From positions 1,312,001-1,376,000 of the forward strand of contig OZ220691.1 in NCBI GenBank assembly GCA_965116475.1: a DNA stretch of 64,000 nt, read 5' to 3'. Each line of letters opens with the position of its first letter. Positions within the stretch are counted from its first letter, which is position 1. The DNA comes from Gemmatimonadota bacterium. Lineage in GTDB: Bacteria > Gemmatimonadota > Gemmatimonadetes > Palauibacterales > Palauibacteraceae. The translations under genes and the position numbers were made by a program. The notes beneath the pieces were generated by a model, which saw only the letters and a list, made by a program, of their open reading frames with translations, ran no database searches and was not told the DNA's origin. Positions 1-64,000 of the stretch are shown in pieces.

Positions 1-68
1 GCGCGACTGGGCCTCCGCCGCACCCGCGCCGACGGCCAGGACGGTGAGTGGCAGGGACACCGCGGGTC

Positions 69-1367
69 TCAGTCCCACAGGCGCTCCGTCTCCAGGAACT
101 CCCGGAATCCGGCCGGGTCGTCGGCGGCGCGCGCGATGCGAGCCACGCCGCGCTCGATGTCCTCCATGCTGTTGGCGATCGAGATGCGGAGGAAGTGCTG
201 GCCCCCGGAGCCGATGCGGCAGAAGGAGGCGCGGTCCATCGTGGCCACGCCGTACCGGTAGAGCAGGAACATCTGGAGCATCCCCGACGGCGTCGTCCGC
301 GCCCGCGACTCCGGGGGCATGGCGTCGTGCGCCTCGAACACGCCCAGCCGCTCGCACATGCCGGAGACGTTGGGGAAGACGTAGAACGCCCCCTTCGGCA
401 ACCGGCAACTCAGGCCGTCGATCGCGTTGAGCGCGGGCACGATGAAGTCCCGCCGCCGCTCGAACTCCCCCACCATGTGCGCCACGACGCCGGCCGTGGC
501 CGGGTCCTCGTACGCCGCCCGCCCCCCTTCCTGCAGGAACGGCGGTACGCACGACATGATGTTGATGTTCAGATTCTTGAAGACGTCGGCTTCCTCCCGC
601 GTCGGCAGGACGGCCCAGCCCAGCCGCCACCCCGTCATGGCGAACCCCTTCGAATGGCCGCTCGCGATGACCGTCCTCTCCGCCATGCCCGCGTGGGACG
701 CGATGCTCTGGTGCTCCAGGCCGTCAAAGAGGATGTGCTCGTAGATCTCGTCCGAGTAGATCCGGACGTCCGGGTGACAGCGCTCGCGGATCACCGCCGC
801 GATGCCCGCGAGATCCTGCGCCGACAGCACGCCTCCGGTCGGATTCGACGGCGAGCAGAGGATGATGAGCCGGGTGCGCTCGGTGAGGAGTTCCCCGAGG
901 TCATCCGCCGTGAACGCGAATCCCTTCTCCTCGGAGAGGTGCAGGGGGACGGGGCGCGCCCCGACGAACGTGGCCCAGGATTCGTAGATGGGGAACCCGG
1001 GACTCGGGTAGACGACCTCGTCGCCCCGGTCGACGTACGTCTGGAACGTGTAGCCGATGGGCGGCTTGGCCCCGGGCGTGACGACCACCCGATCCGCCCC
1101 GGCGTCGATCCCCCGCGTGGCCGAGACGTGGCGCGCGATCGCCTCGCGGAAGGATGGCAGCCCGGCCGCATCGCAGTACCCCGAGTTCCCGGCCTCGAGT
1201 TCAGCGACGGCCACTCGATTCAGGTGCGGCGCGCTCCGAAAGTCCGGCGCCCCGATGTTGAACCGGATGACATCCATCCCCCGGTCGAGACACACCTGGA
1301 TGTCGTCGTTGACCTTGAAGGCGTTCTCGGTCCCCAGATCGGCCAGGCGCCGCGCCAGAATCGTCAT
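69..1367 (-). CDS. PLP-dependent aminotransferase class I/II (aspartate aminotransferase-like)
   Basis: Motifs TPGAKP, SPSNPTGG, SDEIY, SKGFAMTGWRLG (PLP lysine), PKGAFY; start trimmed to MTILARR. Confidence 0.92.
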   Translation of the reverse strand: MTILARRLADLGTENAFKVNDDIQVCLDRGMDVIRFNIGAPDFRSAPHLNRVAVAELEAGNSGYCDAAGLPSFREAIARHVSATRGIDAGADRVVVTPGAKPPIGYTFQTYVDRGDEVVYPSPGFPIYESWATFVGARPVPLHLSEEKGFAFTADDLGELLTERTRLIILCSPSNPTGGVLSAQDLAGIAAVIRERCHPDVRIYSDEIYEHILFDGLEHQSIASHAGMAERTVIASGHSKGFAMTGWRLGWAVLPTREEADVFKNLNINIMSCVPPFLQEGGRAAYEDPATAGVVAHMVGEFERRRDFIVPALNAIDGLSCRLPKGAFYVFPNVSGMCERLGVFEAHDAMPPESRARTTPSGMLQMFLLYRYGVATMDRASFCRIGSGGQHFLRISIANSMEDIERGVARIARAADDPAGFREFLETERLWD

Positions 1368-1491
1368 GCCCGATAATGTCCCTGCCCCCCATCCGGTGCC
1401 AGTGGACCGGTCGGATTCATTTGATGCCCTCTTAGCGGACACGTACGATGCGTCCATGACGCCGGAGAAGACGTCTGACCTCGGAGGATTC

Positions 1492-2856
1492 ATGAATCGA
1501 GTCGGTTTGACGGGCCGGGTCGCGCGCGCCGGACTCTGGGCGGTGGTGCTGCTTCCTCTGATTCCCGTTCCCGCGGAGACGCAGGAGGCGCGGCGGCGGT
1601 GGGAGCGGATGAACCAGATGCGGCGCGAGAAGTTCGATGTCGTGCTGCCCGAGGTCATGCGCGAGAACGGGATCGACATGTGGATCACGATGCGCCGCGA
1701 GGGACTCGACGATCCGCTCACGCCCGATTTCGGCCCCGGGTACGTGAATCCGATCGGCTACTACGTCTTCACCGACCGCGGCGGAGAGCGGATCGAGCGC
1801 GCCGCCCTCGGCATCGGCGGATACCTGCTGGCGGGGAACGGCGCCTACGACATCGTGACCGGCAACTTCGATCTTCGGGAGTTCGTCGCCGAGCGGAATC
1901 CGGAGCGAATCGGCCTCAACATGGGGTCGAACATCGGTGCGGCCGACGGACTGTCCCATACCGGCTACCAGCACCTCGCGGAGACGCTGGGCGAACCGTG
2001 GGCGTCGCGTTTCGTCTCCGCGGAGAAGCTCGTGTCCGATTTCAGGTCGCGCCGCGTCGCGTCGGAGATCGCGGGCTTCGCCGAGGCGGGCGAGATGTCG
2101 CGCGAACTCGCGGAGCGGGCCCTCTCGAACGAGGTCATCACACCCGGCGTCACGACGCTCCGGGAGGTGGCGTGGTGGCTCATGGATCGGCTGCTCGAAC
2201 GCGGCCTCGGCTCTTCCTTCGGCTTCCCGTCCATCTATATCACGGGGCCCGAGGGCATCGAGGCGACGTCCAGCGACCGGATCATCCAGGGCGGCGACGT
2301 CATGATGATCGACTGGGGCGTCTGCCACCTGAACTTCTGCACGGACATGAAGCGCGTCGCCTACGTGCTGCGGCCGGAGGAGACGGAGGCGATGCCGGGC
2401 GTGCAGAACGCGTTCGACCGGGCCATCGAAGCGCGGGAGGTGTCGCGCCGCGCGATCCGGCCCGGCATCACGGCGCGCGAGAACATGGACCGGATCGGGG
2501 CCGCGCTCACGGCGGCGGGATTCAATCCCATCCCCTTCAACCAGCCCACGGATGGCCCGCAGACGGACGTGACCTGGGAGGGACACCACTCGGTCGGCAA
2601 CCTCGGACACGGGATCGGCCCTTCGATCGCGACCTGGAACCCGCGCCGCCTCACGTTCGAGGTCGTGCCGACCAATCTCCTCGCGATCGAAATGTTCGCC
2701 TACACGGCGGTCCCCGAGTGGGGGGGCGCGAAGTTGCGCGTGCCGCTGGAGGATGACGCGGTGGTCACCGAACGGGGCGCCGAGTGGCTCTACCCCGCAA
2801 ACAGCCGTCTCCTCCTGATCAAGTCCGATCCCGCCGCCGCGCGAAGCGTTTCGTGA
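1492..2856 (+). CDS. M24 family (Xaa-Pro) metallopeptidase, secreted
   Basis: GGAGG upstream of ATG 1492, signal peptide, IDWG..TDMKR, GHGIG, IE and LEDD metal motifs. Confidence 0.82.
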   Translation: MNRVGLTGRVARAGLWAVVLLPLIPVPAETQEARRRWERMNQMRREKFDVVLPEVMRENGIDMWITMRREGLDDPLTPDFGPGYVNPIGYYVFTDRGGERIERAALGIGGYLLAGNGAYDIVTGNFDLREFVAERNPERIGLNMGSNIGAADGLSHTGYQHLAETLGEPWASRFVSAEKLVSDFRSRRVASEIAGFAEAGEMSRELAERALSNEVITPGVTTLREVAWWLMDRLLERGLGSSFGFPSIYITGPEGIEATSSDRIIQGGDVMMIDWGVCHLNFCTDMKRVAYVLRPEETEAMPGVQNAFDRAIEAREVSRRAIRPGITARENMDRIGAALTAAGFNPIPFNQPTDGPQTDVTWEGHHSVGNLGHGIGPSIATWNPRRLTFEVVPTNLLAIEMFAYTAVPEWGGAKLRVPLEDDAVVTERGAEWLYPANSRLLLIKSDPAAARSVS

Positions 2857-2876
2857 ACCGCAGCCCTCCTGAAGGG

Positions 2877-3851
2877 ATGGTCACGCTTCACGAGCTTCTC
2901 GTGCATGCGAGTCGCACGTTCGCGGTGGGGATCGAGATCCTCCCGCCCCCCCTGCGGGACGAGATCACCGTGGCCTACCTGCTGCTGCGCGTTTCCGACT
3001 ACCTGGAGGACAATCAGGAAATCTCGGGGGACGAGAAGGTCTTCCTGCTCGAGGAGTGGCGGCGCGTGCTCGATGGAGGTTTCCGGCGCACGGCGCTCAT
3101 CGATCGCCTGGGAGAGGCCGCGGAGGACACGCCGGACGCGTCCGTGGCCCGGCACGCGGCCGCCGTTCTCGAAGGACTCGACCGCCTGGCGCCCGAGGCG
3201 CGCGAGATCATCGTGCGCCGCGTGCGGGAATCCAGCGCCGGAATGGCGCGGTGGACGGAGCGCGGCTCGGAGTTCGGGACCGAGGAGGATCTGGACGACT
3301 ACATGCACGAGGTCGCCGGGCGGGTGGGCCACCTGCTGACGGAACTGTTCGCCAGTCGGCTGCGGGGCGTCGGGAGGGACCGTGCGCGCATGATGGCGCT
3401 GGGAAGAGAGTTCGGCCTCGCGCTACAGACGGTCAACGTGATCAGAGGGCTGCACGAGGACCGGCATCGCGGCTGGGTGTACGTGCCCGCCTCCTTCCTC
3501 CCGGACGAAGGCATGGATCCGCGCGAGCTGTTCGAGCCCGCGAACCACGCGGCGGCGATGACGGTGCTCGAGCGGCTCGTCGAGAAGGCGGACCGTCACC
3601 TGGCGGCGGCCCGGAGCTACCTGCGGATGATCCCGAGACGGTACCACCGGGTACGCCTCTTCTGCCTGCTCCCGCTCCTCTTCGCCGTGCGGACCCTGGC
3701 CATCAGCCGCACGAATCCGGAGGTACTGGACCGGGAGACGAAGATGTCCCGCCGGGAGGTCCTCGCGATCACGCGCCGCGCGAAGCTCTTCGGCTTCTCC
3801 AATCGGTGGATCGCACGGTACTGCCGTCAGCTCGCCGCGCGAGGCGCCTGA
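2877..3851 (+). CDS. Squalene/phytoene synthase family protein
   Basis: SRTFA, AYLLLRVSDYLED, YMHEVAGRVG, FGLALQTVN; alternative GTG start at 2853. Confidence 0.85.
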   Translation: MVTLHELLVHASRTFAVGIEILPPPLRDEITVAYLLLRVSDYLEDNQEISGDEKVFLLEEWRRVLDGGFRRTALIDRLGEAAEDTPDASVARHAAAVLEGLDRLAPEAREIIVRRVRESSAGMARWTERGSEFGTEEDLDDYMHEVAGRVGHLLTELFASRLRGVGRDRARMMALGREFGLALQTVNVIRGLHEDRHRGWVYVPASFLPDEGMDPRELFEPANHAAAMTVLERLVEKADRHLAAARSYLRMIPRRYHRVRLFCLLPLLFAVRTLAISRTNPEVLDRETKMSRREVLAITRRAKLFGFSNRWIARYCRQLAARGA

Positions 3852-3854
3852 AGA

Positions 3855-6800
3855 TCAGGCGCGCGCCATCCGCCAGCGTTCGCGCCGCGCCGCGAGGTTG
3901 TACTGCGTCATCACCAGCGCCGGCACCACGACCATGAGGAGGATCGTGGCGATGAACACGCCGAAGCCGACGGAGGTGGCCAGCGGCACGAGGTGCTGAG
4001 CGTACGTGCTCGTCTCGAAGACGAGCGGGGCCACGCCCAGGAATGTGGTAATCGAGGTGAGCATGATCGCCCGGAATCTCTCCTTGGCCCCGCTGATGAT
4101 CGCCTCCGCGGGCCCCAGGCCGGAGTCCCGGAGGTCGTTGATGAACCGGATCATCATGAGCGAGTCGTTCACGACCACGCCGAAGACGCCGACCAGTCCG
4201 TACAGCGACCACAGTCCCCAACTGAGACCGAGCAGCATGTGGCCGGCCAGCGCGCCGATCGCGCCCAGTGGCACGGCGGCCATGATGATGAGGGGCTGCG
4301 TGTACGAGCCGAACGGGATCGCCATCAGGCTGTACATGATGAGGAGGGCGAGGATGAGCGAGCGGCCCAGCACGGAGATCGCGTGGTCCTGCTCCTTCCT
4401 CTGACCGCCGTACGAATAGGTGAGATCCGGGCTCTCGCTCGTCAGTCGCGGGAGAACCTCGTTGTCCAGGCTGGCGTTCACCTGCTGGCCGGTGGCGATG
4501 CGCGGGTCCACGTCCGCGGTGATCGTGACGGCGCGGCGACCGTCGACGCGGTGGATGGCGGCTGACGAGCGGGAGAATCCGGCGGACGCGATCTGACCCA
4601 GCGGCACCTCACCGCCCGGCGTGCGGACGAGGTAGTTCTCGACATCGGTCGCGGAGTTGCGCTCCTCCTCCGGAAGCCGCACCCACACCCGCATGTCTTC
4701 GCGGCCCCGGGGCACTCTGAGCGCTTCCGTCCCGAAGAAGGCCGAGCGCACCTGCGTCGCGAAGCGGTCGAGCGTCAGGTTCAGCGAGCGGCCCTCCGGA
4801 TTCAACTCCAGCTGGAGTTCCCGGAATCCCTCATCGAGATTGCTCCGCACGTCGAATGTCCCCTCCACGGCGGTCAGTTCGGCCGTGAATTCGCCCGCAA
4901 TGGCCTCGAGACGATCGGGGTCCGGATGGGACAGCTCGTAGTGGACGGGCAGCCCCAGGCCCAGCAGGTTCGATGAGATCGAGAGCGACTTCGCTTCGGC
5001 GGGGTTCCCGACCTCTTCCCGCCACACGCGCTCGAACGTGGACGCGGCGATGCCCCGGCTGTTCCAGTCGTGGAGCTTGAACTGCACCGTGCCGAGGTGG
5101 CCGCGCGCCGCCTCCACCGCGTCCCCGCCGAGAGGATCGTACAGCGCCGCCAACTCGCCCACGGTGACGGCGACGTCGAACTCCAGCGGATCCTCGTCGT
5201 CGTCGCCATCGTCCGAGAGACGGGCCACGGCCCGGTGTCCCGCCTCTTCGATTTCCGCCACGATCCGGGCAGTGCGTTCGGCTGGTGTACCCGTCGGCAT
5301 CTCCAGGTTCGCCGACACGACGTCGCCCTCGATCGGCGTAATGAACTGATTCGGCACGATCCCCGACGCCACCGCCCCCATCGAGATCACGAGCAGGCCC
5401 GCCGCCGCGGCGAGGATGACGGAGGGCTGCTCCGTGGCCAGACGGAGTCCGCGGTCGAGGGGGCCGTCCGCGATGCGCTTCATGGTCCGGTCCACGGCTC
5501 CCTGGGCCCGGTGCAGCATCCGGTGGGCCGCGCCGGATCTCCGCACGCCGGGGGCCGCCAGGTGGGACAGGTGGTTCGGAAGCACGAGCAGCGATTCGAG
5601 CAGCGAGATCACGAGCACCGCGATCACCACGAGCGGAATCCCGCGCCCGAGTTCTCCCTGCGGGCCGGGCGCGTTCAGCAGCGCGGCGAAGGCCGTGATC
5701 GTCGTGAGCACGGAGAATATGACGGGCGTGCTGACGCGACGCGTGCCGCGAATGGCTGCGGCGAGCCCTCTGTGTCCCCGCTCCCGCTCGGCGAAGATGC
5801 TCTCTCCCACGACGATCGCGTCGTCCACGACGATGCCCAGCGCCAGCACGAGCGCCATCAGCGAGAACATGTTGATCGAGATCCCCAGGAAACCCATCAC
5901 GAAGAACGCGCCCATGAAGGAGACCGCCAGACCCACCGCCACCCACATGGCCAGCCGGATTTCCAGGAAGAGGGCCAGCGCCATGAAGACGAGCGCGAAT
6001 CCGATCAGGGCGTTCTCCGTCATGAGGCCGAGACGCCCGCCGACTTCCTCCGAATCGTCCTTCCATAACTCCACCGAGACGCCTTCGGGCAGGGTCGGCA
6101 CGACTTCTGCGTCGAGATACCGCTTGACGGCTTCGGCGATGTCCAGCACCTGCTCGTCGGAGGTCCGGTACACGTCGACCCGGACCGCGGTCTGCCCGTT
6201 GTAGCGCACGCTCAGATCGGTGTCGGCGAACCCGTCCCGCACCGTCGCGATCTCGCCGAGCCGAACCGACGTGCCGTCCGGGCGCCCGAGCAGGACGATC
6301 TCCTCGAAATCCGCCTGTTCGTAATTCTGTCCCAGCGTGCGAACGAGGAGGTCCTCGCCGCTCGTGGACACCCTGCCGGCGGACAACTCGAGCGAACTCT
6401 GCCGCACCGCGAACGCGATGTCGTCCAGCGTCAGACCGAGGGCACGCAGCCGTCTCAGGGGCACCTCGATCGAAATCTCGTATGGTCGGGCGCCGCTGAT
6501 CTCGGCCAGCGACACCTCGGGAAGCGCGGAGAGGCCTTCCTCGATGCCGTATGCCAGTTCCTTGAGCGTGCGCTCCGGCACATCGCCGTACACGAGGAGA
6601 CGAATGACGCTCTGCCGGCTCGTGACCTCCCGTATCTCGGGCCGTTCCGCGGCGGCCGGGAAGGTCGGAATGCGGTCGACTTCGGCCTTCAGTTCGTTGA
6701 GGGCGCGGTTGACGTCCGTTCCCGAAGTGAACTCCGCGATCACCGACGCGAGCCCCTCGGAGGCGGTGGCTTCCACGCGGTTCAGGCCGTCCACCGCCCG

Positions 6801-7076
6801 GATCTGCTCCTCGATCCGTCGGACGATGGACTCCTCTACCTCCTCCGGAGCCGCGCCGGGGTAGGGGACGACGATCTGGACGCGGTCCAGGGAGAAGTCG
6901 GGCAGAACTTCCTGGACCAGGTTCCGGGCCGAGGCCAGGCCGGCGAGGACGAGAAACAGCATGACCACGTTCGCGGCGATGCCGTTCTTCGCCATGAAGC
7001 CGATGGGGCCCCGGGTACTCCTTCGGTCGACGTGACCCTCGTCACTCACGCGGTGCTCCTCCGTGATGTATCCCAC
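3855..7076 (-). CDS. RND efflux permease (AcrB/AcrD/AcrF family)
   Basis: 1073 aa, LGIVVDDAIVV, GVVVNDSL, RFRAIMLTSITT, two periplasmic loops. Confidence 0.92.
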   Translation of the reverse strand: MGYITEEHRVSDEGHVDRRSTRGPIGFMAKNGIAANVVMLFLVLAGLASARNLVQEVLPDFSLDRVQIVVPYPGAAPEEVEESIVRRIEEQIRAVDGLNRVEATASEGLASVIAEFTSGTDVNRALNELKAEVDRIPTFPAAAERPEIREVTSRQSVIRLLVYGDVPERTLKELAYGIEEGLSALPEVSLAEISGARPYEISIEVPLRRLRALGLTLDDIAFAVRQSSLELSAGRVSTSGEDLLVRTLGQNYEQADFEEIVLLGRPDGTSVRLGEIATVRDGFADTDLSVRYNGQTAVRVDVYRTSDEQVLDIAEAVKRYLDAEVVPTLPEGVSVELWKDDSEEVGGRLGLMTENALIGFALVFMALALFLEIRLAMWVAVGLAVSFMGAFFVMGFLGISINMFSLMALVLALGIVVDDAIVVGESIFAERERGHRGLAAAIRGTRRVSTPVIFSVLTTITAFAALLNAPGPQGELGRGIPLVVIAVLVISLLESLLVLPNHLSHLAAPGVRRSGAAHRMLHRAQGAVDRTMKRIADGPLDRGLRLATEQPSVILAAAAGLLVISMGAVASGIVPNQFITPIEGDVVSANLEMPTGTPAERTARIVAEIEEAGHRAVARLSDDGDDDEDPLEFDVAVTVGELAALYDPLGGDAVEAARGHLGTVQFKLHDWNSRGIAASTFERVWREEVGNPAEAKSLSISSNLLGLGLPVHYELSHPDPDRLEAIAGEFTAELTAVEGTFDVRSNLDEGFRELQLELNPEGRSLNLTLDRFATQVRSAFFGTEALRVPRGREDMRVWVRLPEEERNSATDVENYLVRTPGGEVPLGQIASAGFSRSSAAIHRVDGRRAVTITADVDPRIATGQQVNASLDNEVLPRLTSESPDLTYSYGGQRKEQDHAISVLGRSLILALLIMYSLMAIPFGSYTQPLIIMAAVPLGAIGALAGHMLLGLSWGLWSLYGLVGVFGVVVNDSLMMIRFINDLRDSGLGPAEAIISGAKERFRAIMLTSITTFLGVAPLVFETSTYAQHLVPLATSVGFGVFIATILLMVVVPALVMTQYNLAARRERWRMARA

Positions 7077-7215
7077 CTCCCCGGATCCGGCTTTTTTTGC
7101 CGCAGGCTGCTAACGGTTTACGCGGCGCGCGCCCGATTCGCCAGAGCGCCGGGCGAACGGCTTCCGGGGAGTCACACTCCCGGAACTTTTGTCAATCCGT
7201 TTACGGAAGTATCCT

Positions 7216-7251
7216 CTACGGTTGAAATGGTATTTACTACGGTCGAAATGG
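7216..7251. promoter_or_regulatory. 15-bp direct repeat pair CTACGGTYGAAATGG, 21-bp spacing, in divergent promoter
   Basis: ctacggttgaaatgg 7216-7230 and ctacggtcgaaatgg 7237-7251 in an AT-rich intergenic region. Confidence 0.55.
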
Positions 7252-7273
7252 AGAGGTCGAGACTGACACTCAT

Positions 7274-8449
7274 ATGAGGATTCCGTCCAGCTACGCTGAA
7301 GGGTACGAGGCGGCGCGCGCCGTCGATGCCCGCTTGGCGGACGATTTCATCCGTCATACGACCCTCGGCGACCCCCTTGCCGATCGCGTCGTCGAGGACC
7401 TCGCGGCCACCTGTGCCCCCGGGGAGGTGCATCCGCTCATCGCGTCGGCGCTGCGGGATCCGCCTCAGTTGCCCGACGGCCTGCCCGACTCCCTCAGGGA
7501 GTTGGTGAACGAGGTATCCGTCATTCCGGACTGGTACGATCCGAAGCTGGCGCAGGCCGCCACGCGCGGCTTCATCCGCAATTCGAGCATCATCCCGGCG
7601 GCCCTGGCCGGGGCCGCGATCGTGGAAGGCTTCTCGACGCTGATCAGCAAGTCTTTCCGGATTCGGGGCCGCATCACTCAGAACGGGGTCCGCCGCCTCC
7701 GCCAGAACCTGCTGCACCTGGCCGACCAGTATCTCCCCGGCGGGATGGAACCGGGCGGAGACGGATGGAGACTGACGCTTCGCATTCGACTGGTGCACGC
7801 GCAGTCGCGGATGCTGCTCAAGGACTCCGAAGAATGGGACACGGCGGCGCACGGCATGCCGGTCAGCGCCGCCCACATCATGCTCGCCTCGACCACCTTT
7901 TCGGCGCGTCTCCTCCAGCACGCCAGGCGCCTCGGCGCCAAGTTCAGCGACATGGAGTGGGAGGGCTACGTCCACGTGTGGAGATATACCGCCTGGATCA
8001 TGGGCGTCCCGGTGGAGATCCTCTTCGAGGACTACGAGGACGCACGACGCAGGTTCGAGATCGGGATGTTGTGCGAGCCCGTCCCGGACGACGATGCCAT
8101 CATCATGGCGAACAGCATCGTGAACAGCGCTCCGCTCCTGCTGGGCGTCAAGGACCCCAAGGAACGCCGGCCCTTCGCCACGTTCATATACCAGGTGTGC
8201 CGCGAACTGGTCGGAGACGAGCTGGCCGACCAGTTCCTGTTTCCCCCATCCCGAAGGGTCCGGCAGGTGCCGCTGCTGTGGTTGAAGCACCGGCTGCGGA
8301 GGGTGGCGCTCGAGCGGATTCCGGGATTCCACAAACTCGATTCGGGGTACGACTACATGGAAATGCTCGACATCTCCAACGTGGGCGATTTCGAGCAGTC
8401 CTACAGCCTGCCCACCACGCTCCACGACGAAGCGTCCCGGCCCTGGTAG
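7274..8449 (+). CDS. Oxygenase MpaB/DUF2236 (rubber oxygenase-like) family protein
   Basis: GDPLAD, PDWYD, IRLVHAQSR, HVWRYTAWIMG motifs. Confidence 0.8.
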   Translation: MRIPSSYAEGYEAARAVDARLADDFIRHTTLGDPLADRVVEDLAATCAPGEVHPLIASALRDPPQLPDGLPDSLRELVNEVSVIPDWYDPKLAQAATRGFIRNSSIIPAALAGAAIVEGFSTLISKSFRIRGRITQNGVRRLRQNLLHLADQYLPGGMEPGGDGWRLTLRIRLVHAQSRMLLKDSEEWDTAAHGMPVSAAHIMLASTTFSARLLQHARRLGAKFSDMEWEGYVHVWRYTAWIMGVPVEILFEDYEDARRRFEIGMLCEPVPDDDAIIMANSIVNSAPLLLGVKDPKERRPFATFIYQVCRELVGDELADQFLFPPSRRVRQVPLLWLKHRLRRVALERIPGFHKLDSGYDYMEMLDISNVGDFEQSYSLPTTLHDEASRPW

Positions 8450-8479
8450 GCGCTGCTACCGAAGCAGTTACCGAAGCAG

Positions 8480-9865
8480 TTACCGAAAACTGAGGGCGGA
8501 CTGGTCGCGGCCGCCGACCATGATGAACGCCACGTTCCCCATGTCGCGGATATTCTCGTCGGGCCGGCCGTCGATGGCGATGATGTCCGCAAAGCGGCCC
8601 GGCTCGACCGTCCCCACTTCATCCTCGATCCCCACGATCTCGGCGTTCAGCCCCGTGGCCGCCGTGATCGCTTCGAGCGGCGTGAACCCCGCGGCGACGA
8701 GGTTCTCCATCTCCAGCAGCATGTACCCGTGCATGCTGTCCGTTCCGATGCCGACCTTGACGCCCTTCTCCTTCGAGCGGCGAAGCTGTCCGAGGCGGTC
8801 GAGCCGCCGCTGCGCCCGTCCCGGATTCTCTTCGAGGGCCCGCCCGTGCACCTGGCGTCCGCGCTCGAGCCAGTCGCCGATGTCGCCGGCCTCGTTGTCG
8901 AGGAAGCCCCACTCGTTGAAGACGCTCTGGAAGCCGATGGTGTAGGTGTTCACGAAGCCGACGTCGCGACTCGCCATGAGGTCCATCAACTCTTCGTTGA
9001 GGTTCCCGCCATGCTGGATCGAGTTGACTCCCGCCTCGACCGCCAGGCGGATGGACTCTCCGTTCGCGTGCGCCGTGGCCTCGATCCCGAGCCGGTGCAG
9101 TTCGTTCACGGCCGCGTCGATCTCCTCCTTCGTGTAGTTGCTCTCGCCCGGCGCGTACGGGGTGCCGTTGTTGGGCCCCACCCGCGCGCGGTCGGTGATC
9201 GTCAGCTTCATGTGGTGCGCCCCCATCTCGTAGTTCTGCCGGACGAACGTGCGCATCTCCCACGGTCCGTTGGTGGTCCGGTATTCCGCCGGGCCGTGGC
9301 CGGCGGTGGTCGAGATGAAGTTGCCGCTGGGATAGATCCGGGGGCCCGGAACGATCCCCTCCGCCACGGCCTGCGAGGCCTGTATGTCGTTGTAGTGGAC
9401 CTCGCCGACCACGTACACGCTCGTGACGCCGGACATGAGCTGAACCCGGATGTTCCGGATGATGCGCGCCATCTGCATGGCGTCGTGCTGCTCCATTCCC
9501 TCGAGCTGGCCCCGCAGCGTGCGAACGTCGGGCCGGATCGAGAGGTGCGCGTGCGCGTCGACGATCCCGGGCATCACGGTGTGTTCGCTCAGGTCGATGA
9601 CCCGGGCGCCGGCCGGGATCGCGATGGCCGCCGCGTCGCCCACGGCCTCGATCCGCTCGCCGCGCACGATGATCACCTGGTTGTCGCGCGCCGGCTGGCC
9701 CGCGCCGTCGATGAGCCGGCCGGCCCGGATCGCCGTCACTTCCTGGGCCGCCGGGGCGCGGGCGGCAGCCATCGCGGGGGCGGCGCCGTACGCCGAAGAA
9801 GGGGCGGAGGGGACGAAGGCCGCGGCCAGCACCGCGGTCCGCAGGGTCATCGCTGTCGTTCGCAT
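8480..9865 (-). CDS. Amidohydrolase family protein, secreted
   Basis: PGIVDAHAH, AHA, SIQHG, IGTDS, GTVEPGRFADII; signal peptide. Confidence 0.88.
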   Translation of the reverse strand: MRTTAMTLRTAVLAAAFVPSAPSSAYGAAPAMAAARAPAAQEVTAIRAGRLIDGAGQPARDNQVIIVRGERIEAVGDAAAIAIPAGARVIDLSEHTVMPGIVDAHAHLSIRPDVRTLRGQLEGMEQHDAMQMARIIRNIRVQLMSGVTSVYVVGEVHYNDIQASQAVAEGIVPGPRIYPSGNFISTTAGHGPAEYRTTNGPWEMRTFVRQNYEMGAHHMKLTITDRARVGPNNGTPYAPGESNYTKEEIDAAVNELHRLGIEATAHANGESIRLAVEAGVNSIQHGGNLNEELMDLMASRDVGFVNTYTIGFQSVFNEWGFLDNEAGDIGDWLERGRQVHGRALEENPGRAQRRLDRLGQLRRSKEKGVKVGIGTDSMHGYMLLEMENLVAAGFTPLEAITAATGLNAEIVGIEDEVGTVEPGRFADIIAIDGRPDENIRDMGNVAFIMVGGRDQSALSFR

Positions 9866-10011
9866 CGGACGCTCCTCGAGTCGGCGGATGGTGGGCGGAC
9901 GGTTATCCTCTGAAGATTGACGCTATCGTCCGCGTGGGGCCAGCATGACGGCGCTATACTGCCGGTTCCGCAATCCTCGCCAGCTGTAGCTCCCAAGGCC
10001 GTTGACGACCC

Positions 10012-10086
10012 TCACACTGCCATCGGTCACGCTGCCACCGGTCACGCTGCCACCGGTCACGCTGCCATCGGTCACGCTGCCATCGG
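10012..10086 (-). repeat. 15-bp tandem repeat x5 (CCGRTGGCAGYGTGA) spanning the HNH stop codon
   Basis: Five units here, two at 34225-34254. Confidence 0.9.
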
Positions 10087-11463
10087 CCTGGTCTCGTACT
10101 GTCCCCAGAGGACCCAGAGCGCCCAGTCGAGGTCCAGCGGGTCGCCCATCCAGAGGCTCGTTGCCGTCCAGGGGTCGATCCCCTCCTGCCGGTGCCAGTT
10201 CCCGAGTCCCGCATCGGCGGTTCGGGGCGCCCTGACGTCTTCGCGTGCCGGGGGCACCGCCGGTACCACGCGCCCGTTCGGATCGCGGAAGCGCGCCGCG
10301 CCCGCCTCCTCCATCTCGACGCGCCAACCGCCCTCGTGCACGGCCCTGTGATGGAACCGGCACAGGAGGATCAGGTTGTCGAGCTTCGTCTCGCCCCCCT
10401 CGGACCAGGGGATGGCGTGATGGGCCTGCGTGTAGCGCGAGCCGCAGCCCGGGAAGCGGCAGCCCCCGTCCCGGACGTCGAGCGCCTTGCGCAGCCGCCA
10501 CCCCACCGTCCGCTGGCGGCGGCCCACGTCCAGCACCGAGCCGTCCCGCCCGCGCTTCACCTCCACGGTCTCCGCGTCGCAGGCCAGCCGCCGGGACGTT
10601 CCCGCGGGAACGTGTGAGCCGTCCTCCGTGGCCAGGATTTCGGGGCCGCCGGCCACGGTGTGGACCACCAGTTGCGCCCTCGCCTCGGCACGCTCCTCGA
10701 GCCACGCCCCGAGCGCGTCGTGGCGCCGCTCCGTCGGACTCGGCCGGAGCCCGGGCGTCGGCGTCGGCTGGGGCCCGGGCTGGGGCCCGGGCGTCGGCGG
10801 GGCCGGCTCCCCCGTGGCGGCATCGGCCTCGCGCTCCATGGCGGCGTCGGCCTCGCGCTCCATGGCGCGCTCCTGCCGGTGGAGTTCGTCCACGGTGACA
10901 TCCAGCGTCTCCACGAGCAGGGCGCCCACTTCGGGCATGAGCAGGCCCCGGAGTTCGTACATGCCGTCATCCGTCACCCGGACCGTCAGGTGACGGCGGG
11001 CCGCCATCTCCGACGTGTCGTCCAGCGCCGCCATGGCGGCCTCCGCGCTCTTCGCCGCCCGCACGAAGCGCTCCACCTGGCTCGCCGTGTGGTGGAGGGC
11101 GAACTCGACCAGCCGCGCCTCGTCCTCGGCGGTGACCATGCGCGTCAGCGCCCGGACCTTGGACCAGGAGAGCCGGCCCTTCTCCATCTCGGCGGAGGTC
11201 AGGGGCAGGTCGGCGAGGCGGCGGGCCGCCCGCAGCCGCTCGCGGGCCCCGCCGAGGGAGATGCCGGCGCGCCAGTTCAGCCAGTGGGCGCAGGAGCGCC
11301 ACCCGCTCCAGCGTTCCTCTTCATCGTAGCGGCGCAGCAGCGTCAGGAGCCGATACTGGGCGGCGTCGATATGGGCGCACAGCTCGGCGATCTCGTCACC
11401 CACGGGGTCGCCGGCCAAGGCAGCGGGGTGCGAGGCGGCGGAAGGGTCAGGCGTCTCATGCAT
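10072..11463 (-). CDS. DUF222 (13E12-like) domain HNH endonuclease
   Basis: SCAHWLNWR and LSWSKVRALTR N-terminal region; RDGGCRFPGC...AHH..PW.EGGET.LDNL.LLC.FHH HNH domain. Confidence 0.88.
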   Translation of the reverse strand: MHETPDPSAASHPAALAGDPVGDEIAELCAHIDAAQYRLLTLLRRYDEEERWSGWRSCAHWLNWRAGISLGGARERLRAARRLADLPLTSAEMEKGRLSWSKVRALTRMVTAEDEARLVEFALHHTASQVERFVRAAKSAEAAMAALDDTSEMAARRHLTVRVTDDGMYELRGLLMPEVGALLVETLDVTVDELHRQERAMEREADAAMEREADAATGEPAPPTPGPQPGPQPTPTPGLRPSPTERRHDALGAWLEERAEARAQLVVHTVAGGPEILATEDGSHVPAGTSRRLACDAETVEVKRGRDGSVLDVGRRQRTVGWRLRKALDVRDGGCRFPGCGSRYTQAHHAIPWSEGGETKLDNLILLCRFHHRAVHEGGWRVEMEEAGAARFRDPNGRVVPAVPPAREDVRAPRTADAGLGNWHRQEGIDPWTATSLWMGDPLDLDWALWVLWGQYETRPMAA

Positions 11464-11588
11464 GGCGTTCTCATCCGAATCTCAGGGTTCAAAGGGGGTA
11501 CGCACTCATACCCCGATCTTCGGTAAATGTTCGGGTTTCATCTCAACACGGTCTCAACGGCGGTCTTCAACGGGGGTCTCAGCGTCCG

Positions 11589-11610
11589 GGACGTTCCCGC
11601 GGGAACGTCC
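11589..11610. repeat. 22-bp perfect palindrome GGACGTTCCCGCGGGAACGTCC
   Basis: Core also at 10596-10613, 32737-32758, 33698-33715, 58304-58319. Confidence 0.9.
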
Positions 11611-11660
11611 GCGGCCAGTCAGCCGGTACAGCTAGCCGCTTCGCCGCCCTGTCCGCTGCT

Positions 11661-11800
11661 TCGGCGGGGGAGTAACTTCGGCGCCCCCGTGGGGCACCCG
11701 TGAGGCAATGGAGCCCCACCAGCAGTCTCATCAACGTCACGGCATCGGTTGTGCTGCCGTTTCCGGACCGAACTCGAACGAAGCGGCGATGAGACCATGA
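11661..11800 (+). ncRNA. Possible structured leader resembling yybP-ykoY riboswitch
   Basis: GGGGAGTAAC ... ATCAACGTCACGGC/GCCGT stem ... GAGACC; closing P1 pairing is poor. Confidence 0.3.
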
Positions 11801-11864
11801 GAGACACAACGACAGAAACCCATGTGTCGTCTGACCGGCAGTCCAGCGCCGGTGACCGCTGTCG

Positions 11865-14162
11865 GTGCAAAACCTGATCTCGGTTAGTGCCGGACGGCGG
11901 ACCGCGCTGCTGGCCCTCTTCTTTCTGTCGGGGGTCAGCGGGCTGATCTATCAGATCGCCTGGGTGCGGCAGTCCGTCTTCACGTTCGGGGTCAGCGTCT
12001 ACGCCTACAGCACGGTCATCGGAGCCTACATGATCGGGCTCGCGCTGGGCAGCTACGTGATGGGCAGGCGAATCGACGGGCACGCGCGGCCCCTGGGCAC
12101 GTACGCGGCACTCGAAGTGGGGATCGCGGCGCTCGCGGCGCTGTCGCCGTTCCTGCTCGGGGCCCTGCACGCGATCTACCCGGGACTCAGCAACGCCCTC
12201 CCGGCCGGCGGTTTCTGGCTCACCCTGGGGCGGCTCCTGCTCTCGCTGGCCGTGCTCACGCCGACGACCTTCCTCATCGGGGCCACGCTGCCCGTCATGA
12301 GCCGAATCTACGCGACGCACGGCGGGCGCGTGGGAAGCGACGTGGGGCGACTCTACCTCGTGAACACGGCGGGCGCCGCCCTCGGCTGTGTGCTCACGGG
12401 ACTCGTCTTCCTCCGGTACCTGGGCGCGCGGGAAACCATCTTCCTCGGCGCGGCGATCAATCTCTTCGTTGCAGCGGGGGCGCTCGCGCTCATGCGGCTG
12501 GCGGCCCGGGCCCCGCAGGCGGACGGCGCGGCGAACGGCGACGGGACGGCGAACGGCGACGGCGCGACGGATGCGGCTGTGGCCGCACCGGCTGCCGGAA
12601 CCGCGGCGGCCGCGCTCCCGATCTCTCCCGCGGCGCTGCGCTACGTCGCGATCGCCTACGCCATCTCCGGCTTCATCGCGCTGGGCTACGAGGTGGTGTG
12701 GGCGCGGATCCTATACATCCACTCCTCGCACGCGGCGTACTCGTTCTCGCTCATGCTGACGGTCTTCCTGGCCGGGCTCGCGCTCGGGGGCGCCGGCGGG
12801 AGCTGGGTCCTGCGGCGGAGACGGGCCACGCTGAGGCACTTCGGGGCGATCCAGCTCGCGATCGGACTGCTGGCCGTCCTCATCCTCCACGCCTTCGCGC
12901 GACTCCCCGCGCTCCATCTGGACGACTGGTTCGGCGGTTACACCGTTGCCTACGAGTTCCTCATCGCCTTCGTCACGCTCTTTCCCCCCACCGTCCTTCT
13001 CGGGGCGCTGTTCCCCGTCGTCGGGAGCCTGTACACACGCGAGCGGGCGCGGGCCGTGGGGCTTCGCATCGGCCGCGTGAATGCGTTCAACACGCTGGGA
13101 GCCATCGCGGGCTCGCTCGGCGCGGGGTTCGTGCTCGTGCCGCTCCTCGGACTCCGCAATACGACGGTGGCGCTGGCGGTGCTGAACCTCGCGCTCGGCG
13201 CCGCGGCGCTGCGCTTCGACCGCGGGGGCCGGCGGGCGCTGCGCTTCGCGCCGGCGGGCGCGGTGGTGGCCACGATCGTGGCGGTCGCGATCCTCCCCAC
13301 CGGCTTCTACCTCGGCTCGTACTACACCGAGACCGACCGGCTCATCTTCTACAAGGAGGGCGTGGAGACCACCGTCGCCGTGCTCGAGGTTCCGGAGGAC
13401 AACTACAAGATCTCCTTCGTCAACGGCCGCGACGAAGTGCCGACGGACCGCGCGAGCATGTCGGCGTTCCGGCTGCTCGGACACCTTCCGCCGCTGCTCC
13501 GGCCCGGCGCGCGCAACGCCCTGGTCCTGAGCTTCGGCAACGGGATCGCCACCGGGACGATGAACACGCACGGCATCCCCGTCATCGACGCGGTGGACCT
13601 CTCTCCCGAGATGATCGAGGCGGCCGAGGTCTACGCCGAGGAGAACTACGACGTCCTCGACAGCGACCGGCTGCGGCTGCACGTCGAGGACGGGCGGAAC
13701 TTCCTGCTGCGGGCGGAGGCGTCGTACGACATCATCTCGGTGGACGCGACGCACCCCGCGAACGCGAGTTCATGGGCGCTGTTCACGAGCGAGTTCTATC
13801 AGTTGATCGAGAGCCGCCTCGCGGAGGACGGCGTCTTCATGCAGTGGATCCCGATCCACGGCGTCCGCGAAGATGACTATCGCGACATCCTGCGGACCGT
13901 CTGGGACGTCTTCCCCAACATGGTGCTGTGGTCGACCGGATCGACGCACAGCTACGTCGTCGCCACGCGCGAACCGCTGTCGTCCGTCGTGATGCAGTCG
14001 GTGCTCACGCGCGCCGCCGCCAACCCGATCGTCGTCCGGGACCTCGGATCGCCGGAGACGATCGCCGGCTACGTGGCGATGGCCGAAGGGGACCTGACGA
14101 GCTACATCGGGCGCGGCCCCGTCATCACGGACAACGACGCCTTCTTCATGCCCGCCCGCTAG
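11865..14162 (+). CDS. Fused MFS-like membrane domain / spermidine synthase-like protein
   Basis: FFLSGVSGLIYQIAW and GDVGRLY.VNTAGA-like repeated membrane halves; C-terminal EDGRNFL, YDIISVD, LFTSEFY, TDND. Confidence 0.88.
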   Translation: MQNLISVSAGRRTALLALFFLSGVSGLIYQIAWVRQSVFTFGVSVYAYSTVIGAYMIGLALGSYVMGRRIDGHARPLGTYAALEVGIAALAALSPFLLGALHAIYPGLSNALPAGGFWLTLGRLLLSLAVLTPTTFLIGATLPVMSRIYATHGGRVGSDVGRLYLVNTAGAALGCVLTGLVFLRYLGARETIFLGAAINLFVAAGALALMRLAARAPQADGAANGDGTANGDGATDAAVAAPAAGTAAAALPISPAALRYVAIAYAISGFIALGYEVVWARILYIHSSHAAYSFSLMLTVFLAGLALGGAGGSWVLRRRRATLRHFGAIQLAIGLLAVLILHAFARLPALHLDDWFGGYTVAYEFLIAFVTLFPPTVLLGALFPVVGSLYTRERARAVGLRIGRVNAFNTLGAIAGSLGAGFVLVPLLGLRNTTVALAVLNLALGAAALRFDRGGRRALRFAPAGAVVATIVAVAILPTGFYLGSYYTETDRLIFYKEGVETTVAVLEVPEDNYKISFVNGRDEVPTDRASMSAFRLLGHLPPLLRPGARNALVLSFGNGIATGTMNTHGIPVIDAVDLSPEMIEAAEVYAEENYDVLDSDRLRLHVEDGRNFLLRAEASYDIISVDATHPANASSWALFTSEFYQLIESRLAEDGVFMQWIPIHGVREDDYRDILRTVWDVFPNMVLWSTGSTHSYVVATREPLSSVVMQSVLTRAAANPIVVRDLGSPETIAGYVAMAEGDLTSYIGRGPVITDNDAFFMPAR

Positions 14163-14229
14163 CGTCGGTCCGAGCGGCATGAGTCCTGGACATCGACGGG
14201 CACCGCGCCGATCCCGAGCCGACTTCAGG

Positions 14230-14279
14230 CGCGGTCAGTGACGGCGGAAGCGGCTCCCGCGGCCGGTGAACTGACCGCG
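14230..14279. terminator. GC-rich hairpin between convergent genes
   Basis: CGCGGTCAGT / ACTGACCGCG 10-bp inverted repeat; no U tract. Confidence 0.35.
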
Positions 14280-14307
14280 GGATTCGGAGACGCCACTCCC
14301 GCGCGGG

Positions 14308-15588
14308 CTACGCCCGCAGGGTACTTCGGCAGGCCTCAGCGCGCGCTCCGATCTTCTCTTCCAACGGACCCAGGATCGCGTGGTCGAGGCCTTCCACGCG
14401 GGCGGCCGAGACGATTCCAGGCAACCGGCCGGCAACGTCGACGGCAACGGTCTCGCACAACGCAAACACCTCCGCGGCGGGGAGCCCGACTTCGCCGGCG
14501 AAACGTGCCCAGTGCCTCACCTGGATGTATCCCAGACGCGCTTCGCCGCCGATCTTCGCCGCCAGTTTGAGTCTCGGCTCGTAGTGGCCGGGATAGGGCA
14601 GCACGCTGGCCACATCGTACAGAGGGGCGAGGGACGCCTTCCCGCCGGCCCCAATCAACAGAGAGAAGTTCTTCGCGTGCGCATCGGTCCCACCGATGAT
14701 CCAGTTCAAGGCGAGCGCGCGGACGAAGGTCCGGAGGTCGCGCCCGGGACGGCTGGACCAGGTCCGGATCGCGTGGGCCATGCGGTCGCAGCCCGGACCG
14801 CCGTCGCCCTCGTACTTCGCGGTCGGCGCCAGTCCGAGGGCCTGGCAGAGATCTTCCTGGTGGACTCGCACAATACCGTCCGCGGTGCCGACCCGATCGT
14901 ACCGCTCCACCACGAGCGCCGGCTCTTCGCCGAACCGGCGCACGCTCGAGCGAGCCGCGGGGATTCCGACCGCGCGGGCCAGCGTCAGGCAGAGATGTTC
15001 GTTCTCGCAGTGTCCGGGAAAACCCGGAATCGGAGGTTTCAGAATGTGCGTCGTGGGTGTGCAACCGCGGGGCACTCCCCAACGCCCTTCGCTGAAGTAC
15101 AACGCCGTCTTGGCCTGTGCGCCCGCCAGGCTGAACCGGCCGGAGTCACCGGGGAGACGCCACGCGCTCCCATCCTCGTTCAGCACGCGCAGGCGTGCGC
15201 CGACCTGCTCCTCCGTCAGCCAGTCGACCTCCCGCGTTCGCGGGCCAAGCAGGCGGTCGACGCGGTCGGGTGCCGCGAACTGGACTCCGCCCGAGCAGTC
15301 CTCGCCCGTTGCCCCCAGCAGCGAGAATGCGCTTAGCGCGGAGACTTGAAAGCGTCTTGCCCATCTGGCGAGAACATTCTCGTTGTCGGGGAGGAGTCCC
15401 CACAGCCACGGTTCGATGACGTCGTGGCCGTATTCGGCGCCGACGAGAGACATCGACAGGGAAAGCGGGTACGCCCCCGGCGCCTGCCGCCACGCTTCAT
15501 CGTATGAGAAGGCCAGCCGCCCGCGCGCGTGGCGCGTGACGTGGCCCATCACCTCCCCGTTCGCCACCGCGATGAGGCGTTCGGTCAC
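14308..15588 (-). CDS. hipA: HipA family kinase toxin
   Basis: LWGLLPDN, SLAGAQAK, THILKP, VERYDR, HQEDLCQALG, DAHAKNFS, LAPLYD. Confidence 0.93.
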   Translation of the reverse strand: MTERLIAVANGEVMGHVTRHARGRLAFSYDEAWRQAPGAYPLSLSMSLVGAEYGHDVIEPWLWGLLPDNENVLARWARRFQVSALSAFSLLGATGEDCSGGVQFAAPDRVDRLLGPRTREVDWLTEEQVGARLRVLNEDGSAWRLPGDSGRFSLAGAQAKTALYFSEGRWGVPRGCTPTTHILKPPIPGFPGHCENEHLCLTLARAVGIPAARSSVRRFGEEPALVVERYDRVGTADGIVRVHQEDLCQALGLAPTAKYEGDGGPGCDRMAHAIRTWSSRPGRDLRTFVRALALNWIIGGTDAHAKNFSLLIGAGGKASLAPLYDVASVLPYPGHYEPRLKLAAKIGGEARLGYIQVRHWARFAGEVGLPAAEVFALCETVAVDVAGRLPGIVSAARVEGLDHAILGPLEEKIGARAEACRSTLRA

Positions 15589-15881
15589 GGCGCCGGGTCT
15601 TCGTGGGCCCTGACGACCGCCTCAACGTCGGGCACGGCAATCCGGACGCGGGAACCCGACGGCTCCGGGATACCCTCGCCGTGGACCGACAGCGACAGGT
15701 CGACTGCGGCAAGCACCTGAAACGCCTTGCCCAGTTCGGCTCGCGGCTTGCCGGCTTCGATGGCCACGATCCACTGTCGACCCACGCCGGCCGCTCGTGC
15801 CAGATCCGCCTGCGTCATGCCTCGGGCCTGCCTGGCCCGGCGGATCAGGAGGCCAAGTTCGAGGGGAGTGCGAAACTGCAA
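15585..15881 (-). CDS. hipB: HipB-like XRE HTH antitoxin
   Basis: IRRARQARGMTQADLARAAGVGRQWIVAIEAG; 4-bp overlap with hipA. Confidence 0.85.
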   Translation of the reverse strand: MQFRTPLELGLLIRRARQARGMTQADLARAAGVGRQWIVAIEAGKPRAELGKAFQVLAAVDLSLSVHGEGIPEPSGSRVRIAVPDVEAVVRAHEDPAP

Positions 15882-15928
15882 TGTTCACCGTCCAGCCACG
15901 AGTCATGATCAACGAAGTCGACCACGAA

Positions 15929-16000
15929 TGTAGTCGTTCGGCGACATTGACGCGATGTCGTCGAACGGGCACAATTGCCGCATGTCCGCGAACGGCGACA
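15929..16000. promoter_or_regulatory. Three 18-bp palindromic operators TGT-N3-CGWWCG-N3-ACA upstream of hipBA
   Basis: 15929-15946, 15956-15973, 15983-16000; exact 27-bp spacing. Confidence 0.75.
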
Positions 16001-16004
16001 GAGT

Positions 16005-16688
16005 TCAGTACGACACGCCGGTGGCCTGGCACAGCCAGCGCTGGAACGGGGCGGCGGTGCGGCACAGGTCGGTGAAGCGGTCGAGGAAACCGTCCGACGT
16101 CAGGTCGTCTTCGCCCAGTTGCACGACCGCGATGAAGTCCTTGCGCCGCAGGTCCTCGATCAGCGGGTGATCCACGCTGAATCCCTGCGGGGCCCGGACG
16201 AGCGAGTCGCCCGAGAGCTCGAACGTCCCACGAAAACCGGCGCTGCGCGACGCCCGCCTCCAGGCCTGCGGATCCTCGTCGATGGACTCGCGGATCTGCC
16301 GGAGCGCCGGCCCGCCGGGGCGCCAGGTGCCGCAGCCCGCGAAGCAGTGCCCGGGCTGGATGTGCAGGTAGAAGCCGGGGGCGTGGGCGTCCCTGCCCGC
16401 CTCGTGCCGGAACTGGATGCCGGTGTGGGTCTTGTACGGACTCTTGTCCCGGGAGAAACGCGTGTCGCGGTAGATCCGGAAGAGCGAGCCGCCGTTCGCC
16501 CTCGGGTCGGCGCGAAAGTGGGGGCTGATCTCCTCGAGAGGGCCGGAGAAATCCGAGATGAAGCGGAGCGCCGGCTCTTTGACGTCCGCCTCGTAGCGCG
16601 GCTTGTTGTCGAGAAACCACTCGCGGCGGTTGTTGGCGGCCAACTCGCTCAGGAAGCTGAAGGTGCGGGGCGTGAAGTAGGCGGTCAT
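16005..16688 (-). CDS. DUF2461 / TIGR02453 family protein
   Basis: FLSELAANNRREWF, SLFRIYRDTRFSRDKSPYKTH. Confidence 0.9.
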   Translation of the reverse strand: MTAYFTPRTFSFLSELAANNRREWFLDNKPRYEADVKEPALRFISDFSGPLEEISPHFRADPRANGGSLFRIYRDTRFSRDKSPYKTHTGIQFRHEAGRDAHAPGFYLHIQPGHCFAGCGTWRPGGPALRQIRESIDEDPQAWRRASRSAGFRGTFELSGDSLVRAPQGFSVDHPLIEDLRRKDFIAVVQLGEDDLTSDGFLDRFTDLCRTAAPFQRWLCQATGVSY

Positions 16689-16816
16689 GGCAAGGTGGCT
16701 CGTCGGCTGGAGAGACAGGTATGATGAGCGGGGCCGATACCGGGGCCGATACCTATGACGTGGGCCCGGAGCCGGCAAGCGGAAGCAGGCAAACAGGAAG
16801 CAAGCAGAGGAACGCC

Positions 16817-17281
16817 ATGACGCGCACCGAACTCGGCCGCACCATCGACGCTCCGGTCGGAGCGGTTTTTTCCACCGTCGCCGACGTTTCCAACTTCTCC
16901 AAGGCCGTGCCGCACATCGAGCACGTCGAGTTCCTGTCGGAGGCAAGGACGGGCGTCGGCGCCCGCTTCCGGGAGACGCGGCTCATGGGGAGCCGGAGGG
17001 CGACCACGGAGCTGGAGGTGACCGAATACGTTCAGGACGAGCGAGTCCGCTTCGTGTCGGACGCGGGCGGCACGGTCTGGGACACGACCTTCACCGTCGA
17101 GCCGGACCCGGATGGCGGCGGGACGCGGCTGCTCATGGTGATGGAGGCGCGGCCCCACAAGCTTCTTGCCAGACTCACCACGCCGCTCATGAGCCGGGTG
17201 ATCGCGAAGGCGATCGCGGCGGACCTCGATGCCGTGAAGGCCTACACCGAGGCGTCCGGAGGGCTCGACTACCCCATCTGA
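16817..17281 (+). CDS. SRPBCC family protein
   Basis: IDAPVGAVFSTVAD, GVGARFRETR, C-terminal helix; GAGG upstream. Confidence 0.8.
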   Translation: MTRTELGRTIDAPVGAVFSTVADVSNFSKAVPHIEHVEFLSEARTGVGARFRETRLMGSRRATTELEVTEYVQDERVRFVSDAGGTVWDTTFTVEPDPDGGGTRLLMVMEARPHKLLARLTTPLMSRVIAKAIAADLDAVKAYTEASGGLDYPI

Positions 17282-17292
17282 GCAATTGCGCG
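17265..17292. promoter_or_regulatory. 28-bp box TCGACTACCCCATYTGAGYAATTGCGCG (copy a)
   Basis: 26/28 identical to reverse complement of 27228-27255. Confidence 0.6.
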
Positions 17293-17680
17293 GGTTCAGC
17301 GACTGGCTGAGCCTGTCCGCATGCAACCGTTGAGCCAGAAGACCGCCATTGCGAACGGATCGGCGCCGACCTTCGCCGCTTCCGGCAGGATGTCGCCGGA
17401 AGGGTCAGGCTAGGCAACGTGCCCGGGAAATGGGGAAACACCTGCGCGAGGCCCGGATGCACGGCGATCACCGTAAAGCCACCTCAGACGCCGGACTCCA
17501 CAAGCTCCGGTCGCACCCAGCCCCTGAAGGCCTGTCCCCGTTGCGTCGTGGAAGCCGCCCGCCGAATCGACGTTGAGCCTCCGTCCTGGGCTGTAGATGC
17601 GTTGGCCGCGCAGCCCGGATACCGGACTTCACGCCGCGACTCGCAAAGGGAGCGCGGCGAGTCCGCGGATCACCGTTGAC

Positions 17681-17696
17681 TACCCCATTTGGGGTA
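17681..17696. promoter_or_regulatory. Palindrome TACCCCA-TT-TGGGGTA upstream of LuxR-type regulator
   Basis: 7-2-7 inverted repeat ~110 bp before ATG 17809; related to the 28-bp box. Confidence 0.6.
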
Positions 17697-17808
17697 AGAT
17701 GCTGGCGCCTGCGTGCGTGGTCGTGCCACATGATTTGTGGCCGTATCACATGATTCAAGGCCACGATCTCCTGGACACACACCAAACAAAGCGGGCAGTC
17801 GAAACCAC

Positions 17809-18969
17809 ATGACCGCGCAGGACCGGTTCGAACGGACGTTGGCGTTGCTGCACCGGGCGGCGCTGGGCGATGCCACGTGGGTCTCGGCGGCCGCCTCCGT
17901 CAACGCCCTGATCCGGGCGAGCGGCCACAGCCTCGCCTACGGCGATCCGCGTTCGGGGGGCGAGCCCGAGATCTTCCTGGCACGATCCTTCTCCGGCCGG
18001 CGGCGTCGCAGGGACTGGGAGGACCTGTATTTCGGCCGCTACTGGGGACAGGATGAGGCGATCCCGCGGCTCCTTTCGCTTCGTGCCGGCGAACTGGCGC
18101 ACAAGCCGGATCTCTACACGGACGAAGAGAAGGAGACCTCGCCCGTGTACAACGACTTTCGACGCACCACCCGATCGCAGAACGGTCTCTTCATGGTGCT
18201 CGATGGACTCGACGGGTGCGGGATCGTGTGGTCGTTTGCCGATTCCATTCAACCCGGAGGCTGGGGATACGACCAGATCCGGGACATCAAGCGCCTGGCG
18301 CCCCACATACGCCACTTCGCCCGCGTCCGGCGCCTGATGATGGACGCCGAGGCGCTGGGTGCGTCGCTTGCCGATCTGGTCGAGAACAGACGGGCGGGGA
18401 TCGTCCAGCTCGACGGCCGCGGACGGATCCGGGAGGCGAACGACCGGGCCCGGGCCCTCCTGCGGAAAGGCGATGGGCTCCGCGACTGGAAGGGGGCGCT
18501 CACCGCCGAGATGCCGGCGGAAGACGACCGGCTACAGCGTCTGCTGGCGGCCGCCCTGCCCCCGTACGGCACACGCGGCGCCGGAGGCTCGATGAAGATC
18601 ACGCGTCCGAAGGCCGGAACGCCGCTGGCGGTCGAGGTCCAGCCCGTGGGCGGCGGCATGCGCACCGATTATCGAGCCTGGAAGGTCGGCGTGCTGGTGC
18701 TGATCGTCGACCCCGTGAGTCGATCCCGCATAGATCCGGCGTTGGCGGCTGCGGTCCTTGGACTGACGCCCGCGGAGAGCCGCGTCGCGGTGGCGCTGGC
18801 CGCCGGCCGGTCCGTGGCCGAGATCACGCGGAGGCTGGGCGTGGCCGAGGGTACCGTGCGGGCCCATCTGAAGAACACCTATCGCAAGCTGGGGATCAAA
18901 GGGCAGACCGAACTGGTGCGGAGGCTCCTGTCGCTGGAGGCCATACGAAGCTCCCCCCGCTCACGCTGA
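17809..18969 (+). CDS. LuxR-type HTH transcriptional regulator with PAS-like region
   Basis: C-terminal GLTPAESRVAVALAAGRSVAEI..RLGVAEGTVRAHLKNTYRKLG. Confidence 0.88.
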   Translation: MTAQDRFERTLALLHRAALGDATWVSAAASVNALIRASGHSLAYGDPRSGGEPEIFLARSFSGRRRRRDWEDLYFGRYWGQDEAIPRLLSLRAGELAHKPDLYTDEEKETSPVYNDFRRTTRSQNGLFMVLDGLDGCGIVWSFADSIQPGGWGYDQIRDIKRLAPHIRHFARVRRLMMDAEALGASLADLVENRRAGIVQLDGRGRIREANDRARALLRKGDGLRDWKGALTAEMPAEDDRLQRLLAAALPPYGTRGAGGSMKITRPKAGTPLAVEVQPVGGGMRTDYRAWKVGVLVLIVDPVSRSRIDPALAAAVLGLTPAESRVAVALAAGRSVAEITRRLGVAEGTVRAHLKNTYRKLGIKGQTELVRRLLSLEAIRSSPRSR

Positions 18970-19086
18970 TTCCCTGGGGACGGCCTGATCGTGCGTGTCA
19001 CTACAGCGGGGCGGTGCATGGTTGACACTTGCCGCCGCGATCTCTCGGCCGGGTGATCGCCCGTGAGTAGCGGCCGCCAAGTGGAC

Positions 19087-21525
19087 TCAACGGCCGCCCT
19101 TCGCCCAGCGACCGTACGCGTCCCGGACCACGGCTTCCGCCAGCTTGCCCCGTACGGTAAAGAACAGCCTGTCGCGCCAGCGCTCCATGTACATCGCATC
19201 CGTTCCGATCCAGTTGTCCCAGAGGAAGGCGCCGTTCACCAGACCCGGATGGCGGTCTCCGACGTTGAAGAATGCCTCGAGGATGTTGGCCTGGGTCTCC
19301 TCGCCGTCATCCAGTCCGTTCCGGTTCATGTCCACAAACGTCTTGCTCTCCCCCTGGCGCGCGCTCGATCCCGGGTTCGCCGGAGCTTCGACGAGATCCA
19401 TGGTGCCGTATTCTGTGAAGACGATCGCCCGCCCCGGATTCCGGTCGGCAAGCGGACGCAGCAGGTCCATGAAAACCGACTCGTAGCTCGCCTGCAGTTC
19501 CGGAACACTCATTACGGTCGCCGGGGGACTCGCCGTGAGCCTGAACCATGCGCTGATCCCCACGATGTCGAGGTCGAGATCCTCCCAGAGATGGCCGGCG
19601 CCCGACCCCCGTCCGTGGAAGTCCGCATACATGAGCGCCGAGGCGTGCATGTCGTACGTCAGCCGGCCGGAGTAGACGGCACGTACGCGGCCTACCATGG
19701 TCCGCAATTCGTCGCCGAAATCGTTGGTCATGTAACCGGAAGCCGGGCGACCCGGGTCATGGTGGTCGGGTCGCGTGCGAAACAACCGGTCCGTCTCGGT
19801 CCCGAGAGAGAAGAGAGCGACGCCCTCATCCTCCGCCATGGCGGCGAAGTGCTCGGCATGCTCCGTGTAGGTTTCCCAGAATTCGGTGACGAACCGCTCA
19901 TGATCCGGATGGTCGGGCCGCCATGGCCAGTTCTCCGGTGCCATTGCCGGCCCCTCGCCTGGCGGTACGCCGCCCGTGTGGGGAGGCGCGGGATCCCCTA
20001 GCTGCCAGCGCTGGACCGGTCGGGACGACCTTTCCGCCTCATGAGCCTCGAACGCCAGGGTCATGTACACGTTGAACCCGTGCTCCCGGGACTCGCGAAG
20101 GACTTGCCGGAGCGTCTCGTCCCGCCAAGTGGGAACCTGACGGTTTCGACCGGTCTCCAGAGAGACCGTGCTGTCCATGCTGTCGTCGTAGTGAAGGGCC
20201 ACGGAGATCATGACCCAATTGACGTGCATACCGCGGAGCCAGTCGATGAACTCGAGGGGAATGAGAGGACCCTGTCGGCCCCCGTCTTCCCAGGGTTGGG
20301 CGACTCGACGGTTCCCTCCCCAGAAGCCCCCTACCGAGACGGCGCGCATGGGGAAATCGAAGATGTTGACGCCAGGGCCCGGTTTCGGAGGCGGATTGGC
20401 CACGGTGACGTCCGCGGTACCGCGTACGCCCCCGGTCACGGCGGCGATGGTCGCCGCACCTTCGGCGATGCCGAGCACGAGCCCCGTTCCGTCCACTCTG
20501 GCCACGGACGGATCGCTCGTCGACCAGCTGAACTCTGCGCCCTCGATCGGGTGAGCGTTCGCGTCGAACGCCTCCGCCACCAACCGCAGAGTGTCTCCGA
20601 CCGCTATCGTCACTGTCGGCGGTGTCACCACTACCGACTCCACGGACTGCGCCACGGTCACCAGCGCCTGACTAGTAACCTCGTCCGCGGCCGCCGTGAC
20701 ACTCGCCGTGCCATTGCCGACAGCGGTCGCCAACCCCGCCGAGTCGACCGCCGCGACGAGCGTGTCCGTGCTCGCCCAGGCTACCGGGACGCCGACCATC
20801 ACGCGCCCGATCTGATCGCGCACTTCGGCCGCCAGCCGGACGGTGTCCCCCAGGGCCAAGAACAGAATGCTGTCGGGTTCGACCGTTACGATCGCCGATA
20901 CGCGCGCCAGGACCGTGAGGGCGGCCTGGGCTACGACCCCGGACGACGTGGCGGTGAGCGCCACTTCACCGGCCCCAACCCCCGTCACCAGACCCGTCGC
21001 GTCTACGGTTGCCAACAGGGTGTCGCTCGACGCCCACACGAACTCGGCCCCCGTCACCAAATGGCCGTTCGCGTCGGTCGCCTCGGCCGTCAAACGCAGC
21101 GTATCGCCCACTACGAGCGTGTCGGCCGCGGGCGTGACCGCGATCGCGCTCACTTCCTGCGCCACCGTCACGGCCGCCGTGCCCGACGCCGAGCCCGCCG
21201 TCGCGATAATCGTGGCGGTTCCGTCGCCCACGGCCGTCACCAGCCCGGCCGCGTCCACCGTCGCCACGGCAGCGGCTCCGCTCGCCCAAGTCACCGTGGA
21301 CCCCGCCATCGGCTGGCCGTTCTGGTTGCGCACCTCGGCGGCGAGCTGCACGGTGGCGTCCAGGGCCGCAAGCCGCGCGGTAGGAGGCGTGACGGTAACC
21401 GTGGTCGGCCGTGGCGCGGCGGGGGTTGGAGCGGCTGGTTCAGTCGCCCTTTCCCCGCAGCCGGAGGCCCAGACCATGGCGGCCAGCGTGGCCGCCGCGC
21501 CGACGCAAACCCGCGGGCCCCTCAT
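19087..21525 (-). CDS. Lipoprotein with four Big_2-type Ig-like repeats and C-terminal GH113/GTA-like TIM-barrel
   Basis: Lipobox ASGC; repeated W.S.D..VA.VD..GLVTAVG.G; LGTE, VGISAWF, FTEYG motifs. Confidence 0.75.
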   Translation of the reverse strand: MRGPRVCVGAAATLAAMVWASGCGERATEPAAPTPAAPRPTTVTVTPPTARLAALDATVQLAAEVRNQNGQPMAGSTVTWASGAAAVATVDAAGLVTAVGDGTATIIATAGSASGTAAVTVAQEVSAIAVTPAADTLVVGDTLRLTAEATDANGHLVTGAEFVWASSDTLLATVDATGLVTGVGAGEVALTATSSGVVAQAALTVLARVSAIVTVEPDSILFLALGDTVRLAAEVRDQIGRVMVGVPVAWASTDTLVAAVDSAGLATAVGNGTASVTAAADEVTSQALVTVAQSVESVVVTPPTVTIAVGDTLRLVAEAFDANAHPIEGAEFSWSTSDPSVARVDGTGLVLGIAEGAATIAAVTGGVRGTADVTVANPPPKPGPGVNIFDFPMRAVSVGGFWGGNRRVAQPWEDGGRQGPLIPLEFIDWLRGMHVNWVMISVALHYDDSMDSTVSLETGRNRQVPTWRDETLRQVLRESREHGFNVYMTLAFEAHEAERSSRPVQRWQLGDPAPPHTGGVPPGEGPAMAPENWPWRPDHPDHERFVTEFWETYTEHAEHFAAMAEDEGVALFSLGTETDRLFRTRPDHHDPGRPASGYMTNDFGDELRTMVGRVRAVYSGRLTYDMHASALMYADFHGRGSGAGHLWEDLDLDIVGISAWFRLTASPPATVMSVPELQASYESVFMDLLRPLADRNPGRAIVFTEYGTMDLVEAPANPGSSARQGESKTFVDMNRNGLDDGEETQANILEAFFNVGDRHPGLVNGAFLWDNWIGTDAMYMERWRDRLFFTVRGKLAEAVVRDAYGRWAKGGR

Positions 21526-21985
21526 GTCCAGGCCAACGGTAGAGCCAGAGCGGCTCGCGTCGCCATCCGGCGCCGATCCTGCCGTTGGAGGATGATCCCC
21601 CCTCCCGGAGTCGAATGTGCGTTCTTCAACAGCGCCGCCGTACTGATCCCGCTCTGCTCAATCGGATCATGGCACCTCCAAGACACTCTCTGCCGGTCAC
21701 CTTGAGGGCGAACCTCAACGTATCGACTACGCCCTCACGCTCAGCGAATTGCAGAAGGTCTGCCTTAACTTAGATGGGATAATTCGATCTGCGCATGCGG
21801 TGGTGGCGGCAGCCGCCGGCCGGGCCAAGGCCAATGGCGGAGGCGGATCGCATCAAAGCGCCGGCATACCCGTCCGCATATCTTCATTGGTTTTTCCAAG
21901 CGAGAGGCGAGAGCTTCGGAGGCGCTACACATCCAAGATCAACTCTGGCCCTGTCGGCCATTCGATCGCTCGGCGCAGTCTAACA

Positions 21986-22846
21986 TTAGCGATACTCTAT
22001 GCTTACGATTTGGCGAACCTCCTCCGGACACCGAATGATAAAGCGCACGTCGTCCGTCATTCCATCGTCGCCCGGTAGGGGCTTCGCCAAGACATCAATC
22101 TTGGCGAGATGTGCGTTTATGTCCACTACGTGAGTTGCAATCGTAGCTGCGATCTCTCCTCTAGCACGTTCTTTCGCCCTCTGCGCTCTTCTCTCCTCTC
22201 GTTCCGTTGCTCTTGCTTCTCTCCTCCTCTCCCGGCCTTCTTGGCGCTCCTCCTGTCTGCGCGTGCGTTCGGCGTCCCGTGTTTCCCTTGCCAATTGAAA
22301 CTCGTGATCGCGCTCCTGCTGCTCTCGGCTGGTGGAGCGGGACAAGAAGAACGCTGATACAGACCAAATGATCGACAGTGCGCCCAAGGCCAGTGCGATC
22401 CCATCGGCCGGCTGGATCTCGATGTCTGGCTGGACCACAACGACCCACAGCGCAGCACTCAGAATGACAGCAGCGCTCAACCCACCCGCCACTAAGACAG
22501 CCGGCTTCTGTCGGGCAGTGATCTGAATACCGTGCGTCGTGTCACGTCCGGCGCTCGGCGGGCCGGGCGCGGTAGACAAGTGACCGCCACTGTCCTGGTC
22601 ACCACTTGATTCCGGCGTTGCCCTGCGGGTGACACCCGAATCGCCGCCACTGCCTTGATCAGCGGTCGGACCTTCCCTTGGATCGGGCGTGCTGCTGCTG
22701 CGATCGTTACGGTGGCGTTGGTCAGCTGCCGACGGGTCAGTGAGTTCGGAAGTGTTCTCGGCGGCGTGCTCGTGCGACTGAGAAGCTTGGTTGGTACGGT
22801 CCTGGTCGTCCATGTCCTCGGCTCCGGTCAAAGTCAAGTCTTGCAT
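21986..22846 (-). CDS. Hypothetical membrane protein (two TM helices, charged coiled coil)
   Basis: 286-aa ORF, visibly lower GC than flanks; start may be second Met. Confidence 0.55.
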   Translation of the reverse strand: MQDLTLTGAEDMDDQDRTNQASQSHEHAAENTSELTDPSAADQRHRNDRSSSTPDPREGPTADQGSGGDSGVTRRATPESSGDQDSGGHLSTAPGPPSAGRDTTHGIQITARQKPAVLVAGGLSAAVILSAALWVVVVQPDIEIQPADGIALALGALSIIWSVSAFFLSRSTSREQQERDHEFQLARETRDAERTRRQEERQEGRERRREARATEREERRAQRAKERARGEIAATIATHVVDINAHLAKIDVLAKPLPGDDGMTDDVRFIIRCPEEVRQIVSIEYR

Positions 22847-22855
22847 CGGTAGACG

Positions 22856-23218
22856 CTAGCAACGTGCGCTGCGAAAGAGTGGGGCAAGGAGAAGACCAGT
22901 GTAGTTGTCTCCGGGGTCCGACCATGTGCACGACACTTCCGCCGGGTCGCCCAGTTCGCCGAGCAAGGACTGCTCCATCCCCTCCCGGTCGTCGTCCCCG
23001 ACGCCGACCCGGTAGACCACGGCCACGTCCTCCGTGATCACGCGCCGCACCGGGTTCGAACTCTCGAGCGTCTTCCGTTCGCTCCCCACGCAGACCACGG
23101 CGGACGGCCCGGACTGCGCCGCGGCGGGGAACGAGCCGATGAGCAAAATGATGGCCGCGAGCAAGCCGCATGCCGGCCCACGGCTGAGATTCGGTCTCGG
23201 CGATGGCTGGGCGGACAT
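22856..23218 (-). pseudogene. Probably truncated secreted protein
   Basis: GAGG RBS, signal peptide homologous to that of the FGE gene; composition shifts abruptly near 22900. Confidence 0.5.
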
Positions 23219-23323
23219 CCTCACCTCTCGATTCGGCGTTCGGTGCGTCTTTGAAGCGGCCACGGCGGAGCACCGAAGCGCACCGGGCATCGGTCTTTCA
23301 GCCTCAGCACATCGCGGGAGCCA

Positions 23324-23346
23324 CGCAATTACTCAAATGGGGTAGT
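23324..23346. promoter_or_regulatory. Box CGCAATTACTCAAATGGGGTAGT (copy c)
   Basis: 23/23 identical to 27230-27252. Confidence 0.65.
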
Positions 23347-23368
23347 TTCGAGCCCAACTCCCCCAAAA

Positions 23369-23433
23369 GCCGGCTCTTCGCCGAACCGGCGCACGCTCGA
23401 GCGAGCTGCGGGGATTCCGGCTGCGCGGGCCAG
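23369..23433 (-). repeat. 65-bp fragment of hipA coding sequence
   Basis: 62/65 identical to 14918-14982, same orientation. Confidence 0.85.
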
Positions 23434-23447
23434 AACATGAAGAGGGC

Positions 23448-23500
23448 TTGAATGGTGGAGCAGGTTCGTGTATGCTTCCTTGTATTCTTACTTACAGGAA
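23448..23500 (+). promoter_or_regulatory. Sigma70-like promoter and operator of AbrB-PIN operon
   Basis: TTGAAT-N17-TATGCT followed by imperfect inverted repeat TTCCTTGTA...TACAGGAA. Confidence 0.65.
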
Positions 23501-23513
23501 AGAAGGCTGCGCC

Positions 23514-23738
23514 ATGCTCGCCAAGTTGACGTCCAAGAACCAGTTGACGCTTCCCAAAGCCGTGATCTCGGAGTTTCCGAACACGGAGTACTTCGACGTC
23601 ACCGAGGAGCATGGACGCATCGTGCTGACGCCCGTGCGGCTCACGCGGGCCGACGCGGTGCGGGCAAAGCTGGCTGAACTGAGGTTATCCGATGCGGACG
23701 TGGCGGACGCCGTCTCGTGGGCCCGTCGGGCTGAATGA
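23514..23738 (+). CDS. AbrB/MazE/SpoVT family antitoxin
   Basis: MLAKLTSKNQLTLPK, GRIVLTP. Confidence 0.88.
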   Translation: MLAKLTSKNQLTLPKAVISEFPNTEYFDVTEEHGRIVLTPVRLTRADAVRAKLAELRLSDADVADAVSWARRAE

Positions 23739-24163
23739 CGCCGGTTCGCACGGTTCTCGATACCAACGTCCTCGTATCCGCGCTTCTCTTCCCGAAGGGA
23801 ACCGTATCCTGGCTGCGTGACGCGTGGCGGTCGGGTGCGATTCTGCCGCTCGCGAGCCGGGACACCATCTCGGAACTGGTCCGGGTCCTGTGCTACCCGA
23901 AGTTCCGCCTCGCTGCGGGAGAGCGCGAGGAACTGTTGGCGGACTATCTGCCCTACTGCGAATCGGTCGACGTGGGCGAATCGCCACCCGTCCCGGAGTG
24001 CCGCGACCCCTTCGACCGCATCTTCCTTGAGGCGGCGCTGGCCGGGCACGCCGACGCGCTGGTCACGGGCGACGAAGACCTGCTCGCTCTCGCCGCGGAC
24101 TTTCCGGTGGCGATTCTCACGCCACGGGCGTTCGCCGGACGGCTCCCGCCGTCGGTGCCCTGA
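23735..24163 (+). CDS. PIN-domain toxin
   Basis: VLDTNVLVSALL, CRDPFDRIFL, LVTGDEDLL; ATGA overlap. Confidence 0.9.
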   Translation: MTPVRTVLDTNVLVSALLFPKGTVSWLRDAWRSGAILPLASRDTISELVRVLCYPKFRLAAGEREELLADYLPYCESVDVGESPPVPECRDPFDRIFLEAALAGHADALVTGDEDLLALAADFPVAILTPRAFAGRLPPSVP

Positions 24164-24171
24164 CCGCGCGA

Positions 24172-24480
24172 TTCGGAGGCGCTTCGACGACGGAGGACCT
24201 CCTCCGCTTCGCCCACGCGCACCTCGAGCCGGGACTGTTCAGCCGGGAGACGCTGGACCTCGTATGGACTTCCCAGCGCACGGCGTCCGGCGAGGAGATC
24301 GGAGTGGGGATCGGCTGGCGCCTCATGCCGCCCTCGCGGGCGGGCGGTCGCCGAGCGGTCGGGCACGCGGGCGGCGCGATCGGCGGCAACGCGCTGCTCA
24401 TCATCTACCCGGACGACGGCGTGGCCGTGGCCGTCGCCGCGAACATCGCGGGCATCGGCTATCCGCAGGGCCGCGAACGG
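24172..24480 (+). pseudogene. C-terminal remnant of beta-lactamase-like serine hydrolase
   Basis: Frame reads GGASTTEDLLRFAHA...GIGW...VGHAGGAIGGNALLIIYPDDGVAVAVAAN; no N-terminus or SxxK. Confidence 0.7.
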
Positions 24481-24620
24481 CCCGGGCGCTTTTCAACCGT
24501 CTCAGCCACGACCCGGCATCACCGCGCCCGCCCCGGCGTGGGCAGGGCTTCGAGCCACCGTGTGCGAGCTCCGTTCCTCCGCACGTTCAACCAGGAGGTA
24601 AAGGGGTAAAGAAGTAGGAA

Positions 24621-25493
24621 TCAATTGAGCGTCCGGGCAACTCGGAAACCGAAGCGGTTGCTCCGGCCGCCGGTGGGGTTCCTGCTCCGGCTCGCGGAGC
24701 GGAGGAACCACGGGTTGCCGAGCCAGGAACCGCCGCGGAGGACCCGACGGCCACAGTTACCGGACTGCCAGGCGCTCCCGTCCGTCGGCGCGCCGGCGTA
24801 GCTCCCGTTCCAGCAGTCCTGCGTCCACTCGTACACGTTCCCCAGCACGTCGTACAGGCCGAACACGTTCGGCGCGAACGACCCCACCGGCGCCGTGTAC
24901 TCATGTCCGTCCGTGCAGGACACGTAGTCGTCACCACCGTTCGCGTAGCGGCACTGACCGGACCGGCTCTCGCCCCAGTAGCGCGCCGTCACCGAGCCCG
25001 CCCGCGCCACGTACTCCCACTCCGCCTCGCTCAGGAGTCGGTAGCGCGCGCCCGTCTGCTGCGAGAGCCACGACACGTACGCCTGCGCGTCGTCCCAACT
25101 CACGTTCATCACCGGTCGGCTCCCCCGGCCCCAGCCCTCGTCGGCCGGCGCGTAGCCGCCGCAGCTGCCCGCGCTCACGCACGCATCCCACTCCGCGAAC
25201 GTCACCTCGTACACCCCCACCGCGAACGGAGCCGAAATCGTCACCGAGTGCCGCGGACCCTCGTCGTCGAAGCCCTCCTCCGACGCCGGCGAGCCCATCG
25301 TGAACGTCCCGGCGGGCACGACTACCATGCGCGGGCAGACATCGCAGTCGCTGAACTCCTCGCCCGGGGAGAGTCCGGGCACACCGGGGGGCGCGCCCTC
25401 CGACCCGCAGCTGATGAGCAGAATGATGGCCACCAGCAAGCCGCACGTCGGCGTATGCCGGAAAGCCGGTCCCGAGGATCGATGCTCGGACAT
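24621..25493 (-). CDS. Formylglycine-generating enzyme (FGE/SUMF1, CLec fold) domain protein, secreted; DGR-target-like C-terminus
   Basis: PAGTFTMGS, YEVTFAEW, YRLLSEAEWEY, FGLYDVLGNVYEW, RGGSW...GFRVAR. Confidence 0.9.
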   Translation of the reverse strand: MSEHRSSGPAFRHTPTCGLLVAIILLISCGSEGAPPGVPGLSPGEEFSDCDVCPRMVVVPAGTFTMGSPASEEGFDDEGPRHSVTISAPFAVGVYEVTFAEWDACVSAGSCGGYAPADEGWGRGSRPVMNVSWDDAQAYVSWLSQQTGARYRLLSEAEWEYVARAGSVTARYWGESRSGQCRYANGGDDYVSCTDGHEYTAPVGSFAPNVFGLYDVLGNVYEWTQDCWNGSYAGAPTDGSAWQSGNCGRRVLRGGSWLGNPWFLRSASRSRNPTGGRSNRFGFRVARTLN

Positions 25494-25504
25494 CTTGAGC
25501 GACT

Positions 25505-27133
25505 TCACGGGATCGGACTCGGGCTCGGTTTAGTGAGGGAAAGCACGCGTGCGCAAGTAGCCGCAGCCGCGTTCGCCAGTTGCCGATCTTCGATGCTATC
25601 GTAGATGCTATCGTAGGCGTAGTACTCGTCAACCGTCTCGCCCCTCTCATGCAGAAACAGTCCCTCGACGTTAGCGGGGTAGCCGAACGCACAGAAGACA
25701 TGTAGACCATGTAACTCTCCGTCGACGTAGGTAACCTGAACGACGCGTTGCTGCCCGTCGGGCGTCAGCCGCCCGAGCCACGACACCTGATCGCCGTGCC
25801 GTTTGCCGTCCACGTAGGGCCTTCGCTGCACGTCTCCATCGGCCTCCCAGACGGTCCAGATGCCGTGCCGTTTGCCGTCCACGAAGGGCCCTTGCTCCTC
25901 CTGGCCATCGGCGGCTCGGATGGTCCAATTGCCGTGCACGTTGCCGTCCACGTAAGGACCTTTGGAAACGGTGCCACTGGCATACCGGATGGTCCAGTCG
26001 CCGTGCCGTTTGCCGTCCACGTAGGGCCCTTGGTCCTCCCTGCCATCGGCGTGCCGGATGGTCCAATTGCCGTGCATCTTGCCGTCCACATAGGGACCTC
26101 GCAACGCGACTCCATCGGCACGCTGGATGGTCCAATTGCCGTGCGGCTTGCCGTCCACGTAGTGCCCTTCGGTAAAGCCGACTCCGTCAGAAGAGACTAG
26201 CCTCCAATCGCCGTGCTGTTTGCCGTCCACGTAGGGCCCTTGTGCACGGTCTCCGCTGGCATACTGGATGGTCCAGTTGCCGTGCATTTTGCCATCCACA
26301 AACGTTCCCTCCCAAATGTCCTCCCAAATGTGCTCATCATAGCTATAGCGCCGCCGAAGCGTGCCGCCGCCCTGTGCGTAGCCGCCCGAACATTCGCCGC
26401 TCCAAGTTGCGATCTCACTAACAGAGTTGACCCACAGGTAGCACCCCGGTTGGTCAGACATTTCCATGAAGCACGCGGTGCCCTCCGGCTTCCCCGCACA
26501 TGTCTCAGAAGGGTTCACGGGGGCTGGGGCGGCCGTCGGGGCGGATGCATTGGCAGGTCGTGGCGTGGACGGCGAGGGCCTCGTTTCCGTTCTCACCGCC
26601 GGAGGTCCGGTCGGCGTGGCCGCGAAGTCGTAATCGACGCTCCAGGTGTTGAAGCGTGGTTCGTGCCCGCGGAACATCAGCAGGTACACGGTCCTCGTCA
26701 GCGTTTCGCCCGGCAGGGTAGGGTTGCCGCCGCCGCTGCGCTGTATGGTGCCGTACCAGTCCCCCCACTCGACGTGGCCGGGGATTTGCCCGGCTTCCGG
26801 CCCGGTCCAGTTCGTGCACGGCGGGTGCTGGGCCGCGATGTCGTATTTCGCGATCAGATGATCCAGCGGCCTGCCGGACCCGTTGTGGACGGAGAGATCC
26901 AGTTGCCACACGTCGACGGGCTGGCCGTGGTTCGCCTTCTTGCGCTCGTACTCGGTCGGGGTCTCCACGTGCTCCAGGACGTTGCACGTCCCGGCCCCCC
27001 CGTACTGCAGGACGCGCGCGTTGCCGCGCAACTCGATCCCCTCCATCTCGAGGAGAGGCTGTGCATGAGCCGGCCCGGCCGCGAGCACGCACAGCGCCAC
27101 CGCCGCCAGCCCCGCGCGGTTCAATCGAATCAT
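25505..27133 (-). CDS. Secreted protein with C-terminal MORN-like repeats
   Basis: GGAGGAGG RBS, signal peptide, about nine ~23-aa repeats G.YVDGK.HG.WT. Confidence 0.82.
   Translation of the reverse strand: MIRLNRAGLAAVALCVLAAGPAHAQPLLEMEGIELRGNARVLQYGGAGTCNVLEHVETPTEYERKKANHGQPVDVWQLDLSVHNGSGRPLDHLIAKYDIAAQHPPCTNWTGPEAGQIPGHVEWGDWYGTIQRSGGGNPTLPGETLTRTVYLLMFRGHEPRFNTWSVDYDFAATPTGPPAVRTETRPSPSTPRPANASAPTAAPAPVNPSETCAGKPEGTACFMEMSDQPGCYLWVNSVSEIATWSGECSGGYAQGGGTLRRRYSYDEHIWEDIWEGTFVDGKMHGNWTIQYASGDRAQGPYVDGKQHGDWRLVSSDGVGFTEGHYVDGKPHGNWTIQRADGVALRGPYVDGKMHGNWTIRHADGREDQGPYVDGKRHGDWTIRYASGTVSKGPYVDGNVHGNWTIRAADGQEEQGPFVDGKRHGIWTVWEADGDVQRRPYVDGKRHGDQVSWLGRLTPDGQQRVVQVTYVDGELHGLHVFCAFGYPANVEGLFLHERGETVDEYYAYDSIYDSIEDRQLANAAAATCARVLSLTKPSPSPIP
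25700..26310 (-). repeat. ~69-bp coding tandem repeat (MORN-like), about 9 units
   Basis: Recurring ttgccgtccacgtagggc / atggtccaattgccgtgc; boundaries approximate. Confidence 0.85.
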
Positions 27134-27227
27134 GGTACCTCCTCCGCAACCTTCGTCTGGTTCCGCGGAGCCCAGGTCCTCCGTGGCGACCACCGTCGAA
27201 CAGAAACATCGACGAACGGTCGGAGGG

Positions 27228-27255
27228 CGCGCAATTACTCAAATGGGGTAGTCGA
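27228..27255. promoter_or_regulatory. 28-bp box (copy d) upstream of MORN-FGE operon
   Basis: cgcgcaattactcaaatggggtagtcga, ~95 bp from the start codon at 27133. Confidence 0.65.
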
Positions 27256-27318
27256 AGGCGGGGGAGGAGGTGATATAGTCAATGGCGGCCGAAGGAGTGA
27301 CACATTCGGCGGGGGGGA

Positions 27319-27391
27319 TGGAGCCGATCGGATTCGAACCGACGACCTCCTGCTTGCAAAGCAGGCGCTCTCCCAACTGAGCTACGGCCCC
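27319..27391 (-). tRNA. tRNA-Ala (TGC), CCA not encoded
   Basis: GGGGCCGTAGCTCAGTTGGGAGAGCGCCTGCTTTGCAAGCAGGAGGTCGTCGGTTCGAATCCGATCGGCTCCA; cloverleaf, G3-U70. Confidence 0.97.
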
Positions 27392-27572
27392 TCGAGGCGC
27401 GCGCGACACGGCGGCGTCCCGCGCGTGTGAAGGATGGGGCGAGCGCCCTCCGCTCGCCAGTTTCGGCGCCACCCCGTTTCGGTCGAGGCTGGCGGGAGTT
27501 GCGACGCCTCAAGCTCGGCGCCTACGCTCCCTTGAGGACTTGAGCAGCTCAACTCCCGGAAGGCCGGTGGCC

Positions 27573-28160
27573 ATGGCGGAATCTCGCAGGACGTTCCTGA
27601 AGCAGTCTGCCGCGACGGTGGCCGCCGTTTCCCTCACCGGTTGCGCTCGCGATGCCGCCGGCGGGCGCGCGACGGAGACCGACGGGGCCGAGACGCTGCG
27701 GGCCGTTGCCGACGTCGTTCTCCCGGACGAACTCGGCGAGGACGGCCGGGGACGCGCGGTGCGCGCCTTCGAGCGCTGGTCCGAGGCGCTGGAACCTGTG
27801 GCCGAACTGAGTCATCCGTATCTCGTCCCCGAGATCCGGTACTCGGGCCCGGATCCGAGGCCGGGATGGGCGGCGCAACTGGAGGGCCTCGAGAAGGAGT
27901 GCGAGAGCCGCCACGGCGTGTCTCTCTCCGATCTCGACGTGTCCGCCCGCCGAGAACTCCTCGCGCGGCCGCTCGCGGACGCCGGGCCAGGCCTTGGGGC
28001 GCCGCAGAATGCGGACCACGTGGCGCTGGCCCTGATGGCCCACTTCTTCGGCTCCGCGATCGCGACGGATCTCTGCTACGGGCGGGCGATTCGGAGGGAG
28101 CTCTGCCGCTCGATCGAGGGGGCCGAGGACGAACCCGCGCCGCTGGGAGCCGCACCGTGA
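27573..28160 (+). CDS. Tat-exported partner subunit (gluconate 2-dehydrogenase subunit 3-like)
   Basis: SRRTFLK twin-arginine motif; overlaps GMC gene start. Confidence 0.7.
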   Translation: MAESRRTFLKQSAATVAAVSLTGCARDAAGGRATETDGAETLRAVADVVLPDELGEDGRGRAVRAFERWSEALEPVAELSHPYLVPEIRYSGPDPRPGWAAQLEGLEKECESRHGVSLSDLDVSARRELLARPLADAGPGLGAPQNADHVALALMAHFFGSAIATDLCYGRAIRRELCRSIEGAEDEPAPLGAAP

Positions 28161-29788
28161 GCCGCCCACGCAGCCCCGCGGTCGGGCGGGCGGCGCGACG
28201 CGTGGTCGAGAGCGACGTCTGCATCATCGGCGGCGGGATCACGGCCGCCATGGTGGCCGAGCGGCTCGCCGAGCGGACCGGCGCCTCGATCACCGTCGTC
28301 GAGGCCGGCGGACGGACGGCATCTCTCGAGGAACGGTCGGACACCCGGGCGCGGATGCTGGCCTACGGCGAGAACCCCTGGCCCAACGATGATATCCGCG
28401 GCCAGACGGGCACGGGCGCCATGTACAATTCGATGGTCGTGGGCGGCGCGGCGATGCACTGGGGCGGCGCGGTCCCGCGCTTTTCCCCGGAGGACTTCCG
28501 CCTGCGGTCGCTGTACGGGGTCGCGTCCGACTGGCCCATCTCCTTCGACGACATCGAGCCGTACTACCAGGAGGCGGAGGAGCGCATCGGCGTGGCGGGC
28601 GAACAGGGTCCCCCGGAGTACGACCCCCGTTCGAAGCCCTACCCCATGCCGCCGCTCCCGCTCTCGTACAGCCTCGCGCGCATGCGCGAATGGACGGAGA
28701 AGACGGACATCCCCTTCTGGACGCAGCCCTGGGCGCGCAACACGGAGCCGTACCAGGGGCGGAACGTCTGCCGCCGCTGCGACACCTGCTCGGTCTGTCC
28801 CACGGGAGCCAAGTACACGCCCGACTTCGCCTTCGACCGGCTGTTGGCGGACGGGCGCATCGACCTCGTCACCCGCACGCTCGTCCGGCGCCTGAGCCTG
28901 GAGCCCGGTTCGGACCGGATCGCCGTCGCGGAAGCCGTCGACCGGGACGCGCCCGACGAGCCCGTCGAGTTCCGCGCGGGTACGTTCGTGATCGCCTCCG
29001 GCCACGCGTGGAGTTCCCACCTCCTCCTGCTCTCGGCGAACAGCCGCTTCCCGGACGGCCTCGCCAACCGCACCGGAAACGTGGGGCGGTACATGACGGG
29101 GCACTGGTACCTCAGCGGCTTCATCAACCTGCCGCTGCGGCTCTATCCCGGCATGTTCGTCTACAACAGCCTGCTGTCCCGCCGCTTCGCCAGCCCGGGA
29201 CCGCTGGACCGCTACGTGCGCCACGACCTGCGCCTGTGGGAGTCGAACGTCGGCCGCGCCCCGAGGCTCAAGGGCGAAGACGGCCAGCTTCTGTGGGGCG
29301 ACGAGATCATGGCCGACTGGAGGGCCCGCACGGAGTCCGAGTCCACCGCGCGGGTCCGCGCCTACTACGACCTGCTCCCGGACCGCGACAGCCGCCTCAC
29401 CCTCGACCCCGGAAAGACGAACGAACTGGGCGACCCGATGCCCCGGATCGACTACCGTCCCGCGCAGGAGAGCATCGACCTCCAGGACCACACGGTCGAG
29501 ACGATCTCGGGCCGTTTTGAGGAACTCGCGCGCGCGGCCGGAGGTTCCATGAGGAGCATCGGGCGGCCGTCCGAGCTGTGGGAGCACCCGGGCGGCGGCT
29601 GCCGGATGGGCGACGATCCGGCCTCGAGCGTCGTGGACCGCTGGGGCCGCACCCACGACCACGAGAACCTCTTCGTGGTGGGCGCGCCGGCCCTCGTCTC
29701 CGGCGGCTGCGCGAACGGGACGCTCACCTTCTGCGCCCTCTCCCTCATGTCCGCCGAAGAGATGCAGAGAGAACTCCCCTCGGCCTGA
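28157..29788 (+). CDS. GMC family oxidoreductase
   Basis: DVCIIGGGITA, VGGAAMHWGG, CxxCxxCxxCPTGAK, HPGGGCRMG, THDHENLFV. Confidence 0.9.
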   Translation: MSRPRSPAVGRAARRVVESDVCIIGGGITAAMVAERLAERTGASITVVEAGGRTASLEERSDTRARMLAYGENPWPNDDIRGQTGTGAMYNSMVVGGAAMHWGGAVPRFSPEDFRLRSLYGVASDWPISFDDIEPYYQEAEERIGVAGEQGPPEYDPRSKPYPMPPLPLSYSLARMREWTEKTDIPFWTQPWARNTEPYQGRNVCRRCDTCSVCPTGAKYTPDFAFDRLLADGRIDLVTRTLVRRLSLEPGSDRIAVAEAVDRDAPDEPVEFRAGTFVIASGHAWSSHLLLLSANSRFPDGLANRTGNVGRYMTGHWYLSGFINLPLRLYPGMFVYNSLLSRRFASPGPLDRYVRHDLRLWESNVGRAPRLKGEDGQLLWGDEIMADWRARTESESTARVRAYYDLLPDRDSRLTLDPGKTNELGDPMPRIDYRPAQESIDLQDHTVETISGRFEELARAAGGSMRSIGRPSELWEHPGGGCRMGDDPASSVVDRWGRTHDHENLFVVGAPALVSGGCANGTLTFCALSLMSAEEMQRELPSA

Positions 29789-29806
29789 CCCGGACGGCTG
29801 CACCCG

Positions 29807-31099
29807 TCACCGCAGGTCGAGGCGATGTGCTCTCCCGATCCGCCGGGCATCCCGTTCCTCGACACCCGCTTCGGACGCGAAACGCGGCCAGTTGGCGACC
29901 GCAGCGAGTACCCGGTCGGCGATGCGGCTCGCGGCGGGAGTCCTGAGCCCGGAAGTCTCCGCGAATCTCAGCAGGTCGGCGCGTTCGAAGCCATCGCGCT
30001 TGCCGGCCACGCTCATCTGGTGTCGGCCTGTCCATAGGCCCTGCGGGTTGTAGGCGTACGCCACGTCGTATGCCGGCGACAGTCGCCACGTCCCGCTGCG
30101 GTCCATCAGGAACGCGATGTTCTTCACGTGATCGTCCTGATTCCGCGCAACGACGTTGAAAACCGCCCGGCGATACTGTTCCTCGACCACCGCCATGCCG
30201 AGCCCGAGCTTCCGGATCGTCTCCACCGCCTGCTCGTACGCATACGCGTCCGGCAGGTTGTAGTCGAAGTGCCGCAGCGCCGCGAGCGACTGCATGTGGA
30301 TCTTCCGCCCCTCCGCGTCGCGGTCGAACCGGCGCGTCATGAAGTGGCTCCGCCCGCCTTCGTGATGCAGGCGGCATTCCGACATCTCGATCCCGGCTTC
30401 GCGGGCCATCAGGTGATAGGCGTACTCGATCCGCCCGTAGCCGAGCGGATCCGCGAGTTCCCGGTCGCGGTTGTCGGCGACGCCGTCGAATTTCAGGATC
30501 CAGTGCTCGAAGCCGGCCTCCGCGTCCAGCTGGCCGGACCGGAACTCGCGCGTCTCCGGATTCCAGGCGAGTACCGCCTTGGCCCGTGCGCCGCCCGCGG
30601 AGGTGCCCACGCGGAGGATGTCCTCGAGCGCTCCGCCGTCTCCGTTGCGTTCGAGCCTGCCCGCCAGTCGGCCCCGTTCGTCGAGAACCCGGTTGGCGAG
30701 ATCGACCAGTGGCGCGATCTCAACCGCGCCTCCGTTGCCGCGTCGTAGCGCCGGTTCGAACTCCAGCGCCCCGACGCCGCGCCTGCCGATGTAGCAGAGC
30801 CGGTCCACCGGATTGAAGTCCTCGAGACGGCGTCCGGTCTCCGCCAGCCAAACATCGATCAGCCGGTCACCGAAACTGTCCGGCAACGCGTCCGCAAGCA
30901 GGCCGGGCAAGCCCTTGAACGCCTCCCCGAGGCCGGGGAACGCATACGGAGTTTCGCGCACGGGCATCGCCATAGGGGAAACCTCGATGCCGGCTGACAA
31001 GAACGCGGGATCGTACTGGAACACGCCGATTCCCCGCCCGGCCTCCCACGACACCGCGCCGATCTGGCGGCCCCACAGGTTCACGCTGGCGTCAGTCAT
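29807..31099 (-). CDS. hipA: HipA family kinase toxin
   Basis: LADALPD, GTSAGGARAK, WILKFDG, TRRFDR, NQDDHVKN, LSPAYD. Confidence 0.92.
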   Translation of the reverse strand: MTDASVNLWGRQIGAVSWEAGRGIGVFQYDPAFLSAGIEVSPMAMPVRETPYAFPGLGEAFKGLPGLLADALPDSFGDRLIDVWLAETGRRLEDFNPVDRLCYIGRRGVGALEFEPALRRGNGGAVEIAPLVDLANRVLDERGRLAGRLERNGDGGALEDILRVGTSAGGARAKAVLAWNPETREFRSGQLDAEAGFEHWILKFDGVADNRDRELADPLGYGRIEYAYHLMAREAGIEMSECRLHHEGGRSHFMTRRFDRDAEGRKIHMQSLAALRHFDYNLPDAYAYEQAVETIRKLGLGMAVVEEQYRRAVFNVVARNQDDHVKNIAFLMDRSGTWRLSPAYDVAYAYNPQGLWTGRHQMSVAGKRDGFERADLLRFAETSGLRTPAASRIADRVLAAVANWPRFASEAGVEERDARRIGRAHRLDLR

Positions 31100-31455
31100 T
31101 CAGATTCGTCGGCCCACGACCAGGGACCTTCGGGCGGCGCGCCCTTCCTAGGGCGCGCGCGCTGCCGCTCCCTGCCGCCGGAGTCCACGCGCTCAATAGG
31201 TCGGACCTCTCGCGGTGGCACCGCGCTCAACAGACCCTCCCCCAAGCCAAGAGCAATTGCGACGCGCAGCAGGCTGTCCAGACCAGACGGTTGGCCGGCC
31301 TCGATGCGGCGCAGCGTGCGCAGTCCTACTCCCGCGTCTTCGGCCAGCGTCCGCTGCGTCACGTTCCTCGCAAGGCGCAGCTTCGCGAGGCGACGTCCCA
31401 TTTCGGTCCGCAGCGCACGGGAAGTCAGATTTTCATGCGTCACGCCAGCAGCCAA
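31096..31455 (-). CDS. XRE HTH antitoxin
   Basis: RLARNVTQRTLAEDAGVGLRTLRRIEAG; 4-bp overlap with hipA; start uncertain. Confidence 0.85.
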   Translation of the reverse strand: MAAGVTHENLTSRALRTEMGRRLAKLRLARNVTQRTLAEDAGVGLRTLRRIEAGQPSGLDSLLRVAIALGLGEGLLSAVPPREVRPIERVDSGGRERQRARPRKGAPPEGPWSWADESE

Positions 31456-31528
31456 GATCAGCCCCTATACTCCGCAAACTTCCGTTAGTCCGAGTCTCAA
31501 GTTGCGGCTAGATCGATGGGATGTCAAG

Positions 31529-31585
31529 AGGCCATATATTGCCTTCTAACAACTTCTAATAAACTTATAAGGCCACATATCGCCT
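31529..31585. promoter_or_regulatory. Two AGGC-N8-GCCT operators upstream of second hipBA
   Basis: aggccatatattgcct 31529-31544 and aggccacatatcgcct 31570-31585. Confidence 0.7.
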
Positions 31586-31656
31586 CTTATTTTTGAAACA
31601 AACCCAACGGTGTCGTGATGGAGAAACCCTATCTTGGAAAGTAGCAGGAGCGTCGG

Positions 31657-32634
31657 CTACGGCCGCTTTTCTCCGGCGGTCAGGGGGAAGCGGAGGTAGT
31701 TCTCGCGGGGCGGGAGGCTGCAGACGGAGTGCGGGGTGAAGGCGCAGGGCGCGTTGTAGGCCCGGTTGAAGTCGATCGTCGTCCAGCCGTCGTCATCCGG
31801 GAAGGGGGCGCGCATGTAGCGGCCCGCCTGGTAGGTGTCGGTCACGGCGGTCGAATCCCACAGGCTGATGAAGTAGGAGCGGCTCGACGCGCCGGCGAAG
31901 GCCATGAGGCGGTGCTCCGCCCCGTCGACGCGGAAGACGAGATCTCCGGGCGCGGTGTTCTCGAGCGTCCCGCCCCTCACGTCGGCCAGCGAGACCGTGC
32001 GCGGCTCCGGATAGGGCTCGAAGCGCGCCGTCACGCGCCACTCGTTCGTGATCGGGAAGTACTCGGGAAGCTCGAACGCATCGAGGCGCGGGGCGTCCGT
32101 ATCCCAGACCCGGAGCCACAGCCTCTCCGTTCCCGGCTCGGCGTGAACCCGCATCCCGAGCGACCCCAGCGCCAAGCGGACCGTCTCCTCGCTCCGGTCG
32201 TCCGGGAGGGGCATCGGTTCCGTGACGGGGTCGCCCGCGGCGCCGGACATCTGGTCTCTCAGGCGCAGGCCGCTCCCGGCTTCGGGGACGAGACGCACAG
32301 TCCCATCCTCGAGGTACAGCGTACCGGCCAGAAGCGGCGCGTCCTCCTCCGGCAGGACGATGGCCGCGGACGGATCGGACCCGAAGGTGTTGGCGCCTTC
32401 CCGCAGTTCGAAGAGCCCGTCCCAGCTGATGACGCCCGCGTTGGGGTTCGCGAGGCTGCGCCGCCGCCCGTCGCGCCACTCCTCATGCTCGGCCGCCAGC
32501 ACCCCGGACTCCACCGGCGGCGGATCCGGCCACCCGTCGCCCGCGCAGCCAACCGCTGCGGCGCAGAGCAGCGCCGCCGCCAACCCGACAACGGCGTTCC
32601 ATCCGGTATCCGTCGACCTCCCCGCCGTGCTCAT
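31657..32634 (-). CDS. DUF1684 domain lipoprotein
   Basis: TY.AGRY, IDFNRAYNAPCAF...CSLPP.EN.L...AGEK. Confidence 0.88.
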   Translation of the reverse strand: MSTAGRSTDTGWNAVVGLAAALLCAAAVGCAGDGWPDPPPVESGVLAAEHEEWRDGRRRSLANPNAGVISWDGLFELREGANTFGSDPSAAIVLPEEDAPLLAGTLYLEDGTVRLVPEAGSGLRLRDQMSGAAGDPVTEPMPLPDDRSEETVRLALGSLGMRVHAEPGTERLWLRVWDTDAPRLDAFELPEYFPITNEWRVTARFEPYPEPRTVSLADVRGGTLENTAPGDLVFRVDGAEHRLMAFAGASSRSYFISLWDSTAVTDTYQAGRYMRAPFPDDDGWTTIDFNRAYNAPCAFTPHSVCSLPPRENYLRFPLTAGEKRP

Positions 32635-32717
32635 GTGGGCAGCATGCCCCGGCAACCCGGCTCGTGCAACCCGCCGGCGGGTGGAACCTTCACCGGATCG
32701 ACGCCCGCCGGGCGGGA

Positions 32718-34282
32718 GTACCGGCTGACTGGCCGCGGACGTTCCCGCGGGAACGTCCCGGACGCTGAGATCCCCGTTGAGACCCCCGTTGAAGACCGCC
32801 GTTGAGACCGTGTTGAGATGAAACCCGAACATTTACCGAAGATCGGGGTATGAGTGCGTACCCCCTTTGAACCCTGAGATTCGGATGAGAACGCCATGCC
32901 TGAGACGCCTGACCCTTCCGCCGACCCGACCGCCAACTCGAACGCTGCCGCCTCGCACCCCGCTGCCTTGGCCGGCGACCCCGTGGGCGACGAGATCGCC
33001 GAGCTGTGCGCCCACATCGACGCCGCCCAGTATCGGCTCCTGACGCTGCTGCGCCGCTACGATGAGGAGGAACGCTGGAGCGGGTGGCGCTCCTGCGCCC
33101 ACTGGCTGAACTGGCGCACCGGGATCTCCCTCGGCGGGGCCCGCGAGCGACTGCGGGCGGCCCGCCGCCTCGCCGACCTGCCGCTGACCTCCGCCGAGAT
33201 GGAGAAGGGGCGGCTCTCCTGGTCCAAGGTCCGGGCGCTCACGCGCATGGCCACGGCCGAGAACGAGGCGCGGCTGGTCGAGTTCGCCCTCCACCACACG
33301 GCGAGCCAGGTGGAGCGCTTCGTGCGGGCGGCGAAGAGCGCGGAGGCCGCCATGGCGGCGCCGGACGGGACGTCGGAGATGGCGGCCCGCCGTCACCTGA
33401 CGGTCCGAATGACGGCCGACGGCATGTACGAGGTTCGGGGGCTGCTCATGCCCGAGGTGGGCGCCCTGCTCGTGGAGACGCTGGACGTCACCGTGGACGA
33501 ACTCCACCGGCAGGAGTGCGCCATGGAGCGCGAGGCCGATGCGCCCGCGCCCGCGCCGGCACTCCGGCCGAGTCCGACGGAGCGGCGCCACGACGCGCTC
33601 GGGGCGTGGCTCGAGGAGCGCGCCGAGGCGAGGGCGCAACTGGTGGTCCACACCGTGGCCGGCGGCCCCGAGATCCTGGCCACGGAGGACGGCTCACACG
33701 TTCCCGCGGGAACGTCCCGGCGGCTGGCCTGCGATGCGGAGACCGTGGAGGTGAAGCGCGGGCGGGACGGCTCGGTGCTGGACGTGGGCCGCCGCCAGCG
33801 GACCGTGGGGTGGCGGCTGCGCAAGGCGCTCGACGTCAGGGACGGCGGCTGCCGCTTTCCGGGCTGCGGCTCGCGCTACACGCAGGCCCACCACGCCATC
33901 CCGTGGTCCGAGGGGGGCGAGACGAAGCTCGACAACCTGATCCTCCTGTGCCGGTTCCATCACAGGGCCGTGCACGAGGGCGGCTGGCGGGTCGAGATGG
34001 GGGAGGCTGGCGCGGCGCGCTTCCGCGATCCGGCCGGGCGCGTGGTACCGGCGGTGCCCCCGGTACGCGAGGACGTCAGGGCGCCCCGAACCGCCGATGC
34101 GGGACTCGGGAACTGGCACCGGCAGGAGGGGATCGATCCCTGGACGGCGACCAGCCTCTGGATGGGCGACCCGCTCGACCTCGACTGGGCCCTCTGGGTC
34201 CTCTGGGGACAGTACGAGACCAGGCCGATGGCAGCGTGACCGATGGCAGCGTGAGGGTCGCCAACGTCCTTGGCAGCTACAG
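32718..34282 (+). mobile_element. Dispersed DUF222/HNH repeat element, copy 2
   Basis: Similarity to copy 1 starts at gtaccggctgact and ends near agctacag. Confidence 0.7.
32896..34239 (+). CDS. DUF222 (13E12-like) domain HNH endonuclease
   Basis: Near-identical paralogue of 10072-11463. Confidence 0.88.
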   Translation: MPETPDPSADPTANSNAAASHPAALAGDPVGDEIAELCAHIDAAQYRLLTLLRRYDEEERWSGWRSCAHWLNWRTGISLGGARERLRAARRLADLPLTSAEMEKGRLSWSKVRALTRMATAENEARLVEFALHHTASQVERFVRAAKSAEAAMAAPDGTSEMAARRHLTVRMTADGMYEVRGLLMPEVGALLVETLDVTVDELHRQECAMEREADAPAPAPALRPSPTERRHDALGAWLEERAEARAQLVVHTVAGGPEILATEDGSHVPAGTSRRLACDAETVEVKRGRDGSVLDVGRRQRTVGWRLRKALDVRDGGCRFPGCGSRYTQAHHAIPWSEGGETKLDNLILLCRFHHRAVHEGGWRVEMGEAGAARFRDPAGRVVPAVPPVREDVRAPRTADAGLGNWHRQEGIDPWTATSLWMGDPLDLDWALWVLWGQYETRPMAA

Positions 34283-34408
34283 TTAGCCGACGCGTAACGA
34301 ACGAGAACGTCGCTTTTCTTTTCTTAGCAGCGCCCCGAGAGGGCGTAAGGAAAAGTTTCTTCGTTAGCCGACGCGTAAGAAAAGAAAATGGAAAAAATCT
34401 TTCTTAGC
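34282..34408. promoter_or_regulatory. Repeat array upstream of Fic gene
   Basis: GTTAGCCGACGCGTAA at 34282-34297 and 34363-34378; three GTAA...TTAGC units with A/T-rich interiors. Confidence 0.6.
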
Positions 34409-34471
34409 GGAGGCGACCGTGAGATTATCAGGCAGATCAAGTGAAGATCAAGACACCGATTCGGGTCAAGA

Positions 34472-35641
34472 ATGAAACGCGAAGCGACGGGGACTTACGA
34501 CGTTACGTTAGCCGGCGGGGAAACCGTACGGGCTTTCATACCCGTAGTCTTGCCACCCTCGCCGGACATCGACCTCCGGGAAGGGCTGAACCAACCGTTC
34601 GAGGCAGCTGCCGCCGCATTGGGGCGACTCGACGCGGTGACCGAGTTCCTTCCGGAGGCCGCTAACTTCGTGTACGGATACGTGCGGAAGGAGGCCGTGC
34701 TCTCGTCCCAGATCGAAGGTACGCAGTCTTCCCTTTCCGACCTCATGCTGCACGAAGCGGGCGGGGCGCCCGGTGTCTTACGGGATGACGTCGTCGAGAC
34801 ATCCAATTACGTCGCCGCATTGTATCACGGACTCCAACGCCTGCGGGACGACAACTTTCCGCTCTCCAATCGCCTCATGCGAGAGATGCATGCCAAGCTT
34901 CTCGCGAGCGGCCGCGGCGCGACGATGACGCCAGGCGAGTTCCGGCGAACGCAGAACTGGATCGGGGGATCGCGTCCCGGCAACGCGGCCTTCGTCCCGC
35001 CGCCGCCGAATCACGTGGAAGAGTGCATGGCGGCGCTCGAGCGGTTCATCCGTGCAACCGACGATGACCTGCCCGCCCTCATCAAGGCCGGGCTCGCGCA
35101 TGTGCAGTTCGAGACGATCCATCCGTTCCTCGACGGAAACGGGAGACTGGGTCGCCTCCTGATCACCTTGATGCTGTGTGATGCCGGACTCCTGCGCGAA
35201 CCCCTTCTGTATCTCAGCCTCTACCTCAAGCAGCATCGGGACACCTACTACGGACTCCTCAACAAAATGCGTCGCACAGGCGACTGGGAGGCCTGGCTGC
35301 ACTTCTTTCTCGAAGGCGTGCGCGAGGTGGCGGAGAGTGCCGTTGCAACTGCCCGATCCGTACTTGACCTCGTTGCGGCCAACCGTGCCCGGATCCAGGA
35401 GGGACGACGGGCCAGTTCAACGCTTCGGGTACACCGTGCGCTGGTGGAACGCCCCGTCGACCGGATCAACGGCATCGCGGAGCGTACGGGCCTTTCCGCG
35501 CCGACAGTCACCGCTTCCCTCAGGCTGCTCCAGGGGCTGGGCCTGGTCAGCGAGGTGACCGGGCGCCAACGGGGCATGATCTTCGCCTACGACAGCTACC
35601 TCGCCGTTCTCCGGGATGGGATGGAGGACCCGCCGGGATAG
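34472..35641 (+). CDS. Fic family protein with C-terminal HTH
   Basis: EAVLSSQIEG, GEFRRTQNWIG, HPFLDGNGRLGR. Confidence 0.93.
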   Translation: MKREATGTYDVTLAGGETVRAFIPVVLPPSPDIDLREGLNQPFEAAAAALGRLDAVTEFLPEAANFVYGYVRKEAVLSSQIEGTQSSLSDLMLHEAGGAPGVLRDDVVETSNYVAALYHGLQRLRDDNFPLSNRLMREMHAKLLASGRGATMTPGEFRRTQNWIGGSRPGNAAFVPPPPNHVEECMAALERFIRATDDDLPALIKAGLAHVQFETIHPFLDGNGRLGRLLITLMLCDAGLLREPLLYLSLYLKQHRDTYYGLLNKMRRTGDWEAWLHFFLEGVREVAESAVATARSVLDLVAANRARIQEGRRASSTLRVHRALVERPVDRINGIAERTGLSAPTVTASLRLLQGLGLVSEVTGRQRGMIFAYDSYLAVLRDGMEDPPG

Positions 35642-35688
35642 CTTGGCACAACGCTGGCGCGCATACATGCGCTGACCGCCATCTACCT

Positions 35689-37089
35689 CTACGGGACCAG
35701 CGCCTCCAGGGCGTCCGGGGCGCGGGGGAGGGCGTCGGTGAGGACTTCGGCGCCGTCCTCGGTGACGAGGAGGACCTCTTCCACGAACACCGAGACGCCG
35801 AGGTCGTGGTTGTAGTACCACGGTTCGACCGTGAACACCATTCCGGGGGCCAGCGGTTCGTCGAGGAGGGCCGGATCTCCGGTCGACAGCCCTATGTGGT
35901 GGCCGAAGAAGGAGGGGGTCTGCATGTACGGCTCCTCCTCGTCCGGGATCGCGTCGTACGCCACCTGCGTGAGTTCGCGCAGGGTGACGCCGGGGCGCAC
36001 GGCGGCGATGATGGCTTCCGCCGCGCGCGTACTCACGAGGAGCTTCTCCCGCTGGATCTCGGTGAAGGCGCCGTTCGCGGGGAAGGTCCGTCCCACGTCG
36101 CTCACGTATCCGTTGATCTCGCACCCCACGTCGAAGATCACGAGGTCGCCGTCCTGCAGCCGGCGGTTGCGGCGGTCGTAGTGGGCCGCGAGGACGCGCC
36201 ACGGCCACAGGCTGTTGGGGCCCGACTTGATGATCGGGGTGAAGGGGATGGACTGGGCGCCCGCTTCCCGGCAGGTGCGCTCGAATTCGCCCTGGAGCGT
36301 GCGCTCGTCAACGCCCGGCCGAACGAGGGCGGCGGCGGCCCGGATCCCGGCCATGGTGGCGTCCGCCGCGCGCCGCATGCGCATGATCTCGGCGGGTGAC
36401 TTCACCATGCGCAGGCGCGCGACGATCTCGAACGCGTTCACCAGGCGCCCGTCCGGAAAGTCGTCCCGCAGGCGCCGGATGAGGGAAGCCGTGGGGTCGA
36501 GACTCCCGACCAGCGGGACGACCGGGTCGGGCACCTCGCCCGCGGCGCCCGCGTTCACGCGCAGGATCTCGCCCCTTCCCGTACGCTCGCGCAGAAAGCC
36601 GTCGAGTTCGGCGATGTCGCGATAGTCGTCGGCGCCGCCGACGCTGCGGATCCGGTAGTCGTCGAGCAGCGGGCGGCCCGGGAAGTCGTTCGGCCGGCCC
36701 GGGTTCTCGAAGCGCGGATCCCGCCGCGGCATGAAGAGGATCGAGATGTCGCGTCTCGCGTCCAGCACGAGCATCGACTGGGGGATTTCCAGCCCCGTCA
36801 GATACCAGAAGTCCTCGAGCTGCCGGAAGGTCTCGCCATGCGTGATGCCGTCCGACGAGGGCACGAGCAGGAGGCCCCCTCCGGTGGCGCGCAGGCCATC
36901 GAGGATGCGGTTGCGGCGGAACTCGTATTCCTGCGGGCGGAAGCCCGGGCGAACCCACTCGGAGTATTGCTGCTCCGGCGTCTGGGCCGAGAGGAGGGCG
37001 GGACCGCTCGGCATGGGACCGTTCGGCACGGAACCGAGGACCGCCGCAGCGGCGAGCAGCGAACTCGCGGGCACGCGGACGCGGTTCAC
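35689..37089 (-). CDS. Xaa-Pro aminopeptidase (M24B, aminopeptidase P-like)
   Basis: FRQLEDFWYLTG, VKSPAEI, FDVGCE...SDVGRT, GHHIGL, TVEPW, VEE; GTG start overlapping upstream stop. Confidence 0.88.
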   Translation of the reverse strand: MNRVRVPASSLLAAAAVLGSVPNGPMPSGPALLSAQTPEQQYSEWVRPGFRPQEYEFRRNRILDGLRATGGGLLLVPSSDGITHGETFRQLEDFWYLTGLEIPQSMLVLDARRDISILFMPRRDPRFENPGRPNDFPGRPLLDDYRIRSVGGADDYRDIAELDGFLRERTGRGEILRVNAGAAGEVPDPVVPLVGSLDPTASLIRRLRDDFPDGRLVNAFEIVARLRMVKSPAEIMRMRRAADATMAGIRAAAALVRPGVDERTLQGEFERTCREAGAQSIPFTPIIKSGPNSLWPWRVLAAHYDRRNRRLQDGDLVIFDVGCEINGYVSDVGRTFPANGAFTEIQREKLLVSTRAAEAIIAAVRPGVTLRELTQVAYDAIPDEEEPYMQTPSFFGHHIGLSTGDPALLDEPLAPGMVFTVEPWYYNHDLGVSVFVEEVLLVTEDGAEVLTDALPRAPDALEALVP

Positions 37090-37892
37090 AGGCGCCACAC
37101 CACCAGAAACTGGACCACGCTCTCCGTCACGTCGGTCCCCAGCTTGTGGCGCCAGTACTGGTATTCGATGCCGCTCATGAGGCGGCCTCCGTCGCCGCCC
37201 AGGAGCCGGCCCACGTCCACGGTCAGTTGCGGCTGGGCGAGGATCCAGGCGCGGACTTCGTTGCCGAACTCGTCCGAGACGGCGCTGATGTACTCCGCGT
37301 GGCCGGTGAAGGTGAACGTCTGGCCCAGCATCTCCCACGTCGCGAGCCAGTTCACGTCGAACATCCAGCCGTTTTCCGTCGCCGGCGCGCCGCCGTGGTC
37401 GACCCCGCTCGACGCGTCGACCAGCCGGGCGAAGTCCGTGTTGAGGAAGATGAATCCCGGGATGTCCCACGACGCGCGAACCCCCGGCGTGTACTTGAGC
37501 ACTTTCGCGTGCGAGCCGTAGTTCACGCCGCCGAGCAGGGCGAAGTCGCGGATCGGGCCGAACCCGACGCGGCTCCCGCTGATCTTCCCCAGACTCAGCG
37601 ATGGATACCACTCCCCGTACAGGTCCTTCTCGTTGATCCCGTCGTTCCCGCCGTCCGCGGCGTAGTCGAAGAACATGAAGTGGTCGCCCCAGGACCACTG
37701 CGCGGCGTTCTGGAAGGTGACGATCGTCGTCCCGTGCCGCGTGTCGGCGAACGGGTTCACCAGCTTGCCGAGCTGGAGATGGAATTCTGTCTGTCCGGCC
37801 GCGGCTCCCGGCGCGGCGAGGAGGACCACGGCGGACAGCCCGGTCGAAAGCCCGGCGGAAAGCCCGGCGGAAAGCCGATTGCTCAGCTTCAT
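37086..37892 (-). CDS. Tsx-like nucleoside-specific outer membrane channel
   Basis: Signal peptide, WSWGDHFMFFD, YGEWYP.LSL, GIEYQYW..K.G; adjacent to purine permease. Confidence 0.72.
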   Translation of the reverse strand: MKLSNRLSAGLSAGLSTGLSAVVLLAAPGAAAGQTEFHLQLGKLVNPFADTRHGTTIVTFQNAAQWSWGDHFMFFDYAADGGNDGINEKDLYGEWYPSLSLGKISGSRVGFGPIRDFALLGGVNYGSHAKVLKYTPGVRASWDIPGFIFLNTDFARLVDASSGVDHGGAPATENGWMFDVNWLATWEMLGQTFTFTGHAEYISAVSDEFGNEVRAWILAQPQLTVDVGRLLGGDGGRLMSGIEYQYWRHKLGTDVTESVVQFLVVWRL

Positions 37893-37944
37893 GCAGCCTC
37901 TCTATCGAAGAGGATCGGGGTCAACGTGCTCACGCGTCGTGAGG

Positions 37945-39243
37945 TTACAACCAGATGAATTTCGCGGCGAACACCAGCGCCACCATGAGCAGCATGGGCG
38001 GGCACTCGCGCCACCGGCCCGCGAGCACCTTGATGGCCACATAGGTGATGAAGCCGAGTCCGATTCCATCGGCGATGGAATACGTGAGCGGGATGGCGAT
38101 CGCGGTCACCACCGCCGCGGCGGACTCCGTGATGTCGTCCCATTCCACGTCCTTCAACGCCCGAGTCATGAGGCAGGCGACGTACAGAATCGCCGCCGCG
38201 GTCGCGAACGAAGGGACGGACTCCGCCAGCGGCCGGAGAAACAGGCAGACGAGGAAGAGCCCGGCCACGACGACGGCCGTCAAGCCGGTGCGTCCGCCGG
38301 CGCTCACGCCCGCGGCGCTCTCGATGTAGCTGGTCACCGAGGAGGTCCCGAGCAGCGTGCCGGCGACGGTCCCGGTCGAATCGGCCATGAGGGCACGCTG
38401 GATGCGGGGCAGCCGCCCATCGTCATCGAGGAGGTCGGCCTGGTGCGCGACGCCGATCAGCGTGCCGGCAGTGTCGAAGAGATCGACGATGAGGAAGGTG
38501 AAGATGACCGCGATCATGCCCAGTTGCAGCGCGGCGCCGATGTCGAGCGCGAACAGCGTGGGGGTCGGATCGGGCGGCAGCGACGCGAAGCCGTGCCACT
38601 CCGACACGCCCAGAATCAGGCCGATCGCCGTCGCGCCCAGCATGCCGAGAATCGCCGCGCCGGGGATGCGCCGCGCCGAGAGCGCCGCGATCGCACAGAA
38701 ACCGAGCAGGGCGAGCACCGCCGGCGCCGCCGTCAGCTCGCCCACGGTGAGGAGCGTGGCCGGATTCCCCTCGATGATTCCCGCGTTCCGCAGCGCGATC
38801 ACCCCGAGGAAGATCCCGATGCCGGCCGAGATCGCCATCTTCTGGCCCCGCGGGATCGCGTCGATGATCCAGCGTCGGACCGGGAGCACGCTCAGCGTGA
38901 CGAACAGCGTCCCCGACAGGAACACGGCCCCGAGCGCAACCTCCCAGGGGTACCCCATGCCGAGCACGACGCCGTAGGTGAAGAAGGCGTTCAGCCCCAT
39001 CCCCGGCGCCAGCGCGATGGGGTAGTTCGCGTACAGTCCCATCACGAGCGTGGCGAAGGCCGCCGCAAGGCAGGTCGCGACGAACACCGGGCCGAACGGC
39101 ATCCCGGCCTCGGAGAGGATGGACGGATTGACGAAGGCGATGTAGACCATCGTCAGGAAGGTCGTGACCCCCGCGGTCACCTCCGTCCGCACGTCGGAGC
39201 CGCACTCCGACAACCTGAACCAGCGCTCCAGCTTCCCGGTCAT
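37945..39243 (-). CDS. NCS2 (AzgA-like) purine permease
   Basis: EVTAGVTTFLTM.YI.FVNP, APGMGLNAFF, YIESAAGVSAGGRTGLT. Confidence 0.93.
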   Translation of the reverse strand: MTGKLERWFRLSECGSDVRTEVTAGVTTFLTMVYIAFVNPSILSEAGMPFGPVFVATCLAAAFATLVMGLYANYPIALAPGMGLNAFFTYGVVLGMGYPWEVALGAVFLSGTLFVTLSVLPVRRWIIDAIPRGQKMAISAGIGIFLGVIALRNAGIIEGNPATLLTVGELTAAPAVLALLGFCAIAALSARRIPGAAILGMLGATAIGLILGVSEWHGFASLPPDPTPTLFALDIGAALQLGMIAVIFTFLIVDLFDTAGTLIGVAHQADLLDDDGRLPRIQRALMADSTGTVAGTLLGTSSVTSYIESAAGVSAGGRTGLTAVVVAGLFLVCLFLRPLAESVPSFATAAAILYVACLMTRALKDVEWDDITESAAAVVTAIAIPLTYSIADGIGLGFITYVAIKVLAGRWRECPPMLLMVALVFAAKFIWL

Positions 39244-39290
39244 CGGCTCTCCTCTCCTGCTTTGGTCGGCGCGAGGTCGGACGCCCGCCG

Positions 39291-40832
39291 TCAGTCCGGG
39301 GCCTCCTGGGTCCCCTCGGAGGCTGTCGGCGGGAAACAGGTCGCATAGAGCGCCTCCACCCGCCCCACCTCATCCGGCGTCAATCGTTCGAACTCGCGGG
39401 TGCGCGCCCGCTTCGACAGCGTGCCGCGATTCTGCCGGAGGAACCTGGACAGCAGGTCGATGGTCCGGCCCGGCATGTCCGCGATTTCCTCCTGGACGCG
39501 TCGCGAGAACTCGTCGTACCGCTCCAGATACTCGACTTCGCCGGGAAGATCCCGTGTCACGGTCTCCTCCACGCAGCTATACAGAAACTCTGCCTGGGCC
39601 GTGGCGTCAAAGAACCGGTAGAAGTCACCCGTCTCGTTCAGGACCTCGACGTTGTGTCCACTCGTCGCGCGCCATTCAACCAGGGGCAGGACCCTCGAGG
39701 AGTAGCTCTGGAGAACCTCGCGGTACTCCGAGATCCGTCTGAGCATGGGCACGCTGACCGGAAATACCAGATTCGGCGGATTGTAGCCCGCGCGGGCCAG
39801 GACGTGATGAACCAACCACCGGTGGAGGCGTCCGTTCCCGTCTTCGAAGGGGTGGATGTACACGAACCCGAAAGACAGGGCCGCCGCCAATATGACGGGA
39901 TCGACGGACGTTTCTTCCGCCATCCGGCCATACTCGACCACTCCCTGCATCAGATCCGGCAGGTCTTCCGGGCGTGCACTGATGTGTTCCGGGATCGGGT
40001 GCCGGGTTCGCCGGTCTCGCTCACCGATCCACCCCCCCTCGGTCCGGACTCCGAGTTTGACGAATCTCGGGTCGCCGATCACCAGCGCCTGCAGGCGTTC
40101 CAACTCATCGACATCAAGGTCGCGCTGGCCGGCTTCGCCGATCGCCTGGCCCCAGCGAAGTCCTCGATCCTGCGTCGGCTGCTCACCTTCGATCTGAAAC
40201 GATGCCTGACTGTCTTCGAGGAGCAGAAAGGCCGCGGCGCGCCGGACGATATCCGGGTGGGTCCGTCCAATCGCTTCCCGAGCGTTCTCCCCCAGGCGCA
40301 TATCTACGTAGCGATCAAGTTCAGGGGTCCGTCGGACGAGCGGGCAGAACCGCCTCGTACCGGGCAGGTTATTGCGCACCCGGTGTCGACGTGAGAGGGG
40401 TCCGGTCTCCGATGCGAACTGTCGCTTCGGATCCACGACCGGAACGGCCTTCACCTTCCCGGCGTCGGGAAGATCCAGGCGCGCGTCCAGCAGCCATTCA
40501 TACAGGAACCAGATGCGGCGGGCATAGGCGCCCGTTGGCTTGGCACGCACGATGTGCACGATCTTGCGCGGCTCAATCTGCCTGAAGAGAGCAGCAAGCA
40601 CCCCCAGGCTCACCCCCTCCCATTTCAAGGCGAACTCGAGCTGCCCTCGCAAACTTTCCTCCGGCGCGTGGCTTGGGGAAAGCAGCCGCCACTCGCGTGT
40701 GGAGGCGGGACGATGGCGCTCGGCGATGGCGGCCAGCCGCGGCGGCGGCGGAACTTGAAGGTCGTGCCGGGCCATGAGCGCAGCGTAACCCGCAGGTTGA
40801 CCGGGTTCTGGAGGTCGCCATCGGAAGCTCAT
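39291..40832 (-). CDS. Fic family protein (~510 aa)
   Basis: FVYIHPFEDGNGRLHR; start placed at MSFRW, uncertain. Confidence 0.88.
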   Translation of the reverse strand: MSFRWRPPEPGQPAGYAALMARHDLQVPPPPRLAAIAERHRPASTREWRLLSPSHAPEESLRGQLEFALKWEGVSLGVLAALFRQIEPRKIVHIVRAKPTGAYARRIWFLYEWLLDARLDLPDAGKVKAVPVVDPKRQFASETGPLSRRHRVRNNLPGTRRFCPLVRRTPELDRYVDMRLGENAREAIGRTHPDIVRRAAAFLLLEDSQASFQIEGEQPTQDRGLRWGQAIGEAGQRDLDVDELERLQALVIGDPRFVKLGVRTEGGWIGERDRRTRHPIPEHISARPEDLPDLMQGVVEYGRMAEETSVDPVILAAALSFGFVYIHPFEDGNGRLHRWLVHHVLARAGYNPPNLVFPVSVPMLRRISEYREVLQSYSSRVLPLVEWRATSGHNVEVLNETGDFYRFFDATAQAEFLYSCVEETVTRDLPGEVEYLERYDEFSRRVQEEIADMPGRTIDLLSRFLRQNRGTLSKRARTREFERLTPDEVGRVEALYATCFPPTASEGTQEAPD

Positions 40833-40847
40833 GGGAGAAACCGCATA

Positions 40848-41093
40848 TTCACGGAGTTGCCATTGTCGCAAGAAAACCTTCACTGATCGCCAAAACCTAT
40901 CACGAATCACGTGAAACGCAAGATAATATTCACAATTTTTCCAACGCGGGAGAAAACGATCACGAACCGACCTCAAGGTCATAAACATTTCACAGATTCG
41001 CGAATCGCTTCACAGAGAGCGCTGAACGCCAAGAAACCTTCACGGATTCGCAGATCTCTTCACGGATGAGCGGCAAGCGACAAAAACGCTCAC
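40848..41093. repeat. Phased array of (T/A/C)TCAC sites
   Basis: Sites start at 40848, 40879, 40899, 40929, 40959, 40989, 41009, 41039, 41059, 41089. Confidence 0.8.
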
Positions 41094-41097
41094 CTAA

Positions 41098-44000
41098 TCA
41101 GGCGGGCGGCTCCTCCGGCATGGGGACAAGCGCGTTGGGGTGCGTGAAGTGCAGGCCGACGGCGATCCGGCCGGCCATGCTCGACGCGGCCGCGCGGTAG
41201 ACGTCGGCCTGGATCCGGTAGTCGCGGGCCGCGCGCGGCGCCTGCGCGGTCGTGATGTCGTGCGTCTTGAAGTCGATGACGAGCGCGTCCAGTCCCTCTT
41301 GCAGGCCAAGGGCTCCGGCCAGGCGGGACGGCGCGGTGCCGGGGGCCGGGCCGGGGCCGGTGGCGGGGCCGGCGAGCCGCCGGTACAGGTCGAAGGCGCC
41401 GAACCGCCAGTCCCGTGCGCCGAGCAGGTGCGTGAAGGTGAGTTCCTTCCAGTAGTCGCGGCCCAGTTCGCCCTCCGTGTACCAGGCCCACTCCTCGCTC
41501 GCGGCCACGCGGCGGATCTCCTCCTCCAGTTTCGCGCGGTATTCGCTGCCCGGACGGAGCATGGCCTCGAGTTCGGGCTCGTCCAGCGAACCGATGGTCT
41601 CTTCGACGACGCGGGCGATCTCGGCCTCCGCCTCCAGCCGTTCGAGTACGCCGTGGATGATCTGGCCCCGGACCAGGGCCGGGAGCCCCGCCTCCTCCGC
41701 CGAGGTTTCGGGCGCGAAGTGCCAGGGGGCGAGGGCGCCGTGCCTGTACCGGCGCTCCCATTCTTCCGGATCCTCCTCCAGGAGCATGAGTTCGGTCGCA
41801 GAGCGGGTCCAGCGCAGCGGCGGCTCGGGGAGCGGCTGGATCAGCGCCGCCGCGGCCGCCACATCGTACCGGTCCAGCCACGCCAGCGTCGGCGGACGAC
41901 TCGTCGGCGGGACGGCCGGCGCGCCCACGCCGCTCCGCACTTCGGCTTCCCCCTCGGCGAGCCAGTGGTCGTACCCCTTCGCCCCGCCCGTCGGGCCCAC
42001 GACGATCAGGCGGTCGCGGGCCCGCGTCGCCGCCACGTACAGGAGGCGCGCTTCCTCCGCCGTCGCCTCCAGTTCCTCGCGGCGCAGAATCCGGTTGCCC
42101 CGCGCCCCTCGATCGGACGCCTTGAGGCAGAAGAGAGGCCCGAGGTCGGGGTCGGACCAGTACTCGTTCGTGCGCGGGCTCCAGAGCCGCCGGTCGACGC
42201 CGACCAGGAAGACGACCGGCCACTCCAGCCCCTTCGCCTGGTGGATCGTCGACAGCGTGACGACGTCGTCGTCCTTCGAGTAGAGGGGCGCCTGCGGAAG
42301 CCCGATGTCGCGGCTCGTCGAGCGATCCCACACCTCGAAGAAGGTGGAGAGATCGTGCGCGCGATGGGATTCCGCGAAATGAATGAGACTCTGGAGGTTC
42401 GCGAGGATCTCCTCCGCGCCCTCCATGAGCAGCACATGCAAACGGTACCCGGTGCGCTCGAGCAGTTCCTCGATGACCTCGTCGAGCGCGAGCCGCGGCG
42501 CGAGCTGGCGCAGGTCGTCGAGCACCGCGAGCCCCTCCTCCAGCGCGCGGCGCTCGATGGCCGCCAGTTGCGGGTGATCGGGGGCCTCCGGCCATTGCCC
42601 CTCTTCCAGCCATCGCTTCGCCTGGCGCAGGAGCGGCCCACCGCGCTGCAGCAGGCGGATGCGGGCGATCGTCTCGTCGCGGAGCCCCACGAAGGGCGAG
42701 CGGAGGTAGCCGAACGCGCGGATGTCGTCGCGCTCGTTTCCGAGCAGCCGAAGCGCGTTGAGGACATCGAGGATCTCCTGGCGTTCCCCGAGGTGCGTCA
42801 TGCCGGCGACGAAGTAGGGAATGCCGCAGCGCTTGAGCGCCGTCTCGAAGTGCTCGAGGCCGCCGCGGGCGCGGTAGAGGAGGGCGATGTCGCGGAACGC
42901 CAGCGGTCGAAGTTCGCCCGTGTCGGGATCGCGGATTTCGTCGCGGCCCACGGAAGCAAGGATTCGGGAGGCGATGCGGCCGGCCTCGGATTCGCGGCGC
43001 TCGGCCGCGTTCTTCCCCTCCGCCGGGACCCACTCGACACCGGCCTGCTCGTGATCGTCGACGCCCGCCACGAGGTCCGCGTAGTCGATCCGGCTCGGCA
43101 GCCCCTCCTCGGCGAGGGCGTTTCCGGTCTCGTCCATCGAGACGCGGCCGACGACGTTCACGAAATCGACGATCGGGGGGGCGCTGCGGAAGTTCCGCGG
43201 GAGATCGAGGATCTCGCCTTTCTCGCCGAAGTCGTCGGCCACGGCGTTCCAGACGGAGATGTCGGCGCCGCGGAAGCGGTAGATGCTCTGCTTCGGATCT
43301 CCGACGAGGAAGAGCTGGGGACGCTCCGCGTCGCGCCCGATGGCGAAGGCGATGTCGCGCTGCGTGAAGTCGGTGTCCTGGAACTCGTCGATGATGAGCA
43401 TCCGGTAGCGATCCCGGATGGCGGCGAGCGCGGCGGCGCCGTCGGGGCCGAGCAGAAGATCGGCCGCCCCCAGCACAAGGCTGTCGAAGTCGCGCCGGTT
43501 CTCTTCCTGGAGCCAGGCGTCCCAGCGCGTGCGGGCTTCGAGCCCCAGTTCGACGAGCGCCGAACAGATCGCGAGGGCCTCGTCATCCCTGGCGTCGCTT
43601 TCGGGGAACAGGCGCTTCACCGCAGGCAGGTCGAGGCCGGGGCCTTCGGACGCGAACAGGTCGAGCGTGCCGTCGCTGCCCGGCTGCGGGGCCGCCGGGA
43701 GCCATCCCGCGTAGCGCCGCTCCCGCCACCTCAGGTCACGGAGCACATCCCGGACGTGGTCGATCGCGCCCTTGGAGTGCTGCCAGCCGGTGAGCTTCCA
43801 CCGGCGGAGGATCGCCCGGGCCGCGGCGTCTTGGCCTTCGAGCCTGTCGAGCAGGAGCGTCTTGATGAGTTCGTCCTGCTCGGCCCACGCCTCGTCCTCG
43901 TCGAGGATCTCGAAGGTCGGGTCGATCCCCAGGCGCAGCGCGTGTTCGCGGAGCAGCTCGCCGCAGAAGGAGTGGATGGTGCCGACCGACGCGCGGTCGA

Positions 44001-44304
44001 TCTGCCAGCGCAGTTCGTCCGCGCGCGACGAGGCCTCGATCCGCTTCCGGAGCTGCCGCTTGAGATCGTAGGCCGCCTTCTCCGTGAACGTGATGGCGGC
44101 GATCTCGTCCAGCCGGCAGGGCGTCGCGGGCGGCGCCAGCGGCTCCCCCGTCGCCCCGTTCACGCCGAAGGGGAGGCCGAGCCGCCACATGATCTTCCCG
44201 ACCACGGTGGTCGTCTTGCCCGTCCCGGCGTTGGCGACGAGCAGCGTGTCGTCCTCCGAACGGATCGCGCGCACCTGCTCCGGAGTCCACCGGATCTCAG
44301 CCAC
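41098..44304 (-). CDS. addA: AddA-like UvrD helicase/nuclease
   Basis: ANAGTGKTT, ITFTEKAA, IDEFQDT, VGDPKQSIYRFRGAD, TIHQAKGLEW, LYVAATRARD, C-terminal IDFKT. Confidence 0.9.
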   Translation of the reverse strand: MAEIRWTPEQVRAIRSEDDTLLVANAGTGKTTTVVGKIMWRLGLPFGVNGATGEPLAPPATPCRLDEIAAITFTEKAAYDLKRQLRKRIEASSRADELRWQIDRASVGTIHSFCGELLREHALRLGIDPTFEILDEDEAWAEQDELIKTLLLDRLEGQDAAARAILRRWKLTGWQHSKGAIDHVRDVLRDLRWRERRYAGWLPAAPQPGSDGTLDLFASEGPGLDLPAVKRLFPESDARDDEALAICSALVELGLEARTRWDAWLQEENRRDFDSLVLGAADLLLGPDGAAALAAIRDRYRMLIIDEFQDTDFTQRDIAFAIGRDAERPQLFLVGDPKQSIYRFRGADISVWNAVADDFGEKGEILDLPRNFRSAPPIVDFVNVVGRVSMDETGNALAEEGLPSRIDYADLVAGVDDHEQAGVEWVPAEGKNAAERRESEAGRIASRILASVGRDEIRDPDTGELRPLAFRDIALLYRARGGLEHFETALKRCGIPYFVAGMTHLGERQEILDVLNALRLLGNERDDIRAFGYLRSPFVGLRDETIARIRLLQRGGPLLRQAKRWLEEGQWPEAPDHPQLAAIERRALEEGLAVLDDLRQLAPRLALDEVIEELLERTGYRLHVLLMEGAEEILANLQSLIHFAESHRAHDLSTFFEVWDRSTSRDIGLPQAPLYSKDDDVVTLSTIHQAKGLEWPVVFLVGVDRRLWSPRTNEYWSDPDLGPLFCLKASDRGARGNRILRREELEATAEEARLLYVAATRARDRLIVVGPTGGAKGYDHWLAEGEAEVRSGVGAPAVPPTSRPPTLAWLDRYDVAAAAALIQPLPEPPLRWTRSATELMLLEEDPEEWERRYRHGALAPWHFAPETSAEEAGLPALVRGQIIHGVLERLEAEAEIARVVEETIGSLDEPELEAMLRPGSEYRAKLEEEIRRVAASEEWAWYTEGELGRDYWKELTFTHLLGARDWRFGAFDLYRRLAGPATGPGPAPGTAPSRLAGALGLQEGLDALVIDFKTHDITTAQAPRAARDYRIQADVYRAAASSMAGRIAVGLHFTHPNALVPMPEEPPA

Positions 44305-47300
44305 CGGCAGCCTCCCCGAAGTCGCCGAAGCGGTGGCCCTCGGTGATTCGGGCGTCGTTGCGGCGGATCTCGAGGGCCGGGTCCCAGGGCTTCCAGCCTC
44401 CCTTCCACGAAGCGACCGCCTCGAAGCAGCCGCTCCGGACGCGGCCGGGAATGGAGAGCGCCATGGCGAGGGCCTTCTCGTACCTCGCTTCGCCGAAGTT
44501 CACCTGACCGCCGTTCTTCGGGTTCCCGGGGTTCCGGATCGACCGGTAACGGCCGGAGCGCATCTCGTAGCCGCGGTCGGCCATGACCTGCGCATAGAGG
44601 ACGCCCTGCAGCGCCGTCGCGTCGTCGAACCAGGTCTTGAAGGGGGGCTTCCCGCTCTTGTAGTCGAGCACGTGGTGGACCCCGGTCCCGTGCCCCGTCC
44701 GGTCGACCCGGTCGATGCTGCCGCGAAGGCGAAGGCGAGACGTCTCCCCCCGCACGTCCTCGCCCTCCACGAACGTTCGATCGTCATCATCCCAGCCGAA
44801 CCGCAACTCGGTGTGGACGGGGCGTTCGCCGTCTTCCGCCAGTTGTTCGAGTTCCCAGGCGACGTAGTCGCGCACCCCCGTCACGATCCCTTCGCGGGTC
44901 TGCTCCCAGAGGGCGGTGACCCCGAGCCACTCGCCCTTCTCCGCGCGTTCGGCGCATACCTCCTCGGAGATCTCCGCGAGACGGCGCGCGGCGGGCCCGG
45001 CCAGGGAGGTCGGGAGCCGGTCCATGAATTCGGCGTAGAAGCGCTCGAGGATCTCGTGCGCCACGCTGCCGAAGGTGAGCGGCGTCGTCTCCTCTTCCGC
45101 CTCCTCCACGCCCTCCAGCCTGAGGAGGCGCTCGATGAGGAACGTGAACGGGGATCGCGCGTAGGCTTCGAGCTGGCCGGCGGACCACGGGTAGTCGTCG
45201 TCGAAGCGGCGGTCCAGTTCCCGCAGCACGTCAGGGTCGCGCAGGCGGCCGTTCCACGGGTTCGGGCGAAAGGCCGGGTGCAGGACATCGGCGTCGCTCG
45301 ACGGCGGCGCGGGGAGGAGGAACCCGGGGTAGCGCTCGAGTCCGGGGCCGCGATGGGTCTCGGCCGCGGCCGCCACGATCGCGCGTGCGAGGCGCCCGCG
45401 GCGGGCCGGCGCGACCCGGGGCCGCTCCGTCGAGTCGGGGCTGCCGAGCGTACGGTGGAGCGAAAAGGCGGCCCGCCGATCCGCTTCGGCCGGCGTCACG
45501 GGCTCCCCGACGTCCGAAGGGCGCCGGACTCTGGGCAGCTCGGCGGCGTCCTCGTGAGAGGGGACCATGAGGGACGGCAGGAGCGGCGTGCCGCCGGCGT
45601 CCGTCGTCCGGTAGGCGATCGAGACCGGGCCCGACTGCTGCGTGACGGCGCGCCACAGCGCTCGTTCGCGGCGGAGCGTCTCGTCCCGGTGCGCGACGGG
45701 CAGCCCGAGCGCGGCGAGGCGGCGGCGCTCGCCGTCGGTGAACACGCCCGTGGCGCCCGCCGTACGCGGGAACTCGCCGTCGTTCGCATGCACCACGAAC
45801 GTGTGGGAGAAGGGGACGAGCGCCGCGTCGTGCGCCTCCAGGACCTGCACGCCCTTCTGGCCGGGCGTGGAGAGCACGAGTTCGTTCGCCTGCAGCAGCT
45901 TCTGGACGAGCGCGTGCCAGCCCGCCGGCGAGAGGGGATCGTCGGGGTGGTCGAGGTCCCGCCATTCCCGCAGGAGTCGTTCGAGGAGGAGGATCCCGCG
46001 CTGGTCGGAGCGCACGACCTCCCACCGTTCCTCGGCGGGGTCGCAGACCCGGCGCCTCAGCCGGAAGACGCCGCGGTCTTCCCTGAGGAGCGTCAGCGTG
46101 AGGTCGATCCAGTCCGCCTCGGGGCGGGACGCGCCCAGCGGCTCAAGCACGTCTCGCAGGGCGGCGAAGGCCTCGATGTCCTTCTCGACGCGATCGGCGA
46201 AGAGCCCGCGGCCCCGGATCTCGCGAGCCCCGTCCTCCACGAGGGCGCGGAGTCGCTCCAGATTCTCGCTCCAGGCGTCGAGTCCCACGACGCGGCGGAG
46301 CGCCGCGATGGCGTCGATGCCGCGGAGATCGACGCGCGTGTCGAAGTAGGGGTGCGCGAGGACGGCCCGCAGCGACCGGTAGTCCCAGTTCCGGCCCGCT
46401 CCCCGCAGGATGAGGAGAAGCGCCCTGAGCGCCGGGACTTCGTCCAGCGGCGTCCGGATTCGGGCCGTCGCGGTGACGCCCGCCCGCCGGAGCGCCCGAT
46501 ATGCGCGGTGTGTGTTCTCGCGCCCGGACCTCGCGACCACGGCGACCTGATGCGGTTCGGCGGTGCCCGCCGCGAGAATCTCCTTGACCTGCCGCGCCAC
46601 CCAGGCCATCTCCCGGGCGGCGTCCGGCACCGGCTGCACGGTCACCGGCCCGGCGCCGGCGCCGCCGCCAAAATCGCCGATCACCTCCGTCCGGGCGGCC
46701 AGCGTATCGAAGAACGGATCCGGTTCGGACTCCAGGGGAAGGTAGAGATGGACCTCAACCTCTTCCTGCCGGGAGAGGGCGGCGAGCATGCGGCGGCGCG
46801 TGCGGGGGCTCGCGATGCTGTACACGTGCAACTCCCGCGCGCCGCCGATCGCCGCCGCCAGCCCGCCCGCCTCGATCCTCTCCGCGATGCGGGCGTTCAC
46901 CGAGCGCCTGTCGAGGAATCCCCGCTTTCGGAGGGAATCGAGGTACGCCCGGTAGACCGCCACCGCCCACTCGTTGCGCTGGCGCGCGAAGTCGTCGCCT
47001 CCCAGCCCGGCCAGCGCCCGCTCCAGTTCGTCGGGCTGAACGCCCTCGGGCAGCAGGTCGCCGAACAGCCGGTCCAGCATGTGCCCCCGGATCACGCCGT
47101 CCCCGCGACCCGGCGCCCGCCCCAGGATCCGGCGCCCCAGCCGCGCCGCGTGCCGGCTCACCAGCCGACGTCGCGTGAGGAGGCCGACGGATTTCTCACG
47201 GATGCCGAAGCGGTCGGTCAACTCCCCGAACAGCGTGACCGGGGGATCGAGCCATCCGGGGTGCCCGCATTCGTGCGCGGCCTCGAACAGGAGATCCCGC

Positions 47301-47440
47301 AGGCTCCGGTGGTTGAGCCAGACCCACGCGCGCGCCCCCGTGCCCGCCTCAGCCGGCGAGGCGGCCTCCGCCAGAAACCGGTCGACGCACCCCTCCCACA
47401 GCGGGGCCGCCGCCGGCGCTCGAACTACGTTGAGAGGCAC
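44297..47440 (-). CDS. addB: AddB-like PD-(D/E)XK nuclease
   Basis: Degenerate helicase fold, FGSVAH.ILERF, LRGSIDRVD, LDYKSG, LQ..LY; coupled to addA. Confidence 0.82.
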   Translation of the reverse strand: MPLNVVRAPAAAPLWEGCVDRFLAEAASPAEAGTGARAWVWLNHRSLRDLLFEAAHECGHPGWLDPPVTLFGELTDRFGIREKSVGLLTRRRLVSRHAARLGRRILGRAPGRGDGVIRGHMLDRLFGDLLPEGVQPDELERALAGLGGDDFARQRNEWAVAVYRAYLDSLRKRGFLDRRSVNARIAERIEAGGLAAAIGGARELHVYSIASPRTRRRMLAALSRQEEVEVHLYLPLESEPDPFFDTLAARTEVIGDFGGGAGAGPVTVQPVPDAAREMAWVARQVKEILAAGTAEPHQVAVVARSGRENTHRAYRALRRAGVTATARIRTPLDEVPALRALLLILRGAGRNWDYRSLRAVLAHPYFDTRVDLRGIDAIAALRRVVGLDAWSENLERLRALVEDGAREIRGRGLFADRVEKDIEAFAALRDVLEPLGASRPEADWIDLTLTLLREDRGVFRLRRRVCDPAEERWEVVRSDQRGILLLERLLREWRDLDHPDDPLSPAGWHALVQKLLQANELVLSTPGQKGVQVLEAHDAALVPFSHTFVVHANDGEFPRTAGATGVFTDGERRRLAALGLPVAHRDETLRRERALWRAVTQQSGPVSIAYRTTDAGGTPLLPSLMVPSHEDAAELPRVRRPSDVGEPVTPAEADRRAAFSLHRTLGSPDSTERPRVAPARRGRLARAIVAAAAETHRGPGLERYPGFLLPAPPSSDADVLHPAFRPNPWNGRLRDPDVLRELDRRFDDDYPWSAGQLEAYARSPFTFLIERLLRLEGVEEAEEETTPLTFGSVAHEILERFYAEFMDRLPTSLAGPAARRLAEISEEVCAERAEKGEWLGVTALWEQTREGIVTGVRDYVAWELEQLAEDGERPVHTELRFGWDDDDRTFVEGEDVRGETSRLRLRGSIDRVDRTGHGTGVHHVLDYKSGKPPFKTWFDDATALQGVLYAQVMADRGYEMRSGRYRSIRNPGNPKNGGQVNFGEARYEKALAMALSIPGRVRSGCFEAVASWKGGWKPWDPALEIRRNDARITEGHRFGDFGEAAGG

Positions 47441-47532
47441 GACTCAGATAGCAGACGAATCAATGGTCAACTCCGCAGGGCAGAATCCAGGCCCGATGGT
47501 CGTCGCGGTCACCCTTCGCGTCAAGCTGCCGG

Positions 47533-47571
47533 TTGACGTATCGAACTCGGCGTCAGATATCTATTGTAGAT
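47533..47571 (+). promoter_or_regulatory. mazEF promoter/operator
   Basis: TTGACG at 47533 and palindrome ATCTA-TTG-TAGAT at 47559-47571. Confidence 0.5.
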
Positions 47572-47594
47572 CCCGGAACAGAAGGAGAGATGTC

Positions 47595-47834
47595 ATGGGC
47601 GCGAGTTCTCACGTTGCGAAATGGGGAAGCAGTCTGGCCGTCCGCATCCCGAAGCCGGTTGCCGAACAATGGGGGATCCACGAAGGCTCCCGCATTGAGA
47701 TGGCGCCGCGTGGCGACAGGCTGGTGATGCGGAAGAAGGTCCATGACTTGGCGGAGATGGTGGCGCGAATCACGCCGGAAACGCTGCATTCCGAGGTGGA
47801 TACCGGTCCGGCCGTGGGCGAGGAAGTGTGGTAG
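47595..47834 (+). CDS. mazE: MazE antitoxin
   Basis: VAKWGSSLAVRIPK...ITPETLHSEVDTGPAVGEEVW; GGAG RBS. Confidence 0.92.
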   Translation: MGASSHVAKWGSSLAVRIPKPVAEQWGIHEGSRIEMAPRGDRLVMRKKVHDLAEMVARITPETLHSEVDTGPAVGEEVW

Positions 47835-48175
47835 AAGGTTCTCACGTCCCGGACGGCGGCGATATCGTATGGCTGGCGTTCAACCCGCAAACCGGACACG
47901 AGCAGGCTGGGCGCCGGCCGGCGCTCGTCCTCAGCCCTCGCGCCTACAACGGGAAGTCCGGCTTGGCGCTCGTTTGTCCGATCACATCGAAGGCAAAGGG
48001 TTACCCTTTTGAGGTCGCGCTCCCAGCCAAGGGTCGCGTGACAGGCGTGGTCCTGGCGGACCAGATCAAGAGCCTGGACTGGCGAGCCCGGCGGGCGGCC
48101 TTCGCAGACAGAACGTCGGCTTCAGTGCTGCGCGAGGTACTGGACAAACTGGAGATCCTGCTCGGGCGGCGCTGA
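47828..48175 (+). CDS. mazF: MazF endoribonuclease toxin
   Basis: GDIVWL.FNPQ.GHEQAGRRPALVLSP, CPITS..KGYPFEV, DQIKSLDW.AR. Confidence 0.95.
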   Translation: MVEGSHVPDGGDIVWLAFNPQTGHEQAGRRPALVLSPRAYNGKSGLALVCPITSKAKGYPFEVALPAKGRVTGVVLADQIKSLDWRARRAAFADRTSASVLREVLDKLEILLGRR

Positions 48176-48200
48176 CCCGCAGCATCGTTCGTTACGCGGA

Positions 48201-49196
48201 TCAGGATCCGATGCTCCTTCCGAGTCTCGGGTTGTCAATGAAGGAGGCCTCAAGGGAGTTGCGGGCGAGCGTTTCGACGTCGTCGGTCGAGAGGTCGACG
48301 GCTTCGGCGACGCGGCGGAAGTTCTCGTTGATGTAGCCGCCGAAGTAGGCGGGGTCGTCGGAGTTCACGGTCGCCAGGAGGCCCAGGTCGAGCATGCGCT
48401 TGATCGGGTGCGCCGCCAGGTGCTCCACCACGCCGAGTTCGAGGTTCGACAGGGGGCACACGGTGAGCGGGATGCGGTCGTCGCGCAGGCGGGCGACCAG
48501 CGCCTCGTCCTCCAGGGCGCGGTTGCCGTGGTCGATGCGTTCGACGCCGAGGATGTCGAGCGCTTCCCACACGTACTCCGGCGGACCCTCCTCGCCGGCG
48601 TGGGCCACGAGCCGCAGCCCCATGTCGCGCGCCGCCTCGAACACGCGCGCGAACTTCGAGGGCGGGTGGCCGACCTCGCTCGAGTCCAGGCCCACGCCCA
48701 GCAGCCGATCCCGGTAGGGTTCCGCGGCTTCGAGCGTCTCGAACGCTTCCCTCTCGGTGAGATGCCGCAGGAAACAGAGGATGAGAGCGACGCTGACCCC
48801 CCGCTCCCGTGAGCGGTCCATGGCCCGCTCGAGGCCGTCCATCAGCGTTCGCAGCGGCACGCCCCGTCCGGTGTGCGCCTGCGGGTCGAAGAACATCTCG
48901 ACGTGGACGACGTTGTCCGCCGCCGCCCGCCGCAGGTACGCGTCGGCGAGTTCGAAGAAGTCCTCCTCCGTCCGCAGGACGCTCATCCCCTCGTAGTAGA
49001 GGTCGAGAAACTCCTGGAGGTTGCGGAACGAGTAGACCCGCTCGACCTCCTCGACGCGGCGGTATGGGATCGACACGCCGTTCCGGCGAGCCAGCTCCAA
49101 CATCATCCGGGGCTCCAGCGAACCCTCGACGTGGATGTGGAGTTCCGCCTTGGGCGTCCTCCGGATGACCTCGTTCAGGCTTCTCACGATGCGCAT
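48201..49196 (-). CDS. Adenine/adenosine deaminase
   Basis: PKAELHIHVEGSLEP, GLDSSE, HAGEEG, RIDHG, CPLSN, NSDDPAYF. Confidence 0.93.
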   Translation of the reverse strand: MRIVRSLNEVIRRTPKAELHIHVEGSLEPRMMLELARRNGVSIPYRRVEEVERVYSFRNLQEFLDLYYEGMSVLRTEEDFFELADAYLRRAAADNVVHVEMFFDPQAHTGRGVPLRTLMDGLERAMDRSRERGVSVALILCFLRHLTEREAFETLEAAEPYRDRLLGVGLDSSEVGHPPSKFARVFEAARDMGLRLVAHAGEEGPPEYVWEALDILGVERIDHGNRALEDEALVARLRDDRIPLTVCPLSNLELGVVEHLAAHPIKRMLDLGLLATVNSDDPAYFGGYINENFRRVAEAVDLSTDDVETLARNSLEASFIDNPRLGRSIGS

Positions 49197-49304
49197 CTGG
49201 TGGCCTCTCGTGACGACGGGGTAGGTTGGATCGTCGAACTCATGCAGGGGCCGGCGGTCCGTGACCAGGCCCCCGCCCGGATAACGCCCGACTGGACATG
49301 TCCC

Positions 49305-50690
49305 ATGAGCCAACCCCGCGATAACTGGAGTTCGAACGTCGGTCTCGTGCTGGCCGCAACCGGCAGCGCGATCGGCCTCGGCAACCTGTGGAAGTTCCCG
49401 TTCATCACCTGGGAGAACGAAGGAGGCGCCTTCGTTCTCGTCTACCTGGTCTGCATCGTTGCCGTCGGCCTGCCGATCATGATGGCGGAACTGCTCATCG
49501 GGCGCAGGAGCCAGAAGAGCGCGGTCGGTGCGCTCAAGGAGGCGGCCGGACCCTGGTGGGGCGTCGTCGGCGGATGGGGCGTGCTCGCCGGGTTCATCCT
49601 CCTCAGCTACTACACGGTCATCGCGGGCTGGTCGCTGTACTACTTCGCCCAGTCCATCGGCTGGACCTTCGGCGGCTATCCCACCGGGATGGCGGCGGGC
49701 GACCTCTTCAACGAGCAGGTGGGGAACGCCGGCCTCCAGCTCGCGCTCTCGCTCAGCTTCAGCATCGGCACGATCGCGGTCGTCTACTTCGGCGTGAGCA
49801 AGGGGATCGAGCGGATCGCCCGCATCTTCCTCCCCATCCTGTTCGGAATCCTCCTCCTCCTTCTCGTCAGCGCGCTGGGCATGAACGGGTCCGGCGAGGC
49901 GCTGCGTTTCATCTTCCGCGCCAACTTCTCGGAGCTGGAGATGAGCGGGGTGCTCGAGGCGCTGGGACACTCCTTCTTCACCCTCTCCCTCGGGATGGGG
50001 GCGATGATCACCTACGGCTCCTACATCTCGCGCAAGCATTCGATCGTGAAGGCGTCGGGCGCGATCGTGGCGCTGGACACGCTGATCGCGCTCGTGGCGA
50101 CCGTGATCATGTTCTCCGTCATCTTCTCGGTGGCGGGGATGAGCGACCAGGTGAGCGGTTCGCCGGTGGGGATGCTCTTCATCTCGCTACCGGAACTGTT
50201 CTACACCGCGGTGCCGTTCGGAACCGTGCTGGGGCCGCTCTTCTACCTGCTCGTGGCGCTGGCGGCGCTGACCTCGACAATCTCCCTCCTCGAGGTCGTG
50301 TCGAGCTACGTCATCGACGAGCACGGCATCCCTCGACACAAGGCGACGGTCATATGCGGCGCGGCGATCTTCGTGTTCACGATCTTCGCGGCGCTCTCGT
50401 TCACCGGTACGCCGTTCCTCGCCACGCTGGAGATCTTCGCCGGGAAGGTGGGCTGGTTCTCCACGGTCGACCACTTCGTGTCCAACTGGATGCTGCCGAC
50501 CGGCGGATTCGCGATCACGCTCGCGGCGGGCTGGTTCATGACGCGGAACGCGACGCAGCGGGAACTCGTGGACGGCACGGAGCCGCGCTGGTTCCACTAC
50601 GGGTCGTGGCGCTTCTTCATCCGCTGGGTGGCGCCGCTCGCGGTAGGGGCGATCATCGTGGCGGTCATCCTGGGCCGCGACTTCAGCTGA
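49305..50690 (+). CDS. Sodium-dependent transporter (NSS/SNF family)
   Basis: GSAIGLGNLWKFP, GGAFV.VY, FFTLSLGMG.MITYGSY. Confidence 0.93.
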   Translation: MSQPRDNWSSNVGLVLAATGSAIGLGNLWKFPFITWENEGGAFVLVYLVCIVAVGLPIMMAELLIGRRSQKSAVGALKEAAGPWWGVVGGWGVLAGFILLSYYTVIAGWSLYYFAQSIGWTFGGYPTGMAAGDLFNEQVGNAGLQLALSLSFSIGTIAVVYFGVSKGIERIARIFLPILFGILLLLLVSALGMNGSGEALRFIFRANFSELEMSGVLEALGHSFFTLSLGMGAMITYGSYISRKHSIVKASGAIVALDTLIALVATVIMFSVIFSVAGMSDQVSGSPVGMLFISLPELFYTAVPFGTVLGPLFYLLVALAALTSTISLLEVVSSYVIDEHGIPRHKATVICGAAIFVFTIFAALSFTGTPFLATLEIFAGKVGWFSTVDHFVSNWMLPTGGFAITLAAGWFMTRNATQRELVDGTEPRWFHYGSWRFFIRWVAPLAVGAIIVAVILGRDFS

Positions 50691-50709
50691 CGGGACGGCG
50701 TTCGGCGCT

Positions 50710-52299
50710 GTGGCGGGGGGCGCTCTGAGGCGGGGGCGGGCCGGCGCGGTTGCGCTGGCCGGAAGCGTCCTCCTCGGCGGCTGCGGCGCCCCATCCGCCT
50801 CGTCCGCGGGCGGCGACGGCGAGGGGGGTGGCGAGGACGGGAACCGACCGGAGATCGGCCGCGAGCAGGTCGTCGAGGGGCTGGCCCGGGGCTGGTTCCC
50901 GGGCCGCGTGGGCGACATCGCGGTGATCCCCGATCCGCAGGCGATCATCACGTACGGGGGCGAGAGCAACCGGTACATGCACGGCGGGCCGTGGTCGCAC
51001 GACAGCGACGTCCCGCTGCTTCTCCACGGGCCGGGCATCTTCCGGCCCGGCATCTACGGCGCGGCGGCTTCCCACCAGGACATCGGCGCGACCGTGACGG
51101 AACTGCTCGGACTTCCGCCCTGGCCCGGCGCGACGGGACGTCCGCTGAGCGAGGCGTTCGCGGGCGGAGCGGAGGCCGGGCGACCGGGGCTGGTCGCCGT
51201 CCTCGTGCTGGACGCGCTGCGCTCCGACTACCTGGAACGCAAGGCGGACCTCCTCCCCAACCTGGGCCGGTTCGCGGAGGAGAGCGCCCGCTTCGCCAGT
51301 GCCCGGGTCGACTACCTCCCGACGAACACGTCCACGGCGCACTCGACGATCGCGACGGCGACGGACCCCGCGATTCACGGGATCGTCGGCAACGGGCTCT
51401 ACGACCGGCGGATCGGTGAATCGAAGCTGGCCTACGAGGGAGTGGCGCCCTACAACCTCATGGCGCTCACGTTCGCGGACCGCTGGAGCGCGGCCACCTG
51501 GGGGCGCGCCGAGATCGTGGCGCAGGCGGGGACGGACTACCCGGCGGTGGCGCTCGCGGGGCACGGGGCGTGCATCCTGGGTGGCCACCCGCCGTGGATG
51601 GCGTACTACGACTCCGACAGCGGCGCGTGGCGCACGAACGAGGACTGCTACCGCCTGCCGGCCGCCGTCGCGGCGCTCCATTTCGGCCCCCGGCTCGACG
51701 CCGTCGACCGCCTCTGGCTGGGCCATGAACTCGACAGTTTCGGCGAGGCCCGGCGCTCGTCGCTCTTCTCCGCGTTCGAGGGGGAGGCGGCGGTCGCCCT
51801 GATCGAGGGGAGCGCTTTCGGCGAGGACGACATCGCGGATCTCTTCCTCGCCAACCTGAAGAGCACGGACTACGTGTCGCACAAGTACGGCCCCTTCTCG
51901 CTCGAGATGGATGCGACGCTGGCGGAACTCGACGGCTGGCTCGGCCGGATCGTGGCGGCGCTCGAAAGGAAGGCCGGGCCGGGCGGGCTGGCCCTGATCG
52001 TGACGGCGGACCACGGCATGCCGGACGCCCCGGCGAGCGACGACCTGTGGGTCACGTACGACGACGTGACGGCGTGGCTGAACGAGCGTGTGGACCCCGG
52101 CGGCCCGGGCGTGGTCGCGTACTTCGAGGGGTCCGAGAATCAGATGTTCCTCGACCACGCACGGCTGGAGGCGCTCGGGCTGACACCCGGCGACATCGCC
52201 CGGACGCTGGAGGAATCCCCCGTCGTGGGCTTCGCGATTACGGCCGAAGAAGTGCGACGGGCCTTGCCTGCGCGCGCGAGTGAACGAGTGAACGAGTGA
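50710..52299 (+). CDS. Alkaline phosphatase superfamily lipoprotein (PafA/NPP-like)
   Basis: Lipobox LGGC; VLDALRSDY, PTNTSTAH, TDYVSHKYGP, TADHG; HGGPW..D..VPL block is N-terminal. Confidence 0.82.
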   Translation: MAGGALRRGRAGAVALAGSVLLGGCGAPSASSAGGDGEGGGEDGNRPEIGREQVVEGLARGWFPGRVGDIAVIPDPQAIITYGGESNRYMHGGPWSHDSDVPLLLHGPGIFRPGIYGAAASHQDIGATVTELLGLPPWPGATGRPLSEAFAGGAEAGRPGLVAVLVLDALRSDYLERKADLLPNLGRFAEESARFASARVDYLPTNTSTAHSTIATATDPAIHGIVGNGLYDRRIGESKLAYEGVAPYNLMALTFADRWSAATWGRAEIVAQAGTDYPAVALAGHGACILGGHPPWMAYYDSDSGAWRTNEDCYRLPAAVAALHFGPRLDAVDRLWLGHELDSFGEARRSSLFSAFEGEAAVALIEGSAFGEDDIADLFLANLKSTDYVSHKYGPFSLEMDATLAELDGWLGRIVAALERKAGPGGLALIVTADHGMPDAPASDDLWVTYDDVTAWLNERVDPGGPGVVAYFEGSENQMFLDHARLEALGLTPGDIARTLEESPVVGFAITAEEVRRALPARASERVNE

Positions 52300-52313
52300 A
52301 AGGGAGCGTGTCG

Positions 52314-53816
52314 ATGCTGAACCGGCGAACCTTCCTGAAGACCGGCGCGCTCTCCGCCGCCGCGCTGGCGACCCGTGCGGACTCCCTCCTGGCGGCTCCC
52401 TACGACCCTCTTCACGACCCTCTTCCCCGCAACCGGACCGCGAACCCGATTCGCGTGCGGGGGATGGTCCGCGCGGGGGGCCGCGCCGTGGGGCGGGTCG
52501 CGGTCTCCGATGGACTCCAGGTCGTGGATTCCGACGCGGATGGCCGCTTCGAACTCGTGACCTCGGCCGACCGGGGCTTCGTCTGGGTTCGGGTCCCGGC
52601 CGGATACGAGGTTCCAACCAATCCATCCGGCACCGCGCGCTTCTACGAGCGCATCGACGCCTCGCGAAGCGAGATGTCGGTCGCGTTCGATCTCTCGCCG
52701 CTCGACGTCTCCGACGAACGGCACACGCTCCTGCTCCTCGGCGACATCCAGACTGAGACCGAAGAGGAGATGGGGTGGTTTCACGAACGCTCCGTCCCGG
52801 ATCTTCAGCAGACGGTGCGGGAGTTGGGCGACACGCACGTCTTCGGCATCTCCGACGGCGACATCATGTACGACCGTCTCGAGCTCTATCCTGAGTACGA
52901 GCGGGGCGTACACAGGATCGGCGTTCCGTTCTTCCAGGTGATCGGGAACCACGACCTCGACATGGAGAGCGCCACCGACGAGGCTTCCTCGGACACCTTC
53001 TCGCGCCACTTCGGGCCGCGCTACTACTCGTTCGACCGCGGGGCCGTCCATTACGTGGTGCTCGACGACGTGTTCTGGCACGGGAGCGGATACCTCGGTT
53101 ACCTGGACGCGGACGCGCTGACCTGGCTGGCGGCGGATCTGAGCCGCGTGGAGGCGGGGGCGCCGGTCATCGTGGCCACGCACATTCCGGCCCTCGGGAG
53201 CAACCACGTTCGGCGCGGCCTGACCTCCCCGGACCCACCCGGCGCGATCATGAATCGCGACGCGCTCTATCGGCTGCTGGAGCCCTTCCAGGCGCATATC
53301 CTCACGGGCCATACGCACGAGCTGGAGCACGTGTTCGAAGCGGGGACGCACGAGCATGTGGCGGGTGCGATCTGCGGGGCGTGGTGGAGCGGGCCGATCT
53401 GCTGGGACGGCGCCCCGAACGGCTACTGCGTGTACGAGGCCGCGGGCGAGGAGATCTCGTGGCGCTACAAGTCGACAGGTTTCGACGCGTCGCACCAGAT
53501 GCGGCTGTACGCGCCCGGGGCCGACCCGGCCGCGCCGGGGGCGGTCGTCGCGAACGTGTGGGACTGGGACCCGGAATGGACCGTGCGCTGGTTCTCGGAC
53601 GGCGAGCCCCGCGGGCTGATGACGCGACGAAACGGACGGGACCCGCTCAGCGTCGAACTGCACACGGGCGAGGACCTTCCACCGCGCCGATCGTGGGTCG
53701 AGCCGCGCATCACGAGCCACATGTTCTACGCGCCCGTCGAACCCGGCGTGGAGGCGGTGCGCGTGGAGGCCACGGACCGTTTCGGCCGCGTCTACTCGGA
53801 GCGCCTGGCGTTGTAG
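52314..53816 (+). CDS. Tat-exported calcineurin-like metallophosphoesterase
   Basis: RRTFLK; GDIQ, GDIMYD, GNHD, GHTH, GAWW.G. Confidence 0.9.
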   Translation: MLNRRTFLKTGALSAAALATRADSLLAAPYDPLHDPLPRNRTANPIRVRGMVRAGGRAVGRVAVSDGLQVVDSDADGRFELVTSADRGFVWVRVPAGYEVPTNPSGTARFYERIDASRSEMSVAFDLSPLDVSDERHTLLLLGDIQTETEEEMGWFHERSVPDLQQTVRELGDTHVFGISDGDIMYDRLELYPEYERGVHRIGVPFFQVIGNHDLDMESATDEASSDTFSRHFGPRYYSFDRGAVHYVVLDDVFWHGSGYLGYLDADALTWLAADLSRVEAGAPVIVATHIPALGSNHVRRGLTSPDPPGAIMNRDALYRLLEPFQAHILTGHTHELEHVFEAGTHEHVAGAICGAWWSGPICWDGAPNGYCVYEAAGEEISWRYKSTGFDASHQMRLYAPGADPAAPGAVVANVWDWDPEWTVRWFSDGEPRGLMTRRNGRDPLSVELHTGEDLPPRRSWVEPRITSHMFYAPVEPGVEAVRVEATDRFGRVYSERLAL

Positions 53817-53903
53817 ACCTCGGACTGCGGGCTCATGTTGCGGGGACGGGGCGGCCGGAAGCGTCGGCCGTCCGCATGCTGACCCGGGCCCGGAGATGTC
53901 GCC

Positions 53904-56006
53904 ATGACCCAGCCACGCCCGCGCTTCCGTCCGTCCCTCCTCCCCTTCGTCACCTCGACGTTGCTCGTCGCGAGCGCCTGCGCGCCCCCGCGGATGACCA
54001 TGGAGCAGGCGTGCGCGGATCCCGCCAACGAGATCGTGGCGGAGAACTGTCTCGAGGGTCATCCACCCACGGAGTGGGACATCAACGGCTACGGCGATCC
54101 GAGCATCCAGGGGTTCGGAACCGACATCTCGATCCACCGGGGCGAGACGATCGAGTTCAAGATCGACACGGACTCCGACGACTACCGGATCGACATCTAC
54201 CGCATGGGCTACTACGGCGGCATGGGCGCGCGCCGGGTGGATTCCTTCGCGCCTTCCGCGGCGCTGCCCCAGATCCAGCCCGAGTGCCTCCGCGCACCGA
54301 TCCCGGTGCTGGCGGAGGATGGCGGGACGGAGACGTGGCCCGCGCCGCTCGTCGACTGCGGCAACTGGGCGGTTTCGGCCTCGTGGCAGGCACCGGAGGA
54401 CGCAACATCAGGCATCTACTTCGCCCGGCTCGTGCGCGAGGACTCGATCGAGGGCTGGGTCAAGAACGATGCGTTCGAGCCCACGCCGCTCCCGCCCACG
54501 GGTGAAGACTCGCTTTGGGAGGCGCCCGGCTTCCACGCCGTGATGCGGAACCCGCTGCGCGAGGCGCGCGCCAGCCACATCTACTTCGTCGTCCGGGACG
54601 ACGACGGCGGATCCGACCTGCTCTTCCAGACCTCGGATCTCAACTGGCAGGCGTACAACCGCTATGGCGGCCACAGCGTGTACGGGCGCCTGAACCCCGA
54701 GCGTCTGCGGCTCCACGGCGGACCGCCGCGCGCGCCGAAAGTCAGCTACAACCGGCCCTTCGAGACGCGCCACTACCGCGCCGTGAACATGGTGTTCAAC
54801 TCCGAGTACCCGATGGTCCGCTGGCTCGAGCGGAACGGATACGATGTGAGTTACTCGTCCGGGGTCGACACGGACCGGCGCGGCGAGGAACTGCTCGAAC
54901 ACAAGGTCTTCCTCTCGGTGGGACACGACGAGTACTGGACGGGCCAACAGCGGCGCAACGTGGAGGCGGCGCGCGCGGCCGGCGTACACCTCGGCTTCTT
55001 CGGGTCGAACGACGTCTTCTGGAAGGTGCGCTGGGAGCCGAGCATCGATGGATCGGAGCAGCCGTACCGGACGTTCGTCACGTACAAGGAAACGCAGGAC
55101 CACCGGAAGCTCGATCCGGTCGAGTGGACGGGGCTGTTCCGCGATCACCGTTCGATCAACCCGGAGGGGCCGTGGCCGGAGAACGCGCTCACCGGCACGC
55201 TGTTCACGGTGAACGCGTGGCGGAACGATCCGCTCATGGTCGACGCCGAGTTCGCCGACCTCAGGTTCTGGCGCAATACGGAGGTTGCGCGGCTCCGGCC
55301 CGGCGAGCGCTATGTGTCGATCAAGGGCATCCTCGGCCACGAATGGGACTCGGACATCGACAACGGCTTCCGCCCGCCGGGACTGTTCCGGCTCTCCGCG
55401 ACGACGATCGACAACCTGCAGTACTGCGTCCACCCGGGCCGGGGCTGCGAGACGGGGTCGGCCACGCACAACGCGGTCATGTACCGGCACGAGAGCGGGT
55501 CGCTCATCTTCGACACGGGGACGCTGCAGTGGCCGTGGGGCCTCGACGCCCACCACGACACCGAGACGGGCGTCCCTCCCGAGCGCCAGAACGGCATGGA
55601 CACGCGGGTCGGCGTGGATCCGAACGGTCCGGATCCGGTGTTGCAGCAGGCGACGCTCAACGTGTTCGCGGACATGGGCGTGCAGCCCGCGACGATTCAG
55701 GCGGACCTCGTGCCGGCCACGGCCTCGACGGATGACGTCCCGCCGACCTCCTCCTTCGAGGCACCCTCCGGGCCCGACGCGGCGACCGGCCTCATGACGG
55801 TCAGCGGGACGGCTTCGGACGCCGGGGGCGGCGTGGTCGCCGCGGTCGAGGTGTCGCTGGACGGGGGGATGACGTGGCGCCCGGCCCGTGGCCGCGCGAA
55901 CTGGAGCTACGCGTGGGACCCGGACCTCGCCGGCGGCGACGTGTCGATCCTGAGCCGCGCCGTGGACGACAGCGGCAACCTGGAGACCCCGGACGAGGGC
56001 GGCTGA
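53904..56006 (+). CDS. N,N-dimethylformamidase beta-subunit-like domain lipoprotein with C-terminal Ig-like domain (paralogue 1)
   Basis: WQAYNRYGG, KVSYNRPF, EYPMVRWLERNGYDVSY, GHDEYW, VEVS.DGG.TW, SRAVDDSGN; lipobox ASAC. Confidence 0.75.
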   Translation: MTQPRPRFRPSLLPFVTSTLLVASACAPPRMTMEQACADPANEIVAENCLEGHPPTEWDINGYGDPSIQGFGTDISIHRGETIEFKIDTDSDDYRIDIYRMGYYGGMGARRVDSFAPSAALPQIQPECLRAPIPVLAEDGGTETWPAPLVDCGNWAVSASWQAPEDATSGIYFARLVREDSIEGWVKNDAFEPTPLPPTGEDSLWEAPGFHAVMRNPLREARASHIYFVVRDDDGGSDLLFQTSDLNWQAYNRYGGHSVYGRLNPERLRLHGGPPRAPKVSYNRPFETRHYRAVNMVFNSEYPMVRWLERNGYDVSYSSGVDTDRRGEELLEHKVFLSVGHDEYWTGQQRRNVEAARAAGVHLGFFGSNDVFWKVRWEPSIDGSEQPYRTFVTYKETQDHRKLDPVEWTGLFRDHRSINPEGPWPENALTGTLFTVNAWRNDPLMVDAEFADLRFWRNTEVARLRPGERYVSIKGILGHEWDSDIDNGFRPPGLFRLSATTIDNLQYCVHPGRGCETGSATHNAVMYRHESGSLIFDTGTLQWPWGLDAHHDTETGVPPERQNGMDTRVGVDPNGPDPVLQQATLNVFADMGVQPATIQADLVPATASTDDVPPTSSFEAPSGPDAATGLMTVSGTASDAGGGVVAAVEVSLDGGMTWRPARGRANWSYAWDPDLAGGDVSILSRAVDDSGNLETPDEGG

Positions 56007-56135
56007 ACCCGCGGGAGGACCGCCGGCGCCCGTTATGGACTGCTGGTTGTAGACTGCCGAGTGCGGCGTCATGTTGCGGGGACGCGGCGGCCGGGGGGGC
56101 CGGCCGGCGCCCGACTCTGGCCCGGAGATGTCTCC

Positions 56136-58274
56136 ATGACCGCGTCCCTGGCAACCCGTGGCAACAGCCCCGCCGCGTTCCCCACCTCCGTCGTGCTTTC
56201 GATCGCGCTCGCCGCCGCGGGCTCCGGTTGCACCCTGCAGGTCTCCGTGGGGGAAGCGTGCGCCGACCCCGCCAACGAGATCGTGGCGGAGAACTGTCTC
56301 GAGGGGCACCCGCCGACGGAGTGGGATATCAACAGCTACGGCGACCCCAGCATCCAGGGCTTCGGAACCGACATCGCGATCGCCCAGGGCGAGACGATCG
56401 AGTTCAAGATCGACACGGACTCCGACGACTACCGGATCGACATCTACCGCATGGGCTACTACGGCGGCATGGGCGCGCGCCGCGTCGATTCGTTCGAGCC
56501 GTCCGCGACACTGCCCCAGATCCAGCCCGAGTGCCTGCGGGGCCCGATCCCCGTGCTGGCCGAGGGGGGCGGGATGGAGACGTGGCCCGCACCGCTCGTC
56601 GACTGCGGCAACTGGGCGGTGTCGGCCTCCTGGCGGGCGCCGGAGGACGCGACCTCGGGCATCTACTTCGCCCGGCTCGTGCGCGAGGATCCGATCGAGG
56701 GCTGGGTGAAGAACGACCAGTTCGAGGCCACGCCCCTCCCGCCGACCGGGGAGGATTCGCTGTGGGAGGCGCCCGGCTTCCGGGCCGTGATGCGGAACGG
56801 CCTGCGCGAGCCGCGGGCCAGCCACATCTACTTCGTCGTGCGGGACGACGACGGCGAGTCCGACATGCTCTTCCAGACATCGGACCTCACCTGGCAGGCC
56901 TACAACCGCTATGGCGGCCACAGCGTATACGGCCGGCTGAATCCGGAGCGCCTCCGCCTCCACGGCGGAGAGCCGCGGGCGCCGAAAGTCAGCTACAACC
57001 GGCCGTTCGAGACGCGGCACTATCGCGCGGTCAACAAGGTGTTCAACTCCGAGTACCCGATGGTCCGCTGGCTGGAGCGCAACGGGTACGACGTCAGCTA
57101 TTCCTCGGGCATCGACACGGATCGCCGCGGCGAGGAACTGCTGGAGCACAAGGTCTTTCTCTCGGTCGGACACGACGAGTACTGGACGGGACGGCAGCGG
57201 CGGAACGTGGAAGCGGCCCGGGCCGCCGGCCTGAACCTCGCCTTCTTCAGTTCGAACGAGGTCTACTGGAAGGTGCGCTGGGAGGCGAGCATCGACGGCT
57301 CGGGCGAGCCCTACCGGACCCTCGTGACGTACAAGGACTCACAGGACCACCGGCGGCTCGACCCCGTGGAATGGACCGGCGAGTTCCGCGACCACCGTCC
57401 CATCAACGCCGAAGGGCCATGGCCGGAGAACGCGCTCACGGGGACGCTGTTCACCGTGAACGCGTGGCGGAACGACCCGATCATCGTGGACGCCGAGTTC
57501 GCCGACCTGAGGTTCTGGCGCAACACCGAGGTGGCGCGCCTCCAGCCGGGTGAGCGGTACGTGTCGATCAAGGGGATCCTCGGCCATGAATGGGACTCGG
57601 ACATCGACAACGGGTTCCGGCCGCCCGGATTGTTCCGGGTGGCCGCGACGGAGATCGACAACACGCTCTACTGCGTGCACCCGGGACGCGGCTGCGAGAC
57701 GGGCACCGCCACGCATCATGCCGTGCTGTACCGGCACGAGAGCGGCGCGCTCGTGTTCGGCTCCGGGACGCTGCAGTGGTCGTGGGGACTGGACGCGCAC
57801 CACGACACGGAGACCGGCGTGCCCCCCGAGCGGCAGAACGGCGCGGACACGCGGGTCGGCGTCGATCCGCACGGTCCCGACCTCGTCCTGCAGCAGGCGA
57901 CGCTGAACCTGTTCGCGGACATGGGCGTCCAGCCCGCCACGATGCAGCCGGATCTGGTGGCCGCCACGGCTTCGACGGATCGGGTCCCGCCCACGTCCTC
58001 CTTCGGCCCCCCCTCGGCGCCGGACGCCGAAAGCGGCAGGCTCACGATCTCGGGGACGGCGTCGGATACGGGCGGCGGCGTAGTCGCGGCGGTCGAGGTA
58101 TCACTCGATGGAGGACAGACCTGGCACCCGGCCCGCGGTCGAACGGATTGGAGCTACGAGTACGACCCCGCCGTCACCCGGGATGAGGTTTCGATCCTGA
58201 GCCGGGCCGTGGACGACAGCGGCAACATCGAGACGCCAGGCGCGACCGCCGCGGGCGGCGGCTCGGGAGACTGA
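56136..58274 (+). CDS. N,N-dimethylformamidase beta-subunit-like domain lipoprotein (paralogue 2)
   Basis: Highly similar to 53904-56006; GGAG RBS; lipobox GSGC. Confidence 0.75.
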   Translation: MTASLATRGNSPAAFPTSVVLSIALAAAGSGCTLQVSVGEACADPANEIVAENCLEGHPPTEWDINSYGDPSIQGFGTDIAIAQGETIEFKIDTDSDDYRIDIYRMGYYGGMGARRVDSFEPSATLPQIQPECLRGPIPVLAEGGGMETWPAPLVDCGNWAVSASWRAPEDATSGIYFARLVREDPIEGWVKNDQFEATPLPPTGEDSLWEAPGFRAVMRNGLREPRASHIYFVVRDDDGESDMLFQTSDLTWQAYNRYGGHSVYGRLNPERLRLHGGEPRAPKVSYNRPFETRHYRAVNKVFNSEYPMVRWLERNGYDVSYSSGIDTDRRGEELLEHKVFLSVGHDEYWTGRQRRNVEAARAAGLNLAFFSSNEVYWKVRWEASIDGSGEPYRTLVTYKDSQDHRRLDPVEWTGEFRDHRPINAEGPWPENALTGTLFTVNAWRNDPIIVDAEFADLRFWRNTEVARLQPGERYVSIKGILGHEWDSDIDNGFRPPGLFRVAATEIDNTLYCVHPGRGCETGTATHHAVLYRHESGALVFGSGTLQWSWGLDAHHDTETGVPPERQNGADTRVGVDPHGPDLVLQQATLNLFADMGVQPATMQPDLVAATASTDRVPPTSSFGPPSAPDAESGRLTISGTASDTGGGVVAAVEVSLDGGQTWHPARGRTDWSYEYDPAVTRDEVSILSRAVDDSGNIETPGATAAGGGSGD

Positions 58275-58303
58275 CCCTCCCCGCGCCGTGCTGCCTGAAG
58301 ACG

Positions 58304-58319
58304 CGTTCCCGCGGGAACG
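58304..58319. repeat. Solitary palindrome CGTTCCCGCGGGAACG
   Basis: Identical to the core palindrome of the HNH elements; between convergent genes. Confidence 0.85.
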
Positions 58320-58344
58320 TCGGGGGCGACCCGCCTTCGGCCAG

Positions 58345-58749
58345 CTACCAGTACTCGACCTCCAGTCCCTCGACCCGGTGGAAGCTGCGCCGGTCGCGCG
58401 TAGCGACGGCATAACCGTGGTGGACCGCGGTAGCCGCGATGATCAGGTCGTGCGCGCCAATGGGAGCGCCTTGGCGGGCGAGTTGCCCCGCCAGGAGCGC
58501 GTGGACACGAGCGACTTCGAGGTCGAAGGGCAGTGCGGGCAGGACGTCCAGCCACATGTTGGAGGACCGCTCGACCGCCACGCGCCGGGCACCGCGGGCC
58601 GCGTGTACACCCTGGAGGAATTCCGAAACCGTGATGGCGGCCATCGCCAGTGGAGTACCGGTATCCTGCGCGCCGCCGAGGATCCGATCAACGTCCAGTT
58701 CCCCCCGTTCGACGGCGATCAGGACGCTGGCATCGATTAGCGTTCCCAC
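58345..58749 (-). CDS. vapC: VapC PIN toxin
   Basis: LIDASVLI, ITVSEFLQG, IGAHDLIIAATA, VATRD..SF.RVEGL. Confidence 0.92.
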   Translation of the reverse strand: MGTLIDASVLIAVERGELDVDRILGGAQDTGTPLAMAAITVSEFLQGVHAARGARRVAVERSSNMWLDVLPALPFDLEVARVHALLAGQLARQGAPIGAHDLIIAATAVHHGYAVATRDRRSFHRVEGLEVEYW

Positions 58750-59042
58750 GGATTCCGGGGTACCTCCTCACGGTTCCAGATCGCGATACCCTCTTCGATG
58801 GCTCGCAGGCACTCCTCATCCAGGGGAGGCCAGGGGCGCTTGGCGACGAGGGCGGCGAACTCCTTCAAGGTGAACGTTCGATCTTCCTCGGGGCCGATCC
58901 GCGCGACAGCTTTGCCGCGGTGTTCCACGACGTACTCGGCGGCCTGCTCACGCACCTCCGTGAGGATCGATCCGAAGTTCTTCGCCGCCTCCGTTGCGCT
59001 CACCCTCCGCGCATCCGGAGACGCATCTCGTGTATTGGGCAT
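58737..59042 (-). CDS. Phd/YefM family antitoxin
   Basis: VSATEAAKNFGSIL.EV...VEHRGKAVARI. Confidence 0.85.
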   Translation of the reverse strand: MPNTRDASPDARRVSATEAAKNFGSILTEVREQAAEYVVEHRGKAVARIGPEEDRTFTLKEFAALVAKRPWPPLDEECLRAIEEGIAIWNREEVPRNPWER

Positions 59043-59052
59043 GGGACGAAGA

Positions 59053-59085
59053 TGCGGAAATTACGGAATATCCGCAATCATGATA
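59053..59085 (-). promoter_or_regulatory. Operator/-10 of phd-vapC
   Basis: TGCGGA-N12-TCCGCA at 59053-59076; TATCAT on minus strand at 59080-59085. Confidence 0.55.
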
Positions 59086-59126
59086 CAGCCAAACCCAGGC
59101 GGAGCGTGGAGCCCGGACGGCGCTGG

Positions 59127-60680
59127 TCAGCGGTTCGTGGGGAAGCCCAGGTCGACGCGGCTGCCGGCCGGGTCGGGCCAGCGCGTCGTCATCACCTTCG
59201 GTTTCGTGTAGAAGTGGACGCCTTCCGGGCCGTAGATGCCGTGGGCGCCGAACGCCGATTCCTTCCACCCGCCGAAGGAGTGGTATCCCACCGGCACCGG
59301 GATCGGGACGTTGAGGCCGACCATGCCGGCGTCCGCATCCTCCTGGAACTGCCGCGCGGCGCCTCCGTCGCGCGTGAAGATCGCGGCCCCGTTCCCCCAG
59401 GGATTGTCCCGCAACAGGTCGACCGCTTCGTGGTACGTCCCCACGCGCACGACGCAGAGTACGGGACCGAAGATCTCGTCCCGGTAGACCATCATTTCGG
59501 GCGTCACGCCGTCGAGGAGGGTGACGCCGAGGAAGAAGCCGTCGCCCTCGAAGCGCGCCTCGCGGCCGTCGACGACGACGCGCGCTCCGGCGTCGGCGCC
59601 CTGGCGCACGTAGTCCGCGACGCGGTCGCGGTGCTCGGCCGTGATGAGCGGGCCCATCTCGGAGGCGGGATCGTCGCCGGGGCCGATGCGCAGCTTTTCC
59701 ATGCGGGCGCGGATCGCGTCGACGAGCGGATCGGCGCTGTCGCCGACCGCGACCGCGACGGAGATCGCCATGCACCGCTCGCCGGCCGATCCGTACGCGG
59801 CGGAGACGGCGGAGTCCGCGGCGAGGTCGATGTCCGCGTCGGGCAGCACGACCATGTGGTTCTTGGCTCCGCCGAGCGCCTGCACGCGCTTCCCTTGCGC
59901 GGTGGCGGTCTCGTACACGTGACGGGCGACCGGCGTCGATCCCACGAAGCTGACGGCCTGTACGTGGGGGTGTTCGAGCAGCCGGTTCACGGCCACGTGG
60001 TCGCCATGCACGACGTTCAGGACGCCCGCCGGGAAGCCGGCTTCGTGGAAGAGTTCCGCGATGAGGTTGGCGGCGCTCGGATCGCGCGGTGAGGGTTTCA
60101 GCACGAACGTGTTCCCGCACGCGACCGCGTTCGGGAACATCCAGAGCGGCACCATGGCCGGAAAGTTGAACGGCGTGATCCCCGCCACGACCCCGAGCGG
60201 CCGCCGGACGGAATAGACGTCGACACCCGTGGACGCCTGCTCGCTGTACGTCCCCTTCAGGTATTCGGCGAGGCCGCAGGCGTATTCGATGTTCTCCAGC
60301 CCGCGGGCGACCTCGCCCAGCGCGTCGGCCAGCACCTTGCCGTGCTCGGCCGTGAGCCGCTTCGCGATTTCTTCGGCATTCTCCGCGACCAGGTTGCGGT
60401 ACGCGAACATGAGCTTCGTGCGCCGCGCGACGCTGACGCCCCGCCACTCTTCGAACGCTGCCGCGGCCGTCGCGACGGCTTCGTCCACCTCCCCGGCCCC
60501 CGCCAGCGGCAGTTCGCCCGTCCGGCGTCCCGTGGCCGGATTGAAGACCGGCGCCGTCCGCCCCGAAGCGCCGGGGTCGGCCCGGCCGCCGATCAGGTGC
60601 GGGATGGGCGCGACCGGCGGCGGCGCGGCGTCTCCGGCGGCCTCCCCCGCGGCCGGGGTCGAAGACAGTACGGTACTCAT
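59127..60680 (-). CDS. mmsA: CoA-acylating methylmalonate-semialdehyde dehydrogenase
   Basis: ITPFNFPAMVPLW, SFVGSTPV, GGAKNH, GSAGERCMA, NVPIPVP, FGGWK.S. Confidence 0.92.
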   Translation of the reverse strand: MSTVLSSTPAAGEAAGDAAPPPVAPIPHLIGGRADPGASGRTAPVFNPATGRRTGELPLAGAGEVDEAVATAAAAFEEWRGVSVARRTKLMFAYRNLVAENAEEIAKRLTAEHGKVLADALGEVARGLENIEYACGLAEYLKGTYSEQASTGVDVYSVRRPLGVVAGITPFNFPAMVPLWMFPNAVACGNTFVLKPSPRDPSAANLIAELFHEAGFPAGVLNVVHGDHVAVNRLLEHPHVQAVSFVGSTPVARHVYETATAQGKRVQALGGAKNHMVVLPDADIDLAADSAVSAAYGSAGERCMAISVAVAVGDSADPLVDAIRARMEKLRIGPGDDPASEMGPLITAEHRDRVADYVRQGADAGARVVVDGREARFEGDGFFLGVTLLDGVTPEMMVYRDEIFGPVLCVVRVGTYHEAVDLLRDNPWGNGAAIFTRDGGAARQFQEDADAGMVGLNVPIPVPVGYHSFGGWKESAFGAHGIYGPEGVHFYTKPKVMTTRWPDPAGSRVDLGFPTNR

Positions 60681-62113
60681 TTCGCCCCCTCGTGGTAGCC
60701 GAGGATCGCCTTCACCTCGAGGAACTCCTCGAGTCCGTGGCGGCCCCACTCGCGCCCGTTGCCGGACTGCTTGTAACCGCCGAACGGCACCCGGAAATCC
60801 GGACGCGCGCCGTTCAGGTTCACCTGGCCCGACCGGATCCGGCGTGCGACGGCCCGTCCGCGTTCGCGGTCTCCCGCCGACACGTAGCCGGCCAGACCGT
60901 AGAGCGTGTCGTTCGCGATGCGAACGGCGTCATCATCGTCCTCGTATCCGATGAGCACGAGCACCGGGCCGAAGATTTCCTCGCGCGCGACGACCATCTC
61001 GTTGTTCACGTGCGAGAAGACCGTCGGCCGGACGTAGTACCCCCGCTCCAGTCCCTCCGGCCGGCCGGGGCCGCCCGTCGCGAGGCGCGCCCCCTCCTCG
61101 ATCCCCCGCTCGATCAGCTGCTGGATCCTGTCGAACTGCGCGTCGGACACCGCCGGGCCGATCGTCGTCGCCTCGGCGCCCGGATCCCCGACCACGACCT
61201 TCCCGGCCGCCGCCGCCGCGATCTTCGCGGCCTCATCCATGCGCGAATGCGGCACGAGCATGCGCGTCGGCGCGTTGCAGGACTGTCCCGTGTTGTTGCA
61301 GACGGCGAAGACGCCCCGGGACACCGCCCGCCCGAAGTCGGCGTCGTCCAGGATGATGTTGGCCGACTTGCCGCCCAGTTCCTGGGCCACGCGCTTCACC
61401 GTGGGCGCCGCGTTACGGGCCACCTCTACCCCGGCCCGCGTGGAACCCGTGAAGGAAACCATGTCCACGTCGGGGTGCGACGACAGCGCCGCGCCCACCA
61501 CCGGACCGGCGCCGTTCACGAGGTTGAAGACGCCCGGCGGCACGCCGGCCTCATCCAGGATTTCCGTGAAGATCAGCGCGTTCAGCGGCGCGACCTCCGA
61601 CGGCTTGAGCACCATCGTGCACCCCGCCGCGAGCGCCGGCGCCACCTTGCAGGCGATCTGGTTCAGCGGCCAGTTCCACGGCGTGATGAACGCGCACACC
61701 CCCACCGGCTCACGCACCAGCAGCGAAGTCCCGAGGTCCGTCTCGAATTCGAAGCCCGCGAGGATCTTCGTCATGGTCCGGAAGTGGGCCATGCCCGACG
61801 GGACCTGCGCCTGCGCGGCGAGGGCCATCGGCGCGCCCATCTCCGCGCTGACCGTCGCGGCCAGCTCCGCGGAACGGGCCGCGTAGACCTCGCAGATACG
61901 CTCGAGCAGCGCGACCCGTTCTTCCCGGCTCGTCTGCGAGAACGAGTCGAAAGCGGCTTTCGCGGCGGCCACGGCGGCGGCCACGTCGGCCGGCCCGCCC
62001 ATCGCGATGGCCCCGATGACTTCCTCGGTGGCCGGGTTCACCACGTCCAGCGTCTCGTCGGCCATCGGTTCGACCCACGCGCCGTCCATATGGAATTTGC
62101 GGAGGTTCTCCAC
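60677..62113 (-). CDS. Aldehyde dehydrogenase family protein
   Basis: ITPWNWP, FTGS, ELGGKS, GQSCNAP, EEIFGP, PFGGYKQSG. Confidence 0.93.
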   Translation of the reverse strand: MENLRKFHMDGAWVEPMADETLDVVNPATEEVIGAIAMGGPADVAAAVAAAKAAFDSFSQTSREERVALLERICEVYAARSAELAATVSAEMGAPMALAAQAQVPSGMAHFRTMTKILAGFEFETDLGTSLLVREPVGVCAFITPWNWPLNQIACKVAPALAAGCTMVLKPSEVAPLNALIFTEILDEAGVPPGVFNLVNGAGPVVGAALSSHPDVDMVSFTGSTRAGVEVARNAAPTVKRVAQELGGKSANIILDDADFGRAVSRGVFAVCNNTGQSCNAPTRMLVPHSRMDEAAKIAAAAAGKVVVGDPGAEATTIGPAVSDAQFDRIQQLIERGIEEGARLATGGPGRPEGLERGYYVRPTVFSHVNNEMVVAREEIFGPVLVLIGYEDDDDAVRIANDTLYGLAGYVSAGDRERGRAVARRIRSGQVNLNGARPDFRVPFGGYKQSGNGREWGRHGLEEFLEVKAILGYHEGAK

Positions 62114-62168
62114 GGATCCCCTTTCCCGTGCCGCGCGCCGCGGCGTCATGATGTTCCCTGTGAAATGA

Positions 62169-62209
62169 CGACCCCGGCGGGGGGCTGCCTTCGCCTCCCG
62201 CCGGGGTCG
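62169..62209 (-). terminator. Strong hairpin downstream of TonB receptor gene
   Basis: CGACCCCGGCGGG...CCCGCCGGGGTCG stem; weak U tail. Confidence 0.6.
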
Positions 62210-62276
62210 ATCCTACCCACCGGGCTCGTCCTCGACTACCGGCGACCCCGGGTTCCGTCCGACTACGCTTCGGAAC

Positions 62277-64000
62277 TCACCCTGTGAGCCACGACCACCG
62301 GTAGTTCACGCGAACGTAGTAGTAGCCGCCGTTGAAGCCGAACGGCGAGCTCTCCGGATAGAGCAGACCCACGTTGTCGGCCGTGTCCGGATCCTGCGTC
62401 TCCGGATACGTGTCGAACAGGTTGTTCGCGCCGATCGTGAGCTCGGCATCGTCCGTGATGTCGGTCGACAACTCGAAGTCGACGAGGAACCGGCCCGGGA
62501 AGGCCGTGCCCTCGACGCCGCCGATCACCACGCCGCCGACATCCACCCACGAGTCGTACCAGGTACCGCGCACGAGGCCGCGCACCCCGCCCAGCGTGTG
62601 CAGGACGTTGAGCGAACCCCGCCACGAGGGGATGGACTGCTCGAGCTGGTCCACCCGGTCCTGGTCGATGACGTCAGGGTTGAAATCGGTGACCGACGTG
62701 CCGTTGTAGTTGAAGAGCGCGCTGAAGCTCGTCGAGCCGCCCATCGACGGAGGCGTGTAGTTCGCCACGATGTCGAGCCCCTGCGTCCTCGTGCTGAAGT
62801 CGTTCGTGAAGAACCGGAACTCGGCGAGGTTCGCCGCGCTCGTGATCCCCTCGCCCAGCAGTCGCGTGACCTCATCGTCGGTGAGCGAGAACGTCTGCGT
62901 CTGCGCGAAGCGGTCCGAGATCGCGATCCGGTAGTAGTCCACCGTCAGCTTGAACGCGTCCGCGTCGAACACCGTCCCGGCGGTCAGGCTGAACGCCTTC
63001 TCGGGCGTCAGCTGCCGCCCGCCTCGAAGGGCCGCCACGGCCGATGTCGACGGGATCGTGCCGCGGTTGACGAGGTCGCCGATCGTCGCGTCGAACACCG
63101 TCGACACGTTGAAGGCGTTCTGCTGCCCCGGCGTCGGGGCGCGGAAGCCGGTGCTCCCGCCGGCGCGCAGGGCGACCCGGTCGCTGACCTCGAGGCGGCC
63201 CGAGACCTTCCCCGTCACCTGGCTTCCGAAGTCGGAGAAGTCCTCCCAGCGCAACGCGGCGCCGAGCGTCCACGGGTCTTCGCTGCCGCCCAGGTGAATG
63301 TCTCCGTAGATCGCCACGTTCTGGCGGTCCCAGTCTCCCGCGGCGATCGGGCTGAAGCCCGGGAAGCCGTTGGAGGACGAGCTGAAGCCCTGCGCGGCGT
63401 AGGGCCCGATCTTCCACGATTCGTCCTGCCCCTGCCCGATCGTGAAGCGCTCTTCCCGCCGCTCAAGGCCGCCGGCGAGGTGGACCTGGTCGCTGGCGTC
63501 GTATGCGACATCGAAGTTCAGGTTGAACTCATCCTGCCGGTACAGGCCCGGGTCGAAATGCGTGGGCGTCTCCGGCCCGAGCGCCGCGTTCACCGTGTTG
63601 TAGATGAAGAAGTCGGCGGTGTGGCTGCCGAACCCGGCGCTGGCGTCCCACGTAAAGCCGTCCTCGTTGCCGCCCTTGACGCCGCTGACGACAGACCAGT
63701 CGGTGACGTTGCCGCCGAACTGGGGCGTAAAGCCGCCGGGGAACATCTCCTGGAACGAGAAGCAGTTCGGATCGGCGAAGACCTGCGCCAGCGCCACCGG
63801 GTCCGGCACATGGTTGGTGATGGGAACCTCGGGGCAGTTCGCCGATCCGAGACCCTTCGCCATCAGCACGTCGCCGATGAGGAGCGACTCCCCGCCGTCA
63901 CCGCTGAACACCGCGCCACGCGTGTTCGGATTACGGAAGAAGAACCCGCCGTCGACCTCCTTGGTGGAGAGGTTTCCGAACGCGTAGAACTGCTCGTCGT
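62277..64000 (-). CDS. TonB-dependent receptor, C-terminal part (runs off the window edge)
   Basis: R.EDFSDFG, STGFRAPT, L.PEK, GANNLFDTYP, SPFGFNGGYYYVR. Confidence 0.88.
   Translation of the reverse strand, partial: DEQFYAFGNLSTKEVDGGFFFRNPNTRGAVFSGDGGESLLIGDVLMAKGLGSANCPEVPITNHVPDPVALAQVFADPNCFSFQEMFPGGFTPQFGGNVTDWSVVSGVKGGNEDGFTWDASAGFGSHTADFFIYNTVNAALGPETPTHFDPGLYRQDEFNLNFDVAYDASDQVHLAGGLERREERFTIGQGQDESWKIGPYAAQGFSSSSNGFPGFSPIAAGDWDRQNVAIYGDIHLGGSEDPWTLGAALRWEDFSDFGSQVTGKVSGRLEVSDRVALRAGGSTGFRAPTPGQQNAFNVSTVFDATIGDLVNRGTIPSTSAVAALRGGRQLTPEKAFSLTAGTVFDADAFKLTVDYYRIAISDRFAQTQTFSLTDDEVTRLLGEGITSAANLAEFRFFTNDFSTRTQGLDIVANYTPPSMGGSTSFSALFNYNGTSVTDFNPDVIDQDRVDQLEQSIPSWRGSLNVLHTLGGVRGLVRGTWYDSWVDVGGVVIGGVEGTAFPGRFLVDFELSTDITDDAELTIGANNLFDTYPETQDPDTADNVGLLYPESSPFGFNGGYYYVRVNYRWSWLTG

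Follow-up and report, generated by a model that had tools for sequence, protein, structure and literature searches.

A REP13E12-type DUF222+HNH cassette in a Gemmatimonadota genome, with a candidate LexA operator and a parS-like palindrome in leader and coding sequence

Cassette copies, ends and insertion

The window, a stretch of 64,000 nucleotides from a Gemmatimonadota bacterium, contains two copies of a ~1.6-kb DUF222+HNH cassette, copy A on the minus strand and copy B on the plus strand (Table 1). Open reading frame (ORF) calls, Pfam matches and pairwise alignment confirm that these are copies of one unit, located where an earlier sequence-only reading of this DNA had placed them. The Pfam search finds DUF222 (E 3e-23 and 8e-26) and HNH (E 3e-8) in both ORFs, consistent with the REP13E12 kind proposed by that reading; the ORFs differ by scattered substitutions, which it had described, and by two indels. 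The whole genome holds seven ORF-bearing copies (five full, one without most of its leader and one 76%-identical) and three fragments. These remnants are a fragment, a left end standing alone and a deletion derivative of 115 bp which retains both ends. Relatives of the cassette protein are present in 26/36 genomes of the genus, and the unit is thus dispersed, as had been claimed.

Table 1. Features of the cassette copies in the window and one solo palindrome
Feature	Position	Strand	Remark
Copy A, whole cassette	9979..11636	-	Right inverted end to left-end remnant; pairwise alignment
Copy A, right inverted end	9979..9998	-	Shared-end comparison
Copy A, 15-bp tandem x5	10012..10086	-	Across stop codon
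Copy A, ORF	10072..11463	-	463 aa, DUF222+HNH
Copy A, in-frame palindrome	10596..10613		In ORF
Copy A, 5'-UTR hairpin (presumed)	11495..11514	-	Arms GGGGTATG..CGTACCCC
Copy A, LexA-type box	11518..11534	-	
Copy A, tandem TTGAGA-type units	11541..11582	-	Four, one fewer than copy B
Copy A, leader palindrome	11589..11610		22 bp
Copy A, left inverted end remnant	11627..11636	-	10 nt, GCTAGCTGTA
Copy B, whole cassette	32689..34281	+	Limits set by empty site in relatives
Copy B, leader palindrome	32737..32758		GGACGTTCCCGCGGGAACGTCC, 22 bp, resembles parS; putative operator bound by the ParB-like domain of the cassette protein
Copy B, tandem 11-13-bp units	32765..32818	+	Five (CTGAGA/TTGAGA/TTGAAGA); -35-like
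Copy B, LexA-type box	32825..32841	+	CCGAAC-ATTTA-CCGAAG (reverse complement TTCGG-N6-TTCGG)
Copy B, 5'-UTR hairpin (presumed)	32845..32864	+	GGGGTATGAGTGCGTACCCC; arms GGGGTATG..CGTACCCC
Copy B, conserved block	32872..32895	+	CCCTGAGATTCGGATGAGAACGCC, upstream of start codon; presumed ribosome-binding region
Copy B, ORF	32896..34239	+	447 aa, DUF222+HNH
Copy B, in-frame palindrome	33698..33715		ACGTTCCCGCGGGAACGT, in ORF; encodes V-P-A-G-T
Copy B, 15-bp tandem x2	34225..34254	+	CCGATGGCAGCGTGA; stop codon inside first unit
Copy B, right inverted end	34268..34282	+	CCTTGGCAGCTACAG; shared-end comparison
Solo palindrome, same kind	58305..58318		Between two convergent genes

The sequence-only reading had seen no consistent terminal inverted repeat. 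Imperfect inverted ends of 19 bp are present, but they are eroded in both window copies and were overlooked because the left end is reduced to 10 nt in copy A and is gone from copy B. The full left end is preserved in the solo copy at genome position 592270, where its reverse complement matches six right ends with 2-4 mismatches; genome-wide, the end 19-mer at up to 3 mismatches occurs at cassette ends only. Since these true ends lie outside the leader, the suggestion that the leader itself is a DNA end is not supported.

Copy B is absent from five relatives (G022, G043, G007, G003 and G017), in which its flanks adjoin, 17-22 nt apart. At this clean empty site 17 bp of the target was replaced by the insertion and no target duplication is present, in agreement with the earlier reading. 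Contigs of the DNA-like run X3 bridge copy B, joining 32688 to 34346/34351. Together with the empty site in five relatives, they bear out at least one insertion behind the claimed spread of the unit. A clean empty site was found neither for copy A nor for the copy at genome positions 2730819-2732411. The cassette is multi-copy and occasionally mobile; its movement is rare, because paralogues are ~10% diverged at synonymous sites and several copies are syntenic between species.

A rival reading is an old paralogous gene family, not a mobile element, that multiplied through duplication and homologous recombination and is retained for a role in the host such as damage-induced genome rearrangement or defence. 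Paralogue dS of ~0.1 (0.083-0.168 among six ORF paralogues) with dN/dS of 0.07-0.29, which reflects purifying selection on the ORFs, would suit such a family, as would the syntenic copies, the erosion of the ends in most copies and the location of 13E12 genes at inversion breakpoints in M. tuberculosis, reported in PMC13157036. However, copy B entered unrelated DNA cleanly and its boundary is defined, copies in unrelated flanks have the inverted ends in common, the deletion derivative retains both ends and copies accumulate at the contig ends of draft genomes. We consider the gene-family explanation improbable.

The cassette is of the REP13E12 type, with one two-part-nuclease gene and a dedicated control region bounded by short inverted ends. 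It has in common with REP13E12 (13E12) of M. tuberculosis the Pfam architecture, DUF222 mostly with HNH, and the many diverged copies in unrelated flanks. It differs in its host, a member of the Gemmatimonadota and not of the Actinobacteria, and in its 19-bp inverted ends, documented empty site, pair of leader and in-ORF palindromes and ~60 solo palindromes. A phage attachment site has been described for the mycobacterial 13E12 repeats. Like insertion sequences, the cassette has short inverted ends, several copies and a miniature form with both ends; unlike these, it shows no recombinase domain of the DDE, HUH, serine or tyrosine class in a Pfam domain search, and its insertion made no target duplication and lost 17 bp of target.

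The encoded protein

The copy B protein comprises a ParB/Noc-like DNA-binding domain (residues ~37-152), a middle region and an HNH nuclease domain (~301-388). In the structure model, which is mediocre overall (mean pLDDT 65), the N-terminal domain adopts a ParB/Noc helix-turn-helix DNA-binding fold, fused to the nuclease. The best 12 VIA-align rows are all DNA-binding domains of ParB/Noc/Spo0J (Z 8.1-10.7, rmsd 2.3-4.6 Å, 93-103 residues aligned), although a helical domain can reach a Z near 10 through a common arrangement. By hhalign, DUF222 residues 75-127 fall onto the ParB helix-turn-helix with a probability of 2.4%, and in Foldseek no ParB/Noc chain has an E-value better than 0.13. The protein probably acts as a dimer, as suggested by a homodimer prediction score of 0.76 compared to 0.05 for the best of 3 controls, with contact agreement of at least 44% and partner pLDDT of at least 60 among the runs; the mark applied was reached by 20/30 proteins solved as one-chain pairs and by 1/23 solved as single chains.

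The modelled fold and predicted dimer resemble those of ParB-parS, Noc and KorB, and the cassette site, a 16-bp palindrome, is similar in sequence to the genome's own parS. In contrast to these systems, the cassette protein has no ParB_N/CTPase domain in Pfam, is fused to an HNH nuclease and has one site inside its own coding sequence, while the true parB, present once, is encoded separately and has two canonical parS sites next to it. KorB autoregulates from an upstream operator, and autoregulation of the cassette would be a plausible analogue. We found nothing in print on DUF222 with a ParB-like domain, palindromes and LexA boxes.

Organization of the leader

From the left boundary to the ATG, the leaders of copies A and B align as identical apart from an additional 12-nt unit in copy B, as the sequence-only reading had noted, and the palindrome, GTTGA(A)GA-type units and hairpin which it described were located in both copies. 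Between the two copies 0/131 leader positions differ as compared to a dS of 0.127, and the 3' leader shows 30 differences over 830 compared positions. The leader is far more conserved than synonymous sites and the cassette is inserted and present in more than two copies; the picture is therefore not one of two syntenic copies with an unremarkable leader. The number of tandem units differs among cassette copies, and a TTGAGA-type doublet is also present upstream of a ComM-like gene and a Uma2 gene. No -10 box could be placed in the leader, and none came up in a sigma-70 scan.

Both CCGAA motifs of CCGAA-N6-CCGAA are invariant in 34/34 leaders. The genome has 25 exact matches to TTCGG-N6-TTCGG, compared to one for the reversed control. 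Among the 12 matches with an A/T-rich spacer, 6 belong to cassette leaders and 4 lie upstream of an imuB-like/dnaE2 operon, a GIY-YIG gene, a DinB-family gene and a radical-SAM/SPL-like gene. Upstream of lexA there are four TTCGG at 10-11-nt spacing, and upstream of recA a TTCGG repeat with one mismatch. Because the same repeat precedes lexA, recA and further repair genes, including the dnaE2 operon, the leader box is probably a LexA operator. Such an operator would probably parallel the 13E12 genes of M. tuberculosis, at which six LexA ChIP peaks are reported in PMC3381160.

The sequence-only reading had also offered an associated RNA, which would make the leader a structured or guide RNA partnering the HNH protein like omega RNA with IscB. 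As in IscB/OMEGA (HEARO omega RNA), a conserved non-coding stretch adjoins the gene, at its 5' side, and the HNH domain is similar in sequence and fold, its closest sequence match being the IscB HNH (E 8.6e-5). The 3' leader is foldable (-19.1 kcal/mol, z -1.8) and a CCGAAG/CTTCGG helix can form in 85% of alignment cells. However, no Rfam family reached the gathering score for the leader (a permissive scan returned one row only, E 0.82), RNAalifold gave 0 pairs across 34 leaders, and the covariation analysis lent no support to a structured RNA. In the one plausible leader helix the three departing pairs depart by unpaired cells only, and 22/33 cells are unpaired at the sole pair in which both sides change. 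In relatives the hairpin region is occupied by unrelated sequence with longer, different hairpins. The cassette has no omega RNA, its protein lacks a RuvC domain and scores 21.9 bits with the IscB model against a cut-off of 175, and the invariant motifs recur before SOS genes as presumed DNA operators. A guide RNA is very hard to reconcile with these data and we regard it as highly improbable. Most likely the leader is a control region that responds to DNA damage, and its conserved core is better explained as a promoter, LexA-type operator and parS-like palindrome than as an RNA.

The palindrome and a proposed mechanism

The palindrome, earlier presented as a leader feature, is not specific to the leader. 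Every cassette ORF carries it in-frame (codons V-P-A-G-T), using two rare codons, GTT (4.5% of Val) and GGA (13% of Gly), and 28/31 copies in the genus encode V-x-A-x-T with a perfect 16-nt palindrome. The leader core equals the in-ORF core in 15/16 copies having a perfect upstream palindrome, and the matching palindromes, which thus co-vary between leader and ORF, are of three types (13 CCCGCGGG, 1 TCCGCGGA and 1 TCAGCTGA). Across phyla, a perfect 14-mer is present at 44/65 loci where the motif was found, in three complementary centre variants. One type of cassette palindrome departs from the parS sites of the genome itself in the central two bases only. The in-ORF palindrome is a probable binding site of the protein within its own coding sequence.

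The genome contains the 14-nt core 76 times, compared to 8 for the next commonest 14-nt palindrome, and there are 60 solo sites. Of these, 44 are intergenic (527 of 2000 random points) and 24 lie within 60 nt past a stop codon (42 of 2000), which fits a host hairpin or terminator role. It is possible, though on balance unlikely, that the palindrome belongs to the host as a bidirectional terminator-like or REP-like hairpin, carried or mimicked by the cassette and unbound by its protein, which would serve in the leader as a read-through insulator. The copy B leader palindrome folds stably (-22 kcal/mol, z -2.7), and four genus genomes without DUF222 have 11-36 palindromes; in two of these, one solo palindrome is perfect at an orthologous position. 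One solo site is perfect in 12/16 fully aligned orthologous intergenic sites amid scrambled spacer, and in an old syntenic copy the leader palindrome lies tens of bases 3' of the neighbour gene's stop codon. However, a host hairpin leaves unexplained the perfect in-frame copy in every ORF despite rare codons and two amino-acid changes, the lineage-specific match between leader and ORF and the complementary centre variants across phyla. The modelled ParB-like domain also speaks against it, and a terminator within the element's own ORF would be self-defeating.

The dispersed sites resemble REP/RAYT (REPINs) in that one short palindrome dominates, is mostly intergenic near gene ends, sometimes occurs in doublets and has copies flanking one nuclease gene. 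Unlike REPINs, the genome has no Y1/HUH transposase (PF01797, 0 matches), the linked gene is a multi-copy HNH nuclease and palindromes persist in the four relatives without it.

The best overall explanation, to which we assign a probability of about 0.6, is an SOS-controlled ParB-like HNH nuclease cassette with its own palindrome. Along the leader, the parS-like palindrome would be followed by a -35-like TTGAGA run, then by a promoter with an overlapping LexA (SOS) operator, and lastly by a 5'-UTR hairpin, short and variable, and the ribosome-binding region. LexA would hold the gene off until DNA damage turns it on; the protein would then bind the 16-22-bp palindrome upstream of its own promoter and the identical in-frame one, for autoregulation and/or as a cis site, and might cut DNA near palindromes. 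Repair of the break and recombination could duplicate or move the cassette at low frequency. In this scheme LexA binding, protein-palindrome binding, the location of the nuclease cut and the formation of new copies are proposed steps. The insertion site of copy B is without a palindrome, and palindromes are therefore not the target.

Copies, ends and movement of the cassette

The window lies in a single-contig genome of 3.62 Mb (69% G+C, 96% complete), and the closest protein relatives of the cassette ORFs carry the name Candidatus Palauibacter, Gemmatimonadota. Both of the DUF222/HNH units described in the window by the sequence-only reading are present, and Pfam identified both domains in each ORF, with DUF222 (PF02720) at 82.9 and 91.6 bits (cut-off 24.4) and HNH (PF01844) at 34 bits (cut-off 21.4). 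These were the only domains found by Pfam, in agreement with the reported lack of a transposase. The Cys, His and Asn positions that provide the zinc and catalytic residues of the HNH domain are invariant in a 48-sequence alignment. Genome-wide, the cassette is represented by seven ORF-bearing copies and three fragments or derivatives, which are listed below together with related control sites. Among six paralogues dS ranges from 0.083 to 0.168 and dN/dS from 0.07 to 0.29, and the proteins have therefore been kept functional. Relatives are encoded in 26 of 36 genomes of the genus (E <= 1e-10), and copies in the draft assemblies are frequently located at contig ends.

Cassette copies, their derivatives, and non-cassette LexA-type boxes with an A/T-rich spacer (window positions for copies A and B, genome positions elsewhere)
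Feature	Position	Strand	Details
Copy A	9979-11636	minus	ORF 10072-11463, 463 aa
Copy B	32689-34281	plus	ORF 32896-34239, 447 aa
Full cassette copies (A and B included)			five in genome in total, 89-91% identical, gaps counted
Leader-depleted cassette	1533276-1534799		most of leader gone
Diverged cassette	2634672-2636017		76% identical
Cassette fragment			138 bp
Solo left end	592270-592400		
Deletion derivative	239030-239145		115 bp, both ends kept
Box before imuB-like ORF and DNA polymerase III alpha (dnaE2-type) gene	955464		A/T-rich spacer
Box before GIY-YIG gene	1034160		A/T-rich spacer; GIY-YIG below Pfam cut-off
Box before DinB-family gene	2774352		A/T-rich spacer
Box before radical-SAM gene	3202468		A/T-rich spacer; weak spore-photoproduct-lyase match

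The description of the cassette as a mobile unit holds, in that the unit has moved. The flanks of copy B are only 17-22 nt apart in five genomes of the genus (G022, G043, G007, G003 and G017), and alignment to this empty site shows that the insertion replaced 17 nt of an A+T-rich repeat region, so that 17 bp were lost. As had been noted from the sequence, there is no target duplication, which is established at this one site. Contigs of the DNA-like sequencing run X3 also bridge 32688 to 34346/34351. Copy A has no clean empty site, its 2002-nt intergenic stretch being wholly unlike the 213-237 nt found in G003 and G002, and the copy at genome 2730819-2732411 has none either, with other DNA or a larger deletion at that place in relatives; the insertion signature therefore comes from copy B. 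In G000 and nine further genomes of the comparison, the 76% identical copy follows one and the same neighbour, which marks it as old, and sister species also share two or more of the younger copies. Movement of the cassette is real but rare.

The solo left end starts with GCTAGCTGTAGATGCCACG, and its reverse complement is present at six right ends with 2-4 mismatches, giving the cassette 19-nt inverted ends. A search of the whole genome at up to 3 mismatches found the 19-mer at cassette ends and nowhere else. Left ends of most copies are eroded; in one case the G006 orthologue retains an end that was lost in G000, and the erosion is therefore secondary. Mobilisation in trans by an insertion sequence sharing these ends was considered and rejected, because the 19-mer is confined to the cassette ends at this stringency. 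In comparison to classical insertion sequences, the cassette shares terminal inverted repeats but is without a target duplication at the single site available.

The leader-depleted copy (genome 1533276-1534830 in this comparison) is without TTGAGA units, LexA-type box and hairpin while its 488-aa ORF is still intact, and its orthologues in G016, G003 and G022 keep all three elements. Directly 3' of copy B (window 34282-35691) lie A+T-rich repeat units of the types GTTAGCCGACGCGTAACGAA... and CTTAGCAGCG..GGGCGTAAGGAAAAG, followed by a 389-aa ORF at 34472-35641 that is Fic-like by eye; this block is absent from many relatives, which identifies the spot as a variable region. Just upstream of the neighbour of copy A, the short gap separating two convergent genes is occupied by 12-nt units in tandem, CCGAAGCAGTTA (window 8459-8490, genome 1320459-1320490). 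The sole Rfam match at gathering score in the window is a minus-strand tRNA gene (27319-27391).

The leader as a probable control region

Leaders of copies A and B are the same save for one additional 12-nt unit in copy B, as had been observed from the sequence and as pairwise alignment confirms. None of 131 leader positions differ between them, where dS predicts about 16, and in the five copies that possess the 83-nt 3' part of the leader, comparison of 830 positions gave 30 differences. The cassette is not restricted to two syntenic copies, and its leader is more conserved than synonymous sites, the two points on which the sequence-only reading could have failed. Across 34 leaders from 19 genomes, GTTGA, CCGAA, ACCGAA and the block before the ATG are invariant in all 34.

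The leader had been proposed to be an associated RNA or a cis-acting DNA end. The first proposal found no support. Rfam returned no leader family at gathering score, with a single row at E 0.82 in a permissive scan, and RNAalifold gave 0 consensus pairs in the 34 leaders. A long-range CCGAAG/CTTCGG helix can form in 85% of cells of this set, without covariation: two of its pairs are constant, three deviate solely through cells in which they are unpaired, and in the single pair where both sides change, 22 of 33 cells lack pairing. The leader hairpin folds only modestly better than shuffles (z -1.8) and is swapped for longer, unrelated hairpins in relatives. Rather than an RNA partner or a transposon end, the leader is best read, from its motifs, as a putative control region that combines a parS-like palindrome with TTGAGA promoter units, followed by a probable LexA operator and a short 5' UTR.

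The leader string CCGAAC-ATTTA-CCGAAG reads TTCGG-N6-TTCGG on the opposite strand. Four TTCGG spaced 10-11 nt are present upstream of lexA (genome 651.8 kb; gene at 651936), and a TTCGG repeat with one mismatch upstream of recA (genome 859.6 kb). In its exact form, TTCGG-N6-TTCGG is found at 25 sites across the genome, compared with a single site for the reversed control. Twelve of the 25 sites have an A/T-rich spacer, comprising six in cassette leaders, four before other genes and two unexplained sites. Direct-repeat LexA boxes of the CTTC-N7-GTTC class are found in Alphaproteobacteria and Acidobacteria, and the cassette box has this form. The invariant core of the leader is probably a LexA operator. 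The leader palindrome was also considered as the LexA box and was ruled out, as it is absent upstream of lexA and recA. As a side observation, TTCGG-N6-TTCGG with an A/T-rich spacer is a candidate LexA box for this Gemmatimonadota lineage.

TTGAGA units number two to about seven per copy with a variable spacer, and look like a -35-proximal promoter or activator element. A scan of 32500-33000 for promoters and terminators found none, and no -10 box could be placed in the leader from it. Genome-wide there are five GTTGAGA-N4-GTTGA(G/T)A doublets and none for the reversed control. Three belong to cassettes; of the others (genome 809269 and 3184063), one precedes a ComM/YifB-type gene and one a Uma2 endonuclease gene. 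The doublet may be a promoter or activator site shared by DNA-related genes.

In contigs from the sponge metatranscriptome X1, summed depth is 42-327 over the ORF and 132 in the last leader bin (32826-32896), with only 5-16 over the palindrome/TTGAGA part and 0-27 over the flanks. Run X3 has even depth across the leader (155-288), and run X2 has almost nothing. The X1 profile would be compatible with transcription starting close to the LexA-type box; coming from one study, from contigs only and from a multi-copy cassette, it is not counted as evidence.

The cassette protein and known systems

The AlphaFold model of the cassette protein has a mean pLDDT of 65, exceeding 90 for residues 30-150. 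Foldseek alone gave no match at E <= 0.001. The top 12 rows of VIA-align are all ParB/Noc/Spo0J DNA-binding domains (Z 8.1-10.7, rmsd 2.3-4.6 A over 93-103 residues) matching residues 37-161 of the predicted model, and KorB is also among the rows at Z 6.5. The next rows are IscB HNH domains, followed lower by McrA-type and Cas9 HNH domains, over residues 301-388. In an hhalign comparison with the ParB of the same genome, residues 75-127 fall on the ParB helix-turn-helix, at a non-significant probability of 2.4% and a pairwise E of 0.019. Going by the predicted model, the cassette protein shares the helix-turn-helix fold with ParB, Noc and KorB but is without the N-terminal CTP-binding domain of ParB: ParB_N (PF02195) has no match in either cassette protein, and its sole match in the genome is the separate parB gene.

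Homodimer prediction scored 0.76, against 0.05 for the best of three controls. The mark for such a prediction is reached by 20 of 30 proteins solved as one-chain pairs and, among proteins with a single-chain structure, by 1 of 23; agreement between runs is at least 44% of contacts, and the partner pLDDT is at least 60. As a prediction, the model supports binding. That the protein may bind a 14-16-bp palindrome is suggested only indirectly, by the matching palindromes of leader and ORF and by the predicted dimer.

The unit is of the REP13E12 kind, a repeat family of M. tuberculosis reportedly first described by Gordon et al. in 1999. The cassette shares with it DUF222 plus HNH, several diverged dispersed copies and, at motif level only, the LexA-type box. 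LexA/SOS control is reported for most M. tuberculosis REP13E12 members. The cassette differs from IscB/OMEGA systems: its match to the NCBIfam IscB model is confined to the HNH part and scores 21.9 bits where the cut-off is 175, Pfam detects no RuvC split by HNH, and the leader has no omega RNA hit in Rfam, 0 consensus pairs and no covariation. PADLOC and NCBIfam gave only weak HNH-level rows. The DUF222/13E12 family is very large, since in one search 7534 proteins out of 8000 candidates scored reached E <= 1e-5, and no mechanism is assigned to it in the published literature searched.

A palindrome in the leader, the gene and the genome

The most interesting part of the cassette is the palindrome common to its leader, its coding sequence and the genome, together with the ParB-like domain. 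Every ORF copy carries the palindrome in-frame as V-P-A-G-T. The codons used include GTT, which accounts for 4.5% of Val codons, and GGA, which accounts for 13% of Gly codons. Of 31 copies from the genus, 28 encode V-x-A-x-T with a 16-nt palindrome that is perfect and falls into one of four types; two of the remaining copies are half-and-half hybrids and one (L033) is unreadable at the site. The upstream core equals the in-ORF core in 15 of the 16 copies with a perfect upstream palindrome, across three types. Relative to V-S-A-E-T, which is usual in the family, V-P-A-G-T represents a complementary double change that keeps the palindrome. A set of 80 loci from several phyla was reduced to 65 by leaving out 15 in which the V-x-A-x-T pattern was not found. 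At 44 of the 65 the palindrome is perfect over 14 nt, its centre occurring in three complementary variants, and 20 of the remaining 21 deviate by no more than two mismatches. The constraint is an unusual one acting on the DNA: within a conserved protein motif, codon usage and even the identity of amino acids give way to a palindrome that resembles a binding site.

The parS sites of the same genome, located beside its single parB, are TGTTTCACGTGAAACA and CGTTTCACGTGAAACG, and CGTTTCACGTGAAACG differs from one cassette palindrome type only in two central bases. One candidate recognition-helix position (Asn versus Gly/Thr) that would track the palindrome type comes from two related sequences and was set aside for that small number.

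There are 76 occurrences of the 14-nt core GTTCCCGCGGGAAC in the genome and eight of the next commonest 14-nt palindrome; 16 of the 76 are in cassettes or fragments and 60 are solo. In 24 of 36 genomes of the genus there are 7-76 palindromes per genome, and the reversed control is 0 everywhere. Solo palindromes are intergenic in 44 of 60 cases and lie within the first 60 nt after a stop codon in 24 of 60, against 42 of 2000 random points, counts which are approximate because gene positions came from a crude GC3-based ORF caller covering 76% of the genome. Five genomes outside the genus have 5-23 matching palindromes each, often paired 66 nt apart, which is also the spacing inside ORFs of the cross-phylum set. 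These small numbers make the large solo family a speciality of the clade.

We tentatively propose, with a probability of roughly 0.3, that DUF222-HNH proteins are ParB-derived site-specific nucleases recognising a parS-like palindrome of their own gene and leader. In this genus the palindrome would have changed, forcing Ser-to-Pro and Glu-to-Gly, and would have spread to about 60 intergenic sites, with the nuclease in a RAYT-like role or the sites forming a Noc-like chromosome-wide landing pattern that thins near the terminus. Dispersed intergenic palindromes are common to the cassette family and to REP/RAYT systems. A RAYT gene as the partner of the palindrome was rejected, since PF01797 has 0 matches in this single-contig genome (96% complete).

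Several observations speak against a simple pairing of protein and site, and the palindrome may also, or instead, be a host terminator-like hairpin. This possibility arises from its placement after stop codons, from four genomes of the genus that have 11-36 palindromes yet no DUF222 by protein and Pfam search, and from a conserved solo site at 58305-58318 (genome 1370305) between two convergent genes. Among 16 fully aligned orthologous sites, 12 carry a perfect palindrome within a spacer otherwise scrambled by indels and substitutions, and two of the 12 genomes keeping it have no DUF222. If the link between palindrome and nuclease is true, it would explain the dominant repeat family of the genus. 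The locus offers a concrete model, drawn from motifs and a predicted fold, of a LexA-controlled nuclease whose ParB-type domain would read a palindrome in its own gene. No such description was found in the literature searched on DUF222, REP13E12, 13E12 with HNH or LexA, and ParB with HNH.

Further observations concern the arrangement of the palindromes. From the positions of parB (1767665-1767934) and parS (1769086 and 1769155), the origin lies at about 1.77 Mb and the terminus close to coordinate 0. The stretch from 2.97 Mb to 0.19 Mb contains just 2 of the 76 palindromes, and the family therefore thins around the terminus, which recalls the distribution of Noc-binding sites in Bacillus. Palindrome doublets 50-75 nt apart enclose a small CCAGTTGCCCAACTGG-type hairpin at genome 1407586, 1597513, 2760489 and 2892967 and are REPIN-like; the sequence just upstream of the cassette leader palindrome, ACTGGCCGCGGAC, resembles their inner flank. 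In the related genome G001, whose palindromes are of other types, loci C120:365-406, C51:181-208 and C204:1128-1264 have two palindrome types side by side, or four copies every 41 nt, and look like arrays of binding sites.
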